A stretch of DNA of 64,000 nucleotides from NCBI GenBank assembly GCA_964019335.1, contig OZ025726.1, forward strand, positions 248,001 through 312,000. Reading direction: 5' to 3'. The position numbers and the translations under genes were made by a program. The stretch is from Diplonema japonicum. Taxonomy: Eukaryota > Protista > Euglenozoa: Diplonemea. This document shows, piece by piece, positions 1 through 64,000 of this stretch. The notes below the pieces were generated by a model. The model was not told where the DNA came from. It did not search any database and saw only the letters and a list, made by a program, of their open reading frames with translations. Within the stretch, counting starts at the first letter, position 1. Each line of letters starts with the position of its first letter.

Positions 1-363
1 CATTGGTATGGGGTATTCCTTTCCGTCCATTAGGATGGGGCCTGCCATGCCAACGGGCAGTGGGACGTAGCCGATGATGTTCTCGCAGTTGGAGCCCACT
101 ACGTTTGTGTAGTCGAAGCCCTCGAAGGGGACGTTGTCGAGGTTTGTAGACCCTTCCTTCGAGTGCATGTAGTCCTTGATGAACTCCCTCCTCACCTGGA
201 TCGCCCTCTGGTAGTCCGGGGCGTACCCCTTCTCCAGCTCGTGGAACTTTATGCTCTTCTCGTGGATTAGTTTTATCACTTCTTCGTTCGTTTTGTCTCT
301 TAGGCTCCCTGACGTCAGCATGCGGCGTGCATGCGCAAGTCGGGTACGTGCTGCGGGGATCAT
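1..363 (-). CDS. HMGR: HMG-CoA reductase (class I), 5' part; runs off the left edge of the window
   Basis: Manual translation from ATG 363: MIPAARTRLAHARRMLTSGSL...FDYTNVVGSNCENIIGYVPLPVGMAGPILMDGKEYPIPM. This includes the class I HMGR CENxIGYxxLP(V)G motif, just before the expected ATTEG. The N-terminus is Arg/Ala-rich and there is no membrane domain. Not in the ORF track because it is truncated. Confidence 0.95.
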   Translation of the reverse strand, partial: MIPAARTRLAHARRMLTSGSLRDKTNEEVIKLIHEKSIKFHELEKGYAPDYQRAIQVRREFIKDYMHSKEGSTNLDNVPFEGFDYTNVVGSNCENIIGYVPLPVGMAGPILMDGKEYPIPM

Positions 364-642
364 TTTTTTTTTTTTTTTTTTTTTTTAAACTTCCTTCGCC
401 TGTGTCTATTGAATTGGAATTGTTCTGACTTAGGGCAGTCACCGCAGGGAGTTTACTGTTTTACTTCTTTACGTCGACTGTGCTGTGCAGTGTGTCGAGG
501 GAGAGATTGTCCCCGCAAACCAGCTTCGGTTCGAGAAAAAAAAGGGGGAGATTCGATATGTAATGAAAGAAAGAAAGAAAGCTCCGTGTAGAGCTGCACG
601 GGGAGAGGAGGAGGGATAGAGGAAAAGAACAGAAGTTCTTCT

Positions 643-3600
643 CTACTTCTCAACGGTCAGCGCACGTCGCACCGCAGCTGGCAAGGAGCAGAACATCATG
701 TCTTTCTTTTTGCTGGCGATGGTCCGGACATAGGCCCCGAACTCCGTCGTGCAAACAGGCGGGTCTTGTGACCGCCGCCGATGCCGGCTCCCTCCGCTAG
801 AGGGCTTCTTCCTAGGCTGCTCGTACTGCACACTGTCCGTCTGCAACCTCGCGATGCCTGCTGTCAACGGGCGTTTAAACGGTTGGTGTTTCCAATTTGA
901 CACATGAACAGGGGGCGGGGGCGGGTGCTGGGGAGCATTGGTAAGGAGCTGCGGAGGGTATGGGATGACCTCCTCGATGAGGCTTTTCGCGGGTAAGGCC
1001 AACCCCATCAAAGTAGAAGCCTCAGGACCTGCTTCAGGGGTGGACACAGACACCTCACTACTGTTGGGAGTCAGCGTACTGCAAGAAGACTCCATCTCAC
1101 TAGCTGTACCCGACACTTTTGACAGTGCTCCTGACAGGGTCGAGGGTGCTCCCGACGCAGGTGTGTGAGGCGATTCTAACCGTGATTCTTCATGGACGGG
1201 GGAGTTTTCTGGGCTGCTGTTGAAGGGGGTGAACTTTGTCGTGATCTGGAGCATGGACACAGACTGCTTGTTGATGGGCGAGACAAGGTTTTCCCTCCAG
1301 CTGGGGCGCTTCTCCTTCTTCGCAAGAACAAGCTCTCCGTTTTTTTCACCTGAATCGTTGATGTTCCCGCTCTTGTAGTTACTGCTGTTGTTGTTGTTGT
1401 TATTGTTGTTGTTGTTGTTGTTATTATCGCCGTTTTTGTTGTTGTTGTTGTTGTTGTTGTTATTGTTGTTATTGTTATTGCTGTTATTGTTGTTATTATC
1501 GCCATTTTTGTTGTTGTTGTTGTTGTTCTTATTGGCATAGGTGCTGCTGTTTTTGGGCGTGTTGCCGCCCATACTGTCCTCCGAGCTGCCCTCAATAACG
1601 TCAATAGCACAGGCCAGCTCCAGCTTCCTTGGAGGGGTTGCCTTCGCATCAGTATTCTTCTGTGACTCAACTGCCTTTTTTTTCACTTCACCAGATTTCT
1701 TCCGCCCCACAGACATGTTGCTAAGGTTGCTAAGGTTGCTAGCACTCCTGATGCTGCCCCGATTCACGTTTGAGCTGGGTCGCAGCATGCTGCCGTGGCT
1801 GCTTCGGGACTTTGCGGAGGTCCGGCGTGTCTTGGTGGTCCTTGTGGCCTGTGCGTTCTCTATCAATGAACAAAAAACGTTTACAAGCATGGCTTTGAGC
1901 GAATCGTGGGTTTTACACTCCGGAAGCGAAAGTCCCGACATCAAAAGCTCTCCTGTGTCTATGGCTTCAAGGTACTGTGTCTCAGTGATTTGATACGCGT
2001 CCTTGAAGCCCGAGAGCTGCAATTGCTTATCTCGGTTTCGTATGGCCTCCGTCATCGCCTTTACAACCCTGCCCCCGTCAACCGCTAGTTTAGACAATTC
2101 CATGTACCTCCCCACGATCGTGTTTGATCGGTTTTTAAGAAATGTGCTCGCTTTTTTCGGCACTGGGCTTGCGAAGCCAGGAAGATCCTCCGGTGTGACC
2201 CCTGGTAGTCGCTTTCTCAAATACCACGGCCTCAACCACAAATACCCTCCCGTCAGCTCTTCGAAGATCGGTTTGTAGCATCCCACTCCCAACGTTACCT
2301 CTTGACCGTAAAATGGTTTCTCGTCGATGTCCTCCGTAGTTGCTACTTTGCAGCATGCTGTCATCAACGTAAGGCCCTTCGGTGTCCTCCCCAACATGCA
2401 GATCAGCCGTTTCATCTCTTCCCCGCCGACTGTGGCGGTCTGTTCATTTATGAGAGTGACTTCGTTATGCACTGCAATGGTGGCTTTGGGTGCTTGGTTC
2501 GGATTGTTTTCGTAGCTACGCATGTTGAGCGTGTCGTCTCCAGTAGGGTACTGCTGTACTAAGAGCTGCAGATGTATCCAAAGAGAGAAACTTCTTGCGT
2601 CGGACGGGCTGTCTGTAGCAAGTGTTGTTGCAAACTGCGACATCCACGGCAAGCTCTCTTCCATCGCCACTTTACGTAGACTTGGAAAATTTTGTAAACC
2701 CTGCTCAAGGACCCGAAGTAGCACATCCCGTTGAAAGGGGGTTGCGTCACCATGGCACGGGTGGAGGTCCAGCAACAACACGGTGACAAGGTCTGTGAGA
2801 GGCGGGGGTTCGATAGATTCGGTTCCCCACCAGTATTCAGGTAGATCCCGCGGTACAGAGCTTGGTCCTGGACACCTCCCTACCCTTGTCGTCTCTAACA
2901 CTTCGTAGCACCTTGTCTTCGAGACCTGCGTTGTGTGGTACCCCTCAAGGCTCTTCATCACCGTTTCTGTGACCAGCGTCTGCCCGAGCCTGCAAGATGC
3001 CACGCCTTTCGACGACGTGGACTTGTCGATGTCGTCTAGCTCGTACTTCAACTCTGACACGAACCCTGACACAGGAGGATAGTTCTCTTCCCAGTCTTTC
3101 CACAATCCTTGGAGCTCGGTAGACCACTTCTTTACTGCTGCGTACTGCCGCACCCCTCCGATGAAATCCACAGCATTGCGGTGCTTTCTGAATGCCACCA
3201 TCCACATCATGAACACTGGCTTCTCGTGCAGGATGACGCCTTCGTAGAGCGTGCAGCACCCCACGACACAGCTGACCATCTTCTCTATGCAGGCTGCGAA
3301 TAATGAGTGGTCTAGTTTCTGGAGAGCGATCCCGCCTGGTACTGTTAAACTGACAAGACAAGCTTCCGGGCTGCTCAAAGGTTTCGGCAAGTACTCAGTG
3401 CGGCCTGCCCACGTTACGTCCACATTATTCTTGTAAATGTTGACCAGTGTCATGGCCAGCCTGTAGACCTCGTATCCTCTGTACTGCATTCCCTGCGGTG
3501 TGACAGCGAACTCGGTTCCTTTCGGCAGCATCTCCATGGCAGTGATGACGGGTGGCAGCCTCGATGTGTTGATCTGCTGCTGCAGGAACTCGAAACACTT

Positions 3601-6600
3601 CGTCGCGTCCATTTCGCTGCGGAACGCCGCGACTAGGTAGTGCAGGCCCCTCATGACCTCTACTCCCTTCAGATCGGAAACGGTTGCAGACGCCAGATCT
3701 ATTCTGGAATCTTGCCCGCCTCCAATGTAACACAGTACCACTGGTGCTATTGACGTACAAAGCAACTGAAAAAGCGGGGTTTCTAACCGCACTAAAGCTT
3801 GGCTGTTCTTATTAGTCATGAAGGTGTCTTGTGGGCTCAGTGTGACAGGTGATAGTGAAAACACAGCAGAGCAATAGGTGTGGTTCAGGCGCACTGCAGG
3901 CTGCTCATACCACCCGTAGCCTGGCACGGTGGTTGTTGTGAGGATGGCACCCGGCGGTGCCGCAAGAGCTGTTCTGAGAGTCTTCGAAAGGGTAACTCCA
4001 TACATCCTCAGACCCTCCCCGTCGGACTGCGTGCAGTAATTCCCTTTGTGGATTCCTATTTGTGTTACTGCCGTCGACACTTGTTTAGCATATTCGAGGC
4101 ACTCTCCACCCTCGCGGAACCACGACATGTGATAAGTACTCCAGTCTCGTTTGTCGGTCACCACCCGGGTGCCCCCGTATACCGTGCTCCATTCTACTAA
4201 GGTGTGTTCCGCCCCACCAATCACCACAGCAAACCACAGTTCATTAGTGTCGATGGCAGCTCTTTTCACGACAGGCAGCGTGAGTGAGAAGACATCGCAC
4301 ATGCGGGTGTCGGCCATCCTCGTATGATGAACCGACGGGAAGAGTCCCATCTTCCCAGTGTTGCACGCCAATGCGGAGGCGCAGAATGACAGGGGGTAGT
4401 TGGCACCCCATGTAAGTGTTTTTAAATTGTCGCGCACATCATCAACAGCACCGGGGGACACAATGGTTATGCCCGGAGTGGAGAAGCCGCAGAGGTCCAC
4501 ACACTCCTTCGTGCCGTCGTCGTAGACGAGCTGGCCGTCCACGATGGTGTACCGTGTATCGCAGGTGGTCAACGACGAGTAGACGGTCAAGCCACGCGAG
4601 ACGAAAGTATTGCTGCCTTGGCACCCACCGACAGTCTTGCTGTTCTTCACCGGCCTCCCTTCGAAGGATTGCAGTACGGAAGCAGGCCACGCGGGTTCTA
4701 CAAGACATGCTTCGACAATACTCAACACGACTGCCATGGCTGCTGGAACCGACTCGATGCTCATCAAAGCTGCGCCCACGGAATTCCAGTGGAACATCAC
4801 ACCCTGCTTGGAGAAAGCCCCGAGACTCTTCATACAAACGTACCTGAATATGGACAACGACAGGTGCAGATCGGTGTCCGACAATCCTTGTGGGACCAAT
4901 GGCTTCACGCAAACAAAAGTGACCCTCCCGGTTGGTATCACGGGTAGTCGCAGACGTTTCTCTTCTTTGTTTTTGCAGAGAAAGCAATCTTTGTCCGGTT
5001 CTTGACTGGACGTCTCCAGCTGGGTGATGATGAGCTGAGCCACGTCCCGTGTCCAGTCCTTGATTTTAACACGTGGTGCTTCCTTGGCAGCGTGGGGGTG
5101 GGTAGCCTTCATGGCTGCGACTGCATTACTTATTTTGCTTGAAAGGTTCAACGTGAGCCGTGATTCGACAAACACCCCGCTACCTGGTATCGCACTGCAT
5201 AACCCTGACGCGATGCGCATCTTCTCCCCGTTGAGCACTGTGTTCCCTTCGCTGTCGTCTTCGAGGCGCAGCAGATCAGAGGGCGAGACTTCGACCATAC
5301 TGACGCGCCATACCGATGAGGGCGTGGGGCTCACGGTGCCCACAGTCCTGCTGTTCAGCAGGAACATTAAGACGCTGGCGACATCCTTGAACAGAATGCC
5401 CCATTGGCCGTCGTTGAACCCGTTCATCACGTACCCGCCCAGCTTGCTTGCTTCCTCCTGTAGCTTCCCCCCACACTCGAATGGTACACCAGACACACAC
5501 GAGTACACGTATGACACGTTGCCCACAGGAGGGACAGTCCTTTGTGTGATTTTGGTTCGCCACCACGCGTAAGCCAAGCATGGTCCATGCAGTGCTTGTC
5601 CAGTGTGATGTATCTGTGACGGTGCCGCTATGACAGCAACAGGCGTGACCTTCTCCGTGTTGCTGTGTGGTGGCATTGAAAACGCCGCGACCTTTACGTT
5701 CGTCGGGTTCCCTGGATGGGTGATCTTGTGATGCTGCAGGCAGCTGGAGTCCATGCGCTCTGTCGGCAACAGGAAACAGAATGGCGGGCAGAGCTTTAGC
5801 AGGAAATGTGGTCTGTCGAGATACTCGCATGCGCCTAGCGCGGGGTGCACAGGTATGCAATCTACCACAAGTCTCATCGACTTCATTTCCTTGTGGGCAG
5901 CCCAAGGCACGGCACGGGCTGAGCTAAGCAGCGACACGCAGAAACTTATCAAATCTTCGATTTGCTTGAACGATGCCAAGAATGCAGACCCCGGCATGTC
6001 ATTACTTGTACACTCCTCCAGACCATTGCACCTGTCAAGCGTCGACAAGAACAGCACTTCCCACAGGCCCATGGACTCCTCCGCCAGGTCGACCTCACCC
6101 AAGCACACGTACTGCCTACTGGGTTTTACAATAACCGCTTCCTGTGACAGAACCCTTGCAGGCGGAGCTGTCACATACGGAATTTGTCCTGACGGAGGTA
6201 TCAAGAGTCCCCTGACCATGTCATAGGCACCAAGTCGCCAGTCCTCAGTTTCTTGCAAGTTGATCAAGCCAGGCCATTTTTCTAAAAGGCTCGCTTCTTT
6301 GGGCGAGAGACATCCAGAGAGTACTTCTGTGGAGATGAGATGCTGGCTGACGAGGAGCTGCCCCGGCTCGCCAAGGGAAAGGTATTGCGGCTCGAGGCTG
6401 TACGTGTAGTAGGAGTCGTGGACAGTGAGGAGGGGAGTGGTCTCGGTAACCATGATGGACGGGATGGGAATGCCAGACTCCAAGCCAAGCTCCCCGCAGA
6501 GCAAAGTGATGTCCTGCGACCAGCTGATGTTGGAAAGAGATTCAATAACTAGCTGGCCCCATCTGACAGCAGCATGAGACGTAGAGAAGACAGCAGCGCC

Positions 6601-9600
6601 CCGAAGGCAAGGGCTTTGTGGATCCATGACAAGGACGCCCTCAAGGCCCTCTGCAATCGCGTTGAGAGTCGCCCAAAACAAGCGGCAGACTTCTTCTAGA
6701 TTGACGATGTCCGCGAATTCAGTAGCGCTGAACACAGCTTGCCACCGCTTGTCTCTGTGGCCACGTTTCGGCACCATTGGGGGGAGTAGTGGGCCTTCGA
6801 CGGCATCATACGGCAGAGTGTGCATAGGCACAATCCTCGACACAGTTTGCCAGGGCTTGGTGTAGAGTTGCGGGGTCGTGACTGTGTAGCATGTGTTGGA
6901 TCCCGGGACCTTTGTGAGTGTCAGCACTTCACCTACTGGAAGCGAGGCCTGAACGGCAGGTAAACAGTTAGCGGTGCTTTGAATGTCAACATCCCTGACC
7001 ACAATAGTATGCATGGGGGTCGAGCTGACAGCATGATGCGCCCGCCTCATAGCGGACCCATAATAGTATTCCTTGGTGTGGAACAGCGTGCCTTCCACAA
7101 CAGCGAAACAACACTGCGTGTTGACGCCGATTCGTTCGTCGAGGGCTCTCAGCGCAGCCTTCGCACGAAGGGTGTACTGCAGGGCGTGTTCGATGGACCA
7201 GAACCCAGCAACGAAGGAGCCTTCGGATATACTGCTGTAGACCTCTATCCCTGTTGCGTGGCCCGTGATACACTGCAGCACAAAGAAGGTCTGCGGAAGG
7301 GTTTTTCTAACGCTCCGTGCGGAGTCTACATAACACCACACGACGCAGGCCCACCCGTTTATGACGCACTGTGCTGGGTAGGTGTTGTCGAGACGGTCCA
7401 ACATCTCAGCACTCCCTTCGACATCGTCGGGTACTATCCTGCATGTCTTTGTGTCATCGGGGACCTTTCCAGCGAGAAGCTTTACCTGCCAAGGAACAAG
7501 CGGTGCTGCAACCGCCGAGACGGCATCGGTGATTTGCAAAGGTGTGCTGAGCAACGATGCAACAGTGCCCGACCCAAGTATCTGGCACCCGCCTGCCGCC
7601 TCAGCCAACATCAGCCCCCAGTTCACGATGTCTCTACAGTACAAGAAGCCTTCTTTGGTTACGTGTGGCATGCTTTTGCCTTCTGTCACGGAAAGCCGGA
7701 CACCATGCTCCAAACCCCACTTCTCTGTTACCGTGATAACGATGAGACACGCAGTACGTGCAGCCTGTATCAACGTATTTGTGGCAATTGTATACATGCA
7801 ATTCCATGGGTGGTGCAGGGTTGCATACCCATTGCACTCTTCTGCAGCGGCTAGTATCAACGCGTCCAGCGGTGCCCGGAGGCACTCCACCACTGGGGAC
7901 AGGACAGTCACAAGCCCTATGGTCCCAGACGGTGGCGGGTTGTGTCGCAGCAGGTGGTCAAACGCCATGAGGGAGCCTGGGTCTTCACAGTACCCATGTG
8001 GGAAAAGAGACGACGAAGAGGACTCGTTGGTTTCTTCATCCCATTCCTTCGCTTCGTTTACTTTATAGTACCTCGAGATCGAAACACAGCTGCAAAGGGC
8101 AAGGACGAAGATACCTAAGGCCCCGTCAGTTTCCCTTATCGTCTCTGTTCCAACGTCTTGGAATGTTTTTTCTACTTGTAGTGTGTAAAGGCTTGTCTGG
8201 GAACAGGCGTGAGCTACCTCCGCTTTCAAAATGGTGTCTTCGTTCGGCTCATCATAAATTGTGTCCAGCAGGGCGCCGATCCTGTCCACGTCCACATATC
8301 CACTGACGTCACGACAGTCTTGTAGTTTCGGAAGCTTTTTACCCCCAGCAGCAACGAGCTTTCTCAAACATTCTTGCATGGCCTCTTCTTGCGCTATGTT
8401 TTGTTCCACGCATTCACCGAGCCGGGTTTGGCACATATCCAAGTTCGCCTCCTTCTCCACAATCTGCTTCAACAAGCTGTCCACGTACCCCTGCTTCATC
8501 GCAGACTCTGTTTTGCGCATTGACCCCTCCCGCTCTTTCCGCGAGAAGGATTGCCTTTGCTTCAACGGGGCGTCTTCTATCAAGAACGGTGAGCATGCAG
8601 CATCACGTGTTTCAACCTTTGGTCGGGGGGAAGGCGCGGGGCTGTGAGGTTCTGTCTGTCTGACAGATGACCGCCTACGGTTCACCGCGACTGCTGATGA
8701 CGCCCTAGTAGATGACTGACGCGACACGGGACGTGTAGAAGTGGAGCGCTCCTGCTGAGGAGGGTCATGGTAGCGGAAAGACGAACCTCGCCGGGTCTCC
8801 TGGAAAGAATCTCGAACGTCGGGCTCAAAAATCGACACAGACTCGGGCACCTCCGGTACAGGTGCAGGTGCAGGTGCAGGCACAGGCGTTGAGGGTTTTT
8901 CAGCAACGACTTCCCTGGTAACTATGCTCTCCTCTTCGTTCCCCGCTTTCGCCGCATTCATAGGTACCAACTCCAACTGCAGTTCGAGAGTTTCGATATT
9001 GTCTGTGAGCTCTGTGATGGTGTTTTGCTGTGCGGAGATCCGGCTGGTCAGCATCGCAACGTTTGACACAGAAGACGCGTCCTGCGCGTGAAGCTTTGCA
9101 TAGATGTCCTTTTGGTAGAGCAGGGCTTCGTTCCGCACGGTTAACTCTTGTTGTTGGACCTGGACCTCTTCTTGTAGGCTTGCGATGCATGATGTGTGCT
9201 CGGCGACCTCTTGTTTCATCTCCTTTACTTGTTTGGTAAGGTACAGCTCGCGTGCGCGAAATGTGTTTTCGACTTTGCCGATCTCACGTCGTTTCTCAGC
9301 TTCGATCATCTGTCGGATTAGCTCCATCTTCTGGACTTCTTGTTCCGACTCGAAGACCTTGAAGATATCGAAATGGCTTACGTCTTTTTCTTTTTCTTCT
9401 TCAGTTGTGCCGGCACCGCTTTGCGTTTTGAGCAGAACCAGTTCTTTGTAGATCGTGTTGCGGATGTCTTCTAGCTGCGCGGATTTTTTCAAGATTGTTT
9501 TCTTGAGATCCTCCTCGCTTGCTTCGAGTGTGGCGATCTTCTCCTTAAGACACTGTACCTGTTGAGATGTGTCTGCCATCTTCCTCGACATAGCGAGGAT

Positions 9601-9954
9601 GTTCTGCGGGGCCCACTTCGACACAACCTTCATTTCCTGCAGTTCTCTGTGGGAGGGTTTGTTAATCGTGCTTGCGACGATCCCTCCGAAGGCGTCCGGG
9701 AGTAGCTTCTCGAGTTCTGTTATGATCGCGTGTCGGTCTTCCACGTCGTCCGCGTGTTTCAATTCAGTGAGCTTTCCTGTGATGCGCTCGGAGGCAAACC
9801 CAACCTCTCGAAGGACCTCGCTGTGTTTCTCTTCCTCCTTCGCCGCCATCGCCAACGACAACCCGGCGAATGCATTGCCGTTGTCAGCTTCGGAGAGAGA
9901 TGCGATATTGATGCTTCGCGATCGTCTAGCAGGGCCATCGTTGACTTTGAGCAT
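643..9954 (-). CDS. 3103-aa protein: N-terminal coiled coil, about 9-10 tandem degenerate class III nucleotidyl-cyclase-like domains, Asn-rich disordered tail
   Basis: Uninterrupted 9.3-kb ORF. Recurring N-terminal cyclase-strand motifs (PPSGTIGLV, PPVGNVSYV, IPTGRVTFV, PPLTDLVTVLLLD) and C-terminal 'YxGxxxxxAxR...xxGQxLxS'-like motifs (YYGSAMRRAHH...HTIVV, MYGVTLSKTLRTALAAPPGAILTT, GEPGQLLVS, GGCQILGS). Confidence 0.7.
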   Translation of the reverse strand: MLKVNDGPARRSRSINIASLSEADNGNAFAGLSLAMAAKEEEKHSEVLREVGFASERITGKLTELKHADDVEDRHAIITELEKLLPDAFGGIVASTINKPSHRELQEMKVVSKWAPQNILAMSRKMADTSQQVQCLKEKIATLEASEEDLKKTILKKSAQLEDIRNTIYKELVLLKTQSGAGTTEEEKEKDVSHFDIFKVFESEQEVQKMELIRQMIEAEKRREIGKVENTFRARELYLTKQVKEMKQEVAEHTSCIASLQEEVQVQQQELTVRNEALLYQKDIYAKLHAQDASSVSNVAMLTSRISAQQNTITELTDNIETLELQLELVPMNAAKAGNEEESIVTREVVAEKPSTPVPAPAPAPVPEVPESVSIFEPDVRDSFQETRRGSSFRYHDPPQQERSTSTRPVSRQSSTRASSAVAVNRRRSSVRQTEPHSPAPSPRPKVETRDAACSPFLIEDAPLKQRQSFSRKEREGSMRKTESAMKQGYVDSLLKQIVEKEANLDMCQTRLGECVEQNIAQEEAMQECLRKLVAAGGKKLPKLQDCRDVSGYVDVDRIGALLDTIYDEPNEDTILKAEVAHACSQTSLYTLQVEKTFQDVGTETIRETDGALGIFVLALCSCVSISRYYKVNEAKEWDEETNESSSSSLFPHGYCEDPGSLMAFDHLLRHNPPPSGTIGLVTVLSPVVECLRAPLDALILAAAEECNGYATLHHPWNCMYTIATNTLIQAARTACLIVITVTEKWGLEHGVRLSVTEGKSMPHVTKEGFLYCRDIVNWGLMLAEAAGGCQILGSGTVASLLSTPLQITDAVSAVAAPLVPWQVKLLAGKVPDDTKTCRIVPDDVEGSAEMLDRLDNTYPAQCVINGWACVVWCYVDSARSVRKTLPQTFFVLQCITGHATGIEVYSSISEGSFVAGFWSIEHALQYTLRAKAALRALDERIGVNTQCCFAVVEGTLFHTKEYYYGSAMRRAHHAVSSTPMHTIVVRDVDIQSTANCLPAVQASLPVGEVLTLTKVPGSNTCYTVTTPQLYTKPWQTVSRIVPMHTLPYDAVEGPLLPPMVPKRGHRDKRWQAVFSATEFADIVNLEEVCRLFWATLNAIAEGLEGVLVMDPQSPCLRGAAVFSTSHAAVRWGQLVIESLSNISWSQDITLLCGELGLESGIPIPSIMVTETTPLLTVHDSYYTYSLEPQYLSLGEPGQLLVSQHLISTEVLSGCLSPKEASLLEKWPGLINLQETEDWRLGAYDMVRGLLIPPSGQIPYVTAPPARVLSQEAVIVKPSRQYVCLGEVDLAEESMGLWEVLFLSTLDRCNGLEECTSNDMPGSAFLASFKQIEDLISFCVSLLSSARAVPWAAHKEMKSMRLVVDCIPVHPALGACEYLDRPHFLLKLCPPFCFLLPTERMDSSCLQHHKITHPGNPTNVKVAAFSMPPHSNTEKVTPVAVIAAPSQIHHTGQALHGPCLAYAWWRTKITQRTVPPVGNVSYVYSCVSGVPFECGGKLQEEASKLGGYVMNGFNDGQWGILFKDVASVLMFLLNSRTVGTVSPTPSSVWRVSMVEVSPSDLLRLEDDSEGNTVLNGEKMRIASGLCSAIPGSGVFVESRLTLNLSSKISNAVAAMKATHPHAAKEAPRVKIKDWTRDVAQLIITQLETSSQEPDKDCFLCKNKEEKRLRLPVIPTGRVTFVCVKPLVPQGLSDTDLHLSLSIFRYVCMKSLGAFSKQGVMFHWNSVGAALMSIESVPAAMAVVLSIVEACLVEPAWPASVLQSFEGRPVKNSKTVGGCQGSNTFVSRGLTVYSSLTTCDTRYTIVDGQLVYDDGTKECVDLCGFSTPGITIVSPGAVDDVRDNLKTLTWGANYPLSFCASALACNTGKMGLFPSVHHTRMADTRMCDVFSLTLPVVKRAAIDTNELWFAVVIGGAEHTLVEWSTVYGGTRVVTDKRDWSTYHMSWFREGGECLEYAKQVSTAVTQIGIHKGNYCTQSDGEGLRMYGVTLSKTLRTALAAPPGAILTTTTVPGYGWYEQPAVRLNHTYCSAVFSLSPVTLSPQDTFMTNKNSQALVRLETPLFQLLCTSIAPVVLCYIGGGQDSRIDLASATVSDLKGVEVMRGLHYLVAAFRSEMDATKCFEFLQQQINTSRLPPVITAMEMLPKGTEFAVTPQGMQYRGYEVYRLAMTLVNIYKNNVDVTWAGRTEYLPKPLSSPEACLVSLTVPGGIALQKLDHSLFAACIEKMVSCVVGCCTLYEGVILHEKPVFMMWMVAFRKHRNAVDFIGGVRQYAAVKKWSTELQGLWKDWEENYPPVSGFVSELKYELDDIDKSTSSKGVASCRLGQTLVTETVMKSLEGYHTTQVSKTRCYEVLETTRVGRCPGPSSVPRDLPEYWWGTESIEPPPLTDLVTVLLLDLHPCHGDATPFQRDVLLRVLEQGLQNFPSLRKVAMEESLPWMSQFATTLATDSPSDARSFSLWIHLQLLVQQYPTGDDTLNMRSYENNPNQAPKATIAVHNEVTLINEQTATVGGEEMKRLICMLGRTPKGLTLMTACCKVATTEDIDEKPFYGQEVTLGVGCYKPIFEELTGGYLWLRPWYLRKRLPGVTPEDLPGFASPVPKKASTFLKNRSNTIVGRYMELSKLAVDGGRVVKAMTEAIRNRDKQLQLSGFKDAYQITETQYLEAIDTGELLMSGLSLPECKTHDSLKAMLVNVFCSLIENAQATRTTKTRRTSAKSRSSHGSMLRPSSNVNRGSIRSASNLSNLSNMSVGRKKSGEVKKKAVESQKNTDAKATPPRKLELACAIDVIEGSSEDSMGGNTPKNSSTYANKNNNNNNKNGDNNNNNSNNNNNNNNNNNNNNKNGDNNNNNNNNNNNNNSSNYKSGNINDSGEKNGELVLAKKEKRPSWRENLVSPINKQSVSMLQITTKFTPFNSSPENSPVHEESRLESPHTPASGAPSTLSGALSKVSGTASEMESSCSTLTPNSSEVSVSTPEAGPEASTLMGLALPAKSLIEEVIPYPPQLLTNAPQHPPPPPVHVSNWKHQPFKRPLTAGIARLQTDSVQYEQPRKKPSSGGSRHRRRSQDPPVCTTEFGAYVRTIASKKKDMMFCSLPAAVRRALTVEK
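1380..1530 (-). repeat. (AAC/AAT)n coding microsatellite encoding poly-Asn, with an internal duplication of NNNNKNGDNNN
   Basis: (TTG/TTA)n runs on the + strand; the unit ttatcgccRtttttgttgttg occurs twice. Confidence 0.95.
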
Positions 9955-9979
9955 TTCATGTGTTGGTCATGTGTGGTAT

Positions 9980-10010
<31 letters not shown>

Positions 10011-10049
10011 CTTGAAGAAAAAAAAAAAATTAAAAGAAAGGAGAGAAGA

Positions 10050-10688
10050 CTAAACTTTCATCTTTTTTTTTTCAAAGATTATCGCGCACGAAGGGCACGG
10101 GGAAGGGGTCAACCGCCATCGTTTGGACGGGTTGGATCTGTGTTGGGGGGAAAACGTAAGAGTTTTTGATGAAAAGGTGTTGTAAAGCTGGAATCGACCC
10201 GGCGAAATGCGGGAGATCGCCCACCGCTCAGTCGGCGTGGAGTTCGGGGTCCAGTGAACGGCGCCCCCCCTGGCCGCACTGAGGTGCATGACAACACCTC
10301 TTTTGTTCATCGACGAAACAACGTAACCGGTTTTCGGTTGCTTTTGAATAATGATCTCCCCGTCACCCGGGGGGCGTAGCGGGTCATCGACTACCATACC
10401 CAGACGCATTCCCTTTATCTTCAATTCCACATCCACCACATCCTCCACATCCTGGCAATACACGTTCAGCCGCCGTGGTTGCTTCCTTCCTTTGAACACC
10501 GTTGTCCAACCTTTAGGTATAAGAACCCCTGCCAGCATCATGACCACAATCAACAACCGGTAGCCTAAAATGCATTTCACCGTGTTGCTGGTCGGCTTGC
10601 TGTTCTGAGATATAAAATAGGACGGGGTAGAGCTAGACTGGAGAGGCGTGAGAAGGGGACGGAATGTTCCCCATCGGTCTGCTGACAT
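10050..10688 (-). CDS. Hypothetical 212-aa protein with one hydrophobic segment and a possible partial beta-trefoil-like C-terminus
   Basis: ATG follows an A-tract and the ORF has coding-like composition. Hydrophobic stretch LLIVVMMLAGVLI; repeated E/KRW motifs (TERWAI, SKRWRL). The fold is a guess. Confidence 0.55.
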   Translation of the reverse strand: MSADRWGTFRPLLTPLQSSSTPSYFISQNSKPTSNTVKCILGYRLLIVVMMLAGVLIPKGWTTVFKGRKQPRRLNVYCQDVEDVVDVELKIKGMRLGMVVDDPLRPPGDGEIIIQKQPKTGYVVSSMNKRGVVMHLSAARGGAVHWTPNSTPTERWAISRISPGRFQLYNTFSSKTLTFSPQHRSNPSKRWRLTPSPCPSCAIIFEKKKMKV

Positions 10689-10858
10689 TTCCTTTTTTTT
10701 TTTTCTTTTTCTTTTTTTATTTTTCTAGAAAAATGCGTGTGTATATGAACCCCATTCTGTATTTTTTTTTTTTTGATTGGTGCTGTATAACAGGCGAATA
10801 GAGAACTTACTTCACAATTGTGTGATAGGAAAGTGTGGAAACACCTCGAGACGCATTT

Positions 10859-10899
<41 letters not shown>

Positions 10900-10911
10900 C
10901 CCGTTTCTTTT

Positions 10912-11271
10912 TTAAAATCGTACTTCCAGCCCCTCGTGCACGTTGTGAACCGTCTTGAACTCGGCATCGAAAACATGTTTGCACACACCGAAGCCCAGCG
11001 ATGCATCCTCGATACAGTCGTAAGACAACTCCCCTCGCTTTCCGTGGCAGAAGTTTCCGCATTCATTAGGCCTCGGTCTCACCACGTGGTCCTTATGCCC
11101 AATGAAACACAGGTCGGGCCCGATACCTCTAGATTTATCAGAGCGGTGTGCCCCGCAAACACAGTCTGATCTAACTTCACATTTCCTCTCCAAGTCAATC
11201 TGCTTGGCTCGCTTGACGGCTGTCGCCGTCTCTGCGAAAACGAGCAAAATCAACAGCAGAACGGATTTCAT
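10912..11271 (-). CDS. Small secreted Cys-rich protein (119 aa)
   Basis: Classic signal peptide MKSVLLLILLVFAETATA, then 8 Cys. A-tract before the ATG. Confidence 0.75.
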   Translation of the reverse strand: MKSVLLLILLVFAETATAVKRAKQIDLERKCEVRSDCVCGAHRSDKSRGIGPDLCFIGHKDHVVRPRPNECGNFCHGKRGELSYDCIEDASLGFGVCKHVFDAEFKTVHNVHEGLEVRF

Positions 11272-13626
11272 TTTCTTTTTTTTTGTCTTTTCTTTTTTTT
11301 TTTTTCTTTCTTCTTCTTGGTTTTTTTTTTTTAATTTAGGGGACTAAAAAAAAAAAAAAAAAAAGACGATGACACAAAAAAACCATAACAGTAACGGAGA
11401 GACAAATAAGGCGGGGGGGGGGGGGGGGTTTGTGCAGAACGGATTTCATTTTTTTTCTGTCTTTTTTTTTTTTTTTTTTTTGAATTCTTGCCATGAATCG
11501 CTGGTGTAATTCTTCGATTTTTTTTTTTGGAAGGCCCGAATCTAATCAGTGCCCAGAAAGGCCTTTGGTCCTCTTTTTTTTTTTTTTTTTTGTGCCCCCT
11601 CTCTGCATTGCAAGTTTTTTTTTTTTTGATAATTATTCTTCTTTCTCAGTAAGATCTTGTGCAGCAGGTCGGAATCGACCACTCAAACGAGAATCTCCTT
11701 TGCTGTTTAGGGAAAGTGTTTGAAAAACTTCCTTTTGTCATTCTCACACTTTTATATCAATTGTAGGGAAAAAAAGAAAAGGGGGGCGGGGGATCTGCGT
11801 TTTACCTTTCATACAACATTGGAAATTACTTCTATTTGTCACAAGAATCAAGCAGGCGAGAAGAAGAAAAGGAGAACCGAGAAGAGGTGAGATAGGAGTC
11901 CCATGGTGCTTCCTCTCATGAAGAAAGAGGAAAAACAGCACCTTTCCTCCTACGTGTTCCCTCGTTTTTTTTTGCTTTTTTTCTTTTTTTTTTCCTGCTG
12001 CAGCTAAAGTCAGAGTAGCTACAAAGTCTCTGAGTGTCCTGAAGAAGGGACCGGGTGCCGGAGGAAAGACGGTCTTTTTTTTTCTTTTTTTTTTCTCCCC
12101 TTCAATTGCTTCACATATTTGTGACCAGGTTACCAAGGTTTCGGGGGGGGGGGGGGGGGGGGGGGGTGTTACGTGATATTTTCTTTCCTTCGTTTTTTTT
12201 TTTTCTTTTTTTTTTTCTTTACGCGTTAAAAAATAGAAAAGTGGAGAGTGGGGGGATGGAGAGAAAAAGAGGTGCACGTAAAGCTACTATGTAAAGAGAG
12301 GTAAACTGGCCAGTAGACCAATGGCCTTTTCTTTTCTTTTCTTTTCTTTCTTTTTTTTTTTTGGTTAGGAAAAAAAAAAAGGAAAAAGAAAAAAAGAAAA
12401 AGAAAAAAAAGAGAGACATTTAAGGGTACCTGCGGTATGTGGCAGGACGCCTGACAAAGAAAAAAAAAGAAAAAAAATACCGTGAAGTGGAATGTCGGTC
12501 AAACTCCGGCCAGTCCGGAAGGTGTCCCTAAGGCTTTAATTTCTCAAACAGGAGATTATTTTTTTTTTCTTCTCGCTGCACGGTAGTAGTAGTCCACAAA
12601 AGGACTCGGACAATTTTGTCAGTCCGAGTTTTTTTCACTTTACAGTAAAGAAAAAAAAAAAATATCCGGAGGAAAAAAAAATAAAAGGTTAAAAAATCAG
12701 ATACCCTGAATCGACTCGAATAGGGCGCTTTGAGTACGGAAAAAAAAAGGAACTCAGGCACCCCCCCCCTCCTCTTCTTTTTTTTTTCTTCGAGCCCGGA
12801 TCCTGATCAAAACCCATACAGGTTTGATTGCCATTTAACAAAGGGAAGAGAAGAAATGGGGAAGGGGGGTTGTTTTCTGTGTGCTTTTTTTTTTTTTTTT
12901 TTTCTTCTTTTGTTTGTTTACACCATGTTGGGAGAATTGTTAAGCCAATGAATTTCTGTAGATATGCAATAGCTCAGCCCGCGTACAATTAGAGAAAGAA
13001 AGGAGAGGGGGGTAAGGGGGAGGGGAGGGGAGAAGGATGACTTGCTTTCTCGCTGCTTTTTCTTTTTTTTATTCGAAAAAATATTTCGTTTTAATACAAC
13101 TCCAACCAAAGTGTGTGGGAGTGGGGGGAAAAAAAAAAATAAAAAATAAAAAATAGAAATCACTTTTATTTCTGGCTGAAAAATCAGGCACGATTGCCGA
13201 TGCTGAGTTAAACATGAAGTTCTGCCGACACCTCAGTGGGTCAAGCATCAAATGGCAAGTGACTCCACACGTCAACACGTATCTAAGCTGTTGTGTGAGC
13301 CGCTTAAACCCCAGGAACCAGCAACAGTGGGTTGTGAAATAATAACGTATTTATGAAAATAAGATCTTGTATTTCACCGCAGAGGTATGTTTTTTTTTTT
13401 TTTTTTTCCTTCTTCTTTTCTTTTTTTGTCGTCAAAACCTAAATAAATATTTTAAAAAAACCCCCCCCGGTCTCAAAAAACCTGGCATCTATAAACCTTT
13501 CTTTATAAAAAAAAAAGAAAATCGTAATAACCGAATGGATTGTGTGCGTTACAAGAATAAAAAAAATGGGGAGGAGGGGGAAGGATGTTTCACCCAACGG
13601 AGAGAGAGAAGAAAAAAAAAAAAGCC

Positions 13627-14385
13627 CTAAACACCCTTCACAGGTGCGAGCATTCCTGTGTGGCACATCATGAAGGAGAATAAATCAGATACACAAGAAA
13701 CATGGTAGTCTAGCTCCATCTCTGCTATCTTCGCTCGGCTGCCGTGAAACAAGGCTGCAGTGATGTGTTTTTTTTTTTTTTTTTTTTTTCTTTTACCCCA
13801 TACCGGCATAGACAGAGGTCAGCCTCTGAGACAGCTCCCCCAAAGGTTCCTCTTTGCTGCTGAAGAGGTCGTTTCCCTCTTCTTCTCGCCAACCGCTTAC
13901 ATTGTATCCAGACACATTCTTGTCAAGCTTCTTGAGAATCTTCCTGGTTGCCGTTCGGTTCAGTTCCAGGAAAAATTTTAGCTCCTGGAGGCTGACGTAG
14001 GCATCCTTTATAGCGGTCTTCTTGACTGGTCTTCTGAGTCCAAGACTTTTTTCGTACCTTTTTTTTTTTTTTTTTTTTTTTTTTGCCCCTTCCGCATACG
14101 ATTCCACCTCCTCCTCACATTCCTTCATTGTTTCGTTGAAATAACCATCGAACTTCTGCACCTCCTCCTTGAACCCGCGCATCCACAATTCGATGTCGTC
14201 TTTTGTTGCTTCGCCACTGCCCTTCTGTGCGGGAAGAGGATGTTTATTTTTTTTTTCTTTTTCTGTCCGCGATATACCTTTATCACGCCAATCCTCTTCT
14301 TCAGCTTCTTGTAGTCCAACAAGTACTTCACGATGTCACCGTCAAAGACCTCTCTTTGCTCCCGGAGTCTTTGGCAGAATTTCAT
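13627..14385 (-). CDS. Stand-alone SPX-domain protein (~204 aa). Exons 14385-14278, 14224-14100, 14057-13804, 13754-13627; 3' end uncertain
   Basis: SPX signatures MKFxxxL...DYKKLKKRI and ELKFFLELNRTATRKILKKLDK. GT-AG introns 14225-14277, 14058-14099 and 13755-13803 give a continuous frame. A further GTATCT...ACACAG intron near the end is possible. Confidence 0.85.
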
Positions 14386-15308
14386 TTTTTTTTTTTTTTT
14401 GCTCCTTTTTTTTTTTATTCTGCCTTTTTTCTCTTGAGGCTGACAAAGCCATGGTCGGAAGAGGTTTTTCTTGCTCTTTTCCTTCATGTTTACGTTTCTT
14501 TCTTCACACGCTTTTTTTGAACCCGAAGACCGTTGTGAAGATGCGAAGAATAGCTGCAATAACAATTGAAAGATTGTCACACATGGCCAGGCAACAGTGA
14601 GTTCGGCTGATTCACATTTCTGGAAAGGCACGTTCTAGGCAAAAGCCTGAATTGTACTGCTGTATGTGCTTATTGACAGGAACTCTACTTTTCTTTCCCC
14701 GTGAGCAAGGAGGAAAAGAAAAGAAAACAACGTACTAAACAAAACAAAACTAGTAAAGGAAAAAGAGAACAGAAACCCCACTTCGAGCCGAACACCTTTG
14801 GAAAAGGCATTTGCAAACCCGAGGGAGGACGAAGAGAACAGAACTTACGGAAAGGAGGATCCTCGTGAGTCAACACAGTTTTGTTGGTTTTTTGCTTTTT
14901 GTTATTTTGGATTCGGTTTCTTCTGTACTACTATACTTGGAAGAGAGGGCAGCGGAAAGGTCTCCTTAGATTCAATGAGTGTATTTTTTTTTTTTTTCTT
15001 TTTTCCTCCGTTCATTAAACACAAACTTCGATGCAATGAAAAGAAATTAAAGGATGGAGAAACAGGAATCCACGATACACGTTCAGAGTGTCTCGAAGGA
15101 AAAGAAAGAGGAAAGAAAGGATAAAAATGACACAGGCTCTCGTGTACTCAACGAAAAAGACCTATCAGAGGACAGGCTCCATTTCAGTGCACTGTCTGAG
15201 CCACAAAAGACAATGTGAAAGTTCATAAAAGAAACTGTTTTCGTTGTTCAAAGAGTTGCAGCACAACACTCTGGAAAAAAAACGAACGTGATGAGTTATT
15301 TAAAAAAA

Positions 15309-15381
15309 TGCGAGGTGCCAGGATCGAACTGACGACCTTAGGATTATGAGACCTACGCGCTGCCGACTGCGCCAACCTCGC
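15309..15381 (-). tRNA. tRNA-Met (CAT), elongator type
   Basis: GCGAGGTTGGCGCAGTCGGCAGCGCGTAGGTCTCATAATCCTAAGGTCGTCAGTTCGATCCTGGCACCTCGCA: 7-bp acceptor stem, CAT anticodon, U31:U39 pair, GTTCGA T-loop, followed by a T7 Pol III terminator (15302-15308). Confidence 0.97.
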
Positions 15382-15420
15382 TCACGGGATTTTACCCGAG
15401 CGTTTTTTGCGGTTTGCTTT

Positions 15421-15877
15421 TCAACTAAATGACGATTTATAACGAAAAGAACCCCTTCCCTTTGGGGATCTGTTGGCAGCACTCGCCCCAATGCTGCTGT
15501 TGTCATCCCAGATGTTCTGTTCCTGGAGGAGGGTGGTCTCGATGTTCCCATCCGTGATAATTGTATTCTTTCGGGTTCGAGTGGGCTTCAAGGGTTGCTC
15601 GAAACCGGCACTGACAGGCGATGTTAAATCAGGTGGTTTGTACCTATTCAAAGGATGTGAGTTCCTCGGTGCAGTGACAGCAGTAGTAAACGTACCACTG
15701 GTATCTGACCGGGTCATGGCATCGAGCTCCACGAAGGAAGGCTTTTCACTCAGCTCGTAGAGCTCCTCCTCTGGAGGATCGGACGAGAGAACAGTGGGAG
15801 CTGCGTCGGAGTTCTTCATGGCTTTCGCTTTCTTCGCTTTAATTTTATTCGCACTGGAAAAAAAAAAGTTAGATTCT

Positions 15878-15908
<31 letters not shown>

Positions 15909-18900
15909 GGATTTCATACAGAACAGCTTCATCGGAGATGGATTCCATCCTCAACCAAAGCTTCAGGTCAAACTTTGTGAACTTCCCATCGCCGTCCTTG
16001 TCCAACGCCTCTGAGATCACAGGGATAATACTCGTCAGAATGTAGTACAGGAAAAGCCCAAGCGTTGCAAAGGTTACAATCGCCAGAACGGCCGTAAGGC
16101 AGTTGCGCAATGCCGAAGGCATATCTTTCCAGTTGTAGAGAAGACCAAGGTTCAAAGTGAAAGAGATGACACCAAGGCTCAGAGCTTCTAGGTTGTTGTA
16201 GGGCGCAAGACCATCCAGTTGATACGGTTTTACGTACAGCTGCAGTACTAAGCAAGCCGTGATAACCCATATGGCCACATACGACTGCAAAGCGTCGTTG
16301 CTTGGATCACTGTCGTCTTTCCCGTTGATGAAAACAGCAATGATACCCAAAGCGAGCTTGCGAAGCATGATCACTGCTTGCCAGAACCAGGATCTTTTTG
16401 TGAAGCCGCCCATTAAGAAGATGAACATCACGTAGGTCTGCTTGTAACCCTTCTTCTTCCACACTGATTTCACAAACGCCACGAAAACGATTGGGATCCC
16501 AAGCCCGTAGCCTATCAACCCCAGCGTGGCGAAAAGCTTGTAGGTGCCGTATTTCCCAGTGCTACAATCAATGCTCTGGTCGATTGCTAGGAACGAGCTG
16601 TTATTATAAATATTACGAGCGAGAAAAAAAAGAAAAAAAAAAGAGGGGGTAATACCTTTTCCCGATCCTGGTGTGCCCCCATTCCCCATCAGGTTGAATC
16701 TCATGAATCGTCTCAAAGTAAGTGTTGCAGCGAAGCATCACAGCCGCTTGATTAATAAGCGTTGGGTAAAGAACGAAGAGACAAACTGACATTGTCGTCA
16801 GCAAAACCTGTTATGGATTTTTTTTTTTTTTTTTTTTTTTGAACTTTTTTTTTTTGCGTATTTACCTGAGAAAATTTGTAGGTGTAGATGTTGTTGAGAA
16901 CACGTTCGTCCTCGAGAAGAAGGGCTTCGTCGTCGGCGTTGACCTCGTGCTGCCTGCTGAGCTGCTGGATTTCCTCCTCGGCCTTCTTGTCGTACATGAG
17001 GGATGGGTTGACTGTACGTCTAATGACGATGACCGCAAAGACAATTCCAGCAATGAGAAGCGGGAAAACCGGGAGCATCATGTACCCTGTGAAATATGTG
17101 TAGTAGTCACCACCCATATCCCGCATGAGACAGTCAAGGGCTGAGAACCCGTCGACACTCAGGGTGCTTCCTTGCGATTGCATGTCAAACACGTCCTTTG
17201 TGAACTGCGACCAATTGTCAGAGAAGTCACCCACACTACCCGCTTGCAAGTGTGAAACAAATATTCTCCCCACGATTGTATGTGCAGAGTCAACTGTCTT
17301 CCCCAAGGTCATGATAATCCACACAATCAGCACGCACAGTACAATGAAGAACACAATTGCTACGGCCGTGATATTACGCGAATTACTGCTGCACTTTACG
17401 CAGCCTGAGGGGCTCTTGCCGTACCCCTCAACGCACACCTCACAGACCGGTCCCGTCATGCCGTCTTTGCATAGATCATCTCCTCCGGCAGCACCGCCGA
17501 TGCACGATGCCGAGTTCTTGCATTTGTAAAACGTCGTTGTGTTCTCGTTTGCACGCCAGTACCCTGGCTCAGTAAGAACTTCGCTGCTCCCGTTGCACAA
17601 CCCGCCAGGCTTCGGACACTCCGCACAGTGCTCTGTCCAATCGACTGAGTACTCTGTGATGTCACAGCCTACTTTTTGCATCTCATCAGACAGAACCCAT
17701 CCCAGATCCGGGCGTTCTGGAATGCTGAAATTGAGCTTGTACACAGTCCCGTAGACTGCCCTTATGGCGATGCCCTCAAAGCTCATGACCCCGTTCTGGT
17801 CGTTCGACCCTGTCTGTTTGCTAGGGAAGATCTGCCCATGGCTGTAATTCTTCGGATCGGACGTCAACTGCGCCACCGATGTTAGAACGCTTGCGGAATT
17901 CCTGACGGGGTTCCCGATTTCATCCGCCTGCGTAATGACAGGTTGAGACGGGAGGTTCGCGAAACCCGACGGGATGTACTTCGAAGGCTGGTCCTGAACG
18001 ATAAGCCGCACAGGGTCGCCCTCTGTGACGGAGAATGTGACCGTGGCTTCCCACACGGCAGAAGACGAGGGTACGGTGTTGGACGTGGAGAGACGCAGGA
18101 CTAAAGTACCTGTGATAGGGTTCTCGATGGCGAGACCTTGCATGATGCAGGACCCAGCGTCAGTGGTGCAAGACCCGCCTTGAAGGTTGACCTTTGTCGC
18201 TGAGTTGACCGTGTCGATGGTCCTGCCGTCTTCCTCGGCGGTGTACTGCACAACCTCAACAGTCACGACCCTCTTTTCTTTGTCGTATTCTTCAACGGTG
18301 TGCCCTTCGCTGTCGATCACCTGCACCACCATCTCGGAGATGCCGGTTGAGAGAGCAGCTTTCAGCACGGTTGCATCGGTGCTCACCTTCAGGTTGGCAG
18401 GGTCGCCGACAATGACATACGGTACTTGCTGGCTGCTGTATATCTGCCCATCGAGTGTTATATCCAGGAAGGAAGGGTTCTTCGAAGGTCCGGTAACGCC
18501 GTCTGCAGTCCCCGGCTGCTTGCACTGCACGGAATACGGGTTGATGAACGTCACCATTGCAGAGCCTTTGCTTATGTACTCTGTTGTGTTGTCGTAGAAC
18601 TTGCATGCTAAGCAGTGGTCGCATCCTGCTGTCTGCTGGAACCCGTACCCCTTGACGGTCACGATGATGTCGTTGCTCGCCTCGTCCTGCCCTGTGTGGA
18701 AGCCTTTATTTGGTCTCGTCTCGTTGATCGACGCGCTGTGCAGCCTCACCACACGCATCTCGTTGTTCGTGAGAGTGTTCGTGCTGCCGTATGCCGTCAC
18801 TTCCAGTGGATCACCCACACACGATGTAGAGGTGCTGGTCACAGCATCGGTGCGGCACCGCATCAGCGTCTTGTTCACCACTATCGCGGTCTGGAAGTCC

Positions 18901-21900
18901 GCGTTGGCAAAACTGCATGCAGAGGTATACACCCCCGATGCCTCCGGCCCAATAAGGTCAAGCGGGGCAAAACCATTCCCTCGAATTTCCATGAGGGTCC
19001 CGCCCTTTGTGTCAGAAACGGGTGGGTAGATTTCATGGACCTCGTATAGGAGAAAAGGTATGAGTCTGAGGAGATTGCCGTCGGTGAGGCCGTAGATTAT
19101 ACGCCAAGAGCTGGCAGGAAAGAGTGCGGTGATGCGTTCCGCGACAAAACCACTTGATGTGATGGTGAAGGTGAGATCGAGTTCACCATACATGATGGGC
19201 GACAGGCCTTTACCCGCTACATCGATGAAGCTGTACTTCGTGGCAGTGGAGGGCTCACCCAGCACGTTGACCGTCACATACGCCACATCTGTGTACTCGT
19301 CAACAGCGATCGCAGACCCATGGATACGTGTCAGCGACAGCATTACGGTGTTCATCTTCGCATTCAGATTGAGCACTGTAACACCTGTCCCTCTTTCGCC
19401 TTCAATGGTCCCAAGCAGGGCGTCTTTGTAGTATGTTATCCTGCTCATCAGAATGCACTCCACCTGGTCACATGGTGCACCCGGCTGAAACACTGCTGTG
19501 TTCAGGACACGTTGGCTCGTGCACATCTTGTCCACTTCAAGCACTGCCCAGTTCCCGTCCACACCCGTCCCACTCACGTATATTTTGCTCCCTGAGTAGT
19601 CTGCTGCAATGCTGGTGGCGTTTGTCAGATACTTCGCAAGGTCCAACGACTGACAGGTCACTGCTTTGGTGGTCAGGTCGATGACTCGGAGTGACAGCTT
19701 GCCAGAAACTTGTAACAGGGATCCAAGGATGGTCTGGTCGCGGGCCTTTGTTGTGGCTATCTGTGTCGCGTCAGTGAGGCTGGAATCAACAAGCAGCAAA
19801 GACGCTCGTGAGAATGAGATACCGCCCTGCTGTACGCTGGGCATTTCGTACACACGAACACCGTTGCACTCCGGCACCATCATGTAAATAGTAATTAAGT
19901 TCTTCGTGACAAAGGTAACGGTGCCCGTCTGTCCTGATGTGCACCCGAAGTGTCCATCGCTGGTTGTGTTCAAGACAGGGAAAGACTGGTTGTTCCCTTG
20001 CTTCACACGCATCGATATGACGGCCAGCTTCTCCCCGCCAGCGTAGATGTATCCCTCCTCTTCGTCGACGTACAAAGCAGAAGGGGGCTGCATCTCCAGC
20101 CTCGGGTCGATGGTCCCTATTCTGGTGATGGGGATGTGTTTTCCGTTGCATTGAAGTCCCACGTAGCCGGTTTTGCACGCCTCGCAGTTCTTCCCAGACC
20201 AATAGCCCTTGATGGGGTCTGAGAAACAAGTGCAGGGCACTCCCGAGCTGCGGTCACAAGTTCCGTGCGTTGAGCAGTCGCAGGGCATGTCGCAGAGAGC
20301 ACCCCACCACATTTCTTTGCACTCCACACAGCCTGTTGAGATGTTGGCCCAGTGACCAGTTGCGTCGTCGATGCAAGCGCAGTCGCCGTTTGCATCGCAC
20401 ATCCAGTGGTTCAGGTGTTGACATTTTGCAGCGTCGCACTTCACCAAGCAGTCGTCCCCGTAGTAGTCCATGTTGCATGCACAGTCACCACTGTTGCCGC
20501 TTCCCCAGTTGCAGACACCATTGTTGCTGCATATCCCGGAGGAACCCGGGAGACCTGTTGTGGCATCGACCCCATTACAAGACTGTGTGCAGTCTTCGCC
20601 AAACCAGTTCTCTTTGCACTGGCAAGCCGTGCCTGCCGTCTCCCCGGTGACGAACCCAGAGCTTGTTGTTAAACCGCACGTTAAGCTGCAGTCGCTGCTG
20701 TACTTCCCGGGCAAACACTTCTCGCAGTGGTCACCCGTCCAGCCAGCTTCACAAATACACACACCGCTGATATCACAGTGTCCGTGGGCCTCTTGTGTCC
20801 CGTTCACAGACAGCGTGCAGTCGCAGGGGACGTTGCACGCCATGCCTACGTACCCCAGTGCACACCCTGTCGATGTTGGTAGCAAACATGCCACTTGGCA
20901 ATCGCAACCCCCCAGCACATTGGGAGGCTTCGGAGCGCCGTTTGCTACTACGTAACCATAATCGAAGCATCTGTTCCCACCGCAGGGCCTTCCTTTCGCA
21001 TCGACGGGGCAGGCAACGGAGCAGTCACCTCCTGCGTAGCCGTCATAGCAGATGCACTCCAAAGTGTCGGGGTTGCATGCACCCCTTCCAGGACCCCCGC
21101 AAGGGGCCGTACCCCCCGGACACTGCATGGAGCAGTCTGCTGACCCGAAGCCCAGCTCGCACACACAGTCATTTGGATTACCTAGTGGCACCTTGTTCGT
21201 TTCAATGCACTCTCCGTGTCCTGAACACTTCCCGGCTGGTGTGCCCACCCCTTTGCATGTCTGCGAGCAGAGATTAGGATCTCCCACAGGTGACCAGGTG
21301 CCTGGGGCACAGCTATTACAGCTTCCACCAACAGCGGACGTTTGACATGCGTCCCCGCACCATGTCGTGTCACAGAAGCACTGCCCTTCTAAGCATGTGC
21401 CGTGGCCGTTGCATTCTGTAGCTCCCGGACAGGGCAGGTGGCACCCACGGGATGTTCCTGTGGGTCTGCCTGACCAGCCTGTTTTGCATGTATCACAGAG
21501 TGGTCCGTTCCAGTAGCCTTCGGTAGCACTGGAGTGGCAAGTGCATGTGGCAGTGTTTTGATCGCATTTACCATTCCCTGAACACGGGGGGTTTGGGCTT
21601 CCTTTGCCCGGACACAACATTTGGCATGCTGCCTCGTCGCCAGGCGTTTGAGAATGCGCGTAGCCGATGAAGCACGTACAAGTTCCGTCCCTGTTGCAGA
21701 CGCCATTGCCACCGCATGAGAGACCGATGGAGTTGACGGGACACTTGTCGGCGCAGAGGGGGCCGGTTTTCCCGTCGACGCACTCAGTACACCCAGGCAG
21801 TTTGAAGTCGGCGTTGAGGCAGGTACAGCTACCGTCGGGGAGGCAGGTTCCGGTGCCCCCGCATTCGTGTGTAGCATTGCTGCCGGCACACCTGACGCTG

Positions 21901-22565
21901 CATTGCACGGAGGTCCACCCTACAGAACAAATACAGGCACCATCGCCAGCCTTACCACTGTTGCAGGTTCCGTGGGAGGAGCAAATGCCTTGCGAGACGC
22001 ATTGGAGGGTGCACTGGGGGCCGTAGTGCGTCGAGTCACAGTCGGCACAACCAGAAGCAGACCCCCAGTAACCGTTGGCCGGGTCTTGCCGGCAAGTACA
22101 CGTCCCAGTACCCGCCACACCAGAATCGCAAACACCACGGCCTTCACATATAGTAGGAAGACCGGGGCAGGGCGACAAGCAATCTGTTCCATAGTAGCCA
22201 GGGTTGCATTCATCACAAGCCGCTCCGGTCCACATGGAGTTGCACGTGCACGTTCCGTTCCCCATTTGACCTTCAGAGCATTTTCCGTTCCCGGAGCATT
22301 GGTTGCAGGAACCCCCAGGGCACTCCGTAGTGCATGACAGGCCGGCATAGCCTTCAAGACACGTGCTGCAACCTGTGTTTCTGTCCCAATGCCCCAGCGT
22401 GCTGTCGTCGTCGCACTCGCACATCCCAGTGCTCACCTCACACACACCGTGGCCGTTGCACCCGCCGTTGCACGTCATGAGCAGCATAAACGTTCTCTGT
22501 GCTGGGAAGGCTTCAACTGTTTCAAGGGGCTGTGCTGCTGCGGTTAACAGCAGCAGTGCCAGCAT
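15421..22565 (-). CDS. ~2320-aa cell-surface protein: signal peptide, many EGF/laminin-EGF repeats, beta-rich and IPT/TIG-like region, Cys-rich linker, multi-TM C-terminus, EF-hand tail. Exons 22565-16866, 16807-16656, 16597-15920, 15853-15421
   Basis: Repeated CSGHGxC...CxC...GxxC units. Three GT-AG introns (16808-16865, 16598-16655, 15854-15919; the last has a CTAAC branch site) join ORFs 16752..22565, 16613..16804 and 15421..16716 in frame. Multiple hydrophobic helices; DKDGDGKFTKFD loop. Confidence 0.88.
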
Positions 22566-22622
22566 TTTGATATATTATACAGAGTAGCAACCACCCCCTT
22601 GACACCTCCCTCTTTGAGTACG

Positions 22623-22652
<30 letters not shown>

Positions 22653-22658
<6 letters not shown>

Positions 22659-23223
22659 TTCACTCTTCGTCATTTTCTTCACTCACTAGGGGCCTCATTA
22701 TTTAACGCGAAATGGCCATTATTTAACGCGAAACGGCCATTATTTAACGCGAAATCGCCATTATTTAACTAGTTAAATAATGAGATTTTGCAGTTAAATA
22801 ATGGCCCTTCAGAGTGAAAAAATGGGTCTTGTCGTGGAAAAAAATGCACCCAACCCCTTGAAAAATTTTTTTGGGGTGGGGGTATTTTGACTATTTTTGG
22901 CCATCTGAGGCCATTCCAGCCCTTAAAAGTGGGAATAAGTGCCTTACTTCCCCTTTAAATGCCACGGCGAAATAGCTACCCTGTATTACCTTAGGAAAAT
23001 CCCCAAAAAGCTGACCTGCGTGAAAAAAAACAGCAGTGAAAGCAGTGAAGAGTGAGTGACTCAAATGACGAAGAGTGAAATAAAACGACTTACTTGCCGC
23101 CAAATGAGCCATTATTTAACACTCGTTACCCGTTTTTTTGCACTCGGGCCCTGCGGGCCCTCGTGCAAAAAATTCGGGAACTCGAGTTAAATAATGACTC
23201 ATTATTTGTTGGCAATAAATAGT
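22653..23223 (+). mobile_element. Non-autonomous hairpin element with a 5' inverted repeat, an internal partner and a 3' long hairpin
   Basis: Perfect 23-bp inverted repeat 22653-22675 / 23063-23085, extending inward by 9 bp past a 3-nt TC-containing loop. Imperfect hairpin 23088-23223 ending AAATAGT. Poly-T on both flanks. Composition differs from the homopolymer-rich flanking intergenic DNA. Confidence 0.75.
22696..22805. repeat. 21-bp-period array of CATTATTTAAC: four forward and two reverse copies, including a perfect 24-bp palindrome at 22759-22782
   Basis: cattatttaacgcgaaaYSgc x3, then CATTATTTAACTAGTTAAATAATG, then gttaaataatggc again at 22793. Confidence 0.95.
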
Positions 23224-23767
23224 TATTTTTTTTTCTTAAACCCCGAGATCAGAGAGATTTAAAAAGAAAAAAAAAAGAAGAAAAAGGAATACTAAAAACG
23301 CAAAACACGGCCGGGTGGATGGTTGCCCTTCTTCTTCTCTTCAGAAAGAAAAAAAAAAAAAAAAAAAAGAAAAAGAAAAAAAGGAGGGGAAGGGGGGATA
23401 CAAGGATGCGAGTGCATATACCTTCTTTTACTGAAATCTCTCTCTCCCCTCACCTTCTTTCCTTTTTCTTGCAGTGGTGCCGTACCAACATATAGGTTTT
23501 CTTTTTTTTAAAAAAGAGAAAAAAAAAAGGTGGTGGGAAAGCACCGCCGTTTTTGTGAACTGATCTTAAAGATTTTCCTGCCTCTTCGGGGGAGCTTTTT
23601 TTTTTTTTTTTCGTTAAAGAATCTTCCCCGTTCTCGCTTTATTCAACTTCGACAAGTTCATCAGTTCCACATTTAAAGATAGAAGAAAACTACTTATAAC
23701 ACACAGAAAAAGAAAATGGGGGTTTTTGGAGCGCATGCAGGGCTGCAGTTAAAAAAGAAGAAGAGAA

Positions 23768-23816
<49 letters not shown>

Positions 23817-24327
23817 AACAGCTTGCACCAAAAGAACTAACCAGAACAAATAAAGAGGCGGGGGGACTTCCTACAGCGTTTGCACCCCCTCCTGGGGAGA
23901 GGGGAAACCAAGAAAAAGAGAAATGAATATAGGTGTATGGTTAAAAAAAAAAAAGATTTAAAAAAAAAAAATACTCTGATCTTCTCTTAGTTTCTACACA
24001 CAAAGGAAAATCGCAGAAAGGAGGTTTGGGATCTCGGGAAGGGGGGGGCTTCCTCATAAACTTGTAAGCGGTGCTTCAATCGCCGCATCAAAAATAGCAG
24101 AAAATTTAAGAGAGAAAAAAAAAAAGAAGAAGAAGAAACAATACATACATAGCTGGTTAAAACAAGGTTTAGTTTTGCGTCTATTGGTTGTAATAAAATT
24201 TTGACTCGGGTGTACCACCACCACCTCCTTGAATTTAAAAAAAAAAAAACTCGATAAAATTTCAGTGTGCATGGGGGTGCTCACTGCAAAAAAAAAAAAA
24301 AAAATGCAAAACAACCTTTTATGTATG

Positions 24328-24361
<34 letters not shown>

Positions 24362-24491
24362 TGTTGGTACGTAGATAGGGGGGGAGGGGAATGGGCGTGA
24401 ACCCTCAAATACACGAAGCAATAAAAAAATTTTTTTTTTTAAAAATGGTTTTTTTTTTTTTTTTTTTTTTTTTCTTTTTTTTTTCTCTTTC

Positions 24492-27400
24492 TTAAGGCTT
24501 CATCTTACCAACCTCTTCAAGAATAGTACTGATGATCTTTGAGTCCATGATCCCTATCGACATGAGATCTACCTTCTTCGCCGAGAGAAGCGCAGAGCCA
24601 TCGAAACCAGAAGCCTTGAGCAAAGAGGAGTACTGAGGAAGTTGCAATGTCTGCGACAACCAGAAATCAACATCATCAGCAGACCAAAGGTACACAGGAA
24701 CATCGGTTGCTTGTGAAGAGGGACTGTGCTTGAGCTTCTTGATGAACGCAAGCCTCGACACAGCAGAAGCACCTTTGCTCTGCGGCGAGACACAGATCCC
24801 AGCTTTGCTCAATTTCGTTGCCGTTTCGCGTTTGTTTTGAACATGCGTTTTAACAAAATTGCACAGATCAGCCACCAGCCTCACATCGACCCAATCAAAC
24901 GATGATGCTCGTGCGTAGCAGTCCTCTGTCTTGGCACGTTCCAAACATGTCAAAAGAGTACCAAGCGGTTTGATCTGATCGGACGACGCCACATCATCAA
25001 CTTCGATGAAGCAAAGGGGCCTGAAGCGAAGCCCGTTATTCGTCATCTTGTCGAACTCCTTCACAGCCTGTCGTGACCCGATGAACTCTTTCGAGACAAA
25101 TGCAACCGCAGCATCGCACCGCTGGTGCGCGTCCCTAAGATACTGGTTGTACTCCTTCCCCGTCTTGTGCCCTTCCCACATCGTGAAACACCCTGTCAGC
25201 CCGGGTTCCTTGCTCACAACCGCCCGCAAGAGGGAACAAATATTCGGTGCCTCCGCTGAACTACAACATATAAACACAGGCGGGAATTTTTCAAGGCTTG
25301 CAGAAGGAGACATCGGAGGCTCAGACGACATAGGACTGTGCATCGAATTAGTTTCAACTCCCGCTGACGATCGTGCGGTAGATAACGTACTTGATAATGT
25401 GGGCGATAACGGTGCAGGAGGTGGAGGAGTACCAGGCGGCGATGCCAGCTCTGATAACGGGCTTATAGCCGGGCGGTGTAACATCTCCGGCCTCTTTGCA
25501 GGCCTCGGTGATTTATGCAGTATCTCGGCAGGGGGTGCGGGCTCGCGTACGGGTTCTAGTTTCCGGACTTTTTCCCACTTTGCTTCGATCTTGCCGTAGT
25601 TCAGCCCTCCTAGGACAACGCCTTCAAGGTCTTTGAGGAACTCCCCTACACGGTCCTCGTCTCGAGGTACGTGCAGCACACCGTTCTTTTCTATTGTCTG
25701 CCGCACCCACGCATCTCGAACGTGTTTCTTTATAAATTGGTACTCATCACTGATGATGACGATGCGTAGATCATTCGAGTGCTTTAGCTGTGCAGCTGTT
25801 GCAATTGCGAGCTCGTTGGGTAGTGCGGTGCCCTGTAGGTGTAATTGGTTTAGTGTTTTTTTTTTTTTTTTTCTTAAATACCTCTTTCAGCAACGAGGTG
25901 CTTAGCACGACAAGAAACACATCCTTGTCTTGAAAAAATTTTAAAGCGCTTTCCACAGATTTGTCTGTGCTGAAGTCTTGTGTCGACAGTGACTGTGAGA
26001 GTGGGGGGGGGGGGGGGGGGGGGAAACTTCTTCTTGGGGGCAAATACCTTCACATCAATACCCTTTCCCTTTAATTCATCAACCACGTGAGCAGTTAAAA
26101 TGCCTTCTTTCGGCCCATGGCATATCATTCTTGCCTTACTGGCGGTGGTATCAGGCGTGTCGGCTGCGGCAGCTTTCTTCAGCCGCATAGAAGCTACCCT
26201 CGTGGTGATTTGTTTCTTTTTCCTCTCCGTTGCAGTGGAGAGCTTCGAGATGCCCTTGAGCTTGGTGGCCATCGCAGAGACGATCGGACTGAGTAACGCA
26301 GCAGGTTTAGGGGGTGCGAAAAAGGTTCCGCTTAGCAGAATTTTTCCAGCCTGTTAAAAATATATTAAAAAAAAAATCTTTTTTTTCCATACGTCAGTTT
26401 CTTCAAGGGAGAGCTCGATCAGTTCAGTTAATACTCTCGCAGACAAGTAGTTTTTTTGCAGCCCGTTTGCAAAATTTTCCACTTTCAACGCCGTCCCCGG
26501 TTCGGAATAGGTTTTCTTCGATTTTTTAATGAGATCTAGCATCGTGCTGTGCAACTTCTGATCTCTGTCGACAAGCTCTTTCCTCGCTGCCGCCTGCTGA
26601 ACAGCCGAACCAGTAGGCGAGGATGTGTGCCACGGCCCCCCGAATCTCAGATCGTTCCGTATCACGTTCTGGTCCTGCTGTGCTGAGAACTCCGACTGTC
26701 TTATCGATGAGCTCCTGTCAATATTAATGGCCCCGACGATGCCCGAGATCGAGGGGTAGAAGACATTGCATTGCTTGAGTTTGAGCTGGAGGGATCCGGG
26801 TTCGTAATGTCCGATGAACAGGCTGCTTCCTGTGTTTTCCACGATATTACATTCTCGGAGCTCTCCACCGCCTCCTGTTGTAATCTCGACCCCGGTGCTG
26901 GCATTGTCGTAAACGTCGGACTTAAGGAGAATGGGTTTGGAGTTTTGTGAGATTCTGACACCGACCTCAGTGCATCGTGAGACGTTTAGTTCGGAAACGA
27001 TCGCTCGGGCGGATTTGAACAGGACACCAACACGGTGGGACGTGATGATCACGCCTTGGATGAGAGGCTCGCCGTCAGGAAGCCCGCTTCCGTTGATGCC
27101 CTCGATCAACACACCGCACCCGCGTTCCTTCCCACCGTTTTGATACAGAACGTTGTTGTTCTTCATCACCCCGTTTGTCGCTGCGGCATATGACACCCCT
27201 GTGTGTTCATTCCCCGCTATTTCATTCCCGGTCATGAGGCAGGATGAATGAACGGTCCCCCGCAGCACAATCCCATCGTAGTTGGAACAGATTTTGTTGG
27301 AGTCTATGGTGCCGCCGCCGTTTTGGGTTATTTCAAAACCCACTTTGCAGTCGAATATAGAGTTTTGGACAAAGACAGGCCGTCCTCCATTGAGGACCTC

Positions 27401-30400
27401 GACACCCACATGCGACTTGCTTATCGTGTTGGATTCAAAAAGCGATCCAATCCCGCAGCATCGGATTCCTATGGTGTTCGCGGTCACTTCATTCTTCACG
27501 ATAGAGGTTGTTGCGTTGTGTGGTGTTGCTGTGGTGGTCTCGTCGCCTTCGGTGTAGATGCCGATGTCGTTTTGGAACAAGATGTTTTGTCCGACCTCTC
27601 CCCTTGCAGCTGCTTTGACCAGGACGCCGTATGAGCGGTTTACCGATTGGTTCCTCACAATGTAATTTCGGTCCACCTTCGGCCCCGCGTAGCTCCCTAT
27701 GACGACCCCTGCTATTTCCGTCCCCGATATGACATTTTGAGTGTAGTTCCCCAATCCATGCGATTTTATCAGGATTCCGTAGACCCCGCCGTGTATTGAG
27801 TTTCCGGTTACAGTCGGATCGCCTGCTGTACAGATAACGATGCACTCTTCTGTGATCCCTCTGATGCTGTTGTTAGTGATCACTCCCTTTCCTCCTTCGA
27901 TCGCAATGCCCACCGACGAACCGGACAGGACGTTCCTTGATATGGAAGGGTTGCTCTCTCCTATGATGAGAATGGCTTTTGGGGCGTTGTTGTCGAAGAC
28001 GTTGTCTTGAACGGTCCCATCCCCGGAGTTGAACACAAGACCCCCTACAGGAACCGTCGTCGATTCTGGGTCGGAAGGTGATAAACCGTTTTGAGTGACC
28101 TTGTTGAGCTGTATGGTGGGTTGACCTTTGTCCGAGACAAAGAGGCCGCAGGATCGATTTCCTAAGATCTGGTTTTTTCGGAAAAACCCCAGCCCGTTGG
28201 TGTGAACCGCCACACCGATCTCGTTGTCGGTGATTTGGTTTTGGGAGAATTCTGGATTTCCCGCATATGCGATCACCACACCCCGCGCATGGCGTAAAAC
28301 CCTGTTATTCGTGTACGTCCCTTGGCAAGAATGCGTGGCTTTGAACCCGATATCGTTGTCGCTGATGATGTTGCTGTCCACCAACGGTGCGCTGTCTGTC
28401 CCGCTCACGGATATCCCCACGTGCTGGTTATCTTTTATAACACAGTTTTCAACGACACCGCGGCCTCCCATTTCAACGCAGATTCCTGCTTTTTCAATGA
28501 AGGTGAACTCGCACTCTTTAATTAAAGGGTTTGCTTTGGTTTGGATTGTGATGCCGAAGTCGAGAAGCCTGGAGAACAGACAGCGTTGTATACTGCCGGT
28601 ACCTCCTTTTTCGCAAGCGATGCCTGTTGTGCAGGGTTGTTTCGGGTCGGACACGAACGTGCAGTCTTCGATGCTCGGGTTTGCTTGCTGCGATATTTTT
28701 ATAGAGAGATGGTTTGTGAATGTGGTGTGCCGCCAAGAGCTCCTTGCGGAGCCTGAGAAGCTTACCCCGCAAGGGTTATCAACCACTTGGCAAGACACAA
28801 AGGCGGGGTTTGCGTTCCCTGCTACTTCCACACAATGATGGTAGCCTTTGGAGAACTTGCAGTTCGTGAAATGCCCGCCACCGTTTACGCATTTCAACCC
28901 AACATTGTTCTGTTCAAACACGGCGTCGTCGAAGGTTGGGTTCGCACCTTCCCCGTCCACCACCGCACCGCAGCCTCCTGCGTGGTTTGTGAACTTGTTG
29001 TTCTGAGTGTACACTCCCAACCCTTCATCGCCGATCCATAGCCCAGCTTGGACCTCGTTGGTTCCTTCGAACGTGTTGCCTTTGACATCGGGTGATCCTT
29101 TTGTATCTACACATAGCCCTTTTGAATTCCCGACTAGATAATTCGACACAATTTCACCCTTCCCATCTCGTATAACGTGGATGCCTTTGGTATTTCCTAG
29201 ACCTTCCCGGGGGTCGCCGATTGTGTTAGCCTCCATTCGGGGGTTTGCCTCTAACGATATCAACACGCCGGTTGTGCAGTGGTATATTTTGTTCTCGATG
29301 AGGATCCCGTTCGCGTCTTTCGAAGCGCACAGAACACCGACCGTGGAACGGAATAGGGTGTTTTTCAGGATTGTCGGGCTCGATCCGGCGTGAATCTCAA
29401 CACAGCATCCCGTGCAATCTTTGATAGAGTTGTTGTCAAAGATGTTGCGGGCATCTCTCTGTGCGATGACGCCTATCTTTTCATTGTGGATGTCGTTCTG
29501 CGTGAACTCCACAGCGGACAATCCTTGGACAAGCACACCAGACAGCGTGTTTCGAGAGATATCGTTTCCTACGACAGACCCCGACGAACCTGTTAAGCAA
29601 CAGACGCCGTGTTCGTTTCCCTCTAGCCAGTTTCCTTTAATCAACGACCCGTCGCTGCCTTCAAGTGTCACGCCGCTTATCGAACTTTTTACGGTGTTTT
29701 CCGTGACTTCACCCGCCGCGCCTTCCCCGCAATGGATCCCGCTGGCTCCCTTGCAACTGTTTTTAACATCGTTCTTCGCGATCCTCGGGTTCGAACCCTT
29801 GAAAAGAGATACTGCACCCTTTTGAAACCCACCATGCAGCGTGTTGTCCTCAAAGGTCCCGGTTGCTTTTTCCGTGAAAACGACACCTTGACCAGATTCG
29901 TTCCCGGTGAACGTGTTCCGACAGAATGTAAGATCGGAAGTAGAGGCGAGGTAGACAGAGGGGGTACCGAGGTTGGCTTCATTGGTGGGGGTGAAATGGT
30001 TTTGGGTAAATATGGCGCAAGCGAGTCTACCGTGGCCCCAAACATTGACGGTGCCTACACCACTGAAGGGGAAACCATCGACTTGTGCGTGGTAGATCGG
30101 CTCGGTGATTGTGTTCCTTTTGAAGATTGGGGTAGGTTTCTTTTCAGGTTCATCGTCGTCGGGCTGCTCCTCTGCGTCATCATCTGAGCCATCCAGTTCG
30201 ATATTGACACCGTTTTGAGTTATCACGTTCTTCTCGAAAATCACTGAAGATCGAGAAACAACAACGACACCCCGGAACTGCTTCCTGATGTTGTTTTTGA
30301 CGAAGGAACAGTGTCCGGTGTGAGATTCGATCCGGACCCCTCCGATGCTGTTCTGTTCAATGTCGTTCTCGCGGAAGACACCCAACGACCCGCCCACACG

Positions 30401-32311
30401 AACGCCGTACCCGCCTGAAGAACCTTTTACCGTGTTTTTCAAGAATACTGGGTCGGAGTTCGATGTTATGTGCACGTTGTCGGTTCCGTTGTCGCTTATG
30501 GTGTTGGAGGTAAAGGTTCCGAACCCCTGCGATGCACAGAGGACGCCTATGCCTTGGCCCCGTGATATTGTGTTTGAAGTGAAGATCGGGTTCCCACCTT
30601 TCTGAACGGCGATTTGAGGGGAGAGAGATTCGTTTTCCATAATGCTGTTGTTGGCGAACCTACCCCGGCCGAACGAAGTGACAAGGATTGAACCAGCGCC
30701 TGGCCCTGATGAGGACGAAGAAGCAGGGGGAACCTTGCCTTCTGTAGTGTTTCTCTTCGTGGGACCGTTTCGAAGGAAGAGATTGTCGTTTTCAAAAACC
30801 GGGTCAGCAGAGCGTCGGACGACCACGGCGTAATTACCAGACCACCCGTTTCGGGTGAATGTGTTTTTTTCGAACCTCCCCTTAGCGTGGCTGCTGCAGT
30901 CGACGGCGACTGTGTTCGCAAACATCTCGTTTGAGAGCATGACCGGGTTCCCCCCGGTTTCAATGAACACTCCCAACGAGTTTTGCTTCACCTGATTCTC
31001 TTCGAAAATACCTGTCGCCCCATTCACAACAGCGATCCCGGGAGATGTGGATGCATCGTCGTGGTCCCTGACGTCGTTGCCCATCGCGTCAATTTCAACA
31101 GCCGAACCGGTTAGAAGAAGACCTGGGCCTTTGTTCGCTTCGATAACGGTTCTTCGAAGTTTTGCAGTGATCGTTTTAGGAGTTTGGGCCGCAGGGTCTG
31201 ACACGAGAACGATCCCGCCCTTCTCGTTGTTTTCGATCCTGCAGTCCTCGAAGATAGGGGTGAAGCTTTGCGACGAGTTCGCCTGTGAAATGGTCGAAGA
31301 CGAGATCACCACACCAAACCCACCACAGGCCGATATAATGCAGTGGTTTGAGAAGCAAGGAGACGAGGACAGGACGGTGACCCCGTTCCCGTTGTCGGAG
31401 ACAATGTTGCAGCGTTCGAACCCAGGGGCCGCACCGTTGACGATGGTGACGGCCGAGTGGTCGTCGATGAGAGAGGGGTTCAGCGTGAATTTGCTGGAAA
31501 GAGACGACCTGTGAGTTTTAGGAATCCAGGTAACAGACGGAGCGTGATATCCTGCGTCCTCAATGTGACACGCGTAGAATTTCGGCTGCGGTTTAGTCCG
31601 CTGCGATGACTCATCCATGCACCCTGAGATCAAGATTGTCCGCGAGTGAGACGACCCAATGGTGCATCCTATGAATTCAATTTCTCCTGTGGATGTAACT
31701 GATACAGATGCTTCCTTGTTCTTTCTTATATCACATGCGTCGATCTTGGCTGAAGCTTCCCCTCTGAGCTGCACCCCGCACCGTTGCGAACCAGAGAAAG
31801 TACACTTCCGAACCTGAACCGAACCTGCGTGCGTCTCATTTCCGTGAACATCCATTCCTTGTACGAAACATTCGCTGATACGCGCGGTGCCTTCAAAAAC
31901 AGATATTGCCGTGCCTGATGTGTTTTTGCACTTAATTAAAAGACTCCTGATGTCGCATCCTGACTTTGATCTGCAGATAATCGTGGCTTCGCCACGTGAT
32001 TCTAGTATCACCTCACCGTCGCCATGTAATTCTACATATTTATCTAGTATGAGTTCTTCAAAGTAAGTCCCGTGATGGATTAAAACCCGGTCTCCGGGTT
32101 CTACATAGTCGATGGCTCTCTGTATGCTGTTGAAGTACCCGTTGTGTTTCCCATGCTTCACGATGAACTCTCTCACTCTCTTCCCTTCCCCTTCCCCCGG
32201 TGTTGTGTTCTGATACGCCGATGTTATCCATGTGTAAAACCACCCGTCTACAGAGTCGTACCCGTACTGATCTTCCGTTGCATCTTTTGTGAAAGCGGTC
32301 TTGTTGACCAT
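24492..32311 (-). CDS. ~2557-aa protein: long right-handed beta-helix (PbH1/NosD/FBXO11-like) repeats, TIR-like domain, Pro-rich linker, TIR domain, SAM domain. Exons 32311-26393, 26350-26048, 25992-25882, 25832-24492
   Basis: YFNSIQRAID...GDRVLIHHGTYFE start and dozens of 'GNPxxxxNxI' coils. Three phase-0 GT-AG introns (26351-26392, 25993-26047, 25833-25881) join four ORF-track entries. PVFICCSS...AVAFVSKEFIGSRQAVKEF is TIR-like; WSADDVDFWL...LPQY...FDGSALL...DLMSIGI is SAM-like. Confidence 0.85.
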
Positions 32312-32558
32312 TTACTTTTAGTGTGGAGTTTTTTTTTTTTTTAGAAAAAAGATGCGGAGATGAAAAAAAATTTTTGTGGAGTACACATGCCTAAGATGAA
32401 AAAAGAACGGAAAAAAAAAAAAAAAAAGAGGGTGAAGCTAGTGGGAGAGATAAGAAAAATTTTTTAAAAGGCACTGGTGAAGCTAAATTACGAAGACAGA
32501 CAGAACATGTGTATGGAAAAAAAAAAGGGGGGGAAAAAAGTATAGGGCGAATATGAGT

Positions 32559-35180
32559 TCAGATTTTGAAGAAACAAGTATCACAAATAGGGCTGGGGCA
32601 AGGGTAGCCAGGCAAGGCAAGCGTTCGAGTTCGGCACTCCGTGCAGACGACGTTGCCACAGTGGTGGCAGTGGCACTGAGAGCGGAGGGCGGAGGCGGCC
32701 GTGGTGCTGGTGGAGGACCAAGAAAAGTGAGCAGTGCAACACCTGCAGGAAGTAACGGACGAGAACGGTTCCCAGGCTGTGGGTTTAATCCCAAACTTAG
32801 TGGTCGTCGCAACCGAACGCAGACCGCGGATGATGGCATCCATGCGGTGGTCGTCACCTATCTTACTGGACAGCTCTATCTTCTCAAGGGCTCTTGCCCA
32901 TGGACGAAGCACTGATCCCATAGCAACCCCACAGCAGTAATATGTGTGCACCAGAACACCTGCAGGGTAGAACTCAACCATTGCTGCCTTCGTGCTGCCT
33001 GGTTTAGGAGCGCCTGCGCGTTTGCCAAGACGTGCACCCCATGCATCTCTTGCCATGATGACTCCGCCAGATGCAAAGCCAGCTTCGTGAAGGGTCCGCG
33101 TCCATTGGCAGTGGTCTCTCATCCCTGTTTCCTTCTGCCCCACCACCTTCCACAGATCGATGGTTCTGAAATCCGTCCGACCTGTCATGGCGGCAATCGC
33201 CGCGGCGACTTCCTTCACCCGTGCTGTCTTGAAATCCAGATGCAACACCCCCACCCCTTCAGGTTCCTCTCCAGGATTCGAGAATAGTATTGCAAGCGCG
33301 TCTTTGTTGGTGTCACGCACTGTGTCCTCCACCGCCACGACCATAGCCCATGACAGGCCTTCTAGGAACCCTTCCGACAAGAGTGTCATGCCGCCGTTCC
33401 TGCTTTGTAAGAAGAAGACGAGATCTTCGACAGGGCGGTAGACCTCTTTAGCACACCTTGCTTTAAACGCAGGAAGGCTTGTCATTTCGTTCACCGTGAT
33501 GGTGGTCATCATTCCACTCACATGCATGAGCCGCACCGTCACATTGTTCATGGAGTGCGCCTGCTTCAAGCACTCGACATACGGGTAGTTGGAAGCATCA
33601 AGAGCCTCAAACAGAGAACCTATAGGAGACTTGGCCCTCGCCGAGAGATTGGGACGAACACGTGGAGCCCATACCGATGCTATTCTGGTGATGAGGGCGG
33701 AACGATCGCCAGAATAGTCTTTTTCGGATCGGTTCCGGAATACAGGGTCGGAGATGGCCGTCATGAGGTTGCGCAGAGAGGTGCTGCGTACCCTTGGAAC
33801 GAGGTCGTCCCCATGGATGCCTGATAGGGTGTATTCTTCAGCGTCGGTGGCGAAGTTTTTATCCACGCATGCAGGCATCGCGAACCCGACACATTTCAAA
33901 TCAGGAAGGAGCCCTGAGTCCCGCAGCATCGCCGTCAGCATGACCCCGACACCCGCCCCCAAAGAGTGCCCCACGATCACAATTTCCAAACCCCGTCTTT
34001 TAATTTCAAACAACGGTAGGTACAGCTTATGGTAGAGCCACACCGCGGATCTCAGCATCCCTCTGTGGACCTGATACACTTTCTTCGAGTTGGGAAGAGT
34101 GAACGTCTCCGGAACCGTGCAGATGTCGATCAAAATGTCCGAGATGTTCTTTGTCCCTCTGAGGACGACGATGGCTTGGGTTTTGTTCCCGAGGATGCAG
34201 TACGAAGGGTGGCGTGCGGGGGCGATGGGCTCATGGTGGATCAGCGTGAAACCGAACTGCAAACACAACCGCTGCGTGTCGGCGGGTGTCTCACCATAAA
34301 CGAATTTTGCAAACGGGGCATAATGGGTAAGCCGAGCGTAAAGGTCTTCCGGGATGTCATCAGACACCACACCTGGAGAAGACGGGGAGTGTTCCGAAAG
34401 GGCTGTCAAGGTATTATTCCCCCGTTCCCCCCGTCGGTATGTCAGGTAATAATAAAGCCCAATCGCGATCTCAGAAGCGCTTGTCTTGCAATCCCCAAAC
34501 TCGTCACATGACATCAACGACACCAAATCTGCTATCGCTTCGCCCATCTCAGACGAAAGCACCATGGACCCCAACATGTAAGGAGCAATTTTCCGCAAAT
34601 TCCCGACCTGCCCTACGAGGGAAAGCGCAGTGCCCCATCTTTCAAAATGAGGTGCTACTGTTGACGCTACAAAGGCAGCCCCGTCGGCTACTCGCATTGC
34701 CATGTCGGTGTTTGTGTCACGAGGGTACTCATAAGGGATCAGTGTGTTGTTGAAGTAAGCTTGGAGTCTTGTCTCTGTGAACGAAATGCTGCTTGTGAGG
34801 CAGGTGACACGATCTGTGTAGGAGAGTGAGTTTTTGAGGCTTGTTGTGAGGAAGTCGTCCCATTGGGGTTTGAGATGCGCCAGGCAGCAGGGAAGGGCCA
34901 GGAGGTGTGTATCAGCCTTGTCGGCTCCTGCGGAGCACATTATCAGTGCTGCCGTGACAGCGATTTCTGCAGTTGTTGCCGTTGTCATCCTGGTGTGGAC
35001 GGCGGTGGCCAGTCCGGCAACCATGGAGATGTGGACCATCTCTCTTCTCCTGGCCCGGACAGCTTCGATGGTTATTTTCTTCCACTTCGTCTCGGGAAGC
35101 AGCGAGACATAGGGCAGCTCCCTCTCCTTGTTCTCCCCGTACCACACCGACTGGACCCAACCCCATGCAGCGCGGACCAT
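32559..35180 (-). CDS. Class 3 (DAG-lipase-like) lipase with ubiquitin-like segments and a C-terminal FYVE-type zinc finger (873 aa)
   Basis: VLRGT lid, VHRGM, nucleophile elbow VGHSLGAG, DDLVPR, DH. C-terminal WEP..CRCC..F...CHCHHCGNVVCTEC...ICDTCF. Confidence 0.88.
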   Translation of the reverse strand: MVRAAWGWVQSVWYGENKERELPYVSLLPETKWKKITIEAVRARRREMVHISMVAGLATAVHTRMTTATTAEIAVTAALIMCSAGADKADTHLLALPCCLAHLKPQWDDFLTTSLKNSLSYTDRVTCLTSSISFTETRLQAYFNNTLIPYEYPRDTNTDMAMRVADGAAFVASTVAPHFERWGTALSLVGQVGNLRKIAPYMLGSMVLSSEMGEAIADLVSLMSCDEFGDCKTSASEIAIGLYYYLTYRRGERGNNTLTALSEHSPSSPGVVSDDIPEDLYARLTHYAPFAKFVYGETPADTQRLCLQFGFTLIHHEPIAPARHPSYCILGNKTQAIVVLRGTKNISDILIDICTVPETFTLPNSKKVYQVHRGMLRSAVWLYHKLYLPLFEIKRRGLEIVIVGHSLGAGVGVMLTAMLRDSGLLPDLKCVGFAMPACVDKNFATDAEEYTLSGIHGDDLVPRVRSTSLRNLMTAISDPVFRNRSEKDYSGDRSALITRIASVWAPRVRPNLSARAKSPIGSLFEALDASNYPYVECLKQAHSMNNVTVRLMHVSGMMTTITVNEMTSLPAFKARCAKEVYRPVEDLVFFLQSRNGGMTLLSEGFLEGLSWAMVVAVEDTVRDTNKDALAILFSNPGEEPEGVGVLHLDFKTARVKEVAAAIAAMTGRTDFRTIDLWKVVGQKETGMRDHCQWTRTLHEAGFASGGVIMARDAWGARLGKRAGAPKPGSTKAAMVEFYPAGVLVHTYYCCGVAMGSVLRPWARALEKIELSSKIGDDHRMDAIIRGLRSVATTTKFGIKPTAWEPFSSVTSCRCCTAHFSWSSTSTTAASALRSQCHCHHCGNVVCTECRTRTLALPGYPCPSPICDTCFFKI

Positions 35181-35552
35181 TTTTTTTTTTTTTTTTGGTT
35201 CCCCCCCTTTTTTTTATATTTGGAGTGTGGGGGGGAAAAAAAAAAATGTATTTTACCACTTTTTGGGAAGAGATGTTTCTCTCGGCCCTTACGTACTCTC
35301 CTGGGCATGTCCGCTCAGCAGGCATAGCGAGGAACGATGGTGTGGGTAAAGGTTTGGTTTTTTTTTTTTTTTTTTTTAATTCCCAGGGAGGGACGCGGGA
35401 AAAAAAAAAATAGAATGAAAAGGAAAAAAAAAAAAAAAAGAAGAAGAGAAAAAAAAATATAAAAAGGAAAGGAGTAAAAGACACTGGTATGGTAAGAAAA
35501 AAAAAGGAAAAAAAAAAAAAAAAAAACAACGGAAGTATAAAAGAAAAATCGG

Positions 35553-35587
<35 letters not shown>

Positions 35588-35630
35588 ACTAATCTCAATT
35601 AGAAGAAAGAAAGAAAAAATTGCATTTTTG

Positions 35631-35671
35631 CTAAACCTCAGGGTTCAGTTCAAGAAGGCGTTTCTCAGAGG

Positions 35672-35714
<43 letters not shown>

Positions 35715-36435
35715 CCAACCCGCACATACTTTTCAAATGGAACTCATGCACTGTGAGAGCTTCGGACCAATTTTCAAGCTCTGACGTGAAAAGTTTCGGC
35801 ATGTCGACTTGCTTTGGTCCGCCCATCGACCCCTCCGCCATGTTCTTGAAATGTTCAGCCTCATCCAACTCAGAGGCACCATCAAGAACCAAGGTAATAA
35901 TACCCCTGACCCCGAACATGACCAGAAAGTGACCGCAAAGAGAGGTAATATAGGTGACTTCAAGAGTCGGGTGCTCTATCCCCCGCTGGAGCATTCCTCT
36001 GAAACGGGAAGTCAGTGGGAAGGGCAGTTTTGCAATGACGAAAGAAGGGAAGAAGTACGACACAAACTGCATCATGACCAAGTGGGGCCCGATCTGAAGC
36101 AGCTGCTGGGTCATCATGCCGCGCATTTGCATGGGGTCTCCCATACTTGCCATGGGGTTGCCCTCGTCGCTCTCCGGTTTTTCTTTCAACAGTATATTCA
36201 TCTTCCGCCTTCTTTCCTCAAAACTATCTTTCGGAACCCACCCCCTGTTGCTCCTTGTATACACCGCTTTCTGAATCGTCTGCGTTTCTTTCATAAACTC
36301 CGGGCTGTATTCTTTCCTGTCCTTCATCAAGAGTGCTGCATAATGTTTAAACAGCTGCACCACCAGCGTGATCACCGCGATAGGGATCAGCGCCCACGCC
36401 CTGATATTGGGGTCCAATAATACTATCCCTGTCAT
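35631..36435 (-). CDS. EMC3: ER membrane protein complex subunit 3. Exons 36435-35730, 35671-35631
   Basis: LLDPNIRAWALIPI and FVIAKLPFPLTSRFRGMLQRGI...LEVTYITSL. Intron 35672-35729 restores an EMC3-like end, HEFHLKTSEKRLLELNPEV*. Confidence 0.92.
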
Positions 36436-36942
36436 TGTTTGGCCCACCCCCCTCTTTTTTTTTTTTTTTTCTTCTCAAGGGCAAAAAAAAAAAAAAAAAA
36501 AAATTATGGGAGAAAAAAAAAGAGGGGAAATAACAATCACCACCGTAATAATGTAAAGAGAAAAAAAAAAGAGGGGGGCTACAAAGAAAAAAAAAACTGA
36601 AACCAATCGTTTTTTTTTTTTTTTTTTTTTTTGACATTGAGAGGAGAGAGATATGAGAAGAGGCTTGATTTCACTTCCTTTTTTTTCTTCTCCCCCTCCT
36701 TTTTTTTTTCATTGTGATATAAAAAAAAAAACAAAAAAAAAAAACAAAAAAAACTATCCACGATGGGAGGAGAGTATTATTATTATTTTCTTTTAAAAAT
36801 CAACAACTCTACCACAATTGGCAAAGATGAAGAATCCGCAATGCTTCAACACGCGGAGTATTTTTTCTTTTCTTTTTTTTTTCCTTTTTTTTTTCCCCCT
36901 TTCTCTCCCCCATCATAATGTTTCTCGTGAACGAGAAGTAAG

Positions 36943-36977
<35 letters not shown>

Positions 36978-36997
36978 GTTCTATTCTAAATCCCTAC

Positions 36998-39013
36998 TTA
37001 AGTGCACCCATATGCCCAGTGCTCCGACGCAAACACGTACTTGTAGATCGTGACAAGCGGGTGAGGAAGGGACGCCAAGCATCGATAATACTCCGGTGCA
37101 ATTTCACGAAGTTTTGGCAAAGCGGACCACGGCAGGTTAGGGAAATCGTGGTGCTCGGTGTGGTAGGTGAGGTTCAACGTCAAGAACGAGAACACAGGAG
37201 ATGCGTAACAAGACTGCGTGGGCTGACACGGCCTGTTGTGCTCAATGTTCCCAGCCACCCCGGGCGCCGTCTTGTGAACACCCAAAAAGTAAGCCCCCAT
37301 AGGATGCAACCCGAACCCAGCAAGAAACATCTCAGAAAGACCCAAATACAAACAGACATTCAACAGTTGATAAATACCCCCCCGGCCCATAAACAGCACC
37401 AGAAACAACATGAAAAACGATTGTTTCCCGATTTCAAGCATTTCCCTCGGCTTCCCCATGACACCGGGGACCCTGTCCATGCCCCTCCCACATGTCATGA
37501 CAAACGCAGAGATGTAAAGAAGCCCCGACATTCCTGTCCAAAACATTATCAGCATCAAGTGGCCGATGTGGATTGTACTGTCGCGAAGAAGTACGAGAAA
37601 AGGTCTTACTAACGATGGAACACCGTCCATGGGCTTTCTCGGTACGAAGCTACCGGTCACGGTGAGATCCATGACCTTGCCACGAAGCTGTGCGGTGTAG
37701 CTGTGAAGAAGATCTCCGTCCACCTCACGGCCTTCCAAAAACGCATCGGCTGCTTCCTTAAAACCCTGCGACCCTAGCAAAGCATGATGCCCAAGGTGGT
37801 GGTGCGCATAATAATTGAACAGCCCGCACCCCATACTGGGCAGTGTGCAGAATTGAAGAACCGGCAATTTAACATTCGGCTGCGACACCCAAGACGACAC
37901 CGCGTTGTGACAGATCTCATGTCCTATTGCGAATTGCAACGTTTTACACAAAGCCCCAACTGTATAAGCCAGAAGGAATACTGTTAAGAAACTGCACTCG
38001 CTTGCCGCACAACCAGTGAACAGGTGAACAAAGAACGTGGTCACACCGATCAACAACGACAACGGCTCGTGTTTGGGCAAATTTTCAATTTCTGGGTGAT
38101 CATGAAGGATGGCAGATCTTCTGTTGCTGTGCCACACTGCAGGGGAATCAGGCGTATCCGGAGTAACATCCAAAATGTACATTTCTCGTGAAAGATACTG
38201 AACAGGGGTCCCGTCATCAGGTTGTGCTGAGACCCTGCCCACGTCGGTCATTCCTAGACAGGTAGCACGGACGTTGTTGGCTGTGAGGGTAAGCCTGTCG
38301 CCTTTGACAGGAACCATCCCACCGATTTCAATTTTTACCTCTGTGAGATCGGTGTGGTCGTGGACGCCGAAGCCGTGGGTTTCTTGGGTTTCTTCGTTGT
38401 TGACTGCGATCAACCAACGTCCTGCGTACTTAGAAAACGTGGACTCGCCAAGATGGTTCCCAGGTACACCACCGATAATGACGGTGCCTCCACGGTGGCA
38501 GATACCCAAGGATTCGTCTTGCTTTTTGGTTATGGTGAAGGTTGCCTTCTCGTTTGGGTCGGGTAACTTCAAGTTCGAGAGGCAAAGGTGTTGTTGGTAG
38601 AACGGGGCCGGGAACACTACCACAGCACCAGGTTTTCCTGTTGGTGTTGTTTGGTGGGCGACAAGCTTTCCTCTCCATCCGTTGCAGTTTCCAGGTGCGC
38701 GGAGTCCTATTGCTTCGGCATATGATCCCACAGTGAAGGCTGGTGTGGCATCTTCGTCTTTGTTGAGTTGTTCGGGTTCTGAAAGGGGTCCCAGGAAATA
38801 TTGTCCCAGGGCTTGTTTCGCAGCTTCGCTGTGTCCTGCTTTCTCGAACAGTGTTGTTCCGTCGCCCCCAGCGTGTCTCAAGAGTGGTTCCATCCCGCCT
38901 GGATGGTGCCGCATTAGATCTTTCATTTCATACACGTATCCACCTATTGCGACCCATGGTGTTCCACTCTCTTTACCATGCTCGGACAGTTGTTCTTTTG
39001 TTATCCACGCCAT
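36998..39013 (-). CDS. Sphingolipid delta-4 desaturase (DES1/DEGS-like) with an N-terminal cytochrome b5 domain (671 aa)
   Basis: Cytochrome b5 motif HPGG...AGGDGTTLF..GHS; DES1 N-terminal motif HSNRRSAILHDHPEI; His boxes HEICH, HHHLGHH, YHTEHHDFP. Confidence 0.9.
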   Translation of the reverse strand: MAWITKEQLSEHGKESGTPWVAIGGYVYEMKDLMRHHPGGMEPLLRHAGGDGTTLFEKAGHSEAAKQALGQYFLGPLSEPEQLNKDEDATPAFTVGSYAEAIGLRAPGNCNGWRGKLVAHQTTPTGKPGAVVVFPAPFYQQHLCLSNLKLPDPNEKATFTITKKQDESLGICHRGGTVIIGGVPGNHLGESTFSKYAGRWLIAVNNEETQETHGFGVHDHTDLTEVKIEIGGMVPVKGDRLTLTANNVRATCLGMTDVGRVSAQPDDGTPVQYLSREMYILDVTPDTPDSPAVWHSNRRSAILHDHPEIENLPKHEPLSLLIGVTTFFVHLFTGCAASECSFLTVFLLAYTVGALCKTLQFAIGHEICHNAVSSWVSQPNVKLPVLQFCTLPSMGCGLFNYYAHHHLGHHALLGSQGFKEAADAFLEGREVDGDLLHSYTAQLRGKVMDLTVTGSFVPRKPMDGVPSLVRPFLVLLRDSTIHIGHLMLIMFWTGMSGLLYISAFVMTCGRGMDRVPGVMGKPREMLEIGKQSFFMLFLVLFMGRGGIYQLLNVCLYLGLSEMFLAGFGLHPMGAYFLGVHKTAPGVAGNIEHNRPCQPTQSCYASPVFSFLTLNLTYHTEHHDFPNLPWSALPKLREIAPEYYRCLASLPHPLVTIYKYVFASEHWAYGCT

Positions 39014-39167
39014 TTTTTTTTTCCTTTTTTGGTTTTTCCTCCCCTCCCTCCCCTCCTTCTTTTCCAGCTAAAAGAGATAAGTAAAGGGGGGGGGGGGGGG
39101 GGGAAGGGGGGGGTAAACACAATCCCATCTCTCTTGTAACTTGTCGTTTTTTTTGTCCCCCCCCCCT

Positions 39168-39727
39168 TCAAACCACGAAACCCCACCCACCGTAGATCGG
39201 TAAATTCAAATTTTTGATCAAAACACCTCCAGAAATCTTTTCGGACTCGTGTTCCTTTGCCACTTCCCCGTTCAACCCTAAGACAAAGATGCTGGTGACA
39301 TTAGCAGTGGGTGGGGTGTAAGGAACGTCAGCAGGCGGCATTGCGGTGAACGGTGTGGTGGGGAGAGAGTGTGCGCAGGTCACCGTTAGGTTTCGGCTTG
39401 AGAAGGAGAGAAGCTTGAAGTTGTAGTAGCCTTGTTTGTATTTGAAGGTGTGACCGTCATCCAGGTAGACACGGCCGGTGGCAGTTTGGGTGTCTGGGTC
39501 AAGCGCAACCTTTTTTAAACATTGTTATTTGCTTTCTTCATGGCATACCCTTAATCTATACCCGACCTTTTTGAGGTCCACGGTCGATCTCGTAGCCGCG
39601 TCCTTTTCCTTGGTCACCACGATCGTCCCACCCCGTTGGTACATGGGAAGCGAGCTCAGCTCCACCTGGACCTCGTGCGTGTCGCCCCCGTTGTATTTCC
39701 TCCCACTAAAATACTCGTACCAAGCCT

Positions 39728-39773
<46 letters not shown>

Positions 39774-41835
39774 CGCTTCTTTTTTGCGAAGTGCATACCC
39801 CATCCCCTGGCATTGTAACTGGCTGAACATGGGCTGATTTAGAAACGATAGGAGCAGCCAGGATCGCGTCGCCGAACATAAAGGCGTCCGACCGCTTCGC
39901 CCTCTCTTCCGGGAACTCTAAGAAGAGAGGACGCAACACAGGGATGCCCTCCGTCGACGCGTTCCAGAACATGGTATAAAGGTACGGAAGCAGCGTGTAC
40001 CGAAGGTGGAGCGCATCCGCTATGACAGACAGTTGTTCAGGGGGGTTGAGGTACGGCTCCTTGCGTTTGTTGTCGTGGTGGGAGTGGCCACGGTAGAAAG
40101 GATAGAACACCCCGAGTTGGAACCAACGAGCCATGAGGTCAGGGGTGGAGTTTTCAAAGAAACCCCCCACATCGGCGCCGACGAAGGGAATTCCTCCCAT
40201 TCCGAGCCCGAGAAGCATCTCGACAGAGGCTTTTAAATGCGCCCATGATGCTTGGTTGTCGCCTGTCCAAATTGCTGCGTATCTTTGCGTTCCTGCGAAG
40301 AACGACCTTGACAGGACGAATCCTCTCTTCTCACCGTTTGTTCTGGCGAGCAGACCCTCGTGGGTTGCCCTGGCGTGCAAATGCCCGTAAATATTGTGAA
40401 CTGCGATGTGTTCTGAGCCGTCATAATGCCTAGCATCGTCGTGCATTGTGGTCCGCGGTCCTGAGAACACGGAAGGCTCGTTCATGTCGATCCATGTGTG
40501 GAGGTCTTCTGTCGAGCCTTTATATTTATCGAAGTAGAACAACCCGGCGTACCACTCCCTTGCGGCTGGGTTTAAGAAATCCACCCAACTGCTGTCGCCA
40601 GGCCAGCAGTGTCCGTGGTATTCAGAGTTTCCGTTTTTATCCTTGACAAAAAGTTCCTTGGCGTGGGCTTCGTCATAGACGAAGTACCCTTTCGACCTGG
40701 AAATGTGTGGGTCGGAGATTGTGATGAGCTTTCTCCCGTCTTCTTTTAAGCTGTCTTGCATTTTTAACGGTGTTGGGAATAATCTCTTGTCCCATGTGAA
40801 ATAGTGTTTTTTCTCGGTGTGCTCGATGTCCAGCCAGATCGCGTCGCACGGCATTTTGTTGTCGATGAATTTTTTGCTCACGAAATCCACGTCGTGCTCG
40901 TCATGGTAGTTCCACCTGCACTGGTGGTACCCAATTGAAAATTCGGGTGGCATAAACGGTTTTCCAGTGACGACAGAATGCTGCCTCAAAACGTCTGCTG
41001 TGCTCGGCCCGGGGTATATCACGAACTGTTGACAATTTCTGGCAGATTTCCACGTTGTTTTGGTGTTGTCGTGAACCTTCACAGACGTCTTCGCAGGGTT
41101 CAACCATAAAAACCCTGAAGCATCTGTCGAAGACACCCCGACAACGATGGGAACGATTCCGTAAAGAGGCGCTTTGTCGTTTAGCTTGTACTGAAACACA
41201 TCGAGGTTCCACAATTCGTAATCACCGTTTTCCAAGATAAGACCTGATGTCCTTTCGGGAAGCCCGGTCATTGACTCAACATTTTTGAGGTGAACGTCTG
41301 TCTCAGAAGATGAAATATCAACAGAAACAGCGATGTTTCCGGATTCGAACCGAATAGTGTCGCCCTCTGTGTGGAATTTCAGTTTGAAACCTGATTGAGT
41401 ATCTTTTACATAGTTATTTTCAATATCGTGTGATATGGGAACTGGTGTCAATCCCTCGTCTAGAACGGTATCTTGGTACTTGCAATGTTCGGTGTCCACC
41501 TGGACATGGAAGATTCCGTTTCCGTAGGATGAGATGTCGACAGGTTTCCCCAGGACCATGAGGGTTTCTTTTCGTTTCCCTCCTGTTGCCATTGCGGTGG
41601 GTTTTTTCTTGTTTTCTGTTTTTTCGTGGGTTTGACTTTCACGCAGGGGCAGCGGTGCCTTCTTGTCGTGCGTGCCCAGTCCTTCCTCGTGTGTCACCAG
41701 TTCGTGTAAGTTCCTCGCGCCTTCGTCCGGGATGCCGCTCTTCCCGTGGACTATAATGAACACTCCGTAGACACAGCCTAACATCACTACGAACCTTATG
41801 GGGTACCTTCCTATTTCCCTGCGTACGGATCTCAT
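39168..41835 (-). CDS. GANAB: Glucosidase II alpha subunit-like GH31 alpha-glucosidase (~851 aa). Exons 41835-39799, 39725-39549, 39509-39168
   Basis: GYHQCRWNY, IWLDIEH, WIDMNEPSVF, IWTGDN, GADVGGF. Introns 39726-39798 and 39510-39548 give ...QRGGTI...ATGRVYLDDG. Confidence 0.92.
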
Positions 41836-41860
41836 TATTATTTTTTTTTTCTTTCTTTTC

Positions 41861-41895
<35 letters not shown>

Positions 41896-41913
41896 CCGTT
41901 TCCTCCGGCCCCT

Positions 41914-41947
<34 letters not shown>

Positions 41948-42192
41948 CAAATGATTTTATAACTTTATGCAACTTGTGCCGAGCATATAAATTTTTTTTT
42001 GCTCGTGCGAACAACACAAGACATATGGTCATAATCTTACCCAGAAAGCAAGGAAAAAAAAAAAATAATAACAAACAAACAAACAAAAAAAAGAAAAAGA
42101 AAAAGGGTGAAAATAAAGTTCTTTCTATTCCCCTCTTCCCCCCCCCCTTTTTTTTGTTTTTTTTCTTCTTCCCCCAGTATTCTTCCCGCTTT

Positions 42193-42255
<63 letters not shown>

Positions 42256-42261
<6 letters not shown>

Positions 42262-43371
42262 CTCGAGCCGGGTTTTCAAGGGTGGGAGTGAAAATAATAT
42301 TTTACATTATGTCACTCCCAGCTTTATTTTGGGCCTAATTTCACATATTTCGCCTATTTTTACAATGGGAAGGAAGCCGAAGGCAATGGGCAAAAAAGGT
42401 GAAGGGTACAAAGGCAGAGACGTCGAAGATCATGAACGCCAGCTTGCCATGAAAAGCACCAGCACTTACGAAGCAGAGTGGCACCGCTTTTGCTCTTTTC
42501 ACAACTTCAGAACAACAAGATCGAAAAGCCCGACGGAAGACGAGTTGGTAATGTATTTCCAAGATATGAAGGACAATTTGGGCAAGCTACAGCAAGATCA
42601 ACGGCATCATCCAACGAAACTTCGGTAAAAAAATGCAGAGCTTTCCCAGGGTTGCACTTCTTTTGAAGCGCTTTGAAGAAGGCCATGAGGTGAAAAAAGC
42701 TTCGGTGTTTCGTCAGGAACAAATGAAAGAGTATCTGGCAATGAAAATCAGCGACCCCTACAACATAGTGTGTCAGGCATATGCAGCTTGCATGTTTGCA
42801 GGACAAAAGAGTCGCACAAACTGAAATTTAACGACGACACCCTGTAACCCAAATCCCACTTTTCACCTGTTGTAACCCTGTAACCTCCCACCCTTTCAAA
42901 CCCGGCTCTTGTCATCAGTAAAGTCATTACTTGTTGGCAGTAAATAGCATTAGTAACCCTCTGCAGAAAGTAACTGAAGAAAAAGGAGGGGTTTATGGTA
43001 CGATCTGTTATAATCTGACGATTATGCTGGAGCGTCGGTATTGTCTTCCTATAATCCATGCAGATGTGTCACCACGCAGGCCCTTTTGGGTATCACCTCT
43101 TAAAACCTAGTCACTATAATAATAAATAATAACAAGAGAAAAACAACATACACGGTGGTGGCAGGTTTAACTCGTAGCTTTTTACTTCAAATTTCCTCAT
43201 TTAACTTTGCAAAAATTAAGTAAAATATCATACTAAATAAAAATCAGCCAGATTTTTACTCAGAATTTTTTTTTTTACACTCGCTTCGCTCGTGAAATTC
43301 AACTACTCGTGAAAAAAAAAAAAAGATTCTTCGTAAAAATCAGGTAATCTGATTTTTATTTAGTAAATAGT
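42256..43371 (+). mobile_element. Decayed tyrosine-recombinase (Crypton-like) DNA element with an inverted repeat and a 3' hairpin
   Basis: 22/24 inverted repeat 42265-42288 / 42885-42908. Hairpin 43231-43365 with perfect 17-bp outer arms and a cactcgcttcgctcgtg apex. AAATAGT end, poly-T flanks, internal YR-like remnant. Confidence 0.75.
42365..42824 (+). pseudogene. Frameshifted, truncated tyrosine recombinase (core-binding domain and start of catalytic domain)
   Basis: KSTSTYEAEWHRFCSF...PTEDELVMYFQDMK, a frameshift near 42570, then TIWASYSKINGIIQRNFGKKMQSFPRVALLLKRFEEGHEVKKASVFRQEQMKEYL...AACMFAG. Similarity is lost where the first catalytic Arg (GxR) would be. It is the only recognisable + strand coding remnant in the window. 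Confidence 0.7.
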
Positions 43372-44403
43372 CATTTTTTTTTTTTGTCGGTGCCGAGCAA
43401 GAATGATAAAGTGAAGTACTACGTTTTTTGTCCCACGTACTACTTCCATCTACTGTAAATATCTCTGTTTCTTTTTTACATAGATTTCGGTGTTGCGGGG
43501 GGTTGCTCCGCAAAAAAAAAGAAAATTGAACCCCTTCTTCCGGAATGTTTATATTCTAACAGAGGTAAAAAAGATTATAAAAAAAGAAAGGATTTACAGT
43601 ATTCTTCCTTCTTTCTTCGCTCGTGCATGAATTTAAAAAAAAAAAAAAAAAAGAGAGAGAAGAGGAAGGCAACTACGCAATCTCAAGGAGAACGGGGGGG
43701 GGGGGGTTCCTATTTTCTTTGGAAAAGAGACTTTCACCTGCTTCTCTTCTCTTAAAATAAAAGGGAAGGGGGGGGGGGAGGGGAAAGAACTAAACTTCCC
43801 AGGTTCGCACTCGTGCTGCACTGTAAGGGAAAATAAGAAGGGGGGGGGGGGGGGGGAAGGAAGACAAAATTTTCTATTACAAAAAAAAAAAACTATTCTT
43901 TTAAGATATGCGCTTTCACGCTCATCGGCCTTCTCGTGTTCAGTTCCTGTTGTCCCCGTTCTGGGGGGGCTTGACAGGTGCCGATGAAAAGAAGAAAAAA
44001 AAAAAGGAACAGGATTTTCTAAAAAAAACTCAGACTCAATACGTTATCCCGAGGTCGTAAGAAGACGAAAAAAAAAAAGGAAAAAAAAAAGGAAAAAAAA
44101 AGAGTATCTGCTTTTTTTTTTTCTTATTGTATTTCCTGACTGATTTCTAACTAAAGAAAAAAAAAAAGGGAAACTCAAACGTTTCCATTCCATTTTTTTT
44201 TTTTAATTCTCCTTACATATTTTTTTTTATTTTTTCTTACTACCAAAAGGTCAGAACGGGGTGAGAGCATGGGGGGGGGGATTTTTTTTTTTAAAATATT
44301 CTTATCATCTACTTCTACGGAAAAGGCCCTACATAAGCAGTGCCCTCACCATATAAAAAACAGGTGATTTTCTTTTTTTTCTTTTTTTTTTTTTAAATTT
44401 CTT

Positions 44404-44991
44404 TTAGTCCAGCACATCTTCGTTCACGATATTCACATGGGACAAAGGGTTATCCTTTCTCATTGAGCCGAGGGGGCACAGAGGATCATGGGTATCCACA
44501 GTGTACCCAGGCACAAGGTTAGAAACAGGTGGTGTCGGGAACTCGGCAACCGGAGGGGGCGCAGGGAATGGATCAGATGAGTTACGCAGATCTCTCGTCT
44601 TTTCCTGTTGTCGCTGCTCGAGCGTAGGCGGCACGTACTCTGCAGGTTCTTCAACAGGGGGAGCAGGATGGGGTGGGTGCGGGTTACCCCTGTGCACCAC
44701 AGCACTTTGCTCAGGTGCCATTCCAGCCGCTTTGCCTAGATGAACACTCTCCTGCGGCAATAACGGCTCTTCATGCTCTTCCTCGAAACTGGGCGGTGAT
44801 TCCTAAGAATGATTTTTTTTTTTTTTTTTTTTTTTTTCAAATTACCTTCGAGTACATAAAAAACGCCACAGGAATGAACAAAAACGAAATCCCAAGCAAC
44901 ACCCACCCGTACGCCTGCAGCCCAGGCGGGTAGTCCTCATAAGAGCGAGTCAAGTCCGTTATGAACAGGAAGAGGAACATCCCCTGTGAAA

Positions 44992-45038
<47 letters not shown>

Positions 45039-46506
45039 ATACAAAGCAGATCGGCCCGACTGTGTAGTACAGCGTGTAGTACCAGTACTGGGACAGCTCT
45101 CTGCCTCGCCCGTTGAACTGCGGGTCGTCGATGGTTGCCCTTTTGATGGACTGCACCACACGGTCCCAACCCCAATCGACACGGAGGATGATCGCCTCGA
45201 AGAAGCAAGCTATGATAAGGCAGTACGAGGCAACATAATGATCCACAATGTCAAGCAGGGGGAACCCAACCCTGGTACAGTAAGGCAGCCCGAAAAGGAA
45301 GAAAAACAAGCAAACCCCACCGACGATAACCCACTTCTTTTGAGGACGGCCGATGTGAATGAGGTAGTCGTCAGCGTACGTAATTACAGTCTCTGCCCAT
45401 GCGAAGGTACTGTCGAGCCCCAACGTCAGCAACATAATAAAAAAAAGTGTTGCGAAAAAGTTAGACGTTACTCCAAAGAGACCAACACCCTCAGCAAGGA
45501 CGACAAAGGCAAGCCCAGCACCACCGGAATCAGCAAGCTCTTCAACAGATTGACACACCAACCCCGGTGTGTTGCACGATTTTTTCGACATATACCCCAA
45601 TATACTGAACACAGCGAACCCGCCGACAACGCTGAAACACGAGTTGCAGCACGCGACAAACATGTTTGTTGCGTAGACATCTTCAGTTCGCTTCGTGCAG
45701 GATGAGATTGTGATGGCTGTTCCCATACCCGGCGACAGGGAGAATAGAATCTGCCCGCAAGCGGTGGCCCACATTTCCAAATCGCCCAGCTTGTCTGATT
45801 TGAACTTACCGATGTAGAATTCAACCCCATCGTTCGCTCCGTCCAGCGTCACAGATCTGAACAGAAGAACAAGCATCAGAATAATAGGCAGTCCTACCGT
45901 AACGTACGACACCTTCGCTGACGCGGTGATCCCTTTGCACAATGCACCGAACACGATTAACCATACCAGGCCTAGACTAAACACAAGATGCCATTGCAAT
46001 GCACCCGGTCCGTCAATTTCACCTCGTGTGAGTTCGCCCGGGTCGTACCTTACTAGTACCTCGTTCCACCAGAAGTTCTCTGATGCGGAAGTTTTAGCGG
46101 GCAACATGTTGGGAGCCTTGCTGTCAACCGTCCACGGGAGAGGGTCGCTGAAAGAGTGGAACAGATACACCAGCGAGTACGCCAGCAACATGTTGTAATA
46201 AGACAGGACCATGATAAGCATGAAAGCCGTCATCCATCCAACACCCACCCACCTGGGGTGCATCACCTTCATGCAATCCATGGTGCTTTTTCTTGTGTAG
46301 TTTCCCCAGCTCAGTTCCAAAAAGTACATGGGGCACGCTACCAGGATTAAGCTCACAGCGTACGCGACTAAGAAAGCGCCGCCGCCGAACTTCCCCACCA
46401 GGTACGGGAACCTCCATACGTTTCCGATACCGATGGCGTAGCCCATCAGGAGAAACCTGTAATCCATAGTGGATATCTCGGCATGCTCTGTTGGTTTATT
46501 ATCCAT
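44404..46506 (-). CDS. Neurotransmitter:sodium symporter (SLC6/NSS) family transporter (~666 aa). Exons 46506-45043, 44983-44846, 44802-44404
   Basis: GYAIGIGNVWRFPYLVGKFGGGAFL, GQILFSLSPGMG, GAGLAFV, LGLDSTF. GT-AG introns 44984-45042 and 44803-44845. Confidence 0.95.
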
Positions 46507-46578
46507 TTTCTTTTTTTTTTTTTTTTTTTAAATAACCCTCCTCCACCGCCTCCTTTGCTGTATTGTGCGGGTTGTGTA

Positions 46579-46620
<42 letters not shown>

Positions 46621-46658
46621 AATATAGATCTACGGTTTTCTCCAGCAAAAGGGAGCTG

Positions 46659-47216
46659 TCAGTCAACCCCCCGTCCTGCTGCCATTTGCCGCATCCACCA
46701 CATATGGTAGCGGGGGGAGATGGCGTCCCAGTGTAGCCAAACGTCAAGTGGCTTAAGGCGGGGCTCCGAGCTGCCTTCTACGACATCTCTCCAGAAGTTC
46801 TCCGAAGCAGTGACAGAACGGATGGGGAAAACGTCCTTCACAGGATGCGAAAGGGTCAAGAAATCGACGGCATCCTGTGTGAGGGAGACAACCCCCATGC
46901 AACTTCCCAGGTTCTTTACCAACAGTTTGACCCATAGGTCACGGTGCAGCACTGCTGCTATGTGGAAAACAACTGCGCGACCGGACCCTTCAGGGAGCAC
47001 CTTCAAGAGCTCAGAGACACTGCAGCATCCTGAGTAATGTTGTAAAACACACTTCAAGAACACAATTCCAGTCAACTCCGGAGTACACTTCAATATCGGG
47101 TAATGCAGTCTATTTCTATTAACGACAGGCACATGAGAGTACTTAGCCAGAACTGCATCGGAAGGGTACTGCCCAAATGCAGCGTTCAGCAGGGTCTGTT
47201 CCTCCGTTTCGTCCAT
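46659..47216 (-). CDS. Hypothetical protein (~185 aa)
   Basis: Open frame with coding-like composition; first ATG at 47216 lies shortly after a CAG acceptor-like site. No recognisable motif. Confidence 0.55.
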   Translation of the reverse strand: MDETEEQTLLNAAFGQYPSDAVLAKYSHVPVVNRNRLHYPILKCTPELTGIVFLKCVLQHYSGCCSVSELLKVLPEGSGRAVVFHIAAVLHRDLWVKLLVKNLGSCMGVVSLTQDAVDFLTLSHPVKDVFPIRSVTASENFWRDVVEGSSEPRLKPLDVWLHWDAISPRYHMWWMRQMAAGRGVD

Positions 47217-47333
47217 GTAAGAGGGCACCCTGACGAGAATTTTCTTTTTTTTTTTTTTTTGTTGTGTTTGTGTTTTATCAACTTAAACATTTCTATTACC
47301 CACCCCTACCCCTTCTTTTTTTTTTTCTTTCTT

Positions 47334-48009
47334 CTATGCACTGTTTGCATGCTGCTGGTAGAGCATATCGACCAGCTGAGGAATCGCCCTGGGATACACC
47401 TGAACAGTCACCTCAATGGATACTAAGTTTTGTACATCGATCTCACCCTGTAGAGGGGTTTTAAAAAAAAAAAGAAAAAATAATTTGCCAGCATACCTCT
47501 TTAACGTCCGAGTCGGTCTCGGCCACTCTCATGATTTCGAAATTCTCAGAGACGATGCCATCTTGCTGCTGCAGGGGGGTGTAGAACAGCTCCTCGGCCT
47601 GTCGTGTTGCCCCGTTTTTATCCGTCAGAACGGACACGACCTTGATGGGCAGCGGGTGGCCACGGGTCAGCCTCCTTAGTGTATACCGACGGAAGGTCCC
47701 ACCTGTCATGGAGTTCGTCTCTGAGTCTAGGGAAGCGCGGCGGGTCAGCTCGAAATCTACGACCCACTGATGGCCCGAGGCTGTGAAGAGGTTGTCTGAG
47801 AGATCCTTAGAAAACTCCCACTTGTGGGTTTCAGGCTGCCACCCGTCCTCCAGAATGAGGTGAAAGTGCCCCGCTGCCACCTTGAACCGATCCTCGCTCA
47901 ACCCCGCGAGCTCCGGGAACAAATTTTGAAACGGGTCGTCAGATGCAGTGCTGCACCCCCTCCTCGACGATAACGTCCTTGCGCTCGCACGTGACAGGAC
48001 CCGGCGCAT
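47334..48009 (-). CDS. Probable mitochondrion-targeted protein with a MATH/TRAF-like beta-sandwich (~208 aa). Exons 48009-47497, 47447-47334
   Basis: Presequence-like MRRVLSRASARTLSSRRGCSTAS. HKWEF...FTASGHQW...VSIEVTVQVY resembles MATH strands. Intron 47448-47496. Confidence 0.6.
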
Positions 48010-48154
48010 CTTCTTTTTTTTTCCCCTTTCTATATGGCGCTGAAAAAGGTGATTGGAAAAAAAAAAACGAAAAACGAGTTTATAATAGGGGGAAAAAAAG
48101 GTGATAACAAAAAAAAAAGAAGAAAAGTACACTGCCCCACTTACCTCCCCTTAC

Positions 48155-50380
48155 TCAAACCTTGACACCGCAGATCTCCCTTATGCCGATGATGTCGTTG
48201 TCGTCGATGTAGAGCATCACCGCGTGCTTCGTGCGGAGCGCAGACACAGGGAGGTCCAGCCCGGATGCTGTCTTAAGCAGGGCGATGCATCCTCCAGGGG
48301 TTAGCGCCTTCCATTCGGGTTTGGACTGGCTGGTGATCGCCTCAACGGGCATGGATTTATCTGTTTTTGTGAGGATTTGCACGGTGTCGGCCGTTGCAGA
48401 CAACGACAGAACCCTGGAGGCAACGTAAGGGTGGATGAGGGGAACGGCCTCTTGCGCGATTCTGCAGGTTAGGTTAGGCTCGCCTGCACTCTTCGTTGCA
48501 TCTTGAGAATCGATACGACGGTCGCGGACAAGAAAGCGAAGCCCACAGTTCACAATACGAAGCTGCTTCTTCGAAGCGAGCCCGTGGCGAATGGTCTCAG
48601 AGACACCCTTTGAACAGAACAGAATTTGGTTGGGAACCCCTTCATGGGGCTGAACAAGCTCACCCGTGCTCTTCTGCTCCAAATGGTACCTGCATATTAA
48701 TTGATGAACTGGGAAATCCTTGTCAAGAGTGAAGAACTCGCGGAGGCGTGACACAACTGCTGGAAGGGCGTCTATCAGTGAGATGTAACGGGCGATTTCA
48801 CGCTGGAGGGTCCCGTTGTTGCATGTTCTTGTTAGTTTTGCGGCCGCCTTTGCTTTTTCAATGTCGTTGGGAGCTGTTTCTACAGCTGCTTGGAGTTTTT
48901 TCAACTGTGCTTCACGTTCTAAGCTTTCTCTGTCTTCCTCTGTTTCACTGTCGTATGCGAGGACTTCGTCGTCCGGGCATATTTTGTCCGTTTTGCCGAT
49001 CTCCGCTACCTTTTCAAACACCGCCACGAAGAACCCACCAAAGTCCCCCATGTGAGGGAACAACCGGAGGCATTTTGTCATTTCCTCCTTCAAACCCTCG
49101 TCTTCTGGTGGGAAGTGGTACTCCCTCACCATTTTCGACCCCGCTTCCTTTGCCTCGGAGTGCGTTTTGAACATCGTGTATTTCTTAGGGCACATCACCT
49201 TCCATGTTTTCATCCCCGGTGCGGAGTTGATATTTGTCAGCTTTCTCGCGTCGGCCAGTCGAAGCCCACCGTTCGTCTTCCGCAGAATGTGACACACAGC
49301 AGCTTCATTCTCAATTGGCGACAGACTGCACGTGCTGTACACGAATTTCCCGCCGATTTGAAGCAATTTTGCAGCTCGGAGCGCAACTAAAACCTGGTCC
49401 TTGTGGAGCTGGATGGAATTCTTCGGATGCCACTCACGCCACATATGTGGCGCCTTTCGAAAGGTACCGTCCCCGCTGCACATGACGTCGGCAAGGATTC
49501 TGGTGAAAGGGATACGGCTCGACGGATGCGAACCCTCGTCGCTGTTCATAACGGAAGGGTAGTACCTGCTGTCGTGCGAGGTGAACAAGGCCAAAGGATA
49601 TAATGTGGAGAGCCGCTTAATCTGATGGACGAGGATGTTGACCCTGTCCGTTGACATGTCGTTCGCGACGACAAGACCCTCGTCTGCTGAGTAGTCAATA
49701 CGGCCTGTGAACACAGACTGGACGGACTCTTGCAAAGATGAACTGCCTTTTCCATTTTGCGCCAGGTTCGCAACAGCTAGCGACGAGAGCATTTGTGCGG
49801 TTTTTGAACCCGGTGCCGCGCACATATCCAAACACCTTGAACCAGATGTAATGTCAAGCAGATGAACAGGTACCATGCTGGCCTCTTCTTGTCTATTGAT
49901 AACACCGCGTTCAGTGTGGAGGATAAGAAATTTATGGAGGGGTGCGAAGGTGGGATCCTTGCGGAGTAGAACGCGGGGTGCATCGATGAACCATCCCATG
50001 TCGTTGGGGATCCATGGGATCGGTTTCACCACGATGCCTTTTTCCTGGTCTTCTTCCGCTTTTCTTCTGTAGCTGTGGAGGGTTTCCTTGACAAACCCTG
50101 CTTGGCTGTCTGTAGGGGTGATCCAAAAGGTGGTCGGTAAGGGTTTCGCCATCATTTCCACGAATTTTTCGTACTCTTCTTCTGTCATGTAACCTGATTC
50201 GACGAAGTTGGCTTTGTAGAAGGATGTGAAGGCCTTGTTCGGTCTCGCCTTGTCCCTTACATCCGTGCGCTTTCTTTCTGGACGTGGGGTCTCGTCCCCG
50301 TCACCCTCGCCCTCCCCCTTCACAGGGAGGTTCTTGTTCGCACTTCCGTCTGTTTTTTGCTTTTTGTTTCTTCGCGGCAT
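48155..50380 (-). CDS. NSUN2: tRNA (cytosine-C5) methyltransferase NSUN2/Trm4 (741 aa)
   Basis: INRQEEASMVP, LDMCAAPGSKTAQ, ILADVMCSGDGT, VYSTCSLSPIENEA, GGFFVAV. Confidence 0.95.
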   Translation of the reverse strand: MPRRNKKQKTDGSANKNLPVKGEGEGDGDETPRPERKRTDVRDKARPNKAFTSFYKANFVESGYMTEEEYEKFVEMMAKPLPTTFWITPTDSQAGFVKETLHSYRRKAEEDQEKGIVVKPIPWIPNDMGWFIDAPRVLLRKDPTFAPLHKFLILHTERGVINRQEEASMVPVHLLDITSGSRCLDMCAAPGSKTAQMLSSLAVANLAQNGKGSSSLQESVQSVFTGRIDYSADEGLVVANDMSTDRVNILVHQIKRLSTLYPLALFTSHDSRYYPSVMNSDEGSHPSSRIPFTRILADVMCSGDGTFRKAPHMWREWHPKNSIQLHKDQVLVALRAAKLLQIGGKFVYSTCSLSPIENEAAVCHILRKTNGGLRLADARKLTNINSAPGMKTWKVMCPKKYTMFKTHSEAKEAGSKMVREYHFPPEDEGLKEEMTKCLRLFPHMGDFGGFFVAVFEKVAEIGKTDKICPDDEVLAYDSETEEDRESLEREAQLKKLQAAVETAPNDIEKAKAAAKLTRTCNNGTLQREIARYISLIDALPAVVSRLREFFTLDKDFPVHQLICRYHLEQKSTGELVQPHEGVPNQILFCSKGVSETIRHGLASKKQLRIVNCGLRFLVRDRRIDSQDATKSAGEPNLTCRIAQEAVPLIHPYVASRVLSLSATADTVQILTKTDKSMPVEAITSQSKPEWKALTPGGCIALLKTASGLDLPVSALRTKHAVMLYIDDNDIIGIREICGVKV

Positions 50381-51107
50381 TATGTGTTTCTTTTTTTCTT
50401 TTTTCTATTTTCTTTTTTTTTTTTTGTTCCCGATCGATGAAAAATTAAGAGATGAATAAGGGAAAAAAAAGGGGGGGGGTGAGGAGGGTATTTTTTTTGA
50501 AAATAATGTAGAAAGGGGTGGAGGAGGATGAGGGAGGAGGGAAAGGAGTTTTTTTTTTTTGTTTCTCCTCTCATATATTTTTTTTTTGTATAGCACGAGC
50601 AATTAAACATCAATTTAAAAAAAAAAAATATTAAAGTCCAGTTTAAAGAAGCAAAAGGGAGTATAAAGTGTATGACGGGAACAGGGAAAAAAAAAAGAAA
50701 AAAAAAGGATAGAGCAGCGGGATACCGAATACGTAATACACGGTTTTTGCTTCTACCCTTTTTTTTGTTTTTTTTGTTTTTGTTTTTATATCACTCATTC
50801 CCAGAAGGGGAGAGGGCACACCCAATTGGACACAGGGAAAAAAAATTGTGTTGGGAGGGAAACAGCGAAGAAAATGGACGGGGGGGGTTTGGAGAATAAA
50901 GGGAAAAAAAAGTGGGGGGGGAAAGGATGAAGAAAGGATTTAAAGAAAGAAGAAAAAAAAAACAGGGGATACTGGTCCACTGTTTGTTTATTTTTTTTTT
51001 ATTCTTTTTTTCTTCCCCCCTTTCTTCCCTTTTTTTTTTCCCGTTTTTCTTCCCCCATTCCGCTCTTCAAAAAAAAAAAGGAAAATCACAACATTCACAC
51101 ATCAAAA

Positions 51108-51139
<32 letters not shown>

Positions 51140-51411
51140 AAAAAAGAACCATGGACGGACAGATGAAATCAAGACGAAACAGGTACCGGCGAGATAGTGG
51201 AAGTAGACTTCACAGCGAGCATCTCATTCCTATCCCGGAAAACTGGCCTTCAAAAACAAAGAGATAATAAAAATCGAGCCCTCTGTCTGTTTTGTTAATC
51301 TGTATTTTCTTTTTTCTTTTTTTCTTTTTTTTTCTTTTTTTTCTCTCTTCTTTTTCTTGTCCTTACTTCCAAAGGTGAATTGTGCATTTTCAACCAAAGG
51401 ATTATGAGGAC

Positions 51412-51447
<36 letters not shown>

Positions 51448-52079
51448 TCTTCTTTTTTTTCTTTTTTTTTTCTTATTGTTCCCTTTCATTTTTTTGTTTT
51501 CTTCTTTTTCTTCTTTTTTTTTTTTTTCCTCGTCCCCACGGCCGCCCTCGCCCTCATTTTCCCGCCCTCTTCTTTGACAGCAGTTCAAAGAAGAGAAAAA
51601 AAAAGGGGGGGGGAAATAATAAAATCATTGGAGAGAGATAGGACGTGGACAAAAAGAAGAAAAAAAAAAATAGAGAAAAAAACAGGGGTAGAGAATGGGA
51701 TTTGCGGAGGACAGAAAAAAAAAAAAGAAGAAGAAAAAAAGGGAAAAAATAAACATGGTAAAATAAACGACCGGATGTCTTTGGTTTCTTTTTTTCTTTT
51801 TCTTATTATTATTTCCATTCTTTTTTTACATTGGGTATGAGGACACCACGAAATAATCCAGATTGTTTCAGCCAGGAATTTCGTCTGTTATTCTTTTATT
51901 TATTTTTTTTTTATTTTATTTTTTTTTCAGTCTTTCACTTTTTCTTTAAGACTTGTTTCAGCGTGTGTTTTAAAAAAAAAAAAAAATTCCCTCCTAAAGG
52001 GATTCAGAATAGGGGAAGAAAAAAAAAATTGTATCAAAAAGCTAATTTTAATACAATAAAGGGAGGAGGTAGAGAAGGG

Positions 52080-52117
<38 letters not shown>

Positions 52118-52124
52118 ACTTCAC

Positions 52125-55100
52125 TTACGAGGCTTCGACAACCAGGGTGTCATCTGTAGTGTGTTTTTATAAAAAAAATTTTTTTTTTTTGTTTTCCCCC
52201 TCCTAGCATACCATCAGCCTCAGCCATCGGTTTTAACTCAACTTCGATTTCCTCTTCCCTACATGGAGGGGAAGGCGCGCTGTGTTCGTCTCCGTAATTA
52301 ATCTCACCAGCGTCTCTCTCGTTCATTCTAGCTTTTAACGCAGCCGATTCCTTCTGAACCACATGAAAGCCTTTGAAAGCCTCCCTATCAACCAAGGCAT
52401 AGGCCACCCCCCACACCTCCATCAGCGCAAAGAAAGGCTGCATTACAAGCTGAAGCCACAACAAAACCAAATACTTCATAGCCCCAAGCTTCCTAACGGA
52501 GAATGTGAATAAAAACCCGACAACATAAGCCCAGCACCAATAAGCTGACACAAGAGCAAGCACAACCCTGAACCCCATGGAGGTGTCTGTCTTGACCATC
52601 AACACAAGCAATGCCGCAGGGAGCATCAAAGGAGCCCAACCCCACTGAATTTCAAGAAGGAAAAGCCCTACTCGGTACTTCAAAGGAATCAAAGGCGCTT
52701 TTGCGACAAGCCACAACCCGGCAAACCATCTCTTCCTCTGCTTTGCGAAATCGAGAATTGAAAACGGAGACTGTTCGTACATAAAAGCGTCAATGTATGA
52801 GAAGGTGACACCTAACGAACGTGCGACGAGAGCGAAATAAGCATCTTCTGTAACAGAGCCTGCCATGCCGTGGTCGAATGTTGTGTCTTTTTCAACTTTT
52901 TGCGATGCGACAACGAATGACCCGTGCATCCCGATGAGCGGCTCGTGCAGTTCGAACTGGATTCTGAATTTTCCGAAATCGTCCGCCACACGGATGCTGT
53001 CGGCCAGCGTCGTGACCCAGTTCTCTATCTCGTCGTTGACGCCGTACAGAATGATGCCCTGCCCGATCCTCCCGTACTTTCTGATTTTGTCGTCCACCGC
53101 CTTCTGCTCCATGGCGCAGTGGTAGTACACGTGTTGAACTGTTTCGACATCGAACCGGGTCTCCTCGTCTTGGTGAACAATCCAGTCATCAGGGGTGCAG
53201 CTGCTGTTGTGGATCGCGTACTCCAACGCGCGTGCTTTGAACTTCGCGCCTGACGGACATTTGTACTCGTGCGGCACGATGATCTCTGTGACGGGTGTTG
53301 TCGTGCGTGACTGCAGTTGCATGTCGTTGTCGGTTACTACTTCCAACTGTGTGTGTTTTTGAAAAATATAATTTTGAAATATTGAATAATACCTCGTATT
53401 TTTCAGCGGGCAGACATGCTTCCAGTACCCTTGCTGCCGTCTCTACATTCTCCAGTACGAGCAATGGGTGTTTTCCGCGTGTTACGATTCTGAAGTGGAG
53501 CTTGTGTGAGAAGCTCGGGACGCTTCCGCTTCCGTCGGAGCCGAGCATGGCCTCAAGCGATGGGATTTTCTTGCGTTTGCATGGCGGGAACAGAACCTGC
53601 CCCGCAAGGCCGATGACAGCTACAGGAGTCGATGTTAAGGCCATCCACTTGATGACGGTAATGACGGTGCCGAGGGTCTCCCCCTCCATGCTGAACACGT
53701 ACGAATCGCCCTCCCATCTTAGAATGGTCGAGGTGCCGAAGACAGCCAGTGCAGTGAACATGACGAAGATGGACGCCATGGCACAGTAGTAGCCGATGAT
53801 CTTGACGAACTCAGGCGCGGCGGGGGTCTTCTCTATGAAGTTCGGGATCAACGGGTACACGGCCCTCCATGACTTCAGCAAGTACACGCGAGCAGGCTCC
53901 TCGAAGAACTCGTACACTACAAAGGCAGCTGCGAGCAGCATGAACAGGAACGCATCGCACGCCCAGTTCTGCAACGGGTAAGGAACGTTCAGGTACCTTT
54001 GGAACGTGTTGTGCAGAGGAGCCTGCAGCAGGTACAGCGTGAAGGAGTACTTCCCAAGGAACACGAAAGGTCCCCAGCTCAATGCACGGGACATGAAATC
54101 GTGCCCCCGTCCACCATACCACAACAGCACTCCGAACAACGGCTGGAACATCCCAAACCTCGCCCACTCATGCCAGAACGGTGTTTTCCCATGCTCGTCA
54201 CTGAGGTCCAAGGTGCAGAAAACCGCCACAATCACCAACAAAGCACCCGGCACGGCAACTACATCCCTCATGGTGGGCGATGCATTGGCGCCTTCCTTGT
54301 GACTTTCCAAAAAGTTCAACCCAAGCACCAGACCAGACATGAAGGAGGGAAGGTGTGCCGACAAGAAAACATGGTTGAGTGGCGCGAACACGCCCGTCCA
54401 GTTCTCATTGAGTGCATCCAGCGCAGCCATTGCGGACAAGACGTAAAGGAGCGGAAGCAACACATTAGACCTCTTCTGCACGGAGACGGTAAGCACAATA
54501 TCCCGCAGCGAAGGGTACATGGAGTAGAGCAGGAGGAAGGGGCCGACAGCCCACCCCGGTGTGTTGATGTAATTGACAGCAGGCCCCGTCCACTTCTGCA
54601 CAGCAGCGAAGATGAAGAAGGTATCAGTGGCGTTGAAGGCATCGCTCGGCATAACCAGCACACCCAGAAGGCAGGTCGCCACGTACAACGGGTACAGTCT
54701 CACTGCCCTCTTGAACCAGAAGTCTGTCTGATCGATGGTCCTGTCGCCGTACTGGTATGAAAGCACAAACCCGGACAACATGAAGAAGAAGGTGAGCTGC
54801 GTGGCACCCCAGCTGGCGAAGATGTCCCACACATGGTTGCGCGACCCGTGGAAATGGTACAGCACGATGTGCACAGCAGCAAAGAAACGCAGCGAATCCA
54901 AGGGAAGCATCGTGGACTTGCTGTTCTGGCTGAGTGAGGGTTTCGGTTTGGCAGGCGTCCGGTTAGCGTTGCCCAGCACCCACACGAAGTACAGTTCTGT
55001 CGCGGCGGTCAGCACACCAGCTGCGATCATTGTCCAGAACCAGACACCCGAAGTAGCATTGCTGCCCTCCTGCACATCGAGGTCGAACCAGCACATCTCG

Positions 55101-58100
55101 CCGGTGGAGTTGGCAATCCTGATGCGCGCCTTTGCGAACAACAAAGCGATTGCAGCAAGGAAAACAGGCCTTGAGAGAGTGAACACCTGACGCTTCGTGA
55201 TCAGGCTCGTGCTGGACGCCCAGTAGCAGATGGCCAGCAAGCCCAACCTCACTGCGTGGTAGACCCAAGCGTCGGTGACCAGCCTTCCCATCTCGCGGAT
55301 GTCTGCTCTGAAAGAGCCGAACTTCCCCGACACAGAGCCCCCCTCAGTCAACAGCACAGCGTGGATTATGATGTCAATCACGACTATCAACTTGAGGACA
55401 AGGGCGGTCCTGCCGGAGTTGTCCTCACGCACTTCCTGCACCTCGTTCCCCAAGTTGGTGTAGTTCGTCTCCAACACGTCCTCGCCGTTCATGGACGCCT
55501 GCATGGTGTACAGGGTGCTTTCCTTCCCTTCGCGGGACTTCGTCGTCTTGTAGCACGCACCCATCAGCGCGATGGCCGCAAGACCACCCCACAGAACGAT
55601 GGCGTACCCTGTTTGGCTCTCCGAGTCGCTTTGCTTGGCGTACTCCTCTGTGCTCTTCGTGCACTGCTCGTCGTCGACGACTATGGTGAGGACAGCGTAG
55701 CTTGACATCGTGATGGTTTGCTTGCCCAGCACCACCTCGGGCACCTTGTCCCCGTTGTTCAAAGAGGTAACCTGGATAACCTTGGCACCGCTCCTGGAGG
55801 GCACGATGTTGAGCTCTACCTCAGTTGCGCTGTCCTTGATGTTAGCCACACCGATGACCATCCTGCAGTCATCAGTGATGCCGCCTACGATGACGTCTTC
55901 TGTCCTGCCAGGAACGTTCGATGGCCACGGCCTCGCTATGGCTTTGGCAACACCAGCAGGCCAGTATGAGAGGAACGTCTCAAGGACCTTGTACATCTCA
56001 GAAGGGTTGCCTGCACGGTCGTAAAGTCCAAGACAGCCTTCGCTCCACGTGATATCCTTTGCCATCCAGTACAGAGCGTCGGTGACACCGTTGTTGATCA
56101 TGAGCAGCAGATTGGCATAGGCACGCGCAGCCCATAGAGGCGATGTGGCTATGTTGTTCTCCTTCTTTGTGTTGTTCGAAGATTTCTGTTCCACGTAGCA
56201 CTCTGCAGCAGTACTGTCGAAGTAGTGCCCGCCGAGGGGCATTGTGACAAGGTTCAACCCTGACCACTCGGTGATGACGAGGGGCTTCTGCGAACCGCCA
56301 CCTATCTTAACCTCGTGGTGCCAGTTGAGGAACGCCTCATCCAGATAAGAGGGACCCCTGCCCTTTTTGTTATAAACATCGTCCCAAGGATGCATGGAGA
56401 AGGCTTCGATCATGTTCATCGCTTCTGTGTCCTCAAGCAACGTCTGCATGTAACACTTGTCAAGGAAGGTGTTGGTGACGGGGTCCACGCACAGCACCGA
56501 CGATCCGAAGTCAGAAACACCGGGCCCAATGAACTTGAGGGTGACGCCTCGCTCGCGGAGGGCGAGCCCGGTGGCTTTCAGTAGTGTGACGTACTGCTGT
56601 GGCGACACATATGTGTCCCAGACGCCGTTGGGTTCGTTGGACAGCTCCAAGTAGTCGATGGTGATGCCAAGCTTGTTCTCCACAAACCACACGGACTCCG
56701 CCAGCAGTTCTGCCCAGTCCTGCAGCCTCTCGTCTTTCAACATGTGCGAAACAAACGAGTTGTTCCACGTGGAGTCGATGGTGTACGTGGTGGGCGCACC
56801 GAACATGGTCACCAACACCTTGGCACCCCTTTCTTGCAACATGTTGCCGTATTCCCTCATGTCGCACTCACGCCCTTTGTACAAGTCGGCGACAAAGGTC
56901 TTCAGCTTCTCCCTGCCATGGTCGGAATGCAGTTCAATAGGCGCCTCGCCTGTCGGTTTCAACAAAGCGTTGCCCCATCGCACCATGCGCAGGCCGTTGG
57001 CGCCAGGCATTTTGTCGTACACAGTGGTCTCGTCGGAGGCTGCCCAGGCGTTGAGCCCGAAGTAGAAGTCGTTGGTTGTGCTCTTCTGGTCGATGGCGAA
57101 GGAGTAAGGGACAGGGCGGCGGCACACAGACGCAGTGTAAGGGTAGGCAATGCTGGTTGCGTAGGGGTTATTGTTGAAGTACGAGACAGGCGTGGCACCT
57201 TCATACGACAGATAGCAGCCCTTAGGCGAGACGGTCGCTATGGCGGGCGGGGGCTTCTGTACGGCACTCGAAAACTTCAGCTGCGTCAACGCGTACTGGC
57301 ACTCCTCGTACGTCCCCACATCTATCATGTCAAGCTCCAAGCATGTCTGGTTAAGCTCTGTGCGTTGGTATCCAGGCTGTTCCTTGATCATGGCGCAGAG
57401 TGGGACGTCGAAGGCCCCTGGGTACCCTCCTTGCAGCGCGTTGAAGTAAAGCCCCTTTTGACGAGCCCCCACGGTGGTCTCCAACACGAAGCACCCGCCT
57501 GGACGGTAGAAAGCCTCGTCTTTGGAAACAAGCCATGCCTCGCTGTAACGGAAGCCGAGGGCGGTCGCTGCGGCAAGACAGTCCTCACTGGTGGCAATGT
57601 TTTTATAACCGGTGACAGACAGACAAGATGTGGCTGCCGTGCTTTGAAGGAAATCGGTGTCGAGCCTCGGTCTGCCGGTGTATTCACAAATAGGCGCAGA
57701 GTGGATGTGCATCGAGGTGGACGCCAAGTAGTTGTTGAAGAAGAGGCCTTCAGACCCTTGCCAGATATCATAATAACACCCAGGAGGTTTCGAAAAAACG
57801 TCAGATTCGGCAGTAGAACGGATCGAGGAGTTCATCCCGATCGTCATGGCCGCACGGACGCAGTCATCCGAAGTTTGTATCACACCGTTGCCCCACCCGA
57901 TGCACGACTGCTGTCCGCCGATTTTAATGTACCCGGTCCTGTCAGGGGTGGGTGCCGCATATGTCTCCTCAGAAGTCCTCGCACAGATAGGTGACGAACC
58001 GATGAACGAAGAACTCGAGAGGACAACGGTGTTGTAGTACAGGCCTCCTAAGATGAGGTCCAGGTAGCACCCTGCGGGGTACTCGTAGCTTGAGATGACA

Positions 58101-58552
58101 TTCAGAGGGGAGGTGATGTCAAGGTCGGTAGCTGCAGCCTGACAGGACTCTGCAGAAAGGACAGTGATCTCACCGTGGAAGATGCAGGTGCTTGATCCGT
58201 TCAAACGCAGGTGGGAATCCGTTTCCATTTTCCCGAGTGCCTTGCAGAGGGGTTGTGAGTAAGCAACCAAGGCGGGGCTCAGAACATAGCTATTGAATTT
58301 CAATAGATACGACCCGTCCAGTGTGTACTCCCAGAAGCAGCCTCCGATCGATATCTGACGCTGCTCTACAGGTACTTCCACCACAGACTGCAGAGAGGCC
58401 CCTGCGGCGAGTGCGCACTCGGACTTGTCCTGAATGAGCAAGTTGCCCCCCATGAAACATGAGGTCCCCATCCAGCCCTCTGTATACCCAGAGGTAGCTC
58501 CTTCTGTTATCGCTACGCTCACTACCGAGAGCAGCCATATTTTCCGGATCAT
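52125..58552 (-). CDS. ~2107-aa fusion: signal peptide, 5 Cys-rich repeats, clan GH-A glycoside hydrolase, TM segments, acyltransferase-3, egghead-like GT2 glycosyltransferase. Exons 58552-53393, 53346-52212, 52153-52125
   Basis: MIRKIWLLSVVSVAITEG; LELSNEPNG and LVITEWS; LDSLRFFAAVHIVLYH, FFFMLSGFVL, LGKYSFTLYLLQ; FRIVTRG, then across phase-0 intron 53347-53392 LEVVTD, KFKARALEYA, WIVHQDEET, HGSF, EDAYF, QRKRW. Last intron 52154-52211. Confidence 0.88.
57120..58490 (-). repeat. Five tandem ~85-90-aa protein repeats with 4 Cys each
   Basis: Pattern (G)Y...(S/T)C...I.+..EC..AA..L...P.GC(Y/F).....(Y/F)N......P(I/L)C, repeated five times. Confidence 0.85.
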
Positions 58553-58646
58553 GTTTTTGTATTTTTTTTTGTTTTGTTTTTTTTTTTTTTGTATGGGTTT
58601 TAACCTGTTAGAAGAGTAAGGGTGTAAACAGTAAAGAAAGAGAAAG

Positions 58647-58689
<43 letters not shown>

Positions 58690-58962
58690 GGGGGGGGGGG
58701 GTGCAAAGAGAGGAAGTGGGGGGGGAAAAAAGAAAAAAAACCAGAGAGAGAAAATATAAAAAAATATTGCCAAATCCCAGGTGTCGTACCCCCCACCCCA
58801 CCTCTTTTTTTTCAACCCCTCTCGAGGCAGTAGTAATAAAAAAAGCTTGGATGTTGTAGGAGGGAAGATGGAGAGCATTGACCTGGTTTATATTTTGCCT
58901 GCATGCTGTGGTGGCAAGAGCGGAGGAGAGAGAACTAAAAAGGTGCGGCCATAGCATACAGC

Positions 58963-58995
<33 letters not shown>

Positions 58996-59306
58996 CCACT
59001 CTCTTTTTGCTCTCTTTTTTTTCCCCCCGTAGGAAAGGGTTTTTTTTTTTTAATATGAAGAAAGAAGAAGTTTGCAAACTTGCGAAATCATCACAAAAAT
59101 ATAATGTTTTTTATTTTTTTTATTTTTTTTTTGTTTTCCTTTTTTTTTTGAATCCTTTTTGAAGTTTCTCTTTCTTGTCTATTTGTTTATTTTTATTTTA
59201 TTTTTCTTCAGAATTCTTTCTTCTTTCTTTCCATAATTTCGAAACAAATGACAAAAAAAAAGGGGGCTTTAATTGCAACACTAAAGTGGCGTTAAGCGTG
59301 CAACGA

Positions 59307-59351
<45 letters not shown>

Positions 59352-59809
59352 CAAAGGCCACTAATGTATGAGGGGGAGAGGAAAAAAAAAGAAGAAGAAA
59401 AAAAAAGGATGTTAGAAAAAGAGAAAAAAATATATATGAGTAAAGGAGGCCGGTGTTGGCGGCGCCTGCACAAGAACTGTCTACTTGATTACAGGGGGCG
59501 CACCGCGGCCGAGTTGTAGCTTCTTCTGCGTTCCGCGTCGTGTCCTTAATGCGTGCGGTGTACAGCTCAACCCCAGCCGGTGCGTCCCGGGTAACCAAGA
59601 TTCTGCGCTCGTGCAGTTTGCTGCCTGTTCGTCACCCTGAGCATCTGCATTATGTTCTTCCACTCGGGCGCTACCGGTGATGACCGACGAGGAGGTCAAC
59701 AGCGAACAACACATCTGATCTTTTTCTTATATTTCCATGTTATCCCCACCACCTGAAAAAAAAAAAAAGGAAATTATAAAATCTTTCCCCCCACCCCCAC
59801 CTAAATTTT

Positions 59810-60802
59810 CTATTTTCCAAATTTCTCCTTAGCGCTCATGATAGCAGCTTTTGGATCATTCTTGGCCTCAGCAATTGCGGCGGCGGCGTTTTCACTAACG
59901 GCAGCACCTTTCAGCATGACATCATGCATCAACGCAGCAGGAGGAGCGGAGGGAACAATCGGAAGTGTGTCATAAGGGTAATCAGGCAGAGGAATGGTAG
60001 GATTCACCTCACGCCACGCCCAGTCAAGAAGCCCGAACGCTTTAAGAGCAAGGTTCGATGACGCAGTTCCAACAGAAGGCCTGAAATCGAAAAGACGATG
60101 GAAGTGACCCTGCCTGGTGTAGATCAAAATTCCTTGCGTCACGACCCTGGGAGTTGGAAGAGGCATGCAATGGGGGCTGATATCAACTGTGTCCAGCTTG
60201 ACACCTCTTCTGATACAGACCACGTCCCTGAGGTCAACACGGAAGGTTGGGTCATGACCGGACCCAACTCCTATGAAGATAAAGCTCTTATTAGTGACCG
60301 CCATGTACCCTTCGATGGTCTTGTGCTGTTGCTTATCCTTGTCGACTTGGTTAATTAGCGTACAGTAATAGTCGTGGTACACGAGGCGTTCGTTGTTTTG
60401 CAAGGTGGGGAAGTGTTTTTTGAACCTTTCTTCTGCGTCTTTATCCATCTTCTCCTGGACTTTTTCGTGTGCGGATTGTGTGGCTTCTGTTTTCATTTTG
60501 TCGACTTTGTGCGATACGGAGTCGAGCTTTGCCTGTGCCTTGTCCATGAAGCTTTTCTTCTCTTTTTTCGCGAGTTCTACTTTTTTCTCCTTGTACTCCC
60601 CGCTGCGCTCCTCCAGGCCTTTTTCCCGGGTTTTTTTCTCGAGGCTTCGTCTCTCGGCTGGGGGTGCTACATCTGATTTGTCCTCGGGCATCGGGGCCCG
60701 CATCACCAGAATCGTCTTGTATTTCCCTTGAATGAGAACCTCTGTCGGTGCAATTGTTTCAACAACCGCCGTCATGCTCGCCATGGGGTCATCGAATCCC
60801 AT
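59810..60802 (-). CDS. GRAM (PH-like) domain protein (330 aa)
   Basis: EERFKKHFP...ERLVYHDYYCTL...IEGYMAVTNKSFIFIG...VDLRDVVCI, preceded by a charged coiled coil. Confidence 0.85.
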   Translation of the reverse strand: MGFDDPMASMTAVVETIAPTEVLIQGKYKTILVMRAPMPEDKSDVAPPAERRSLEKKTREKGLEERSGEYKEKKVELAKKEKKSFMDKAQAKLDSVSHKVDKMKTEATQSAHEKVQEKMDKDAEERFKKHFPTLQNNERLVYHDYYCTLINQVDKDKQQHKTIEGYMAVTNKSFIFIGVGSGHDPTFRVDLRDVVCIRRGVKLDTVDISPHCMPLPTPRVVTQGILIYTRQGHFHRLFDFRPSVGTASSNLALKAFGLLDWAWREVNPTIPLPDYPYDTLPIVPSAPPAALMHDVMLKGAAVSENAAAAIAEAKNDPKAAIMSAKEKFGK

Positions 60803-61621
60803 TTTTTTTTTTTTTTTTTTCCCGGGTGTGTTGCTTTTTTTTTTTTTTTTTTTTTTTTTGCAAAAAAATATTGAAAAGAAAAAAATTCAAAAATGCGGGG
60901 GGGGGGGGGGGGGGGGGGGGGAGAAGGGGAAGAATTATTTTCCTTTTTTTTTTCTCATTTTGTTATTTGACACTTAAGGGTTGTGTGAACAGCACTTTTT
61001 TTTTTTTTCCATAATGTGTATTCCCCTCTTTTTTTTTCTTGAAAAAAAAAAGAGAAGCAGAGAAGAAGAGAGAGAAAAAAAAGGAAAAACCTCCCACACA
61101 TAAGAAAGGGAAGAATATTTATATTTCTTTATTATTTTTCTTAGAGGAGCGGAGAGAGGGGGGACGAAGAAAAAAGAAAATGGAACTTTCTGCCAGATGA
61201 GATTCATGCATCTTTTCTGTTCTACTTTGTTTTTTTTTTTTTTTTTTTTTCCCTTTTTTTTTTTCTCAAGCAGGTGTTTTGTGCTTCAAGCTTGGGGATG
61301 ACTTCACTTGGGCTTCGTCTTCGATATCTGCAGGATGGGGGGGTTTTTTTTGTTTTTTTTTTAAAAAAAATCTTAAGTTATAGCCAGAGAAACCTAGTAG
61401 TAAGGGAAGATAACAAGGAAAATGCTTTTTAATTCTTTTTTTTTTTTTTTTTTTTTTGGATTTTGGAGTCGCAAATCAAAATCCGAAAGGAAAATTTTTT
61501 AAGAAAAATGAGAAACAAAAAAAAAGAAAGAGAAAAAGAAAAAAAGGAGGGGGGAGACATTATGTACAAAGAATTTATTTCTTTTTTTTTTTTTTTTTTT
61601 TGTTCTCGTGTCCTTCCCCTC

Positions 61622-62988
61622 TTAATTTGTTACATTTATTTGCGTCATCGACCCAAGCTTGCTGGCCCTCGGTGAGGTGCTACCCATCGAAGGCCTTGAT
61701 GGTGCGACCAAGCTTTCTTCCGTGTCGCCTGGGGGGGTTATTTTGTATTTTTTTGTGAAAAAGGAGGCCCTCAATTCTTCTTTTTTTTCCTATTCCTTTT
61801 TTTTTTTTTTTTTTTAGAAGACAAATCTAATCAAAAAAAGTAAGTAGAGAAAACAAGCCAGAGCAATTATGACACCCTTTCTTTGCAAAACACACAAACC
61901 TTTGTTCTTAGGGGCAACCGTCTTCTGGCTTGCCTGAGCCTTATCGCTGATGTCGGCAAGGACGCCAGCACAAGCAATGGCGACACCAAACCAACCCTGT
62001 TTTTTTTTTTTTTTTTTTTTTTTTTTTTCTTTCTTCCATACGATGGGGCTCAACGAGTTGCCTTTGAACAAAATAGAGTAAATCACGCTGAAAATCTTAC
62101 GTGTAGTGGTGACAGTGGCGTTGACAAGAGGGTCAAAGGTCGAGATGGTGAAGAAGATAAAAGACTGCCCCAAGGCGGAACAGATCGAGAACTGGATTTT
62201 TTTTTTTTTTTTTTTTTTTTTATGTAATTCACTTCCCTCTTTACCTTGATGATCAACCACATGATGCGGGAGTCTTTGTTGCAGAATTCAATGGCGGCAG
62301 AAATCTCGGAGTTCATGAAGGCAGCCACGATGGCAACCAGCAACATGTAGAGGTTGGTCCAAAACATAAAATCGTAAGCCTTAAGCTTAATGTTCTTCTC
62401 GGCCGTCTTTGCCTTCAACCTCTTTTGCACACCACCAGTTAAGCCATCGCACGCCAAGGATCCTGCAAGCATGAACATACCCAAGTACGTGGACTCGGGT
62501 GTGTCCTTCTTGCCACTCCCGAGCGAGACCACAGAAGTTCCAATGACAATTGCTGCAACCTGAGCATAGTCTCGGAGGGTGTATGTGGCTCCCCCTAAGA
62601 GCAGCGAGCCTATCATCACTGGGATCATTTTGGCCGATTTTGCCAGTGTCGCGACGGGGAATGAGACACCGTACTTGAGAGCAGAGTTTGTGCACCATTT
62701 ACTGAGCACTTGGGTGAAACCAGTTACTGAGAAAAGCTCGTGGGGTATGCCCCTTGTGAAGCCTGTGATTGCCAGCATTGTAAAGCTCACTAAAACGTTC
62801 GCAGCGGCCTCTAATATCTGCAAGAACCACACGTAAGTAAACTTCCCCCCGTCGGCATCCTTGAACCTAAACACGTCCTCCTGCAAGCTCCCATAGTACA
62901 TGTAACAAGCATAGATACCCCCCGCTCCCCACAACAGTTGCGGGATCGTCCCTTTCTTCTCCACTCCCTTCTCGGGTTTTTCAGACAT
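61622..62988 (-). CDS. SLC35B1: SLC35B1/HUT1-like (UAA family) transporter (~365 aa). Exons 62988-62245, 62191-62042, 61996-61900 and tentatively 61728-61622
   Basis: GIYACYMYYGSLQE, ALKYGVSFPVATLAKSAKMIPVMI, SLACDGLTGGVQ, ALGQSFIF, TTTRKIFS. Introns 62192-62244 and 61997-62041. The last exon needs a longer GTT...CAG intron (61729-61899) and is tentative; read-through to 61814 is the alternative. Confidence 0.88.
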
Positions 62989-63138
62989 TTTTTTTTTTTT
63001 TTTTTCCCTTCCACCTGGTGATTATTTTTTTTTTTTTTTTTCCCGGGGAGGATGATACGGTCAAGATTTTTTTTTAAAAAATAAATAGAAAGAAAAAAAA
63101 CAGGAAAAGAAAAGAAAAGGGCGAGAAAAAAAATATAT

Positions 63139-64000
63139 GGGTCGATTTCAAAAAACCCCCCCCAAAATGAGGCCAATTGACACTTTCGTTGCATCTTTGG
63201 CATGCCGCCCCCTTTAAAAAAAATTCTCCATATTTCCCGGCCCATATTAGGAAAGAACCCGGGTCAGAAATCGCTCAAGGGTGCTATTTTGACCTATGAA
63301 AAATTCAGTCTTAGGGTCAAAATCGGGTTTTAGTGGTTTTGGTAAAGTCAGAGATTATGCTTTCAATAGCAAGAAATAGCGAAACTCACTGCTAGAAGGT
63401 GGCTGAAATGATGTTGGTGACGTAAGTGGAAACCTTCATTTCCTAGTCTTCTGCGGCTGAGATGTGCTGCTGCTGAGTGGGCGACCTCGTTTCTTTTTCA
63501 TACTATTAGGCCTTCTACCGCATTTTGGGGGGGGTTTTAAGAGGCTCATTCATAGGTGTACTTGTGCTTTGGGCTTGTCATGGGGTGGCGAGTATTTTCG
63601 TAATTTGGTTACCATTCTTTCTCGTTTTTCAAGTCCGGGAAGGCTATCAGGAACGTCCTCACTCATCACAAGATTCATAGACTGGGGGCCTTTTCTCTGC
63701 CCTGTCTGCATCGAGTTCTTTGATGATGTACTTTAGTTCCTTCTAGCTCGTGGACGCACACGTAGCAAAACACCCTCCGGTGTGCTCCTGAGCTCATATG
63801 CACCTGTAAAATCCGGAAACTCAAGAATTTTCTTTTTGTACGGGCCAAAGACATCAGTAACTACATGCACGGCACACTGTATCGTATTGGTGATGTTAGC
63901 TATTTGTTCCACAGTTTTAATTGTGGAACGAGGCACCCAAAACCAAACACGAGAGAGCACACCAAAGTGGCTGTCCCTGTTGTTTTTGCCGTGTTTCTCC
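63139..64000 (-). mobile_element. End of a DNA transposon with a pseudogenised DDD/E-type (Sola-like) transposase; runs off the right edge
   Basis: Frame from the edge reads EKHGKNNRDSHFGVLSR..., continues through in-frame stops at 63733, 63550 and 63436, and includes an AT-hook-like KKKRGRP. Putative terminus GGGTCGATTTC follows ATAT, where the homopolymer-rich flank ends. Confidence 0.55.

What the first reader, a model, noticed from the sequence alone, without database searches (positions are those of the whole stretch)
22653..43371. Family of hairpin-ended elements with symmetric TC/TC mismatches, linked to a tyrosine recombinase
Two insertions with different sequences (22653-23223 and ~42256-43371) share one grammar. 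Each has a poly-T flank, a 5' inverted repeat whose partner is internal, a ~135-bp 3' hairpin, an AAATAGT end and a second poly-T flank. Both arms repeatedly carry the same unpaired TC: cacTCgggccc-tgc-gggcccTCgtg, acTCgtt/aacTCg, cacTCgc-ttc-gcTCgtg, tttacTCagaat/attctTCgtaaa, and gggtttTCaaggg/cccttTCaaaccc in the long-range repeat. Such mismatches matter only if a single strand folds, and they distinguish the two strands. Integron integrase (attC) and XerCD on CTX phage are tyrosine recombinases that act on folded ssDNA (established). One copy encodes a YR remnant, so this may be an autonomous/non-autonomous eukaryotic YR transposon system that moves via structured ssDNA and targets poly-T (inference). 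Crypton-like YR transposons are known; I cannot tell whether this exact structure has been described.
Basis: partly seen in the sequence, partly recalled or inferred. Interest (0 to 1): 0.88.

Follow-up and report, generated by a model that had tools for sequence, protein, structure and literature searches.

The report
Hairpin-ended tyrosine-recombinase transposons in T-runs
The two insertions are cut-down copies of small jumping genes moved by a Cre-like tyrosine recombinase; their ends are built so that the joined ends sit in one long DNA hairpin with conserved, strand-specific mismatches, a layout reported so far only for bacterial elements that recombine as folded single strands.

Summary
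Both insertions lie in T-runs and share one grammar. The 5' end pairs with a segment just inside a 120-135-nt imperfect palindrome, and the element ends in AAATAG(T/C)(T/C)A.

Element 1 (22657-23225) has at least 40 identical copies. A 1682-bp relative has the same ends (88-90% identity) and one intact 367-aa tyrosine recombinase (YR) as its only long ORF. Element 2 is a rearranged copy of a second family whose 1.6-kb members encode a frameshifted YR. A third family shares the plan. The genome holds about 500 such 3' ends. It has no Helitron Rep hit and only two PIF1-helicase hits.

The C-TC-G/C-TC-G mismatches are not chance. They recur in all three families. They also recur next to distant YR relatives (21-43% identity) in 72 metagenome contigs, with a fixed polarity relative to the hairpin-side terminus. 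Natural tandem junctions fold into one long hairpin.

The best reading is a Crypton-type YR DNA transposon group with an undescribed structured-end architecture that targets T-runs. Recombination as folded single strands is plausible but unproven, and I could not obtain an empty site.

Other agents of this scan reached the same reading on other DNA of this genome. I found no paper describing it.

The parts
22626..22656 (+). 5' flanking T-run (T31) of element 1; the target tract
   Evidence: all 20 fetched copies have a T-run here, at least 11 T except in tandem copies
22657..23225 (+). Element 1: 569-bp non-autonomous family-1 element (ATTTCAC...AATAAATAGTTA)
   Evidence: at least 40 copies 100% identical; 5' 344 bp is 88% and 3' 195 bp is 90% identical to the 1682-bp YR-encoding element in L062
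22657..22687 (+). 5' asymmetric terminal inverted repeat. Together with the last 4 T of the flank it pairs with 23051-23085
   Evidence: I9: 35 nt, 91%. The mismatch is TCT opposite CTC, pyrimidine against pyrimidine
22696..22804 (+). Subterminal 21-bp repeats carrying the CATTATTTAAC motif (3.5 direct copies, then 2 inverted). The same motif recurs in the 3' hairpin arms; candidate recombinase-binding sites
   Evidence: D2, D3, D8, I1
23051..23085 (+). Internal partner of the 5' end (3' ATIR), ending in AAAT-AAAA. The AAAA faces the flanking T-run in the fold
23094..23215 (+). 3' imperfect palindrome with C-TC-G/C-TC-G mismatches
   Evidence: z -8.1 on the top strand, -8.9 on the bottom strand
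23140..23166 (+). Hairpin tip GCAC-TC-GGGCCC-tgc-GGGCCC-TC-GTGC. The relative in L062 carries the inverted form GCAC-GA-GGGCCC-GA-GTGC
23214..23225 (+). Conserved 3' terminus AATAAATAGTTA
   Evidence: ATAAATAGYTATT occurs 519 times in the genome against 4 for the control
23226..23234 (+). 3' flanking T-run (T9)
42194..42255 (+). 5' flanking T-run (T62) of element 2
42256..43373 (+). Element 2: rearranged, non-autonomous family-2 element, single-copy as a whole
   Evidence: (only a self match for 1-1116; its parts are present in dozens of loci)
42258..42288 (+). 5' ATIR of element 2, pairing with 42885-42915. Includes a TC/TC mismatch (GGGTTT-TC-AAGGG / CCCTT-TC-AAACCC)
   Evidence: I1: 31 nt, 84%
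42366..42830 (+). Remnant of the tyrosine-recombinase gene: N-terminal core-binding part up to the first catalytic-Arg region, with stops, and with the catalytic C-terminal half deleted
   Evidence: 91% DNA identity to L034:1538-2043; the L034 ORFs hit PF00589
42885..42915 (+). 3' ATIR of element 2
42930..42949 (+). Internal second terminus-like site (CTTGTTGGCAGTAAATAGCA), resembling the 3' end of a family-1-like element. It marks the composite nature of element 2
43231..43365 (+). 3' imperfect palindrome of element 2
   Evidence: z -9.1
43278..43294 (+). Conserved hairpin tip CAC-TC-GC-TTC-GC-TC-GTG
   Evidence: 98 genome copies of this tip lie 55-85 nt before a 3' terminus
43365..43373 (+). 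3' terminus AAATAGTCA
43374..43385 (+). 3' flanking T-run (T12)

Best explanation
Both insertions are non-autonomous or decayed members of a group of very small (1.5-1.7 kb) DNA transposons. The only enzyme these elements encode is a Cre/Xer-type tyrosine recombinase, so they are Crypton-type elements. The host is a diplonemid, Diplonema japonicum or a very near relative.

Shown:
- The elements are multi-copy and young.
- They sit in T-runs, with T on both sides and no other duplication.
- They have a conserved 3' terminus AAATAG(T/C)TA.
- The 5' terminus is complementary to the segment just inside a long imperfect palindrome at the 3' end.
- As a result, the joined ends (as in a circle or a tandem pair) lie in the arm of one hairpin of about 110 bp.
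- The stems carry C-TC-G/C-TC-G mismatches of fixed polarity. This design is shared with distant relatives elsewhere.

Inferred:
- The recombinase excises the element as a circle and re-inserts it by site-specific recombination in a T-run.
- The recombination site is presented as folded DNA, either a single strand or a cruciform.
- The pyrimidine-pyrimidine mismatches (tandem G.A on the other strand) serve as structural marks for the enzyme, much as unpaired bases do in integron attC sites.
- The AAAA just 5' of the hairpin foot, which faces the last four T of the flank in the fold, may read the T-run target.

My odds for the separate claims:
- Tyrosine-recombinase transposon: 0.9.
- T-run insertion without duplication: 0.8.
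- Folding is functional: 0.6.
- Strand-specific single-strand recombination: 0.35.
For: Copy number and flanks:
- At least 40 identical copies of element 1, all with T-run flanks. Tandem copies are separated by only TT, TTTT or T11.
- The 3'-terminus pattern occurs 519 times against 4 for the control.

Encoded enzyme:
- L062 holds a 1682-bp element with the same ends and a single 367-aa ORF.
- Families 2 and 3 have the same plan and also encode a YR.
- The catalytic R, H-x-x-R, W and Y are invariant, and a SAM-like N-domain is present.
- The profile matches Cre over both domains, and XerC/D over the catalytic domain.
- There is no Helitron_like_N hit, and only 2 PIF1 hits in 62.5 Mb.

Mismatch pattern in this genome:
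- TC/TC is the dominant internal loop, with 11 contexts. GA/GA occurs only at tips.
- 18 of 35 predicted pairs in family-2-like hairpins show compensatory double changes. The tip pairs are invariant and the TC columns stay unpaired.

Distant relatives:
- Metagenome contigs encoding YRs 21-43% identical carry the same palindromes and CAC-TC-G...C-TC-GTG tips.
- Hairpin tips with GA/GA: 19 observed against 3.9 in shuffles. With TC/TC: 8 against 3.2.
- Polarity rule: palindromes upstream of the gene have 10 GA/GA and 0 TC/TC loops. Downstream ones have 9 TC/TC and 1 GA/GA.

Folding of joined ends:
- Natural tandem junctions fold as one hairpin at -67 to -69 kcal/mol in this genome.
- A distant 1541-bp relative folds at -65.9 kcal/mol, z -11.7.

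Expression:
- A D. japonicum transcript is 97% identical to the family-3 YR.
Against: - No empty site, circle junction or polymorphic insertion was seen. Short-read contigs break at the T-runs.
- Covarying inverted repeats alone could also serve double-stranded protein binding.
- Hairpin tips occur in both orientations (98 to 28), so at least there the identity of the mismatched strand is not fixed.
- The closest YR-encoding relative of element 1 is only 88-90% identical. The exact source of the 40 identical copies is therefore not identified.
- Family-2 coding copies are frameshifted.
- The 5' T-run of young copies is always long (at least 11 T) and the 3' one short (2-17 T). A simple symmetric crossover in a T-run does not predict this asymmetry.
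Confidence: 0.6

Rival explanations
1. These are ordinary double-strand Crypton transposition. The recombinase acts on a short duplex core at the circle junction and at a T-run. The long palindrome and the 5'/internal inverted repeat are accessory: protein-binding arrays, a replication or transcription signal, or selfish palindrome growth. They never need to fold.
For: The YR is a Cre/Xer-type enzyme, and such enzymes normally use duplex sites. Motif repeats such as CATTATTTAAC in both ends look like binding-site arrays. Tip orientation is not fixed.
Against: Symmetric binding sites predict true inverted repeats. They do not predict the same TC on the same strand in both arms at many positions, in three families and in distant relatives. 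The junction of the ends lies about 100 bp from the dyad axis, which is not a normal core-site layout.
Confidence: 0.27
2. These are Helitron2/Helentron-type rolling-circle elements. The DNA grammar (asymmetric terminal inverted repeat, 3' hairpin, insertion after T-runs without duplication) is theirs, and the recombinase gene is captured cargo mobilised by a RepHel protein encoded elsewhere.
For: The terminal layout matches the published description of Helitron2: a 5' ATIR at the end, a 3' ATIR upstream of a hairpin, and insertion after TTTT without duplication (PMC3627910).
Against: There is no Helitron_like_N match and only two PIF1 matches, one of them probably the host gene, in 62.5 Mb. 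Three diverged families and many metagenome relatives all couple this grammar to a YR gene. Elements 1541-1682 bp long have room for nothing else.
Confidence: 0.03
3. These are retroposed copies. The long 5' T-run is the poly-A tail of an antisense transcript, copied into A-rich targets by a LINE or DIRS reverse transcriptase.
For: The 5' T-run is long and variable (11 to over 60 T) and the other one short. The genome has LINEs and DIRS-like elements.
Against: T- and A-runs of 15 or more are everywhere in this genome (66 in 64 kb), so the tracts pre-exist. Family-2 copies can have only 3-4 T. There are no 5' truncations among 40 copies. Tandem copies are separated by TT or TTTT. A distant relative has no T-runs but has TAA at both junctions.
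Confidence: 0.04
4. Hairpin-end replication or resolution. The palindrome is cut and resealed into a covalently closed hairpin end (protelomerase-like), or is copied by hairpin transfer as in parvovirus termini. That process creates the flip and flop forms.
For: The tip is inverted exactly, loop included, in 28 of 126 copies. Some family-2 copies have two small arms on one stem, a T- or Y-shape. Protelomerases are relatives of tyrosine recombinases (established knowledge).
Against: Only the tip flips; the outer mismatches never do. The palindrome is subterminal and the copies are integrated with defined ends. The profile matches Cre/Xer, not telomere resolvases.
Confidence: 0.06

Closest known systems
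Crypton DNA transposons (Goodwin et al.; Kojima and Jurka 2011, PMC3212892)
   Same: They are small DNA elements whose only enzyme is a tyrosine recombinase with a core-binding domain and a catalytic domain. They have no reverse transcriptase and no target-site duplication, and they show short identical sequence at both junctions (here T-runs; TAA in a metagenome relative). Non-autonomous derivatives outnumber coding copies. The best YR matches outside the host include proteins annotated from a coral and a beetle.
   Different: Published Cryptons are described as having neither inverted nor long direct terminal repeats. These elements have a 5'/internal inverted repeat, a 100-150-nt imperfect palindrome abutting one terminus, conserved C-TC-G mismatches, a conserved terminus motif, and homopolymer targeting. 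I found no report from Euglenozoa.
Helitron2 / Helentron (Bao and Jurka 2013, PMC3627910)
   Same: They share an asymmetric terminal inverted repeat whose 3' partner lies just upstream of a 3' hairpin, insertion next to TTTT without duplication, and compensatory changes in the pairing.
   Different: Those elements use a RepHel (HUH plus helicase) protein, and none is detectable here. Here the palindrome is far longer, and the enzyme is a tyrosine recombinase.
Integron attC sites with IntI, and CTX-phage attP(+) with XerCD
   Same: A tyrosine recombinase is coupled to an imperfect palindrome of about 60-150 nt. The sequence of that palindrome varies, but its structure and unpaired positions are conserved and strand-polar. 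The crossover point lies in the stem near the foot.
   Different: Those systems are bacterial and their single-strand mechanism is proven. Here it is only inferred. The mismatches are symmetric 2x2 loops rather than single extrahelical bases. The YR profile matches Cre/Xer better than IntI4.
IS200/IS605 (IS608) single-strand transposons
   Same: They have subterminal imperfect hairpins, no duplication, and insertion next to a short fixed target. A short internal sequence 5' of the hairpin foot is complementary to the flanking target (here AAAA against the T-run).
   Different: IS608 uses an HUH Y1 transposase, and no such gene is present here. The guide-like role of AAAA is my inference.
DIRS retrotransposons
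   Same: They have a tyrosine recombinase, and an internal region complementary to the element ends that is thought to bring the ends together in a single strand.
   Different: DIRS elements encode reverse transcriptase and RNase H and are 4-6 kb. These elements are 1.5-1.7 kb with one ORF.

Membership tests
Crypton (tyrosine-recombinase DNA transposons) | Encodes a tyrosine recombinase with the catalytic R, H-x-x-R, H/W and Y | tested here: met
   PF00589 hits. R107, H206, R209, W232 and Y241 are invariant in alignment A2. The profile matches Cre, XerC and XerD.
Crypton (tyrosine-recombinase DNA transposons) | No reverse transcriptase or second transposition enzyme in the element | tested here: met
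   The L062 element is 1682 bp with one ORF of 150 aa or more. The L105-group element is 1541 bp.
Crypton (tyrosine-recombinase DNA transposons) | No target-site duplication; short identical sequence at both junctions as the recombination substrate | tested here: inconclusive
   T-runs lie on both sides of all 20 fetched copies, and TAA on both sides in the L105 group. No empty site was obtained.
Crypton (tyrosine-recombinase DNA transposons) | Absence of terminal inverted or long direct repeats (a description of published members, not a mechanistic requirement) | tested here: not met
   A 31-35-nt 5'/internal inverted repeat and a 120-135-nt palindrome are present. For this reason I file it as a new variant, not a plain member.
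Crypton (tyrosine-recombinase DNA transposons) | Recombinase groups with reference CryptonA/I/F/S proteins in a tree | not testable with these tools
   No Repbase sequences were on hand. The only indirect evidence is that the best non-host hits are unnamed eukaryote contigs and coral, beetle and Daphnia-named proteins.
Helitron2 / Helentron | RepHel (HUH Rep plus PIF1-like helicase) protein in autonomous copies | tested here: not met
   PF14214: 0 candidates, though without a positive control. PF05970: 2 matches in the genome. The coding copies carry a YR instead.
Helitron2 / Helentron | Asymmetric terminal inverted repeats with a 3' hairpin, and insertion at T-rich sites without duplication | tested here: met
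Integron attC-type folded recombination site | Imperfect palindrome with conserved, strand-polar unpaired positions despite sequence divergence | tested here: met
Integron attC-type folded recombination site | Recombination of one folded single strand by the recombinase | not testable with these tools
   This needs biochemistry or strand-specific in vivo assays.
IS200/IS605 | HUH Y1 transposase (TnpA) | tested here: not met
   The only ORF of the coding copies is a YR.
DIRS-like retrotransposons | Reverse transcriptase and RNase H beside the YR | tested here: not met
   The element size and single ORF exclude them. The separate DIRS-like loci L048-L050 are unrelated in sequence.

The most novel reading that the evidence does not exclude
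This is a widespread eukaryotic group of tyrosine-recombinase transposons that recombine as folded single-stranded DNA, in the manner of integron attC or CTX phage. The joined ends and an internal splint form the substrate hairpin. Tandem pyrimidine-pyrimidine (or sheared G.A) mismatches tell the enzyme which strand and register to use. A short internal A-tract base-pairs with the T-run to select the target, which would make targeting DNA-guided as in IS608. The exact flip and flop of the hairpin tips would then be a by-product of hairpins that really form in vivo.
Probability: 0.33. Interest if true: 0.9.

Novelty: new variant of a known kind. Interest (0 to 1): 0.78.

Why it matters
Tyrosine recombinases that act on folded single strands are known only from bacteria (integrons, CTX phage). 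Eukaryotic Cryptons are the least understood DNA transposons: no transposition has been reconstituted and no defined ends are reported. Here there are precise ends, a young 569-bp family with at least 40 identical copies, and an intact 367-aa recombinase. There is also a conserved, easily mutated DNA structure shared with distant relatives. Together these make the mechanism directly testable. If the fold is the substrate, it would show that single-strand site-specific recombination also exists in eukaryotes. It would also offer a compact recombinase-plus-hairpin system with homopolymer targeting. Practically, the terminus motif and the hairpin rule give a way to annotate hundreds of otherwise unclassified repeats in diplonemid and environmental genomes.

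Tried and rejected
Steps that gave nothing or were blocked:
- The search for homologous proteins with the L062 recombinase found nothing. The full HMMER scan then found 6251 relatives.
- Read laying on 20300-25700 with four runs. Logan contigs stop at the T-runs (22612-22616), so there was no empty-site or junction information. It showed only very high summed depth on the element, and related pieces in a second organism.
It was repeated with A2.
It was rerun in parallel.

Hypotheses rejected:
- Helentron reading: no RepHel.
- Retroposon reading: see the rival explanations.
- T-run targeting places the recombinase gene behind a host polypyrimidine tract for trans-splicing. In this window both elements are antisense to all flanking genes.

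Other:
- The 513-bp insertion in L124 relative to L078 is not obviously of this kind and was dropped.
- L109, from an assembly labelled human-gut metagenome, took part in the earlier scans and folds of all 72 metagenome loci and in an all-against-all BLAST. I left it out of the junction analysis. I do not take it for human DNA.
Full report
THE OBSERVATION

At 22626-23234 and 42194-43385 two unrelated sequences share one layout. Each has:
- a T-run (T31; T62);
- a terminal stretch complementary to an internal stretch (22653-22687 with 23051-23085, 35 nt at 91%; 42258-42288 with 42885-42915, 31 nt at 84%);
- a long imperfect palindrome (23094-23215; 43231-43365);
- a terminus AAATAGTTA or AAATAGTCA;
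- a second T-run (T9; T12).

Both palindromes fold far better than shuffles on either strand (z -8.1 to -9.1, none of 200 shuffles as good).

The boundaries are ATTTCAC...AAATAGTTA (22657-23225) and ATATAAC...AAATAGTCA (42256-43373).

COPY NUMBER AND FLANKS

Element 1 matches at least 40 places in the 62.5-Mb genome at 100% identity over its full length. In all 20 copies I fetched, the element is preceded by a T-run and followed by TA plus 2-17 T. The preceding run is at least 11 T except in tandem pairs. Tandem copies are separated by only TT, TTTT or T11.

T- or A-runs of 15 or more occur 66 times in this 64-kb window. The tracts are therefore a general property of the genome and a plentiful target, not a product of the element.

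The 3'-terminus pattern ATAAATAGYTATT occurs 519 times in the genome, against 4 for the backwards control.

Element 2 as a whole is unique, but its parts recur in dozens of loci. It is a rearranged family-2 copy made of four parts:
- the body with a recombinase remnant (42366-42830);
- a second terminus-like site at 42930-42949;
- about 200 bp shared with four other loci;
- a solo hairpin and terminus.

WHAT THE ELEMENTS ENCODE

A Pfam integrase search of the genome gave 30 matches.

- Family 1. L062 (G000:C7) holds a 1682-bp element. Its first 323 and last 184 bp are 88-90% identical to the two ends of element 1, and it has the same termini and T-run flanks. Its only long ORF is an intact recombinase, 367 aa from the ATG.
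- Family 2. The 1599-bp copies (L032-L034) encode a recombinase about 30% identical to that of L062, broken by frameshifts.
- Family 3. L041-L046 have different sequence but the same plan, with 5' ATTTCACAG... and 3' ...GGAATAAATAGTTA between T-runs, and they encode a third recombinase.

The proteins have an N-terminal SAM-like core-binding domain and a catalytic domain. R, H-x-x-R, W and Y are invariant. The profile aligns with Cre over both domains, and with XerC, XerD and XerA over the catalytic domain.

The genome gives no Helitron_like_N candidate and only two PIF1 matches. A RepHel-driven, Helentron-type explanation therefore has no enzyme, even though the DNA layout matches published Helitron2 ends well.

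THE HOST

The best match in a 1.8-billion-protein library is a Diplonema japonicum transcript (E 4e-124). It is 97% identical to family-3 copies. The genome is therefore that diplonemid or a very close relative, and the family-3 recombinase is transcribed.

THE STRUCTURE IS CONSERVED, NOT THE SEQUENCE

I folded every distinct 3' end in the loci at hand. In all three families:
- the stems carry C-TC-G opposite C-TC-G at several steps;
- the tip is CAC-TC-GC-TTC-GC-TC-GTG or a close variant;
- a box AAAT-AAAA-C lies just 5' of the hairpin foot;
- the terminus box AATAAATAG(T/C)TA lies just 3' of it.

TC/TC is the commonest internal loop, with 11 distinct contexts. GA/GA occurs in 3 contexts, all at tips. 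Every other 2x2 loop occurs once.

The long-range 5'/internal pairing carries the same kind of mismatch in each family:
- TCT opposite CTC in family 1;
- TC opposite TC in families 2 and 3.

An alignment of nine family-2-like hairpins gives 35 consensus pairs. Of these, 18 show compensatory double changes. The tip pairs are invariant and the TC columns stay unpaired.

THE SAME DESIGN IN DISTANT RELATIVES

The recombinase profile finds 6251 proteins (E up to 0.001). They include proteins annotated from a coral and a beetle, and many unnamed eukaryote contigs.

A scan of metagenome contigs returned 72 loci encoding relatives 21-43% identical. Many carry long imperfect palindromes with the same C-TC-G or C-GA-G steps and CAC...GTG tips.

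Counts of hairpin tips with a symmetric GA or TC mismatch:

| Mismatch | Observed | Dinucleotide shuffles |
|---|---|---|
| GA/GA | 19 | 3.9 |
| TC/TC | 8 | 3.2 |

The other non-homopolymer mismatch types are near or below expectation. Among the homopolymer types, AA is near expectation, TT is above it (22 against 8.0), and CC was not observed (1.2 expected).

There is also a polarity rule:

| Palindrome position relative to the recombinase gene | GA/GA loops | TC/TC loops |
|---|---|---|
| Upstream | 10 | 0 |
| Downstream | 1 | 9 |

Read from the hairpin-side terminus inward, the polarity is therefore constant. Only the orientation of the gene differs.

One relative is present as four or more copies, 98.7-99.7% identical, with different flanks (L105, L107, L108, L121). 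It is 1541 bp with TAA at both junctions. Its palindrome starts 2-3 nt from the 5' terminus. Its 3' terminus is complementary to the segment just inside that palindrome, which is the mirror image of the diplonemid plan.

THE JOINED ENDS LIE IN ONE HAIRPIN

Natural tandem junctions have the same sequence as a circle junction. In L001 and L019 they fold as one continuous stem at -67 to -69 kcal/mol. In L014, where the first copy has lost its hairpin centre, the fold is -52.6 kcal/mol. The internal partner pairs with the T-run plus the next copy's 5' end, and the palindrome forms the distal part. The distant L108 junction does the same (-65.9 kcal/mol, z -11.7). In the fold, the AAAA of the AAAT-AAAA-C box faces the last four T of the flank.

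FLIP AND FLOP

The relative in L062 carries the tip of element 1 in exactly inverted form (GA for TC). Genome-wide, I counted tips lying 55-85 nt before a 3' terminus:
- 98 are of the TC form;
- 28 are the exact reverse complement, loop included;
- the controls give 0.

Both forms occur within one subfamily, with identical outer arms. The outer C-TC-G steps never flip. One locus has both forms side by side. I cannot say what inverts the tips. Template switching at a hairpin that really forms during replication is the simplest idea. The finding weakens the claim that the mismatches always mark one strand.

HOW IT MOST LIKELY WORKS

Shown: these are mobile, young, recombinase-encoding elements with defined ends in T-runs, and with a conserved structured-end design.

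Inferred from established tyrosine-recombinase chemistry and the Crypton model (PMC3212892): excision as a circle, and re-insertion by recombination with a T-run, leaving T on both sides and no duplication.

Inferred from the mismatch pattern, its polarity and the junction fold: the site is presented as folded DNA, by analogy with attC, CTX attP(+) and IS608.

A duplex-only mechanism predicts true inverted repeats, which is not what is seen, but it is not excluded. Two things remain unexplained: the asymmetry of T-run lengths (a long 5' run and a short 3' run), and the absence of any empty site in my data.

COMPARISON WITH WHAT IS KNOWN, AND NOVELTY

By enzyme and life style these are Crypton-type elements. 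Published Cryptons are said to lack terminal repeats, and their boundaries are hard to define. Full-text searches gave the following:
- Crypton with hairpin, palindrome or stem-loop: no description of this architecture.
- Diplonema with Crypton: no paper.

I therefore rate it a new variant of a known kind.

After I had reached these conclusions I looked up the scan's own notes. Several follow-up reports on other windows of this genome describe the same group: hairpin-ended tyrosine-recombinase transposons, joined ends in one hairpin, flipped tips. The scan has therefore found this before on other DNA. Those notes agree with mine but are not independent evidence.

LIMITS

- Read laying gave only contigs that break at T-runs.

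Noticed in passing
window, whole: Homopolymer T or A runs of 15 nt or more occur 66 times in 64 kb, about one per kb, mostly between genes. This is an unusual genome-wide feature that several transposon types here seem to exploit.
   Followed up: partly
window 16752-48132: All ORFs of 500 aa or more in this stretch are on the minus strand, and both elements are antisense to them. Element 1 lies about 90 nt upstream of the ATG (22565) of a 1937-aa ORF.
   Followed up: partly
window 24101-24281: Another very high-copy repeat: summed contig depth in the thousands, against 14-43 for the single-copy flanks in the read-laying table. It is not related to the finding.
   Followed up: no
window 46574-46617 (-): T37 followed by ATTACAC on the minus strand. 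This is possibly the 5' end of a further element of the same kind.
   Followed up: no
L048-L050 (G000:C74, C114, C25): GC-rich ORFs of 542-549 aa with an integrase domain, followed by further long ORFs. These are probably DIRS-like retrotransposons, unrelated in sequence to the small elements.
   Followed up: no
about 30 genome loci listed (e.g. G000:C84:226276-226413): Open frames of 59 aa, about 50% identical to the GHSYRR region of the family-2 recombinase. This looks like another high-copy family carrying a recombinase fragment.
   Followed up: no
G000:C28:541503-541530: A flop tip and a flip tip lie directly side by side (CGAGCGAAGCGAG-T-CTCGCTTCGCTCG). This may be an intermediate or product of the process that inverts tips.
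   Followed up: no
L124:2405-2916 versus L078:1240: In a metagenome relative, a 513-bp insertion is flanked by ACCT on both sides. Its nature is unknown.
   Followed up: partly
run X11 (organism B): Contigs of a second organism carry pieces nearly identical to element 1 (22795-23139). This could mean a related species with the same family, or carry-over between samples.
   Followed up: no
alignment A2, C-termini: Many recombinases of this group, from diplonemid to coral, end in a short conserved strand-like motif of alternating hydrophobic residues and N (such as VNININ or VFNINL) after a low-complexity linker. Its function is unknown.
   Followed up: no

Follow-up and report, generated by a model that had tools for sequence, protein, structure and literature searches.

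Egghead is a GT2 beta-1,4-mannosyltransferase that acts on glucosylceramide, and it is a stand-alone protein of roughly 450–500 residues. In bacterial exopolysaccharide systems, a GT2 synthase, an O-acetylase and a PslG- or BcsZ-type hydrolase occur as separate proteins. The fungal alpha-1,3-glucan synthase Ags1 combines a GH13 ectodomain with a GT5 domain and a multi-TM part, and thereby joins an extracellular glycoside hydrolase (GH) to an intracellular synthase. Here we describe a gene of Diplonema japonicum in which a hydrolase, an acyltransferase and a glycosyltransferase are fused, an arrangement that resembles the bacterial systems by analogy. Ags1 is its nearest architectural precedent, as a eukaryotic polypeptide with a GH-type ectodomain, a multi-pass membrane part and a synthase, although the diplonemid modules are GH30-like and GT2 rather than GH13 and GT5 and Ags1 has no acyltransferase; the likeness is one of analogy, not homology. 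Each of the three enzyme families is familiar; a conserved eukaryotic polypeptide that unites them is undescribed in the literature searched, where the fusion protein is not mentioned, including the P. papillatum proteomics paper (main text and supplements) and the D. papillatum genome paper (main text).

D. japonicum is a marine protist from a group, the diplonemids, that ranks among the most numerous heterotrophic eukaryotes in the ocean. The window, the 64,000-nucleotide stretch of its DNA that was analysed, contains an open minus-strand frame (59077..53189) of 1962 codons without a stop. The gene occupies 58552..52125 on the same strand, which is also that of every feature located below, and its limits are exactly the end coordinates given in a preliminary description of the locus (52125-58552). 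It consists of three exons separated by two short GT-AG introns and encodes a product of 2107 residues. The start methionine is likely at 58552, and exon 1 (53393..58552) then comprises 1720 codons, from Met to ...AEKYE, up to 53393. Intron 1 (53347..53392; 46 nt, GT..AG) is followed by exon 2 (52212..53346), which carries the catalytic part of the GT2 and the TM segments at the C-terminus, by intron 2 (52154..52211; 58 nt, GT..AG), which interrupts a codon, and by exon 3 (52125..52153), which encodes ..DDTLVVEAS and ends with a TAA stop (52127-52125). Upstream, a polypyrimidine tract of poly-C and (CT)n (58604..58740), read from the sequence, ends in ...ctaacAG ∼50 nt before the ATG, and probably represents the spliced-leader acceptor and the start of the 5′ UTR.

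The spliced product is identical to P0121 (EukProt EP01064, Diplonema japonicum), a Trinity transcript with a complete ORF of 2107 residues; searches used the exons one by one, and the joined product in the form of P0121. Residues 1-1720 of P0121 correspond to exon 1, and the transcript crosses intron 1 as ...AEKYE|LEVVTDN... and intron 2 as ...EAD|DDTLVVEAS. Splicing of intron 2 is needed because the C-terminus of P0121 requires exon 2 to be joined to exon 3. An RNA contig from run X7 lacks the 46 nt of intron 1 and spans all domains, from 52212 to beyond 58099, past which it reaches a further ∼491 nt, that is, to ∼58590. Its match ends exactly at 52212 with 33 letters remaining; the read comparison passed over 52100-52204 as a repeat, and the joint of exons 2 and 3 lies outside the displayed range. 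Collinear contigs with zero differences over 52205-58099 come from three additional runs in two additional studies, which brings the total to four runs and three studies, and the check for a chimeric assembly found none. Transcript ends are not visible in such contigs, which are compatible with additional shorter mRNAs produced by internal trans-splicing. The single polypeptide of the preliminary description is thus borne out by a continuous ORF, an identical complete transcript ORF and an RNA contig over all domains, and the hydrolase–acyltransferase–glycosyltransferase fusion is a genuine, transcribed single gene of D. japonicum encoding a multi-pass membrane protein. As had also been claimed, no speculative splice is needed for the fusion, because the GT2 motif FRIVTRG (53494-53474) shares exon 1 with the acyltransferase-3 (AT3) and GH domains. 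The other motifs cited earlier (NEP, TEW, acyltransferase-3, HQDEE, TED and QRKRW) are, like FRIVTRG, all found at the places given for them.

The protein begins with a predicted signal peptide (residues 1-22, MIRKIWLLSVVSVAITEGATSG; 58487..58552), as suggested by a charged start and a hydrophobic core in the hydropathy profile. It continues with five tandem repeats of ∼80–90 residues (57118..58486), delimited by repeat alignment as R1 (58486-58240), R2 (58216-57976), R3 (57940-57682), R4 (57658-57388) and R5 (57373-57118), each with four invariant cysteines together with a G-C, a G and an N. An HMM of the repeat finds five copies per full-length orthologue and three weak matches only in the rest of the genome. 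One weak match falls in a 1699-residue ORF that has sub-threshold GT8 and chitin-binding hits, which do not clarify the repeat. The five repeats gave an AF2 model with a pLDDT of 80.6 and have no match in Pfam even at E values up to 10. Searches against known folds gave a best Foldseek E of 0.15 and a best Z of 3.2 in the wide VIA search; leech anti-platelet protein, a PAN fold, scored a VIA Z of 2.1 only, and all neighbours in the protein Atlas are unnamed. The model searched holds five domains, and a single-repeat search might still find something. Assignment to PAN/apple or another known Cys-rich module is not supported, as neither a sequence model nor a fold matched.

Residues 480-965 (55658..57115) are predicted to form a clan GH-A (beta/alpha)8 barrel with a side beta-sandwich which, as in XynC, Xyn30D and glucocerebrosidase of family GH30, is built from both termini. 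A profile of the domain matches GH30 4fmv (1.6e-21) and PslG (5e-8) in the PDB, and its AF2 model (pLDDT 85.8, pTM 0.90) retrieves the same two structures in Foldseek (1e-21 and 4e-18, respectively). In VIA the model aligns to Xyn30D (4qaw) with a Z of 31.0 over 379 residues (rmsd 3.5, model 3-486) and to human glucocerebrosidase (GBA) with a Z of ∼27 over ∼382 residues. The candidate acid/base E640 (NEP; 56635-56633) aligns to the NEP Glu of 4fmv in the profile. The candidate nucleophile E762 (TEW; 56269-56267) is placed on model strand 279-284 by spacing and the DSSP string, not by residue-level superposition, and the two lie ∼120 residues apart, as in GH30, where the acid/base Glu follows strand 4 and the nucleophile strand 7. 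The domain also contains HPWDDVY (56392-56372). None of E640, H721 and E762 varies among the orthologues. phmmer found 154 distant relatives; the 40 that were compared all retain E640 and H721, and at least 90% of them also have E762. The GH-A barrel with both catalytic glutamates reported earlier is therefore well founded at the level of a modelled fold (Z ∼31) and candidate catalytic residues.

The domain itself matches no Pfam family at E values up to 0.1, and among the 40 relatives Pfam recognizes Glyco_hydr_30_2 once (E 0.0023), Cellulase three times (best E 0.00045) and Glyco_hydro_cc once (E 4e-06). Unlike GH30 enzymes and PslG, it thus lacks a Pfam GH30 or GH39 match, and it is only 11–18% identical to solved members. 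Because the curated GH30 sequence model is not matched, the ectodomain hydrolase is placed, on the strength of its model, in clan GH-A, its fold being described only as GH30-like, and the family is left open. The fold does not disclose the substrate specificity, and no Pfam GH model matched. PslG, a GH39-like hydrolase from the biosynthesis of the exopolysaccharide Psl, offers a parallel in that the diplonemid domain, too, would be membrane-tethered beside a synthase. The ectodomain is single-copy in the D. japonicum genome, and its relatives are ∼150 ‘hypothetical’ proteins of protists and bacteria. Relatives of the GH and AT3 domains are mostly unlabelled metagenome proteins.

The ectodomain is followed by a first TM anchor (residues 982-1000; 55553..55609), located by hydropathy, and by a diplonemid-conserved region (residues 1045-1194; 54971..55420) that was delimited by orthologue alignment and hydropathy. 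This region has ∼4 hydrophobic segments, contains LTEGG..GKFG, MGRLVTDAWVYHA, CWFDLDV and WFW, and has no match in Pfam. Next comes the AT3 domain (residues 1218-1545; 53918..54901), which matches Pfam PF01757 (Acyl_transf_3) with an E value of 1.2e-18 and 67.7 bits against a cut-off of 31 over model positions 4-321 of 326. In this family, R-X10-H is absolutely conserved in TMH1 and RXXR lies at the cytoplasmic face of TMH3 (PMC9833829). Both are intact, as R1222-X10-H1233 (within 54901-54851) and R1282-xx-R1285 (within 54712-54689), and the AT3 block FFFMLSGF lies at 54790-54767; 244 relatives were found, and the motif residues are invariant in all alignment rows that cover them. The acyltransferase-3 recognized earlier is hence a true family member with the essential motifs in place. 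It shares R-X10-H, RXXR and the FFxxSG block with OafA, OafB and OatA, and would be expected to work as they do, passing an acyl group from acyl-CoA via a 10-TM pore to an outer acceptor sugar. Unlike them, it has no SGNH partner domain, is fused to enzymes on both sides and is eukaryotic. The targets of AT3 enzymes are unknown in any eukaryote according to a review (PMC9558356). Crude Kyte-Doolittle hydropathy, the sole basis of all TM counts given here, finds eight clear segments in residues 1213-1550, with two more possible by eye, against an AT3 norm of ten. Hydropathy fits a topology with the ectodomain outside and AT3 with both ends cytoplasmic, as taken from PMC9833829, and with two further TM segments that bring the GT2 module back to the cytosol.

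These two segments (residues ∼1593-1611 and ∼1637-1655, by hydropathy) belong to the start of the egghead-like GT2 module in exon 1 (53393..53815), which is collinear with stand-alone egghead-like proteins and with P0276 and P0279, and they are followed by HFRIVTRGKHP (53494-53474). Exon 2 carries the remaining motifs: KFKARAL (53244-53224), HQDEE (53175-53161), TED (52851-52843), QRKRW (52740-52726) and FHVVQK (52368-52351). The module matches Pfam PF13632 (Glyco_trans_2_3; E 8.1e-23, 81.7 bits against a cut-off of 27), and NCBIfam gave nothing useful. For exon 2, 236 relatives were found, and HQDEE, TED and QRKRW are invariant across an alignment of 41. As in Egghead (Drosophila) and BRE-3 (C. 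elegans), which probably belong to its GT2 subfamily, the module has a Glyco_trans_2_3 match, a pair of TM helices at the N-terminus, several more at the C-terminus, and KFKARAL, (H)xDEE, TED and Q(R)xRW; unlike Egghead, the diplonemid GT2 forms the last quarter of a 2107-residue protein, in which AT3 and the GH ectodomain precede it. phmmer searches with exons 1 and 2 found nothing among PDB sequences, and links to solved structures come from profiles and folds only. By sequence profile the only solved GT2 relatives are those of the bacterial cellulose synthase BcsA (PDB 4hg6/5ej1; E 3e-8), over BcsA 326-497, a range that spans TED, QxxRW, the following TM region and FxV(T/V)xK. In the profile, FyvVqKe of the GT2, seen here as FHVVQK, aligns to FAVTAKD of BcsA, where FxVTxK is the gating loop. 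In contrast to BcsA, the diplonemid GT2 aligns over the C-terminal half only and has no PilZ domain and fewer TM helices. In a quick ML tree, which does not include Drosophila Egghead and in which subfamily names are those of the source annotations, the diplonemids (100*) fall within a starred eukaryote/unknown set (95*), with a group containing the animal Biomphalaria as sister (SH-aLRT 80) and Chloroflexota next. Source annotations call the GT2 relatives ‘egghead’ or ‘beta-1,4-mannosyltransferase’. The proposed egghead-type identity thus agrees with both the tree and the annotations. Bacterial members of the GT2 family often carry fused GGDEF domains.

D. ambulator, Flectonema neradi and an ENA contig share the architecture, at 64%, 45% and 43% identity, respectively, and D. 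papillatum has an orthologue (50% identity) in partial models; complete transcript ORFs of the fusion are on record in three species. Judged by sequence similarity, a core of AT3-like and GT2 domains also exists outside diplonemids without the ectodomain, in proteins with the same order (P0276, E 1e-158) and, in the centrohelid Pterocystis, with the reverse order GT2-AT3 (P0077). Since this core is found elsewhere without it, the ectodomain looks like a later, diplonemid addition. Within 10 kb of bacterial egghead-like GT2 genes, AT3 genes occur at 2 of 80 loci and GH30-like genes at 1 of 80, so the three-way partnership has no independent genomic precedent. Descent from a bacterial GT2-AT3-GH operon was rejected on these counts and because the GT2 tree places the diplonemids among eukaryotes. 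The term ‘operon-in-a-protein’ used in the preliminary description consequently holds as an analogy but not as an account of origin. The phylogeny, which covers the GT2 domain, likewise lends no support to recent horizontal transfer of that domain, for which a check had been suggested.

On balance, we favour a mechanism in which this multi-pass membrane protein builds a glycan with its GT2, acylates it with AT3 and cuts it with the GH30-fold ectodomain. The egghead-clade GT2, with DEE, TED and QRKRW in a cytosolic GT-A domain, would take a cytosolic nucleotide sugar as donor and, with a BcsA-like FxVVxK loop and two TM helices on one side and three to four on the other, would assemble a beta-linked glycan at the membrane or across it. 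AT3 would pass an acyl group, probably acetyl, from cytosolic acyl-CoA through its own pore to the glycan at the outer face, where the GH30-fold ectodomain, TM-anchored at the same spot, would cut, trim or release the product. The five Cys-repeats ahead of the GH domain may bind the glycan or substrate. Functional coupling of AT3 and GT2 is supported by the collinear proteins beyond diplonemids and by the reverse order in Pterocystis. The product is plausibly the mucilaginous coat or glycocalyx of diplonemids, the link to mucilage being conjecture; in D. japonicum, sessile cells under starvation are surrounded by a mucilaginous coat, from which swimming cells later emerge (PMC5845003). The O-acylated beta-mannan or glycolipid coat put forward in the preliminary description would likewise be conjecture, as would the action of all three activities on the same glycan.

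The chemistry could be that of a glycolipid. Animal Egghead is reported to be a non-processive mannosyltransferase on glucosylceramide, and a polymer product is therefore not implied. Like Egghead and BRE-3, the GT2 might add one beta-linked sugar to a glucosylceramide-like lipid, the head group of which would be acylated by AT3 in the outer leaflet, while the GH30 ectodomain would turn glycolipids over. The GT2 clade with its animal-containing sister group and the annotations of its relatives would fit such a role, as would the resemblance of the GH model to glucocerebrosidase, whose fold family is GH30. We nevertheless judge it rather unlikely, since the GH model is nearer to GH30 endoxylanases (Z ∼31) and also like the polysaccharide hydrolase PslG, and since the GT2 retains a BcsA-like TM region and FxVVxK loop. 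The GGDEF fusions of the bacterial family, typical of regulated exopolysaccharide synthesis, point the same way, and no diplonemid sphingolipid data were found in the literature searched.

Still less probable is that the ectodomain serves feeding or sensing, with the Cys-repeats and GH30-like domain binding and cutting environmental or prey polysaccharide on the surface of the cell and AT3-GT2 merely co-localized for an unrelated task. Its later addition to a core that lacks it in other organisms would allow this, and digestive capacity is reported at the diplonemid cell membrane (PMC12697944). However, the fusion is kept in at least four species at 43–64% identity over its full length, the ectodomain is not multiplied in the genome, and a permanent tether to a synthase would be odd for a digestive enzyme. 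That the fusion is an artefact of chimeric assembly, polycistron read-through or internal trans-splicing, with the domains separate proteins in the cell, seems extremely improbable. Diplonemid mRNAs are trans-spliced, and the contigs do not reveal transcript ends, but exon 1 runs for 1720 codons without a stop and holds FRIVTRG together with AT3 and GH, complete transcript ORFs are on record in three species, the spliced X7 contig spans all parts, and DNA contigs of four runs from three studies are identical. In addition, a non-systematic look noticed no internal polypyrimidine-AG signal like that before the ATG.

Returning to synthesis, acylation and cutting of one glycan as the function of the protein, we tentatively propose, as possible rather than probable, that diplonemids make a surface or secreted O-acylated glycan, such as the mucilaginous envelope of the sessile stage, with one self-contained polypeptide that polymerizes, exports, acylates and cuts. 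A single eukaryotic protein would then be the equivalent of an exopolysaccharide system in bacteria, with a GH30-like ectodomain added to an older AT3-GT2 core. Paradiplonema papillatum is transformable and, as it has an orthologue, the function is testable. In bacteria, research on the coupling of synthesis, acylation and trimming depends on complexes of several proteins. The diplonemid protein, should its modules share one glycan, would be a natural, genetically compact model for the spatial coupling of synthesis, transmembrane acyl transfer and hydrolytic trimming of a surface polysaccharide, and eukaryotic AT3 enzymes would have, in that glycan, their first candidate target. The protein would further open a way into the chemistry of diplonemid mucilage, with possible relevance to the formation of marine particles.

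The fusion gene begins within an open frame of 1962 codons on the minus strand (59077..53189), with a likely start Met at 58552 followed by the signal-peptide-like sequence MIRKIWLLSVVSVAITEGA. Exon 1 ends at 53393 (..AEKYE) and is followed by a 46-nt GT..AG intron (53392-53347), exon 2 (53346-52212), a 58-nt GT..AG intron that interrupts a codon (52211-52154) and a short exon 3 (52153-52125) with TAA at its end. This structure matches P0121, a Diplonema japonicum transcript protein (EukProt EP01064; complete Trinity ORF, 2107 aa), which is 100% identical to the exon-1 translation over 1720 residues, then follows exon 2 over 378 residues and continues with DDTLVVEAS. Contigs from four public sequencing runs were compared with 52100-58099; the repeat stretch 52100-52204, and hence the intron-2 joint, was outside the display. 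Those from runs X3, X5 and X6 were collinear with the genome with zero differences, and run X7 gave a single 6366-nt contig without exactly 53347-53392 (intron 1). The X7 contig extends from 52212 to past 58099, with a further ∼491 letters in the start-codon direction, and its match breaks exactly at the end of exon 2, where the remaining 33 letters fit exon 3 plus 4 nt. The complete transcript ORF and the spanning X7 contig bear out the single spliced frame proposed in the preliminary description. Since contigs do not reveal transcript ends, extra mRNAs arising by internal trans-splicing are possible.

At the fusion locus the coding sequence is ∼55% GC and the spacers are AT-rich and homopolymer-rich. 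Before the 5′ UTR lies a polypyrimidine tract of poly-C and (CT)n (58610-58740, minus strand), closed by an AG at ∼58604 that is a putative spliced-leader acceptor, and a run of ∼40 T (52080-52120) follows the stop codon; the public-run contigs appear to stop near these flanking homopolymer and dinucleotide tracts. The gene is present in one copy in the searched D. japonicum assembly (62.5 Mb, 132 contigs). Its same-strand neighbours are functionally unrelated but for one. Downstream are genes for an SNF-family (sodium:neurotransmitter symporter) transporter (44962-46506; PF00209, E 2e-105) and an NSUN2-like RNA cytosine methyltransferase (48158-50380; PF01189 and Pre-PUA_NSUN2), and on the other side lies an ORF of 330 aa that matches no Pfam family (59813-60802). 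The exception, two genes before the fusion gene and ∼3.5 kb upstream, encodes a UAA-family (nucleotide-sugar-type) transporter (62086-62988; PF08449, E 4e-30), which could be there by coincidence or as a functional neighbour.

A length-matched protein search found five proteins, all with AT3 and GT2 Pfam domains. They comprise P0121 itself, a D. ambulator orthologue (2100 aa, 64% identity), Flectonema neradi isoforms of 2013 and 2183 aa (45%), an orthologue of 2140 aa on an 837-kb ENA contig (43%) and, from D. papillatum, partial models (KAJ9436180.1, 1432 aa, and KAJ9436492.1, 1756 aa). Every part is collinear in the orthologue alignment. The C-terminus of KAJ9436492.1 falls exactly at ..KYE, the conserved exon-1 boundary, and KAJ9445474.1 (351 aa, 85% identity) carries on the GT2 part, so the D. 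papillatum gene seems to be split over partial models and not differently built. The published D. papillatum annotation truncates this product name to 'Beta-1' and thereby hides the full architecture.

Residues 23-478 form five units of ∼80-90 aa, each with an invariant C..C..GC..G..N..C pattern. An HMM of the repeat found five copies in each full-length orthologue and zero in the other fetched proteins. The repeats matched nothing in Pfam, even at E 10, and their Atlas neighbours were unnamed. An AF2 model based on a six-row alignment (pLDDT 80.6) consists of small alpha+beta units, and its fold search gave no significant match (best Foldseek E 0.15, best VIA Z 3.2). That the repeats bind glycan is only a guess. 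The profile also gave three weak matches elsewhere in the assembly. One (contig C45:32562-32729, minus strand, locus L008; E 7e-5) sits in a stop-free frame reported as 17,230 aa, which may be a giant gene. Another is one copy (E 6e-5) in a 1699-aa ORF on contig C78 (L011:1699-6795, plus strand), which has sub-threshold Pfam matches to Glyco_transf_8 and Chitin_bind_1 and may, judging by these matches, be another large glycan-related protein with the same module.

Residues 480-965 gave no Pfam match and no direct PDB sequence match; as no sequence model places this domain in GH30, it is assigned by fold and not to a family. An exhaustive phmmer search recovered 154 relatives at E ≤1e-3 (best non-diplonemid 8e-23), which carry the label 'hypothetical' and stem from protist transcriptomes and from bacteria, a Planctomycetaceae MAG among them. 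A 40-row profile matched GH30 xylanases in the PDB (4fmv, 1.6e-21; 5cxp, 1e-18), PslG (5e-8) and GH39 xylosidases (1e-4). AF2 gave a confident model (pLDDT 85.8, pTM 0.90) with barrel strands and helices, in which N- and C-terminal strands make a sandwich. Foldseek matched it to GH30 (1e-21) and PslG (4e-18), and VIA aligned 379 residues with Xyn30D (Z 31.0, rmsd 3.5), with Z values of ∼30-31 for XynC/Xyn30A and 24.9 for a GH39 xylosidase. The modelled fold is thus GH30-like, in accord with the clan GH-A barrel with two catalytic Glu predicted earlier. The profile alignment pairs E640 (NEP) with the Glu of the 4fmv NEP motif. Among 40 distant relatives E640 and H721 are invariant and T-E762 is present in ≥90%; in the orthologues E640, H721 and E762 are all invariant.

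Hydropathy places an anchor at residues 982-1000, followed by a diplonemid-conserved region (1045-1194) with about four hydrophobic segments that matches no family. The AT3 module (PF01757, E 1.2e-18; score 67.7 bits, cut-off 31) has both motifs described as essential, the 'absolutely conserved' R-X10-H and RXXR (PMC9833829), here R1222/H1233 and R1282/R1285, together with an FFFMLSGF block; all are invariant in the orthologues. Stand-alone relatives are mostly of the OafA/YrhL type (∼380 aa, 25-40% identity), and a target is known for no eukaryotic AT3 (PMC9558356). Two hydrophobic segments (∼1593-1611 and 1637-1655) separate AT3 from the GT2 catalytic domain, and three to four follow that domain. 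With AT3 taken as ten helices, N-in/C-in (PMC9833829), these crude hydropathy counts fit an ectodomain outside the membrane and a cytosolic GT2 domain.

The GT2 module (∼residue 1580 to the end; PF13632, E 8.1e-23) has 236 relatives, many with source names of 'egghead protein' or 'beta-1,4-mannosyltransferase'. The nearest outside diplonemids (51-54% identity) were found in uncultured samples and in the green alga Cymbomonas. It carries the motifs KFKARAL, HQDEE, ADSIRVADD, TED, QRKRW and FHVVQK, and their key residues are (near-)invariant among 41 sequences, in line with the egghead-like assignment. BcsA cellulose synthases were the sole solved relatives found with the GT2 profile (E 3e-8); the match covers TED, QxxRW and the TM helices and sets FxVVxK opposite FAVTAK, the gating-loop motif of BcsA. 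In a quick ML tree of 18 eukaryotic or unlabelled proteins and 29 bacterial ORFs chosen across phyla, with other hits left out, the four diplonemid modules formed a single starred clade (100) within a starred eukaryotic and unlabelled set (95) to which Cymbomonas, Guillardia and Pterocystis also belong; an animal (Biomphalaria) group was sister (SH-aLRT 80) and Chloroflexota came next. Bacterial members (Anaerolineae and others) share ∼44% identity, and several are fused to GGDEF (PF00990; P0029, P0038, P0055, P0059, P0060, P0066 and P0073, ∼650-675 aa), which hints at c-di-GMP-linked control there.

Among the proteins compared, the repeat-plus-GH ectodomain is found on AT3-GT2 in diplonemids only. 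The nearest relatives beyond diplonemids with an AT3-like module ahead of GT2 are two Logan-contig proteins. P0276, of 916 aa and encoded on a short contig, aligns collinearly with residues 1201-2073 at 35% identity (E 1e-158) and has a sub-threshold AT3 Pfam match; P0279 (976 aa) has the same layout more weakly. In pairwise alignment their AT3-like part keeps neither the catalytic His of R-X10-H nor the FFxxSG block nor RXXR; it may be a degenerate, non-catalytic AT3. In the centrohelid Pterocystis (P0077) a GT2 precedes an intact AT3. Eukaryotes have thus joined AT3 to an egghead-like GT2 on at least two occasions, a recurrence that speaks for a functional link. The preliminary description of an "operon-in-a-protein" holds as an analogy with bacterial exopolysaccharide systems. 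As an account of origin, a fused ancestral bacterial operon was rejected, since AT3 ORFs lay near (flank ≤10 kb) only 2 of 80 bacterial egghead-like GT2 genes and GH30-like ORFs near 1 of 80. The only loci with an AT3 gene after GT2 (L061:223-2582 and L060:3530-7705) belong to a Hyphomicrobiales MAG, with overlapping or adjacent genes, and a Marmoricola MAG, with AT3 ∼1 kb downstream.

Beyond the gene, transcript, conservation, folds and motifs shown here, we propose that the modules share a substrate. The BcsA/egghead-type GT2 would draw on a cytosolic nucleotide sugar to make a beta-linked glycan at the membrane, the adjoining AT3 would transfer an acyl group from acyl-CoA to this glycan at the outer face, and the tethered GH30-like domain would trim or release the product. 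We regard this scheme as a whole as somewhat favoured. The main rival, in which the GT2 serves a glycolipid pathway as animal Egghead does and the ectodomain resembles glucocerebrosidase (VIA Z ∼27 for human glucocerebrosidase and 31.0 for Xyn30D), seems rather unlikely. D. japonicum has a glycocalyx, and its sessile stage, which starvation induces, forms a mucilaginous coat (PMC5845003). Under the glycan-building scheme, this coat or glycocalyx is a candidate product of the fusion protein.
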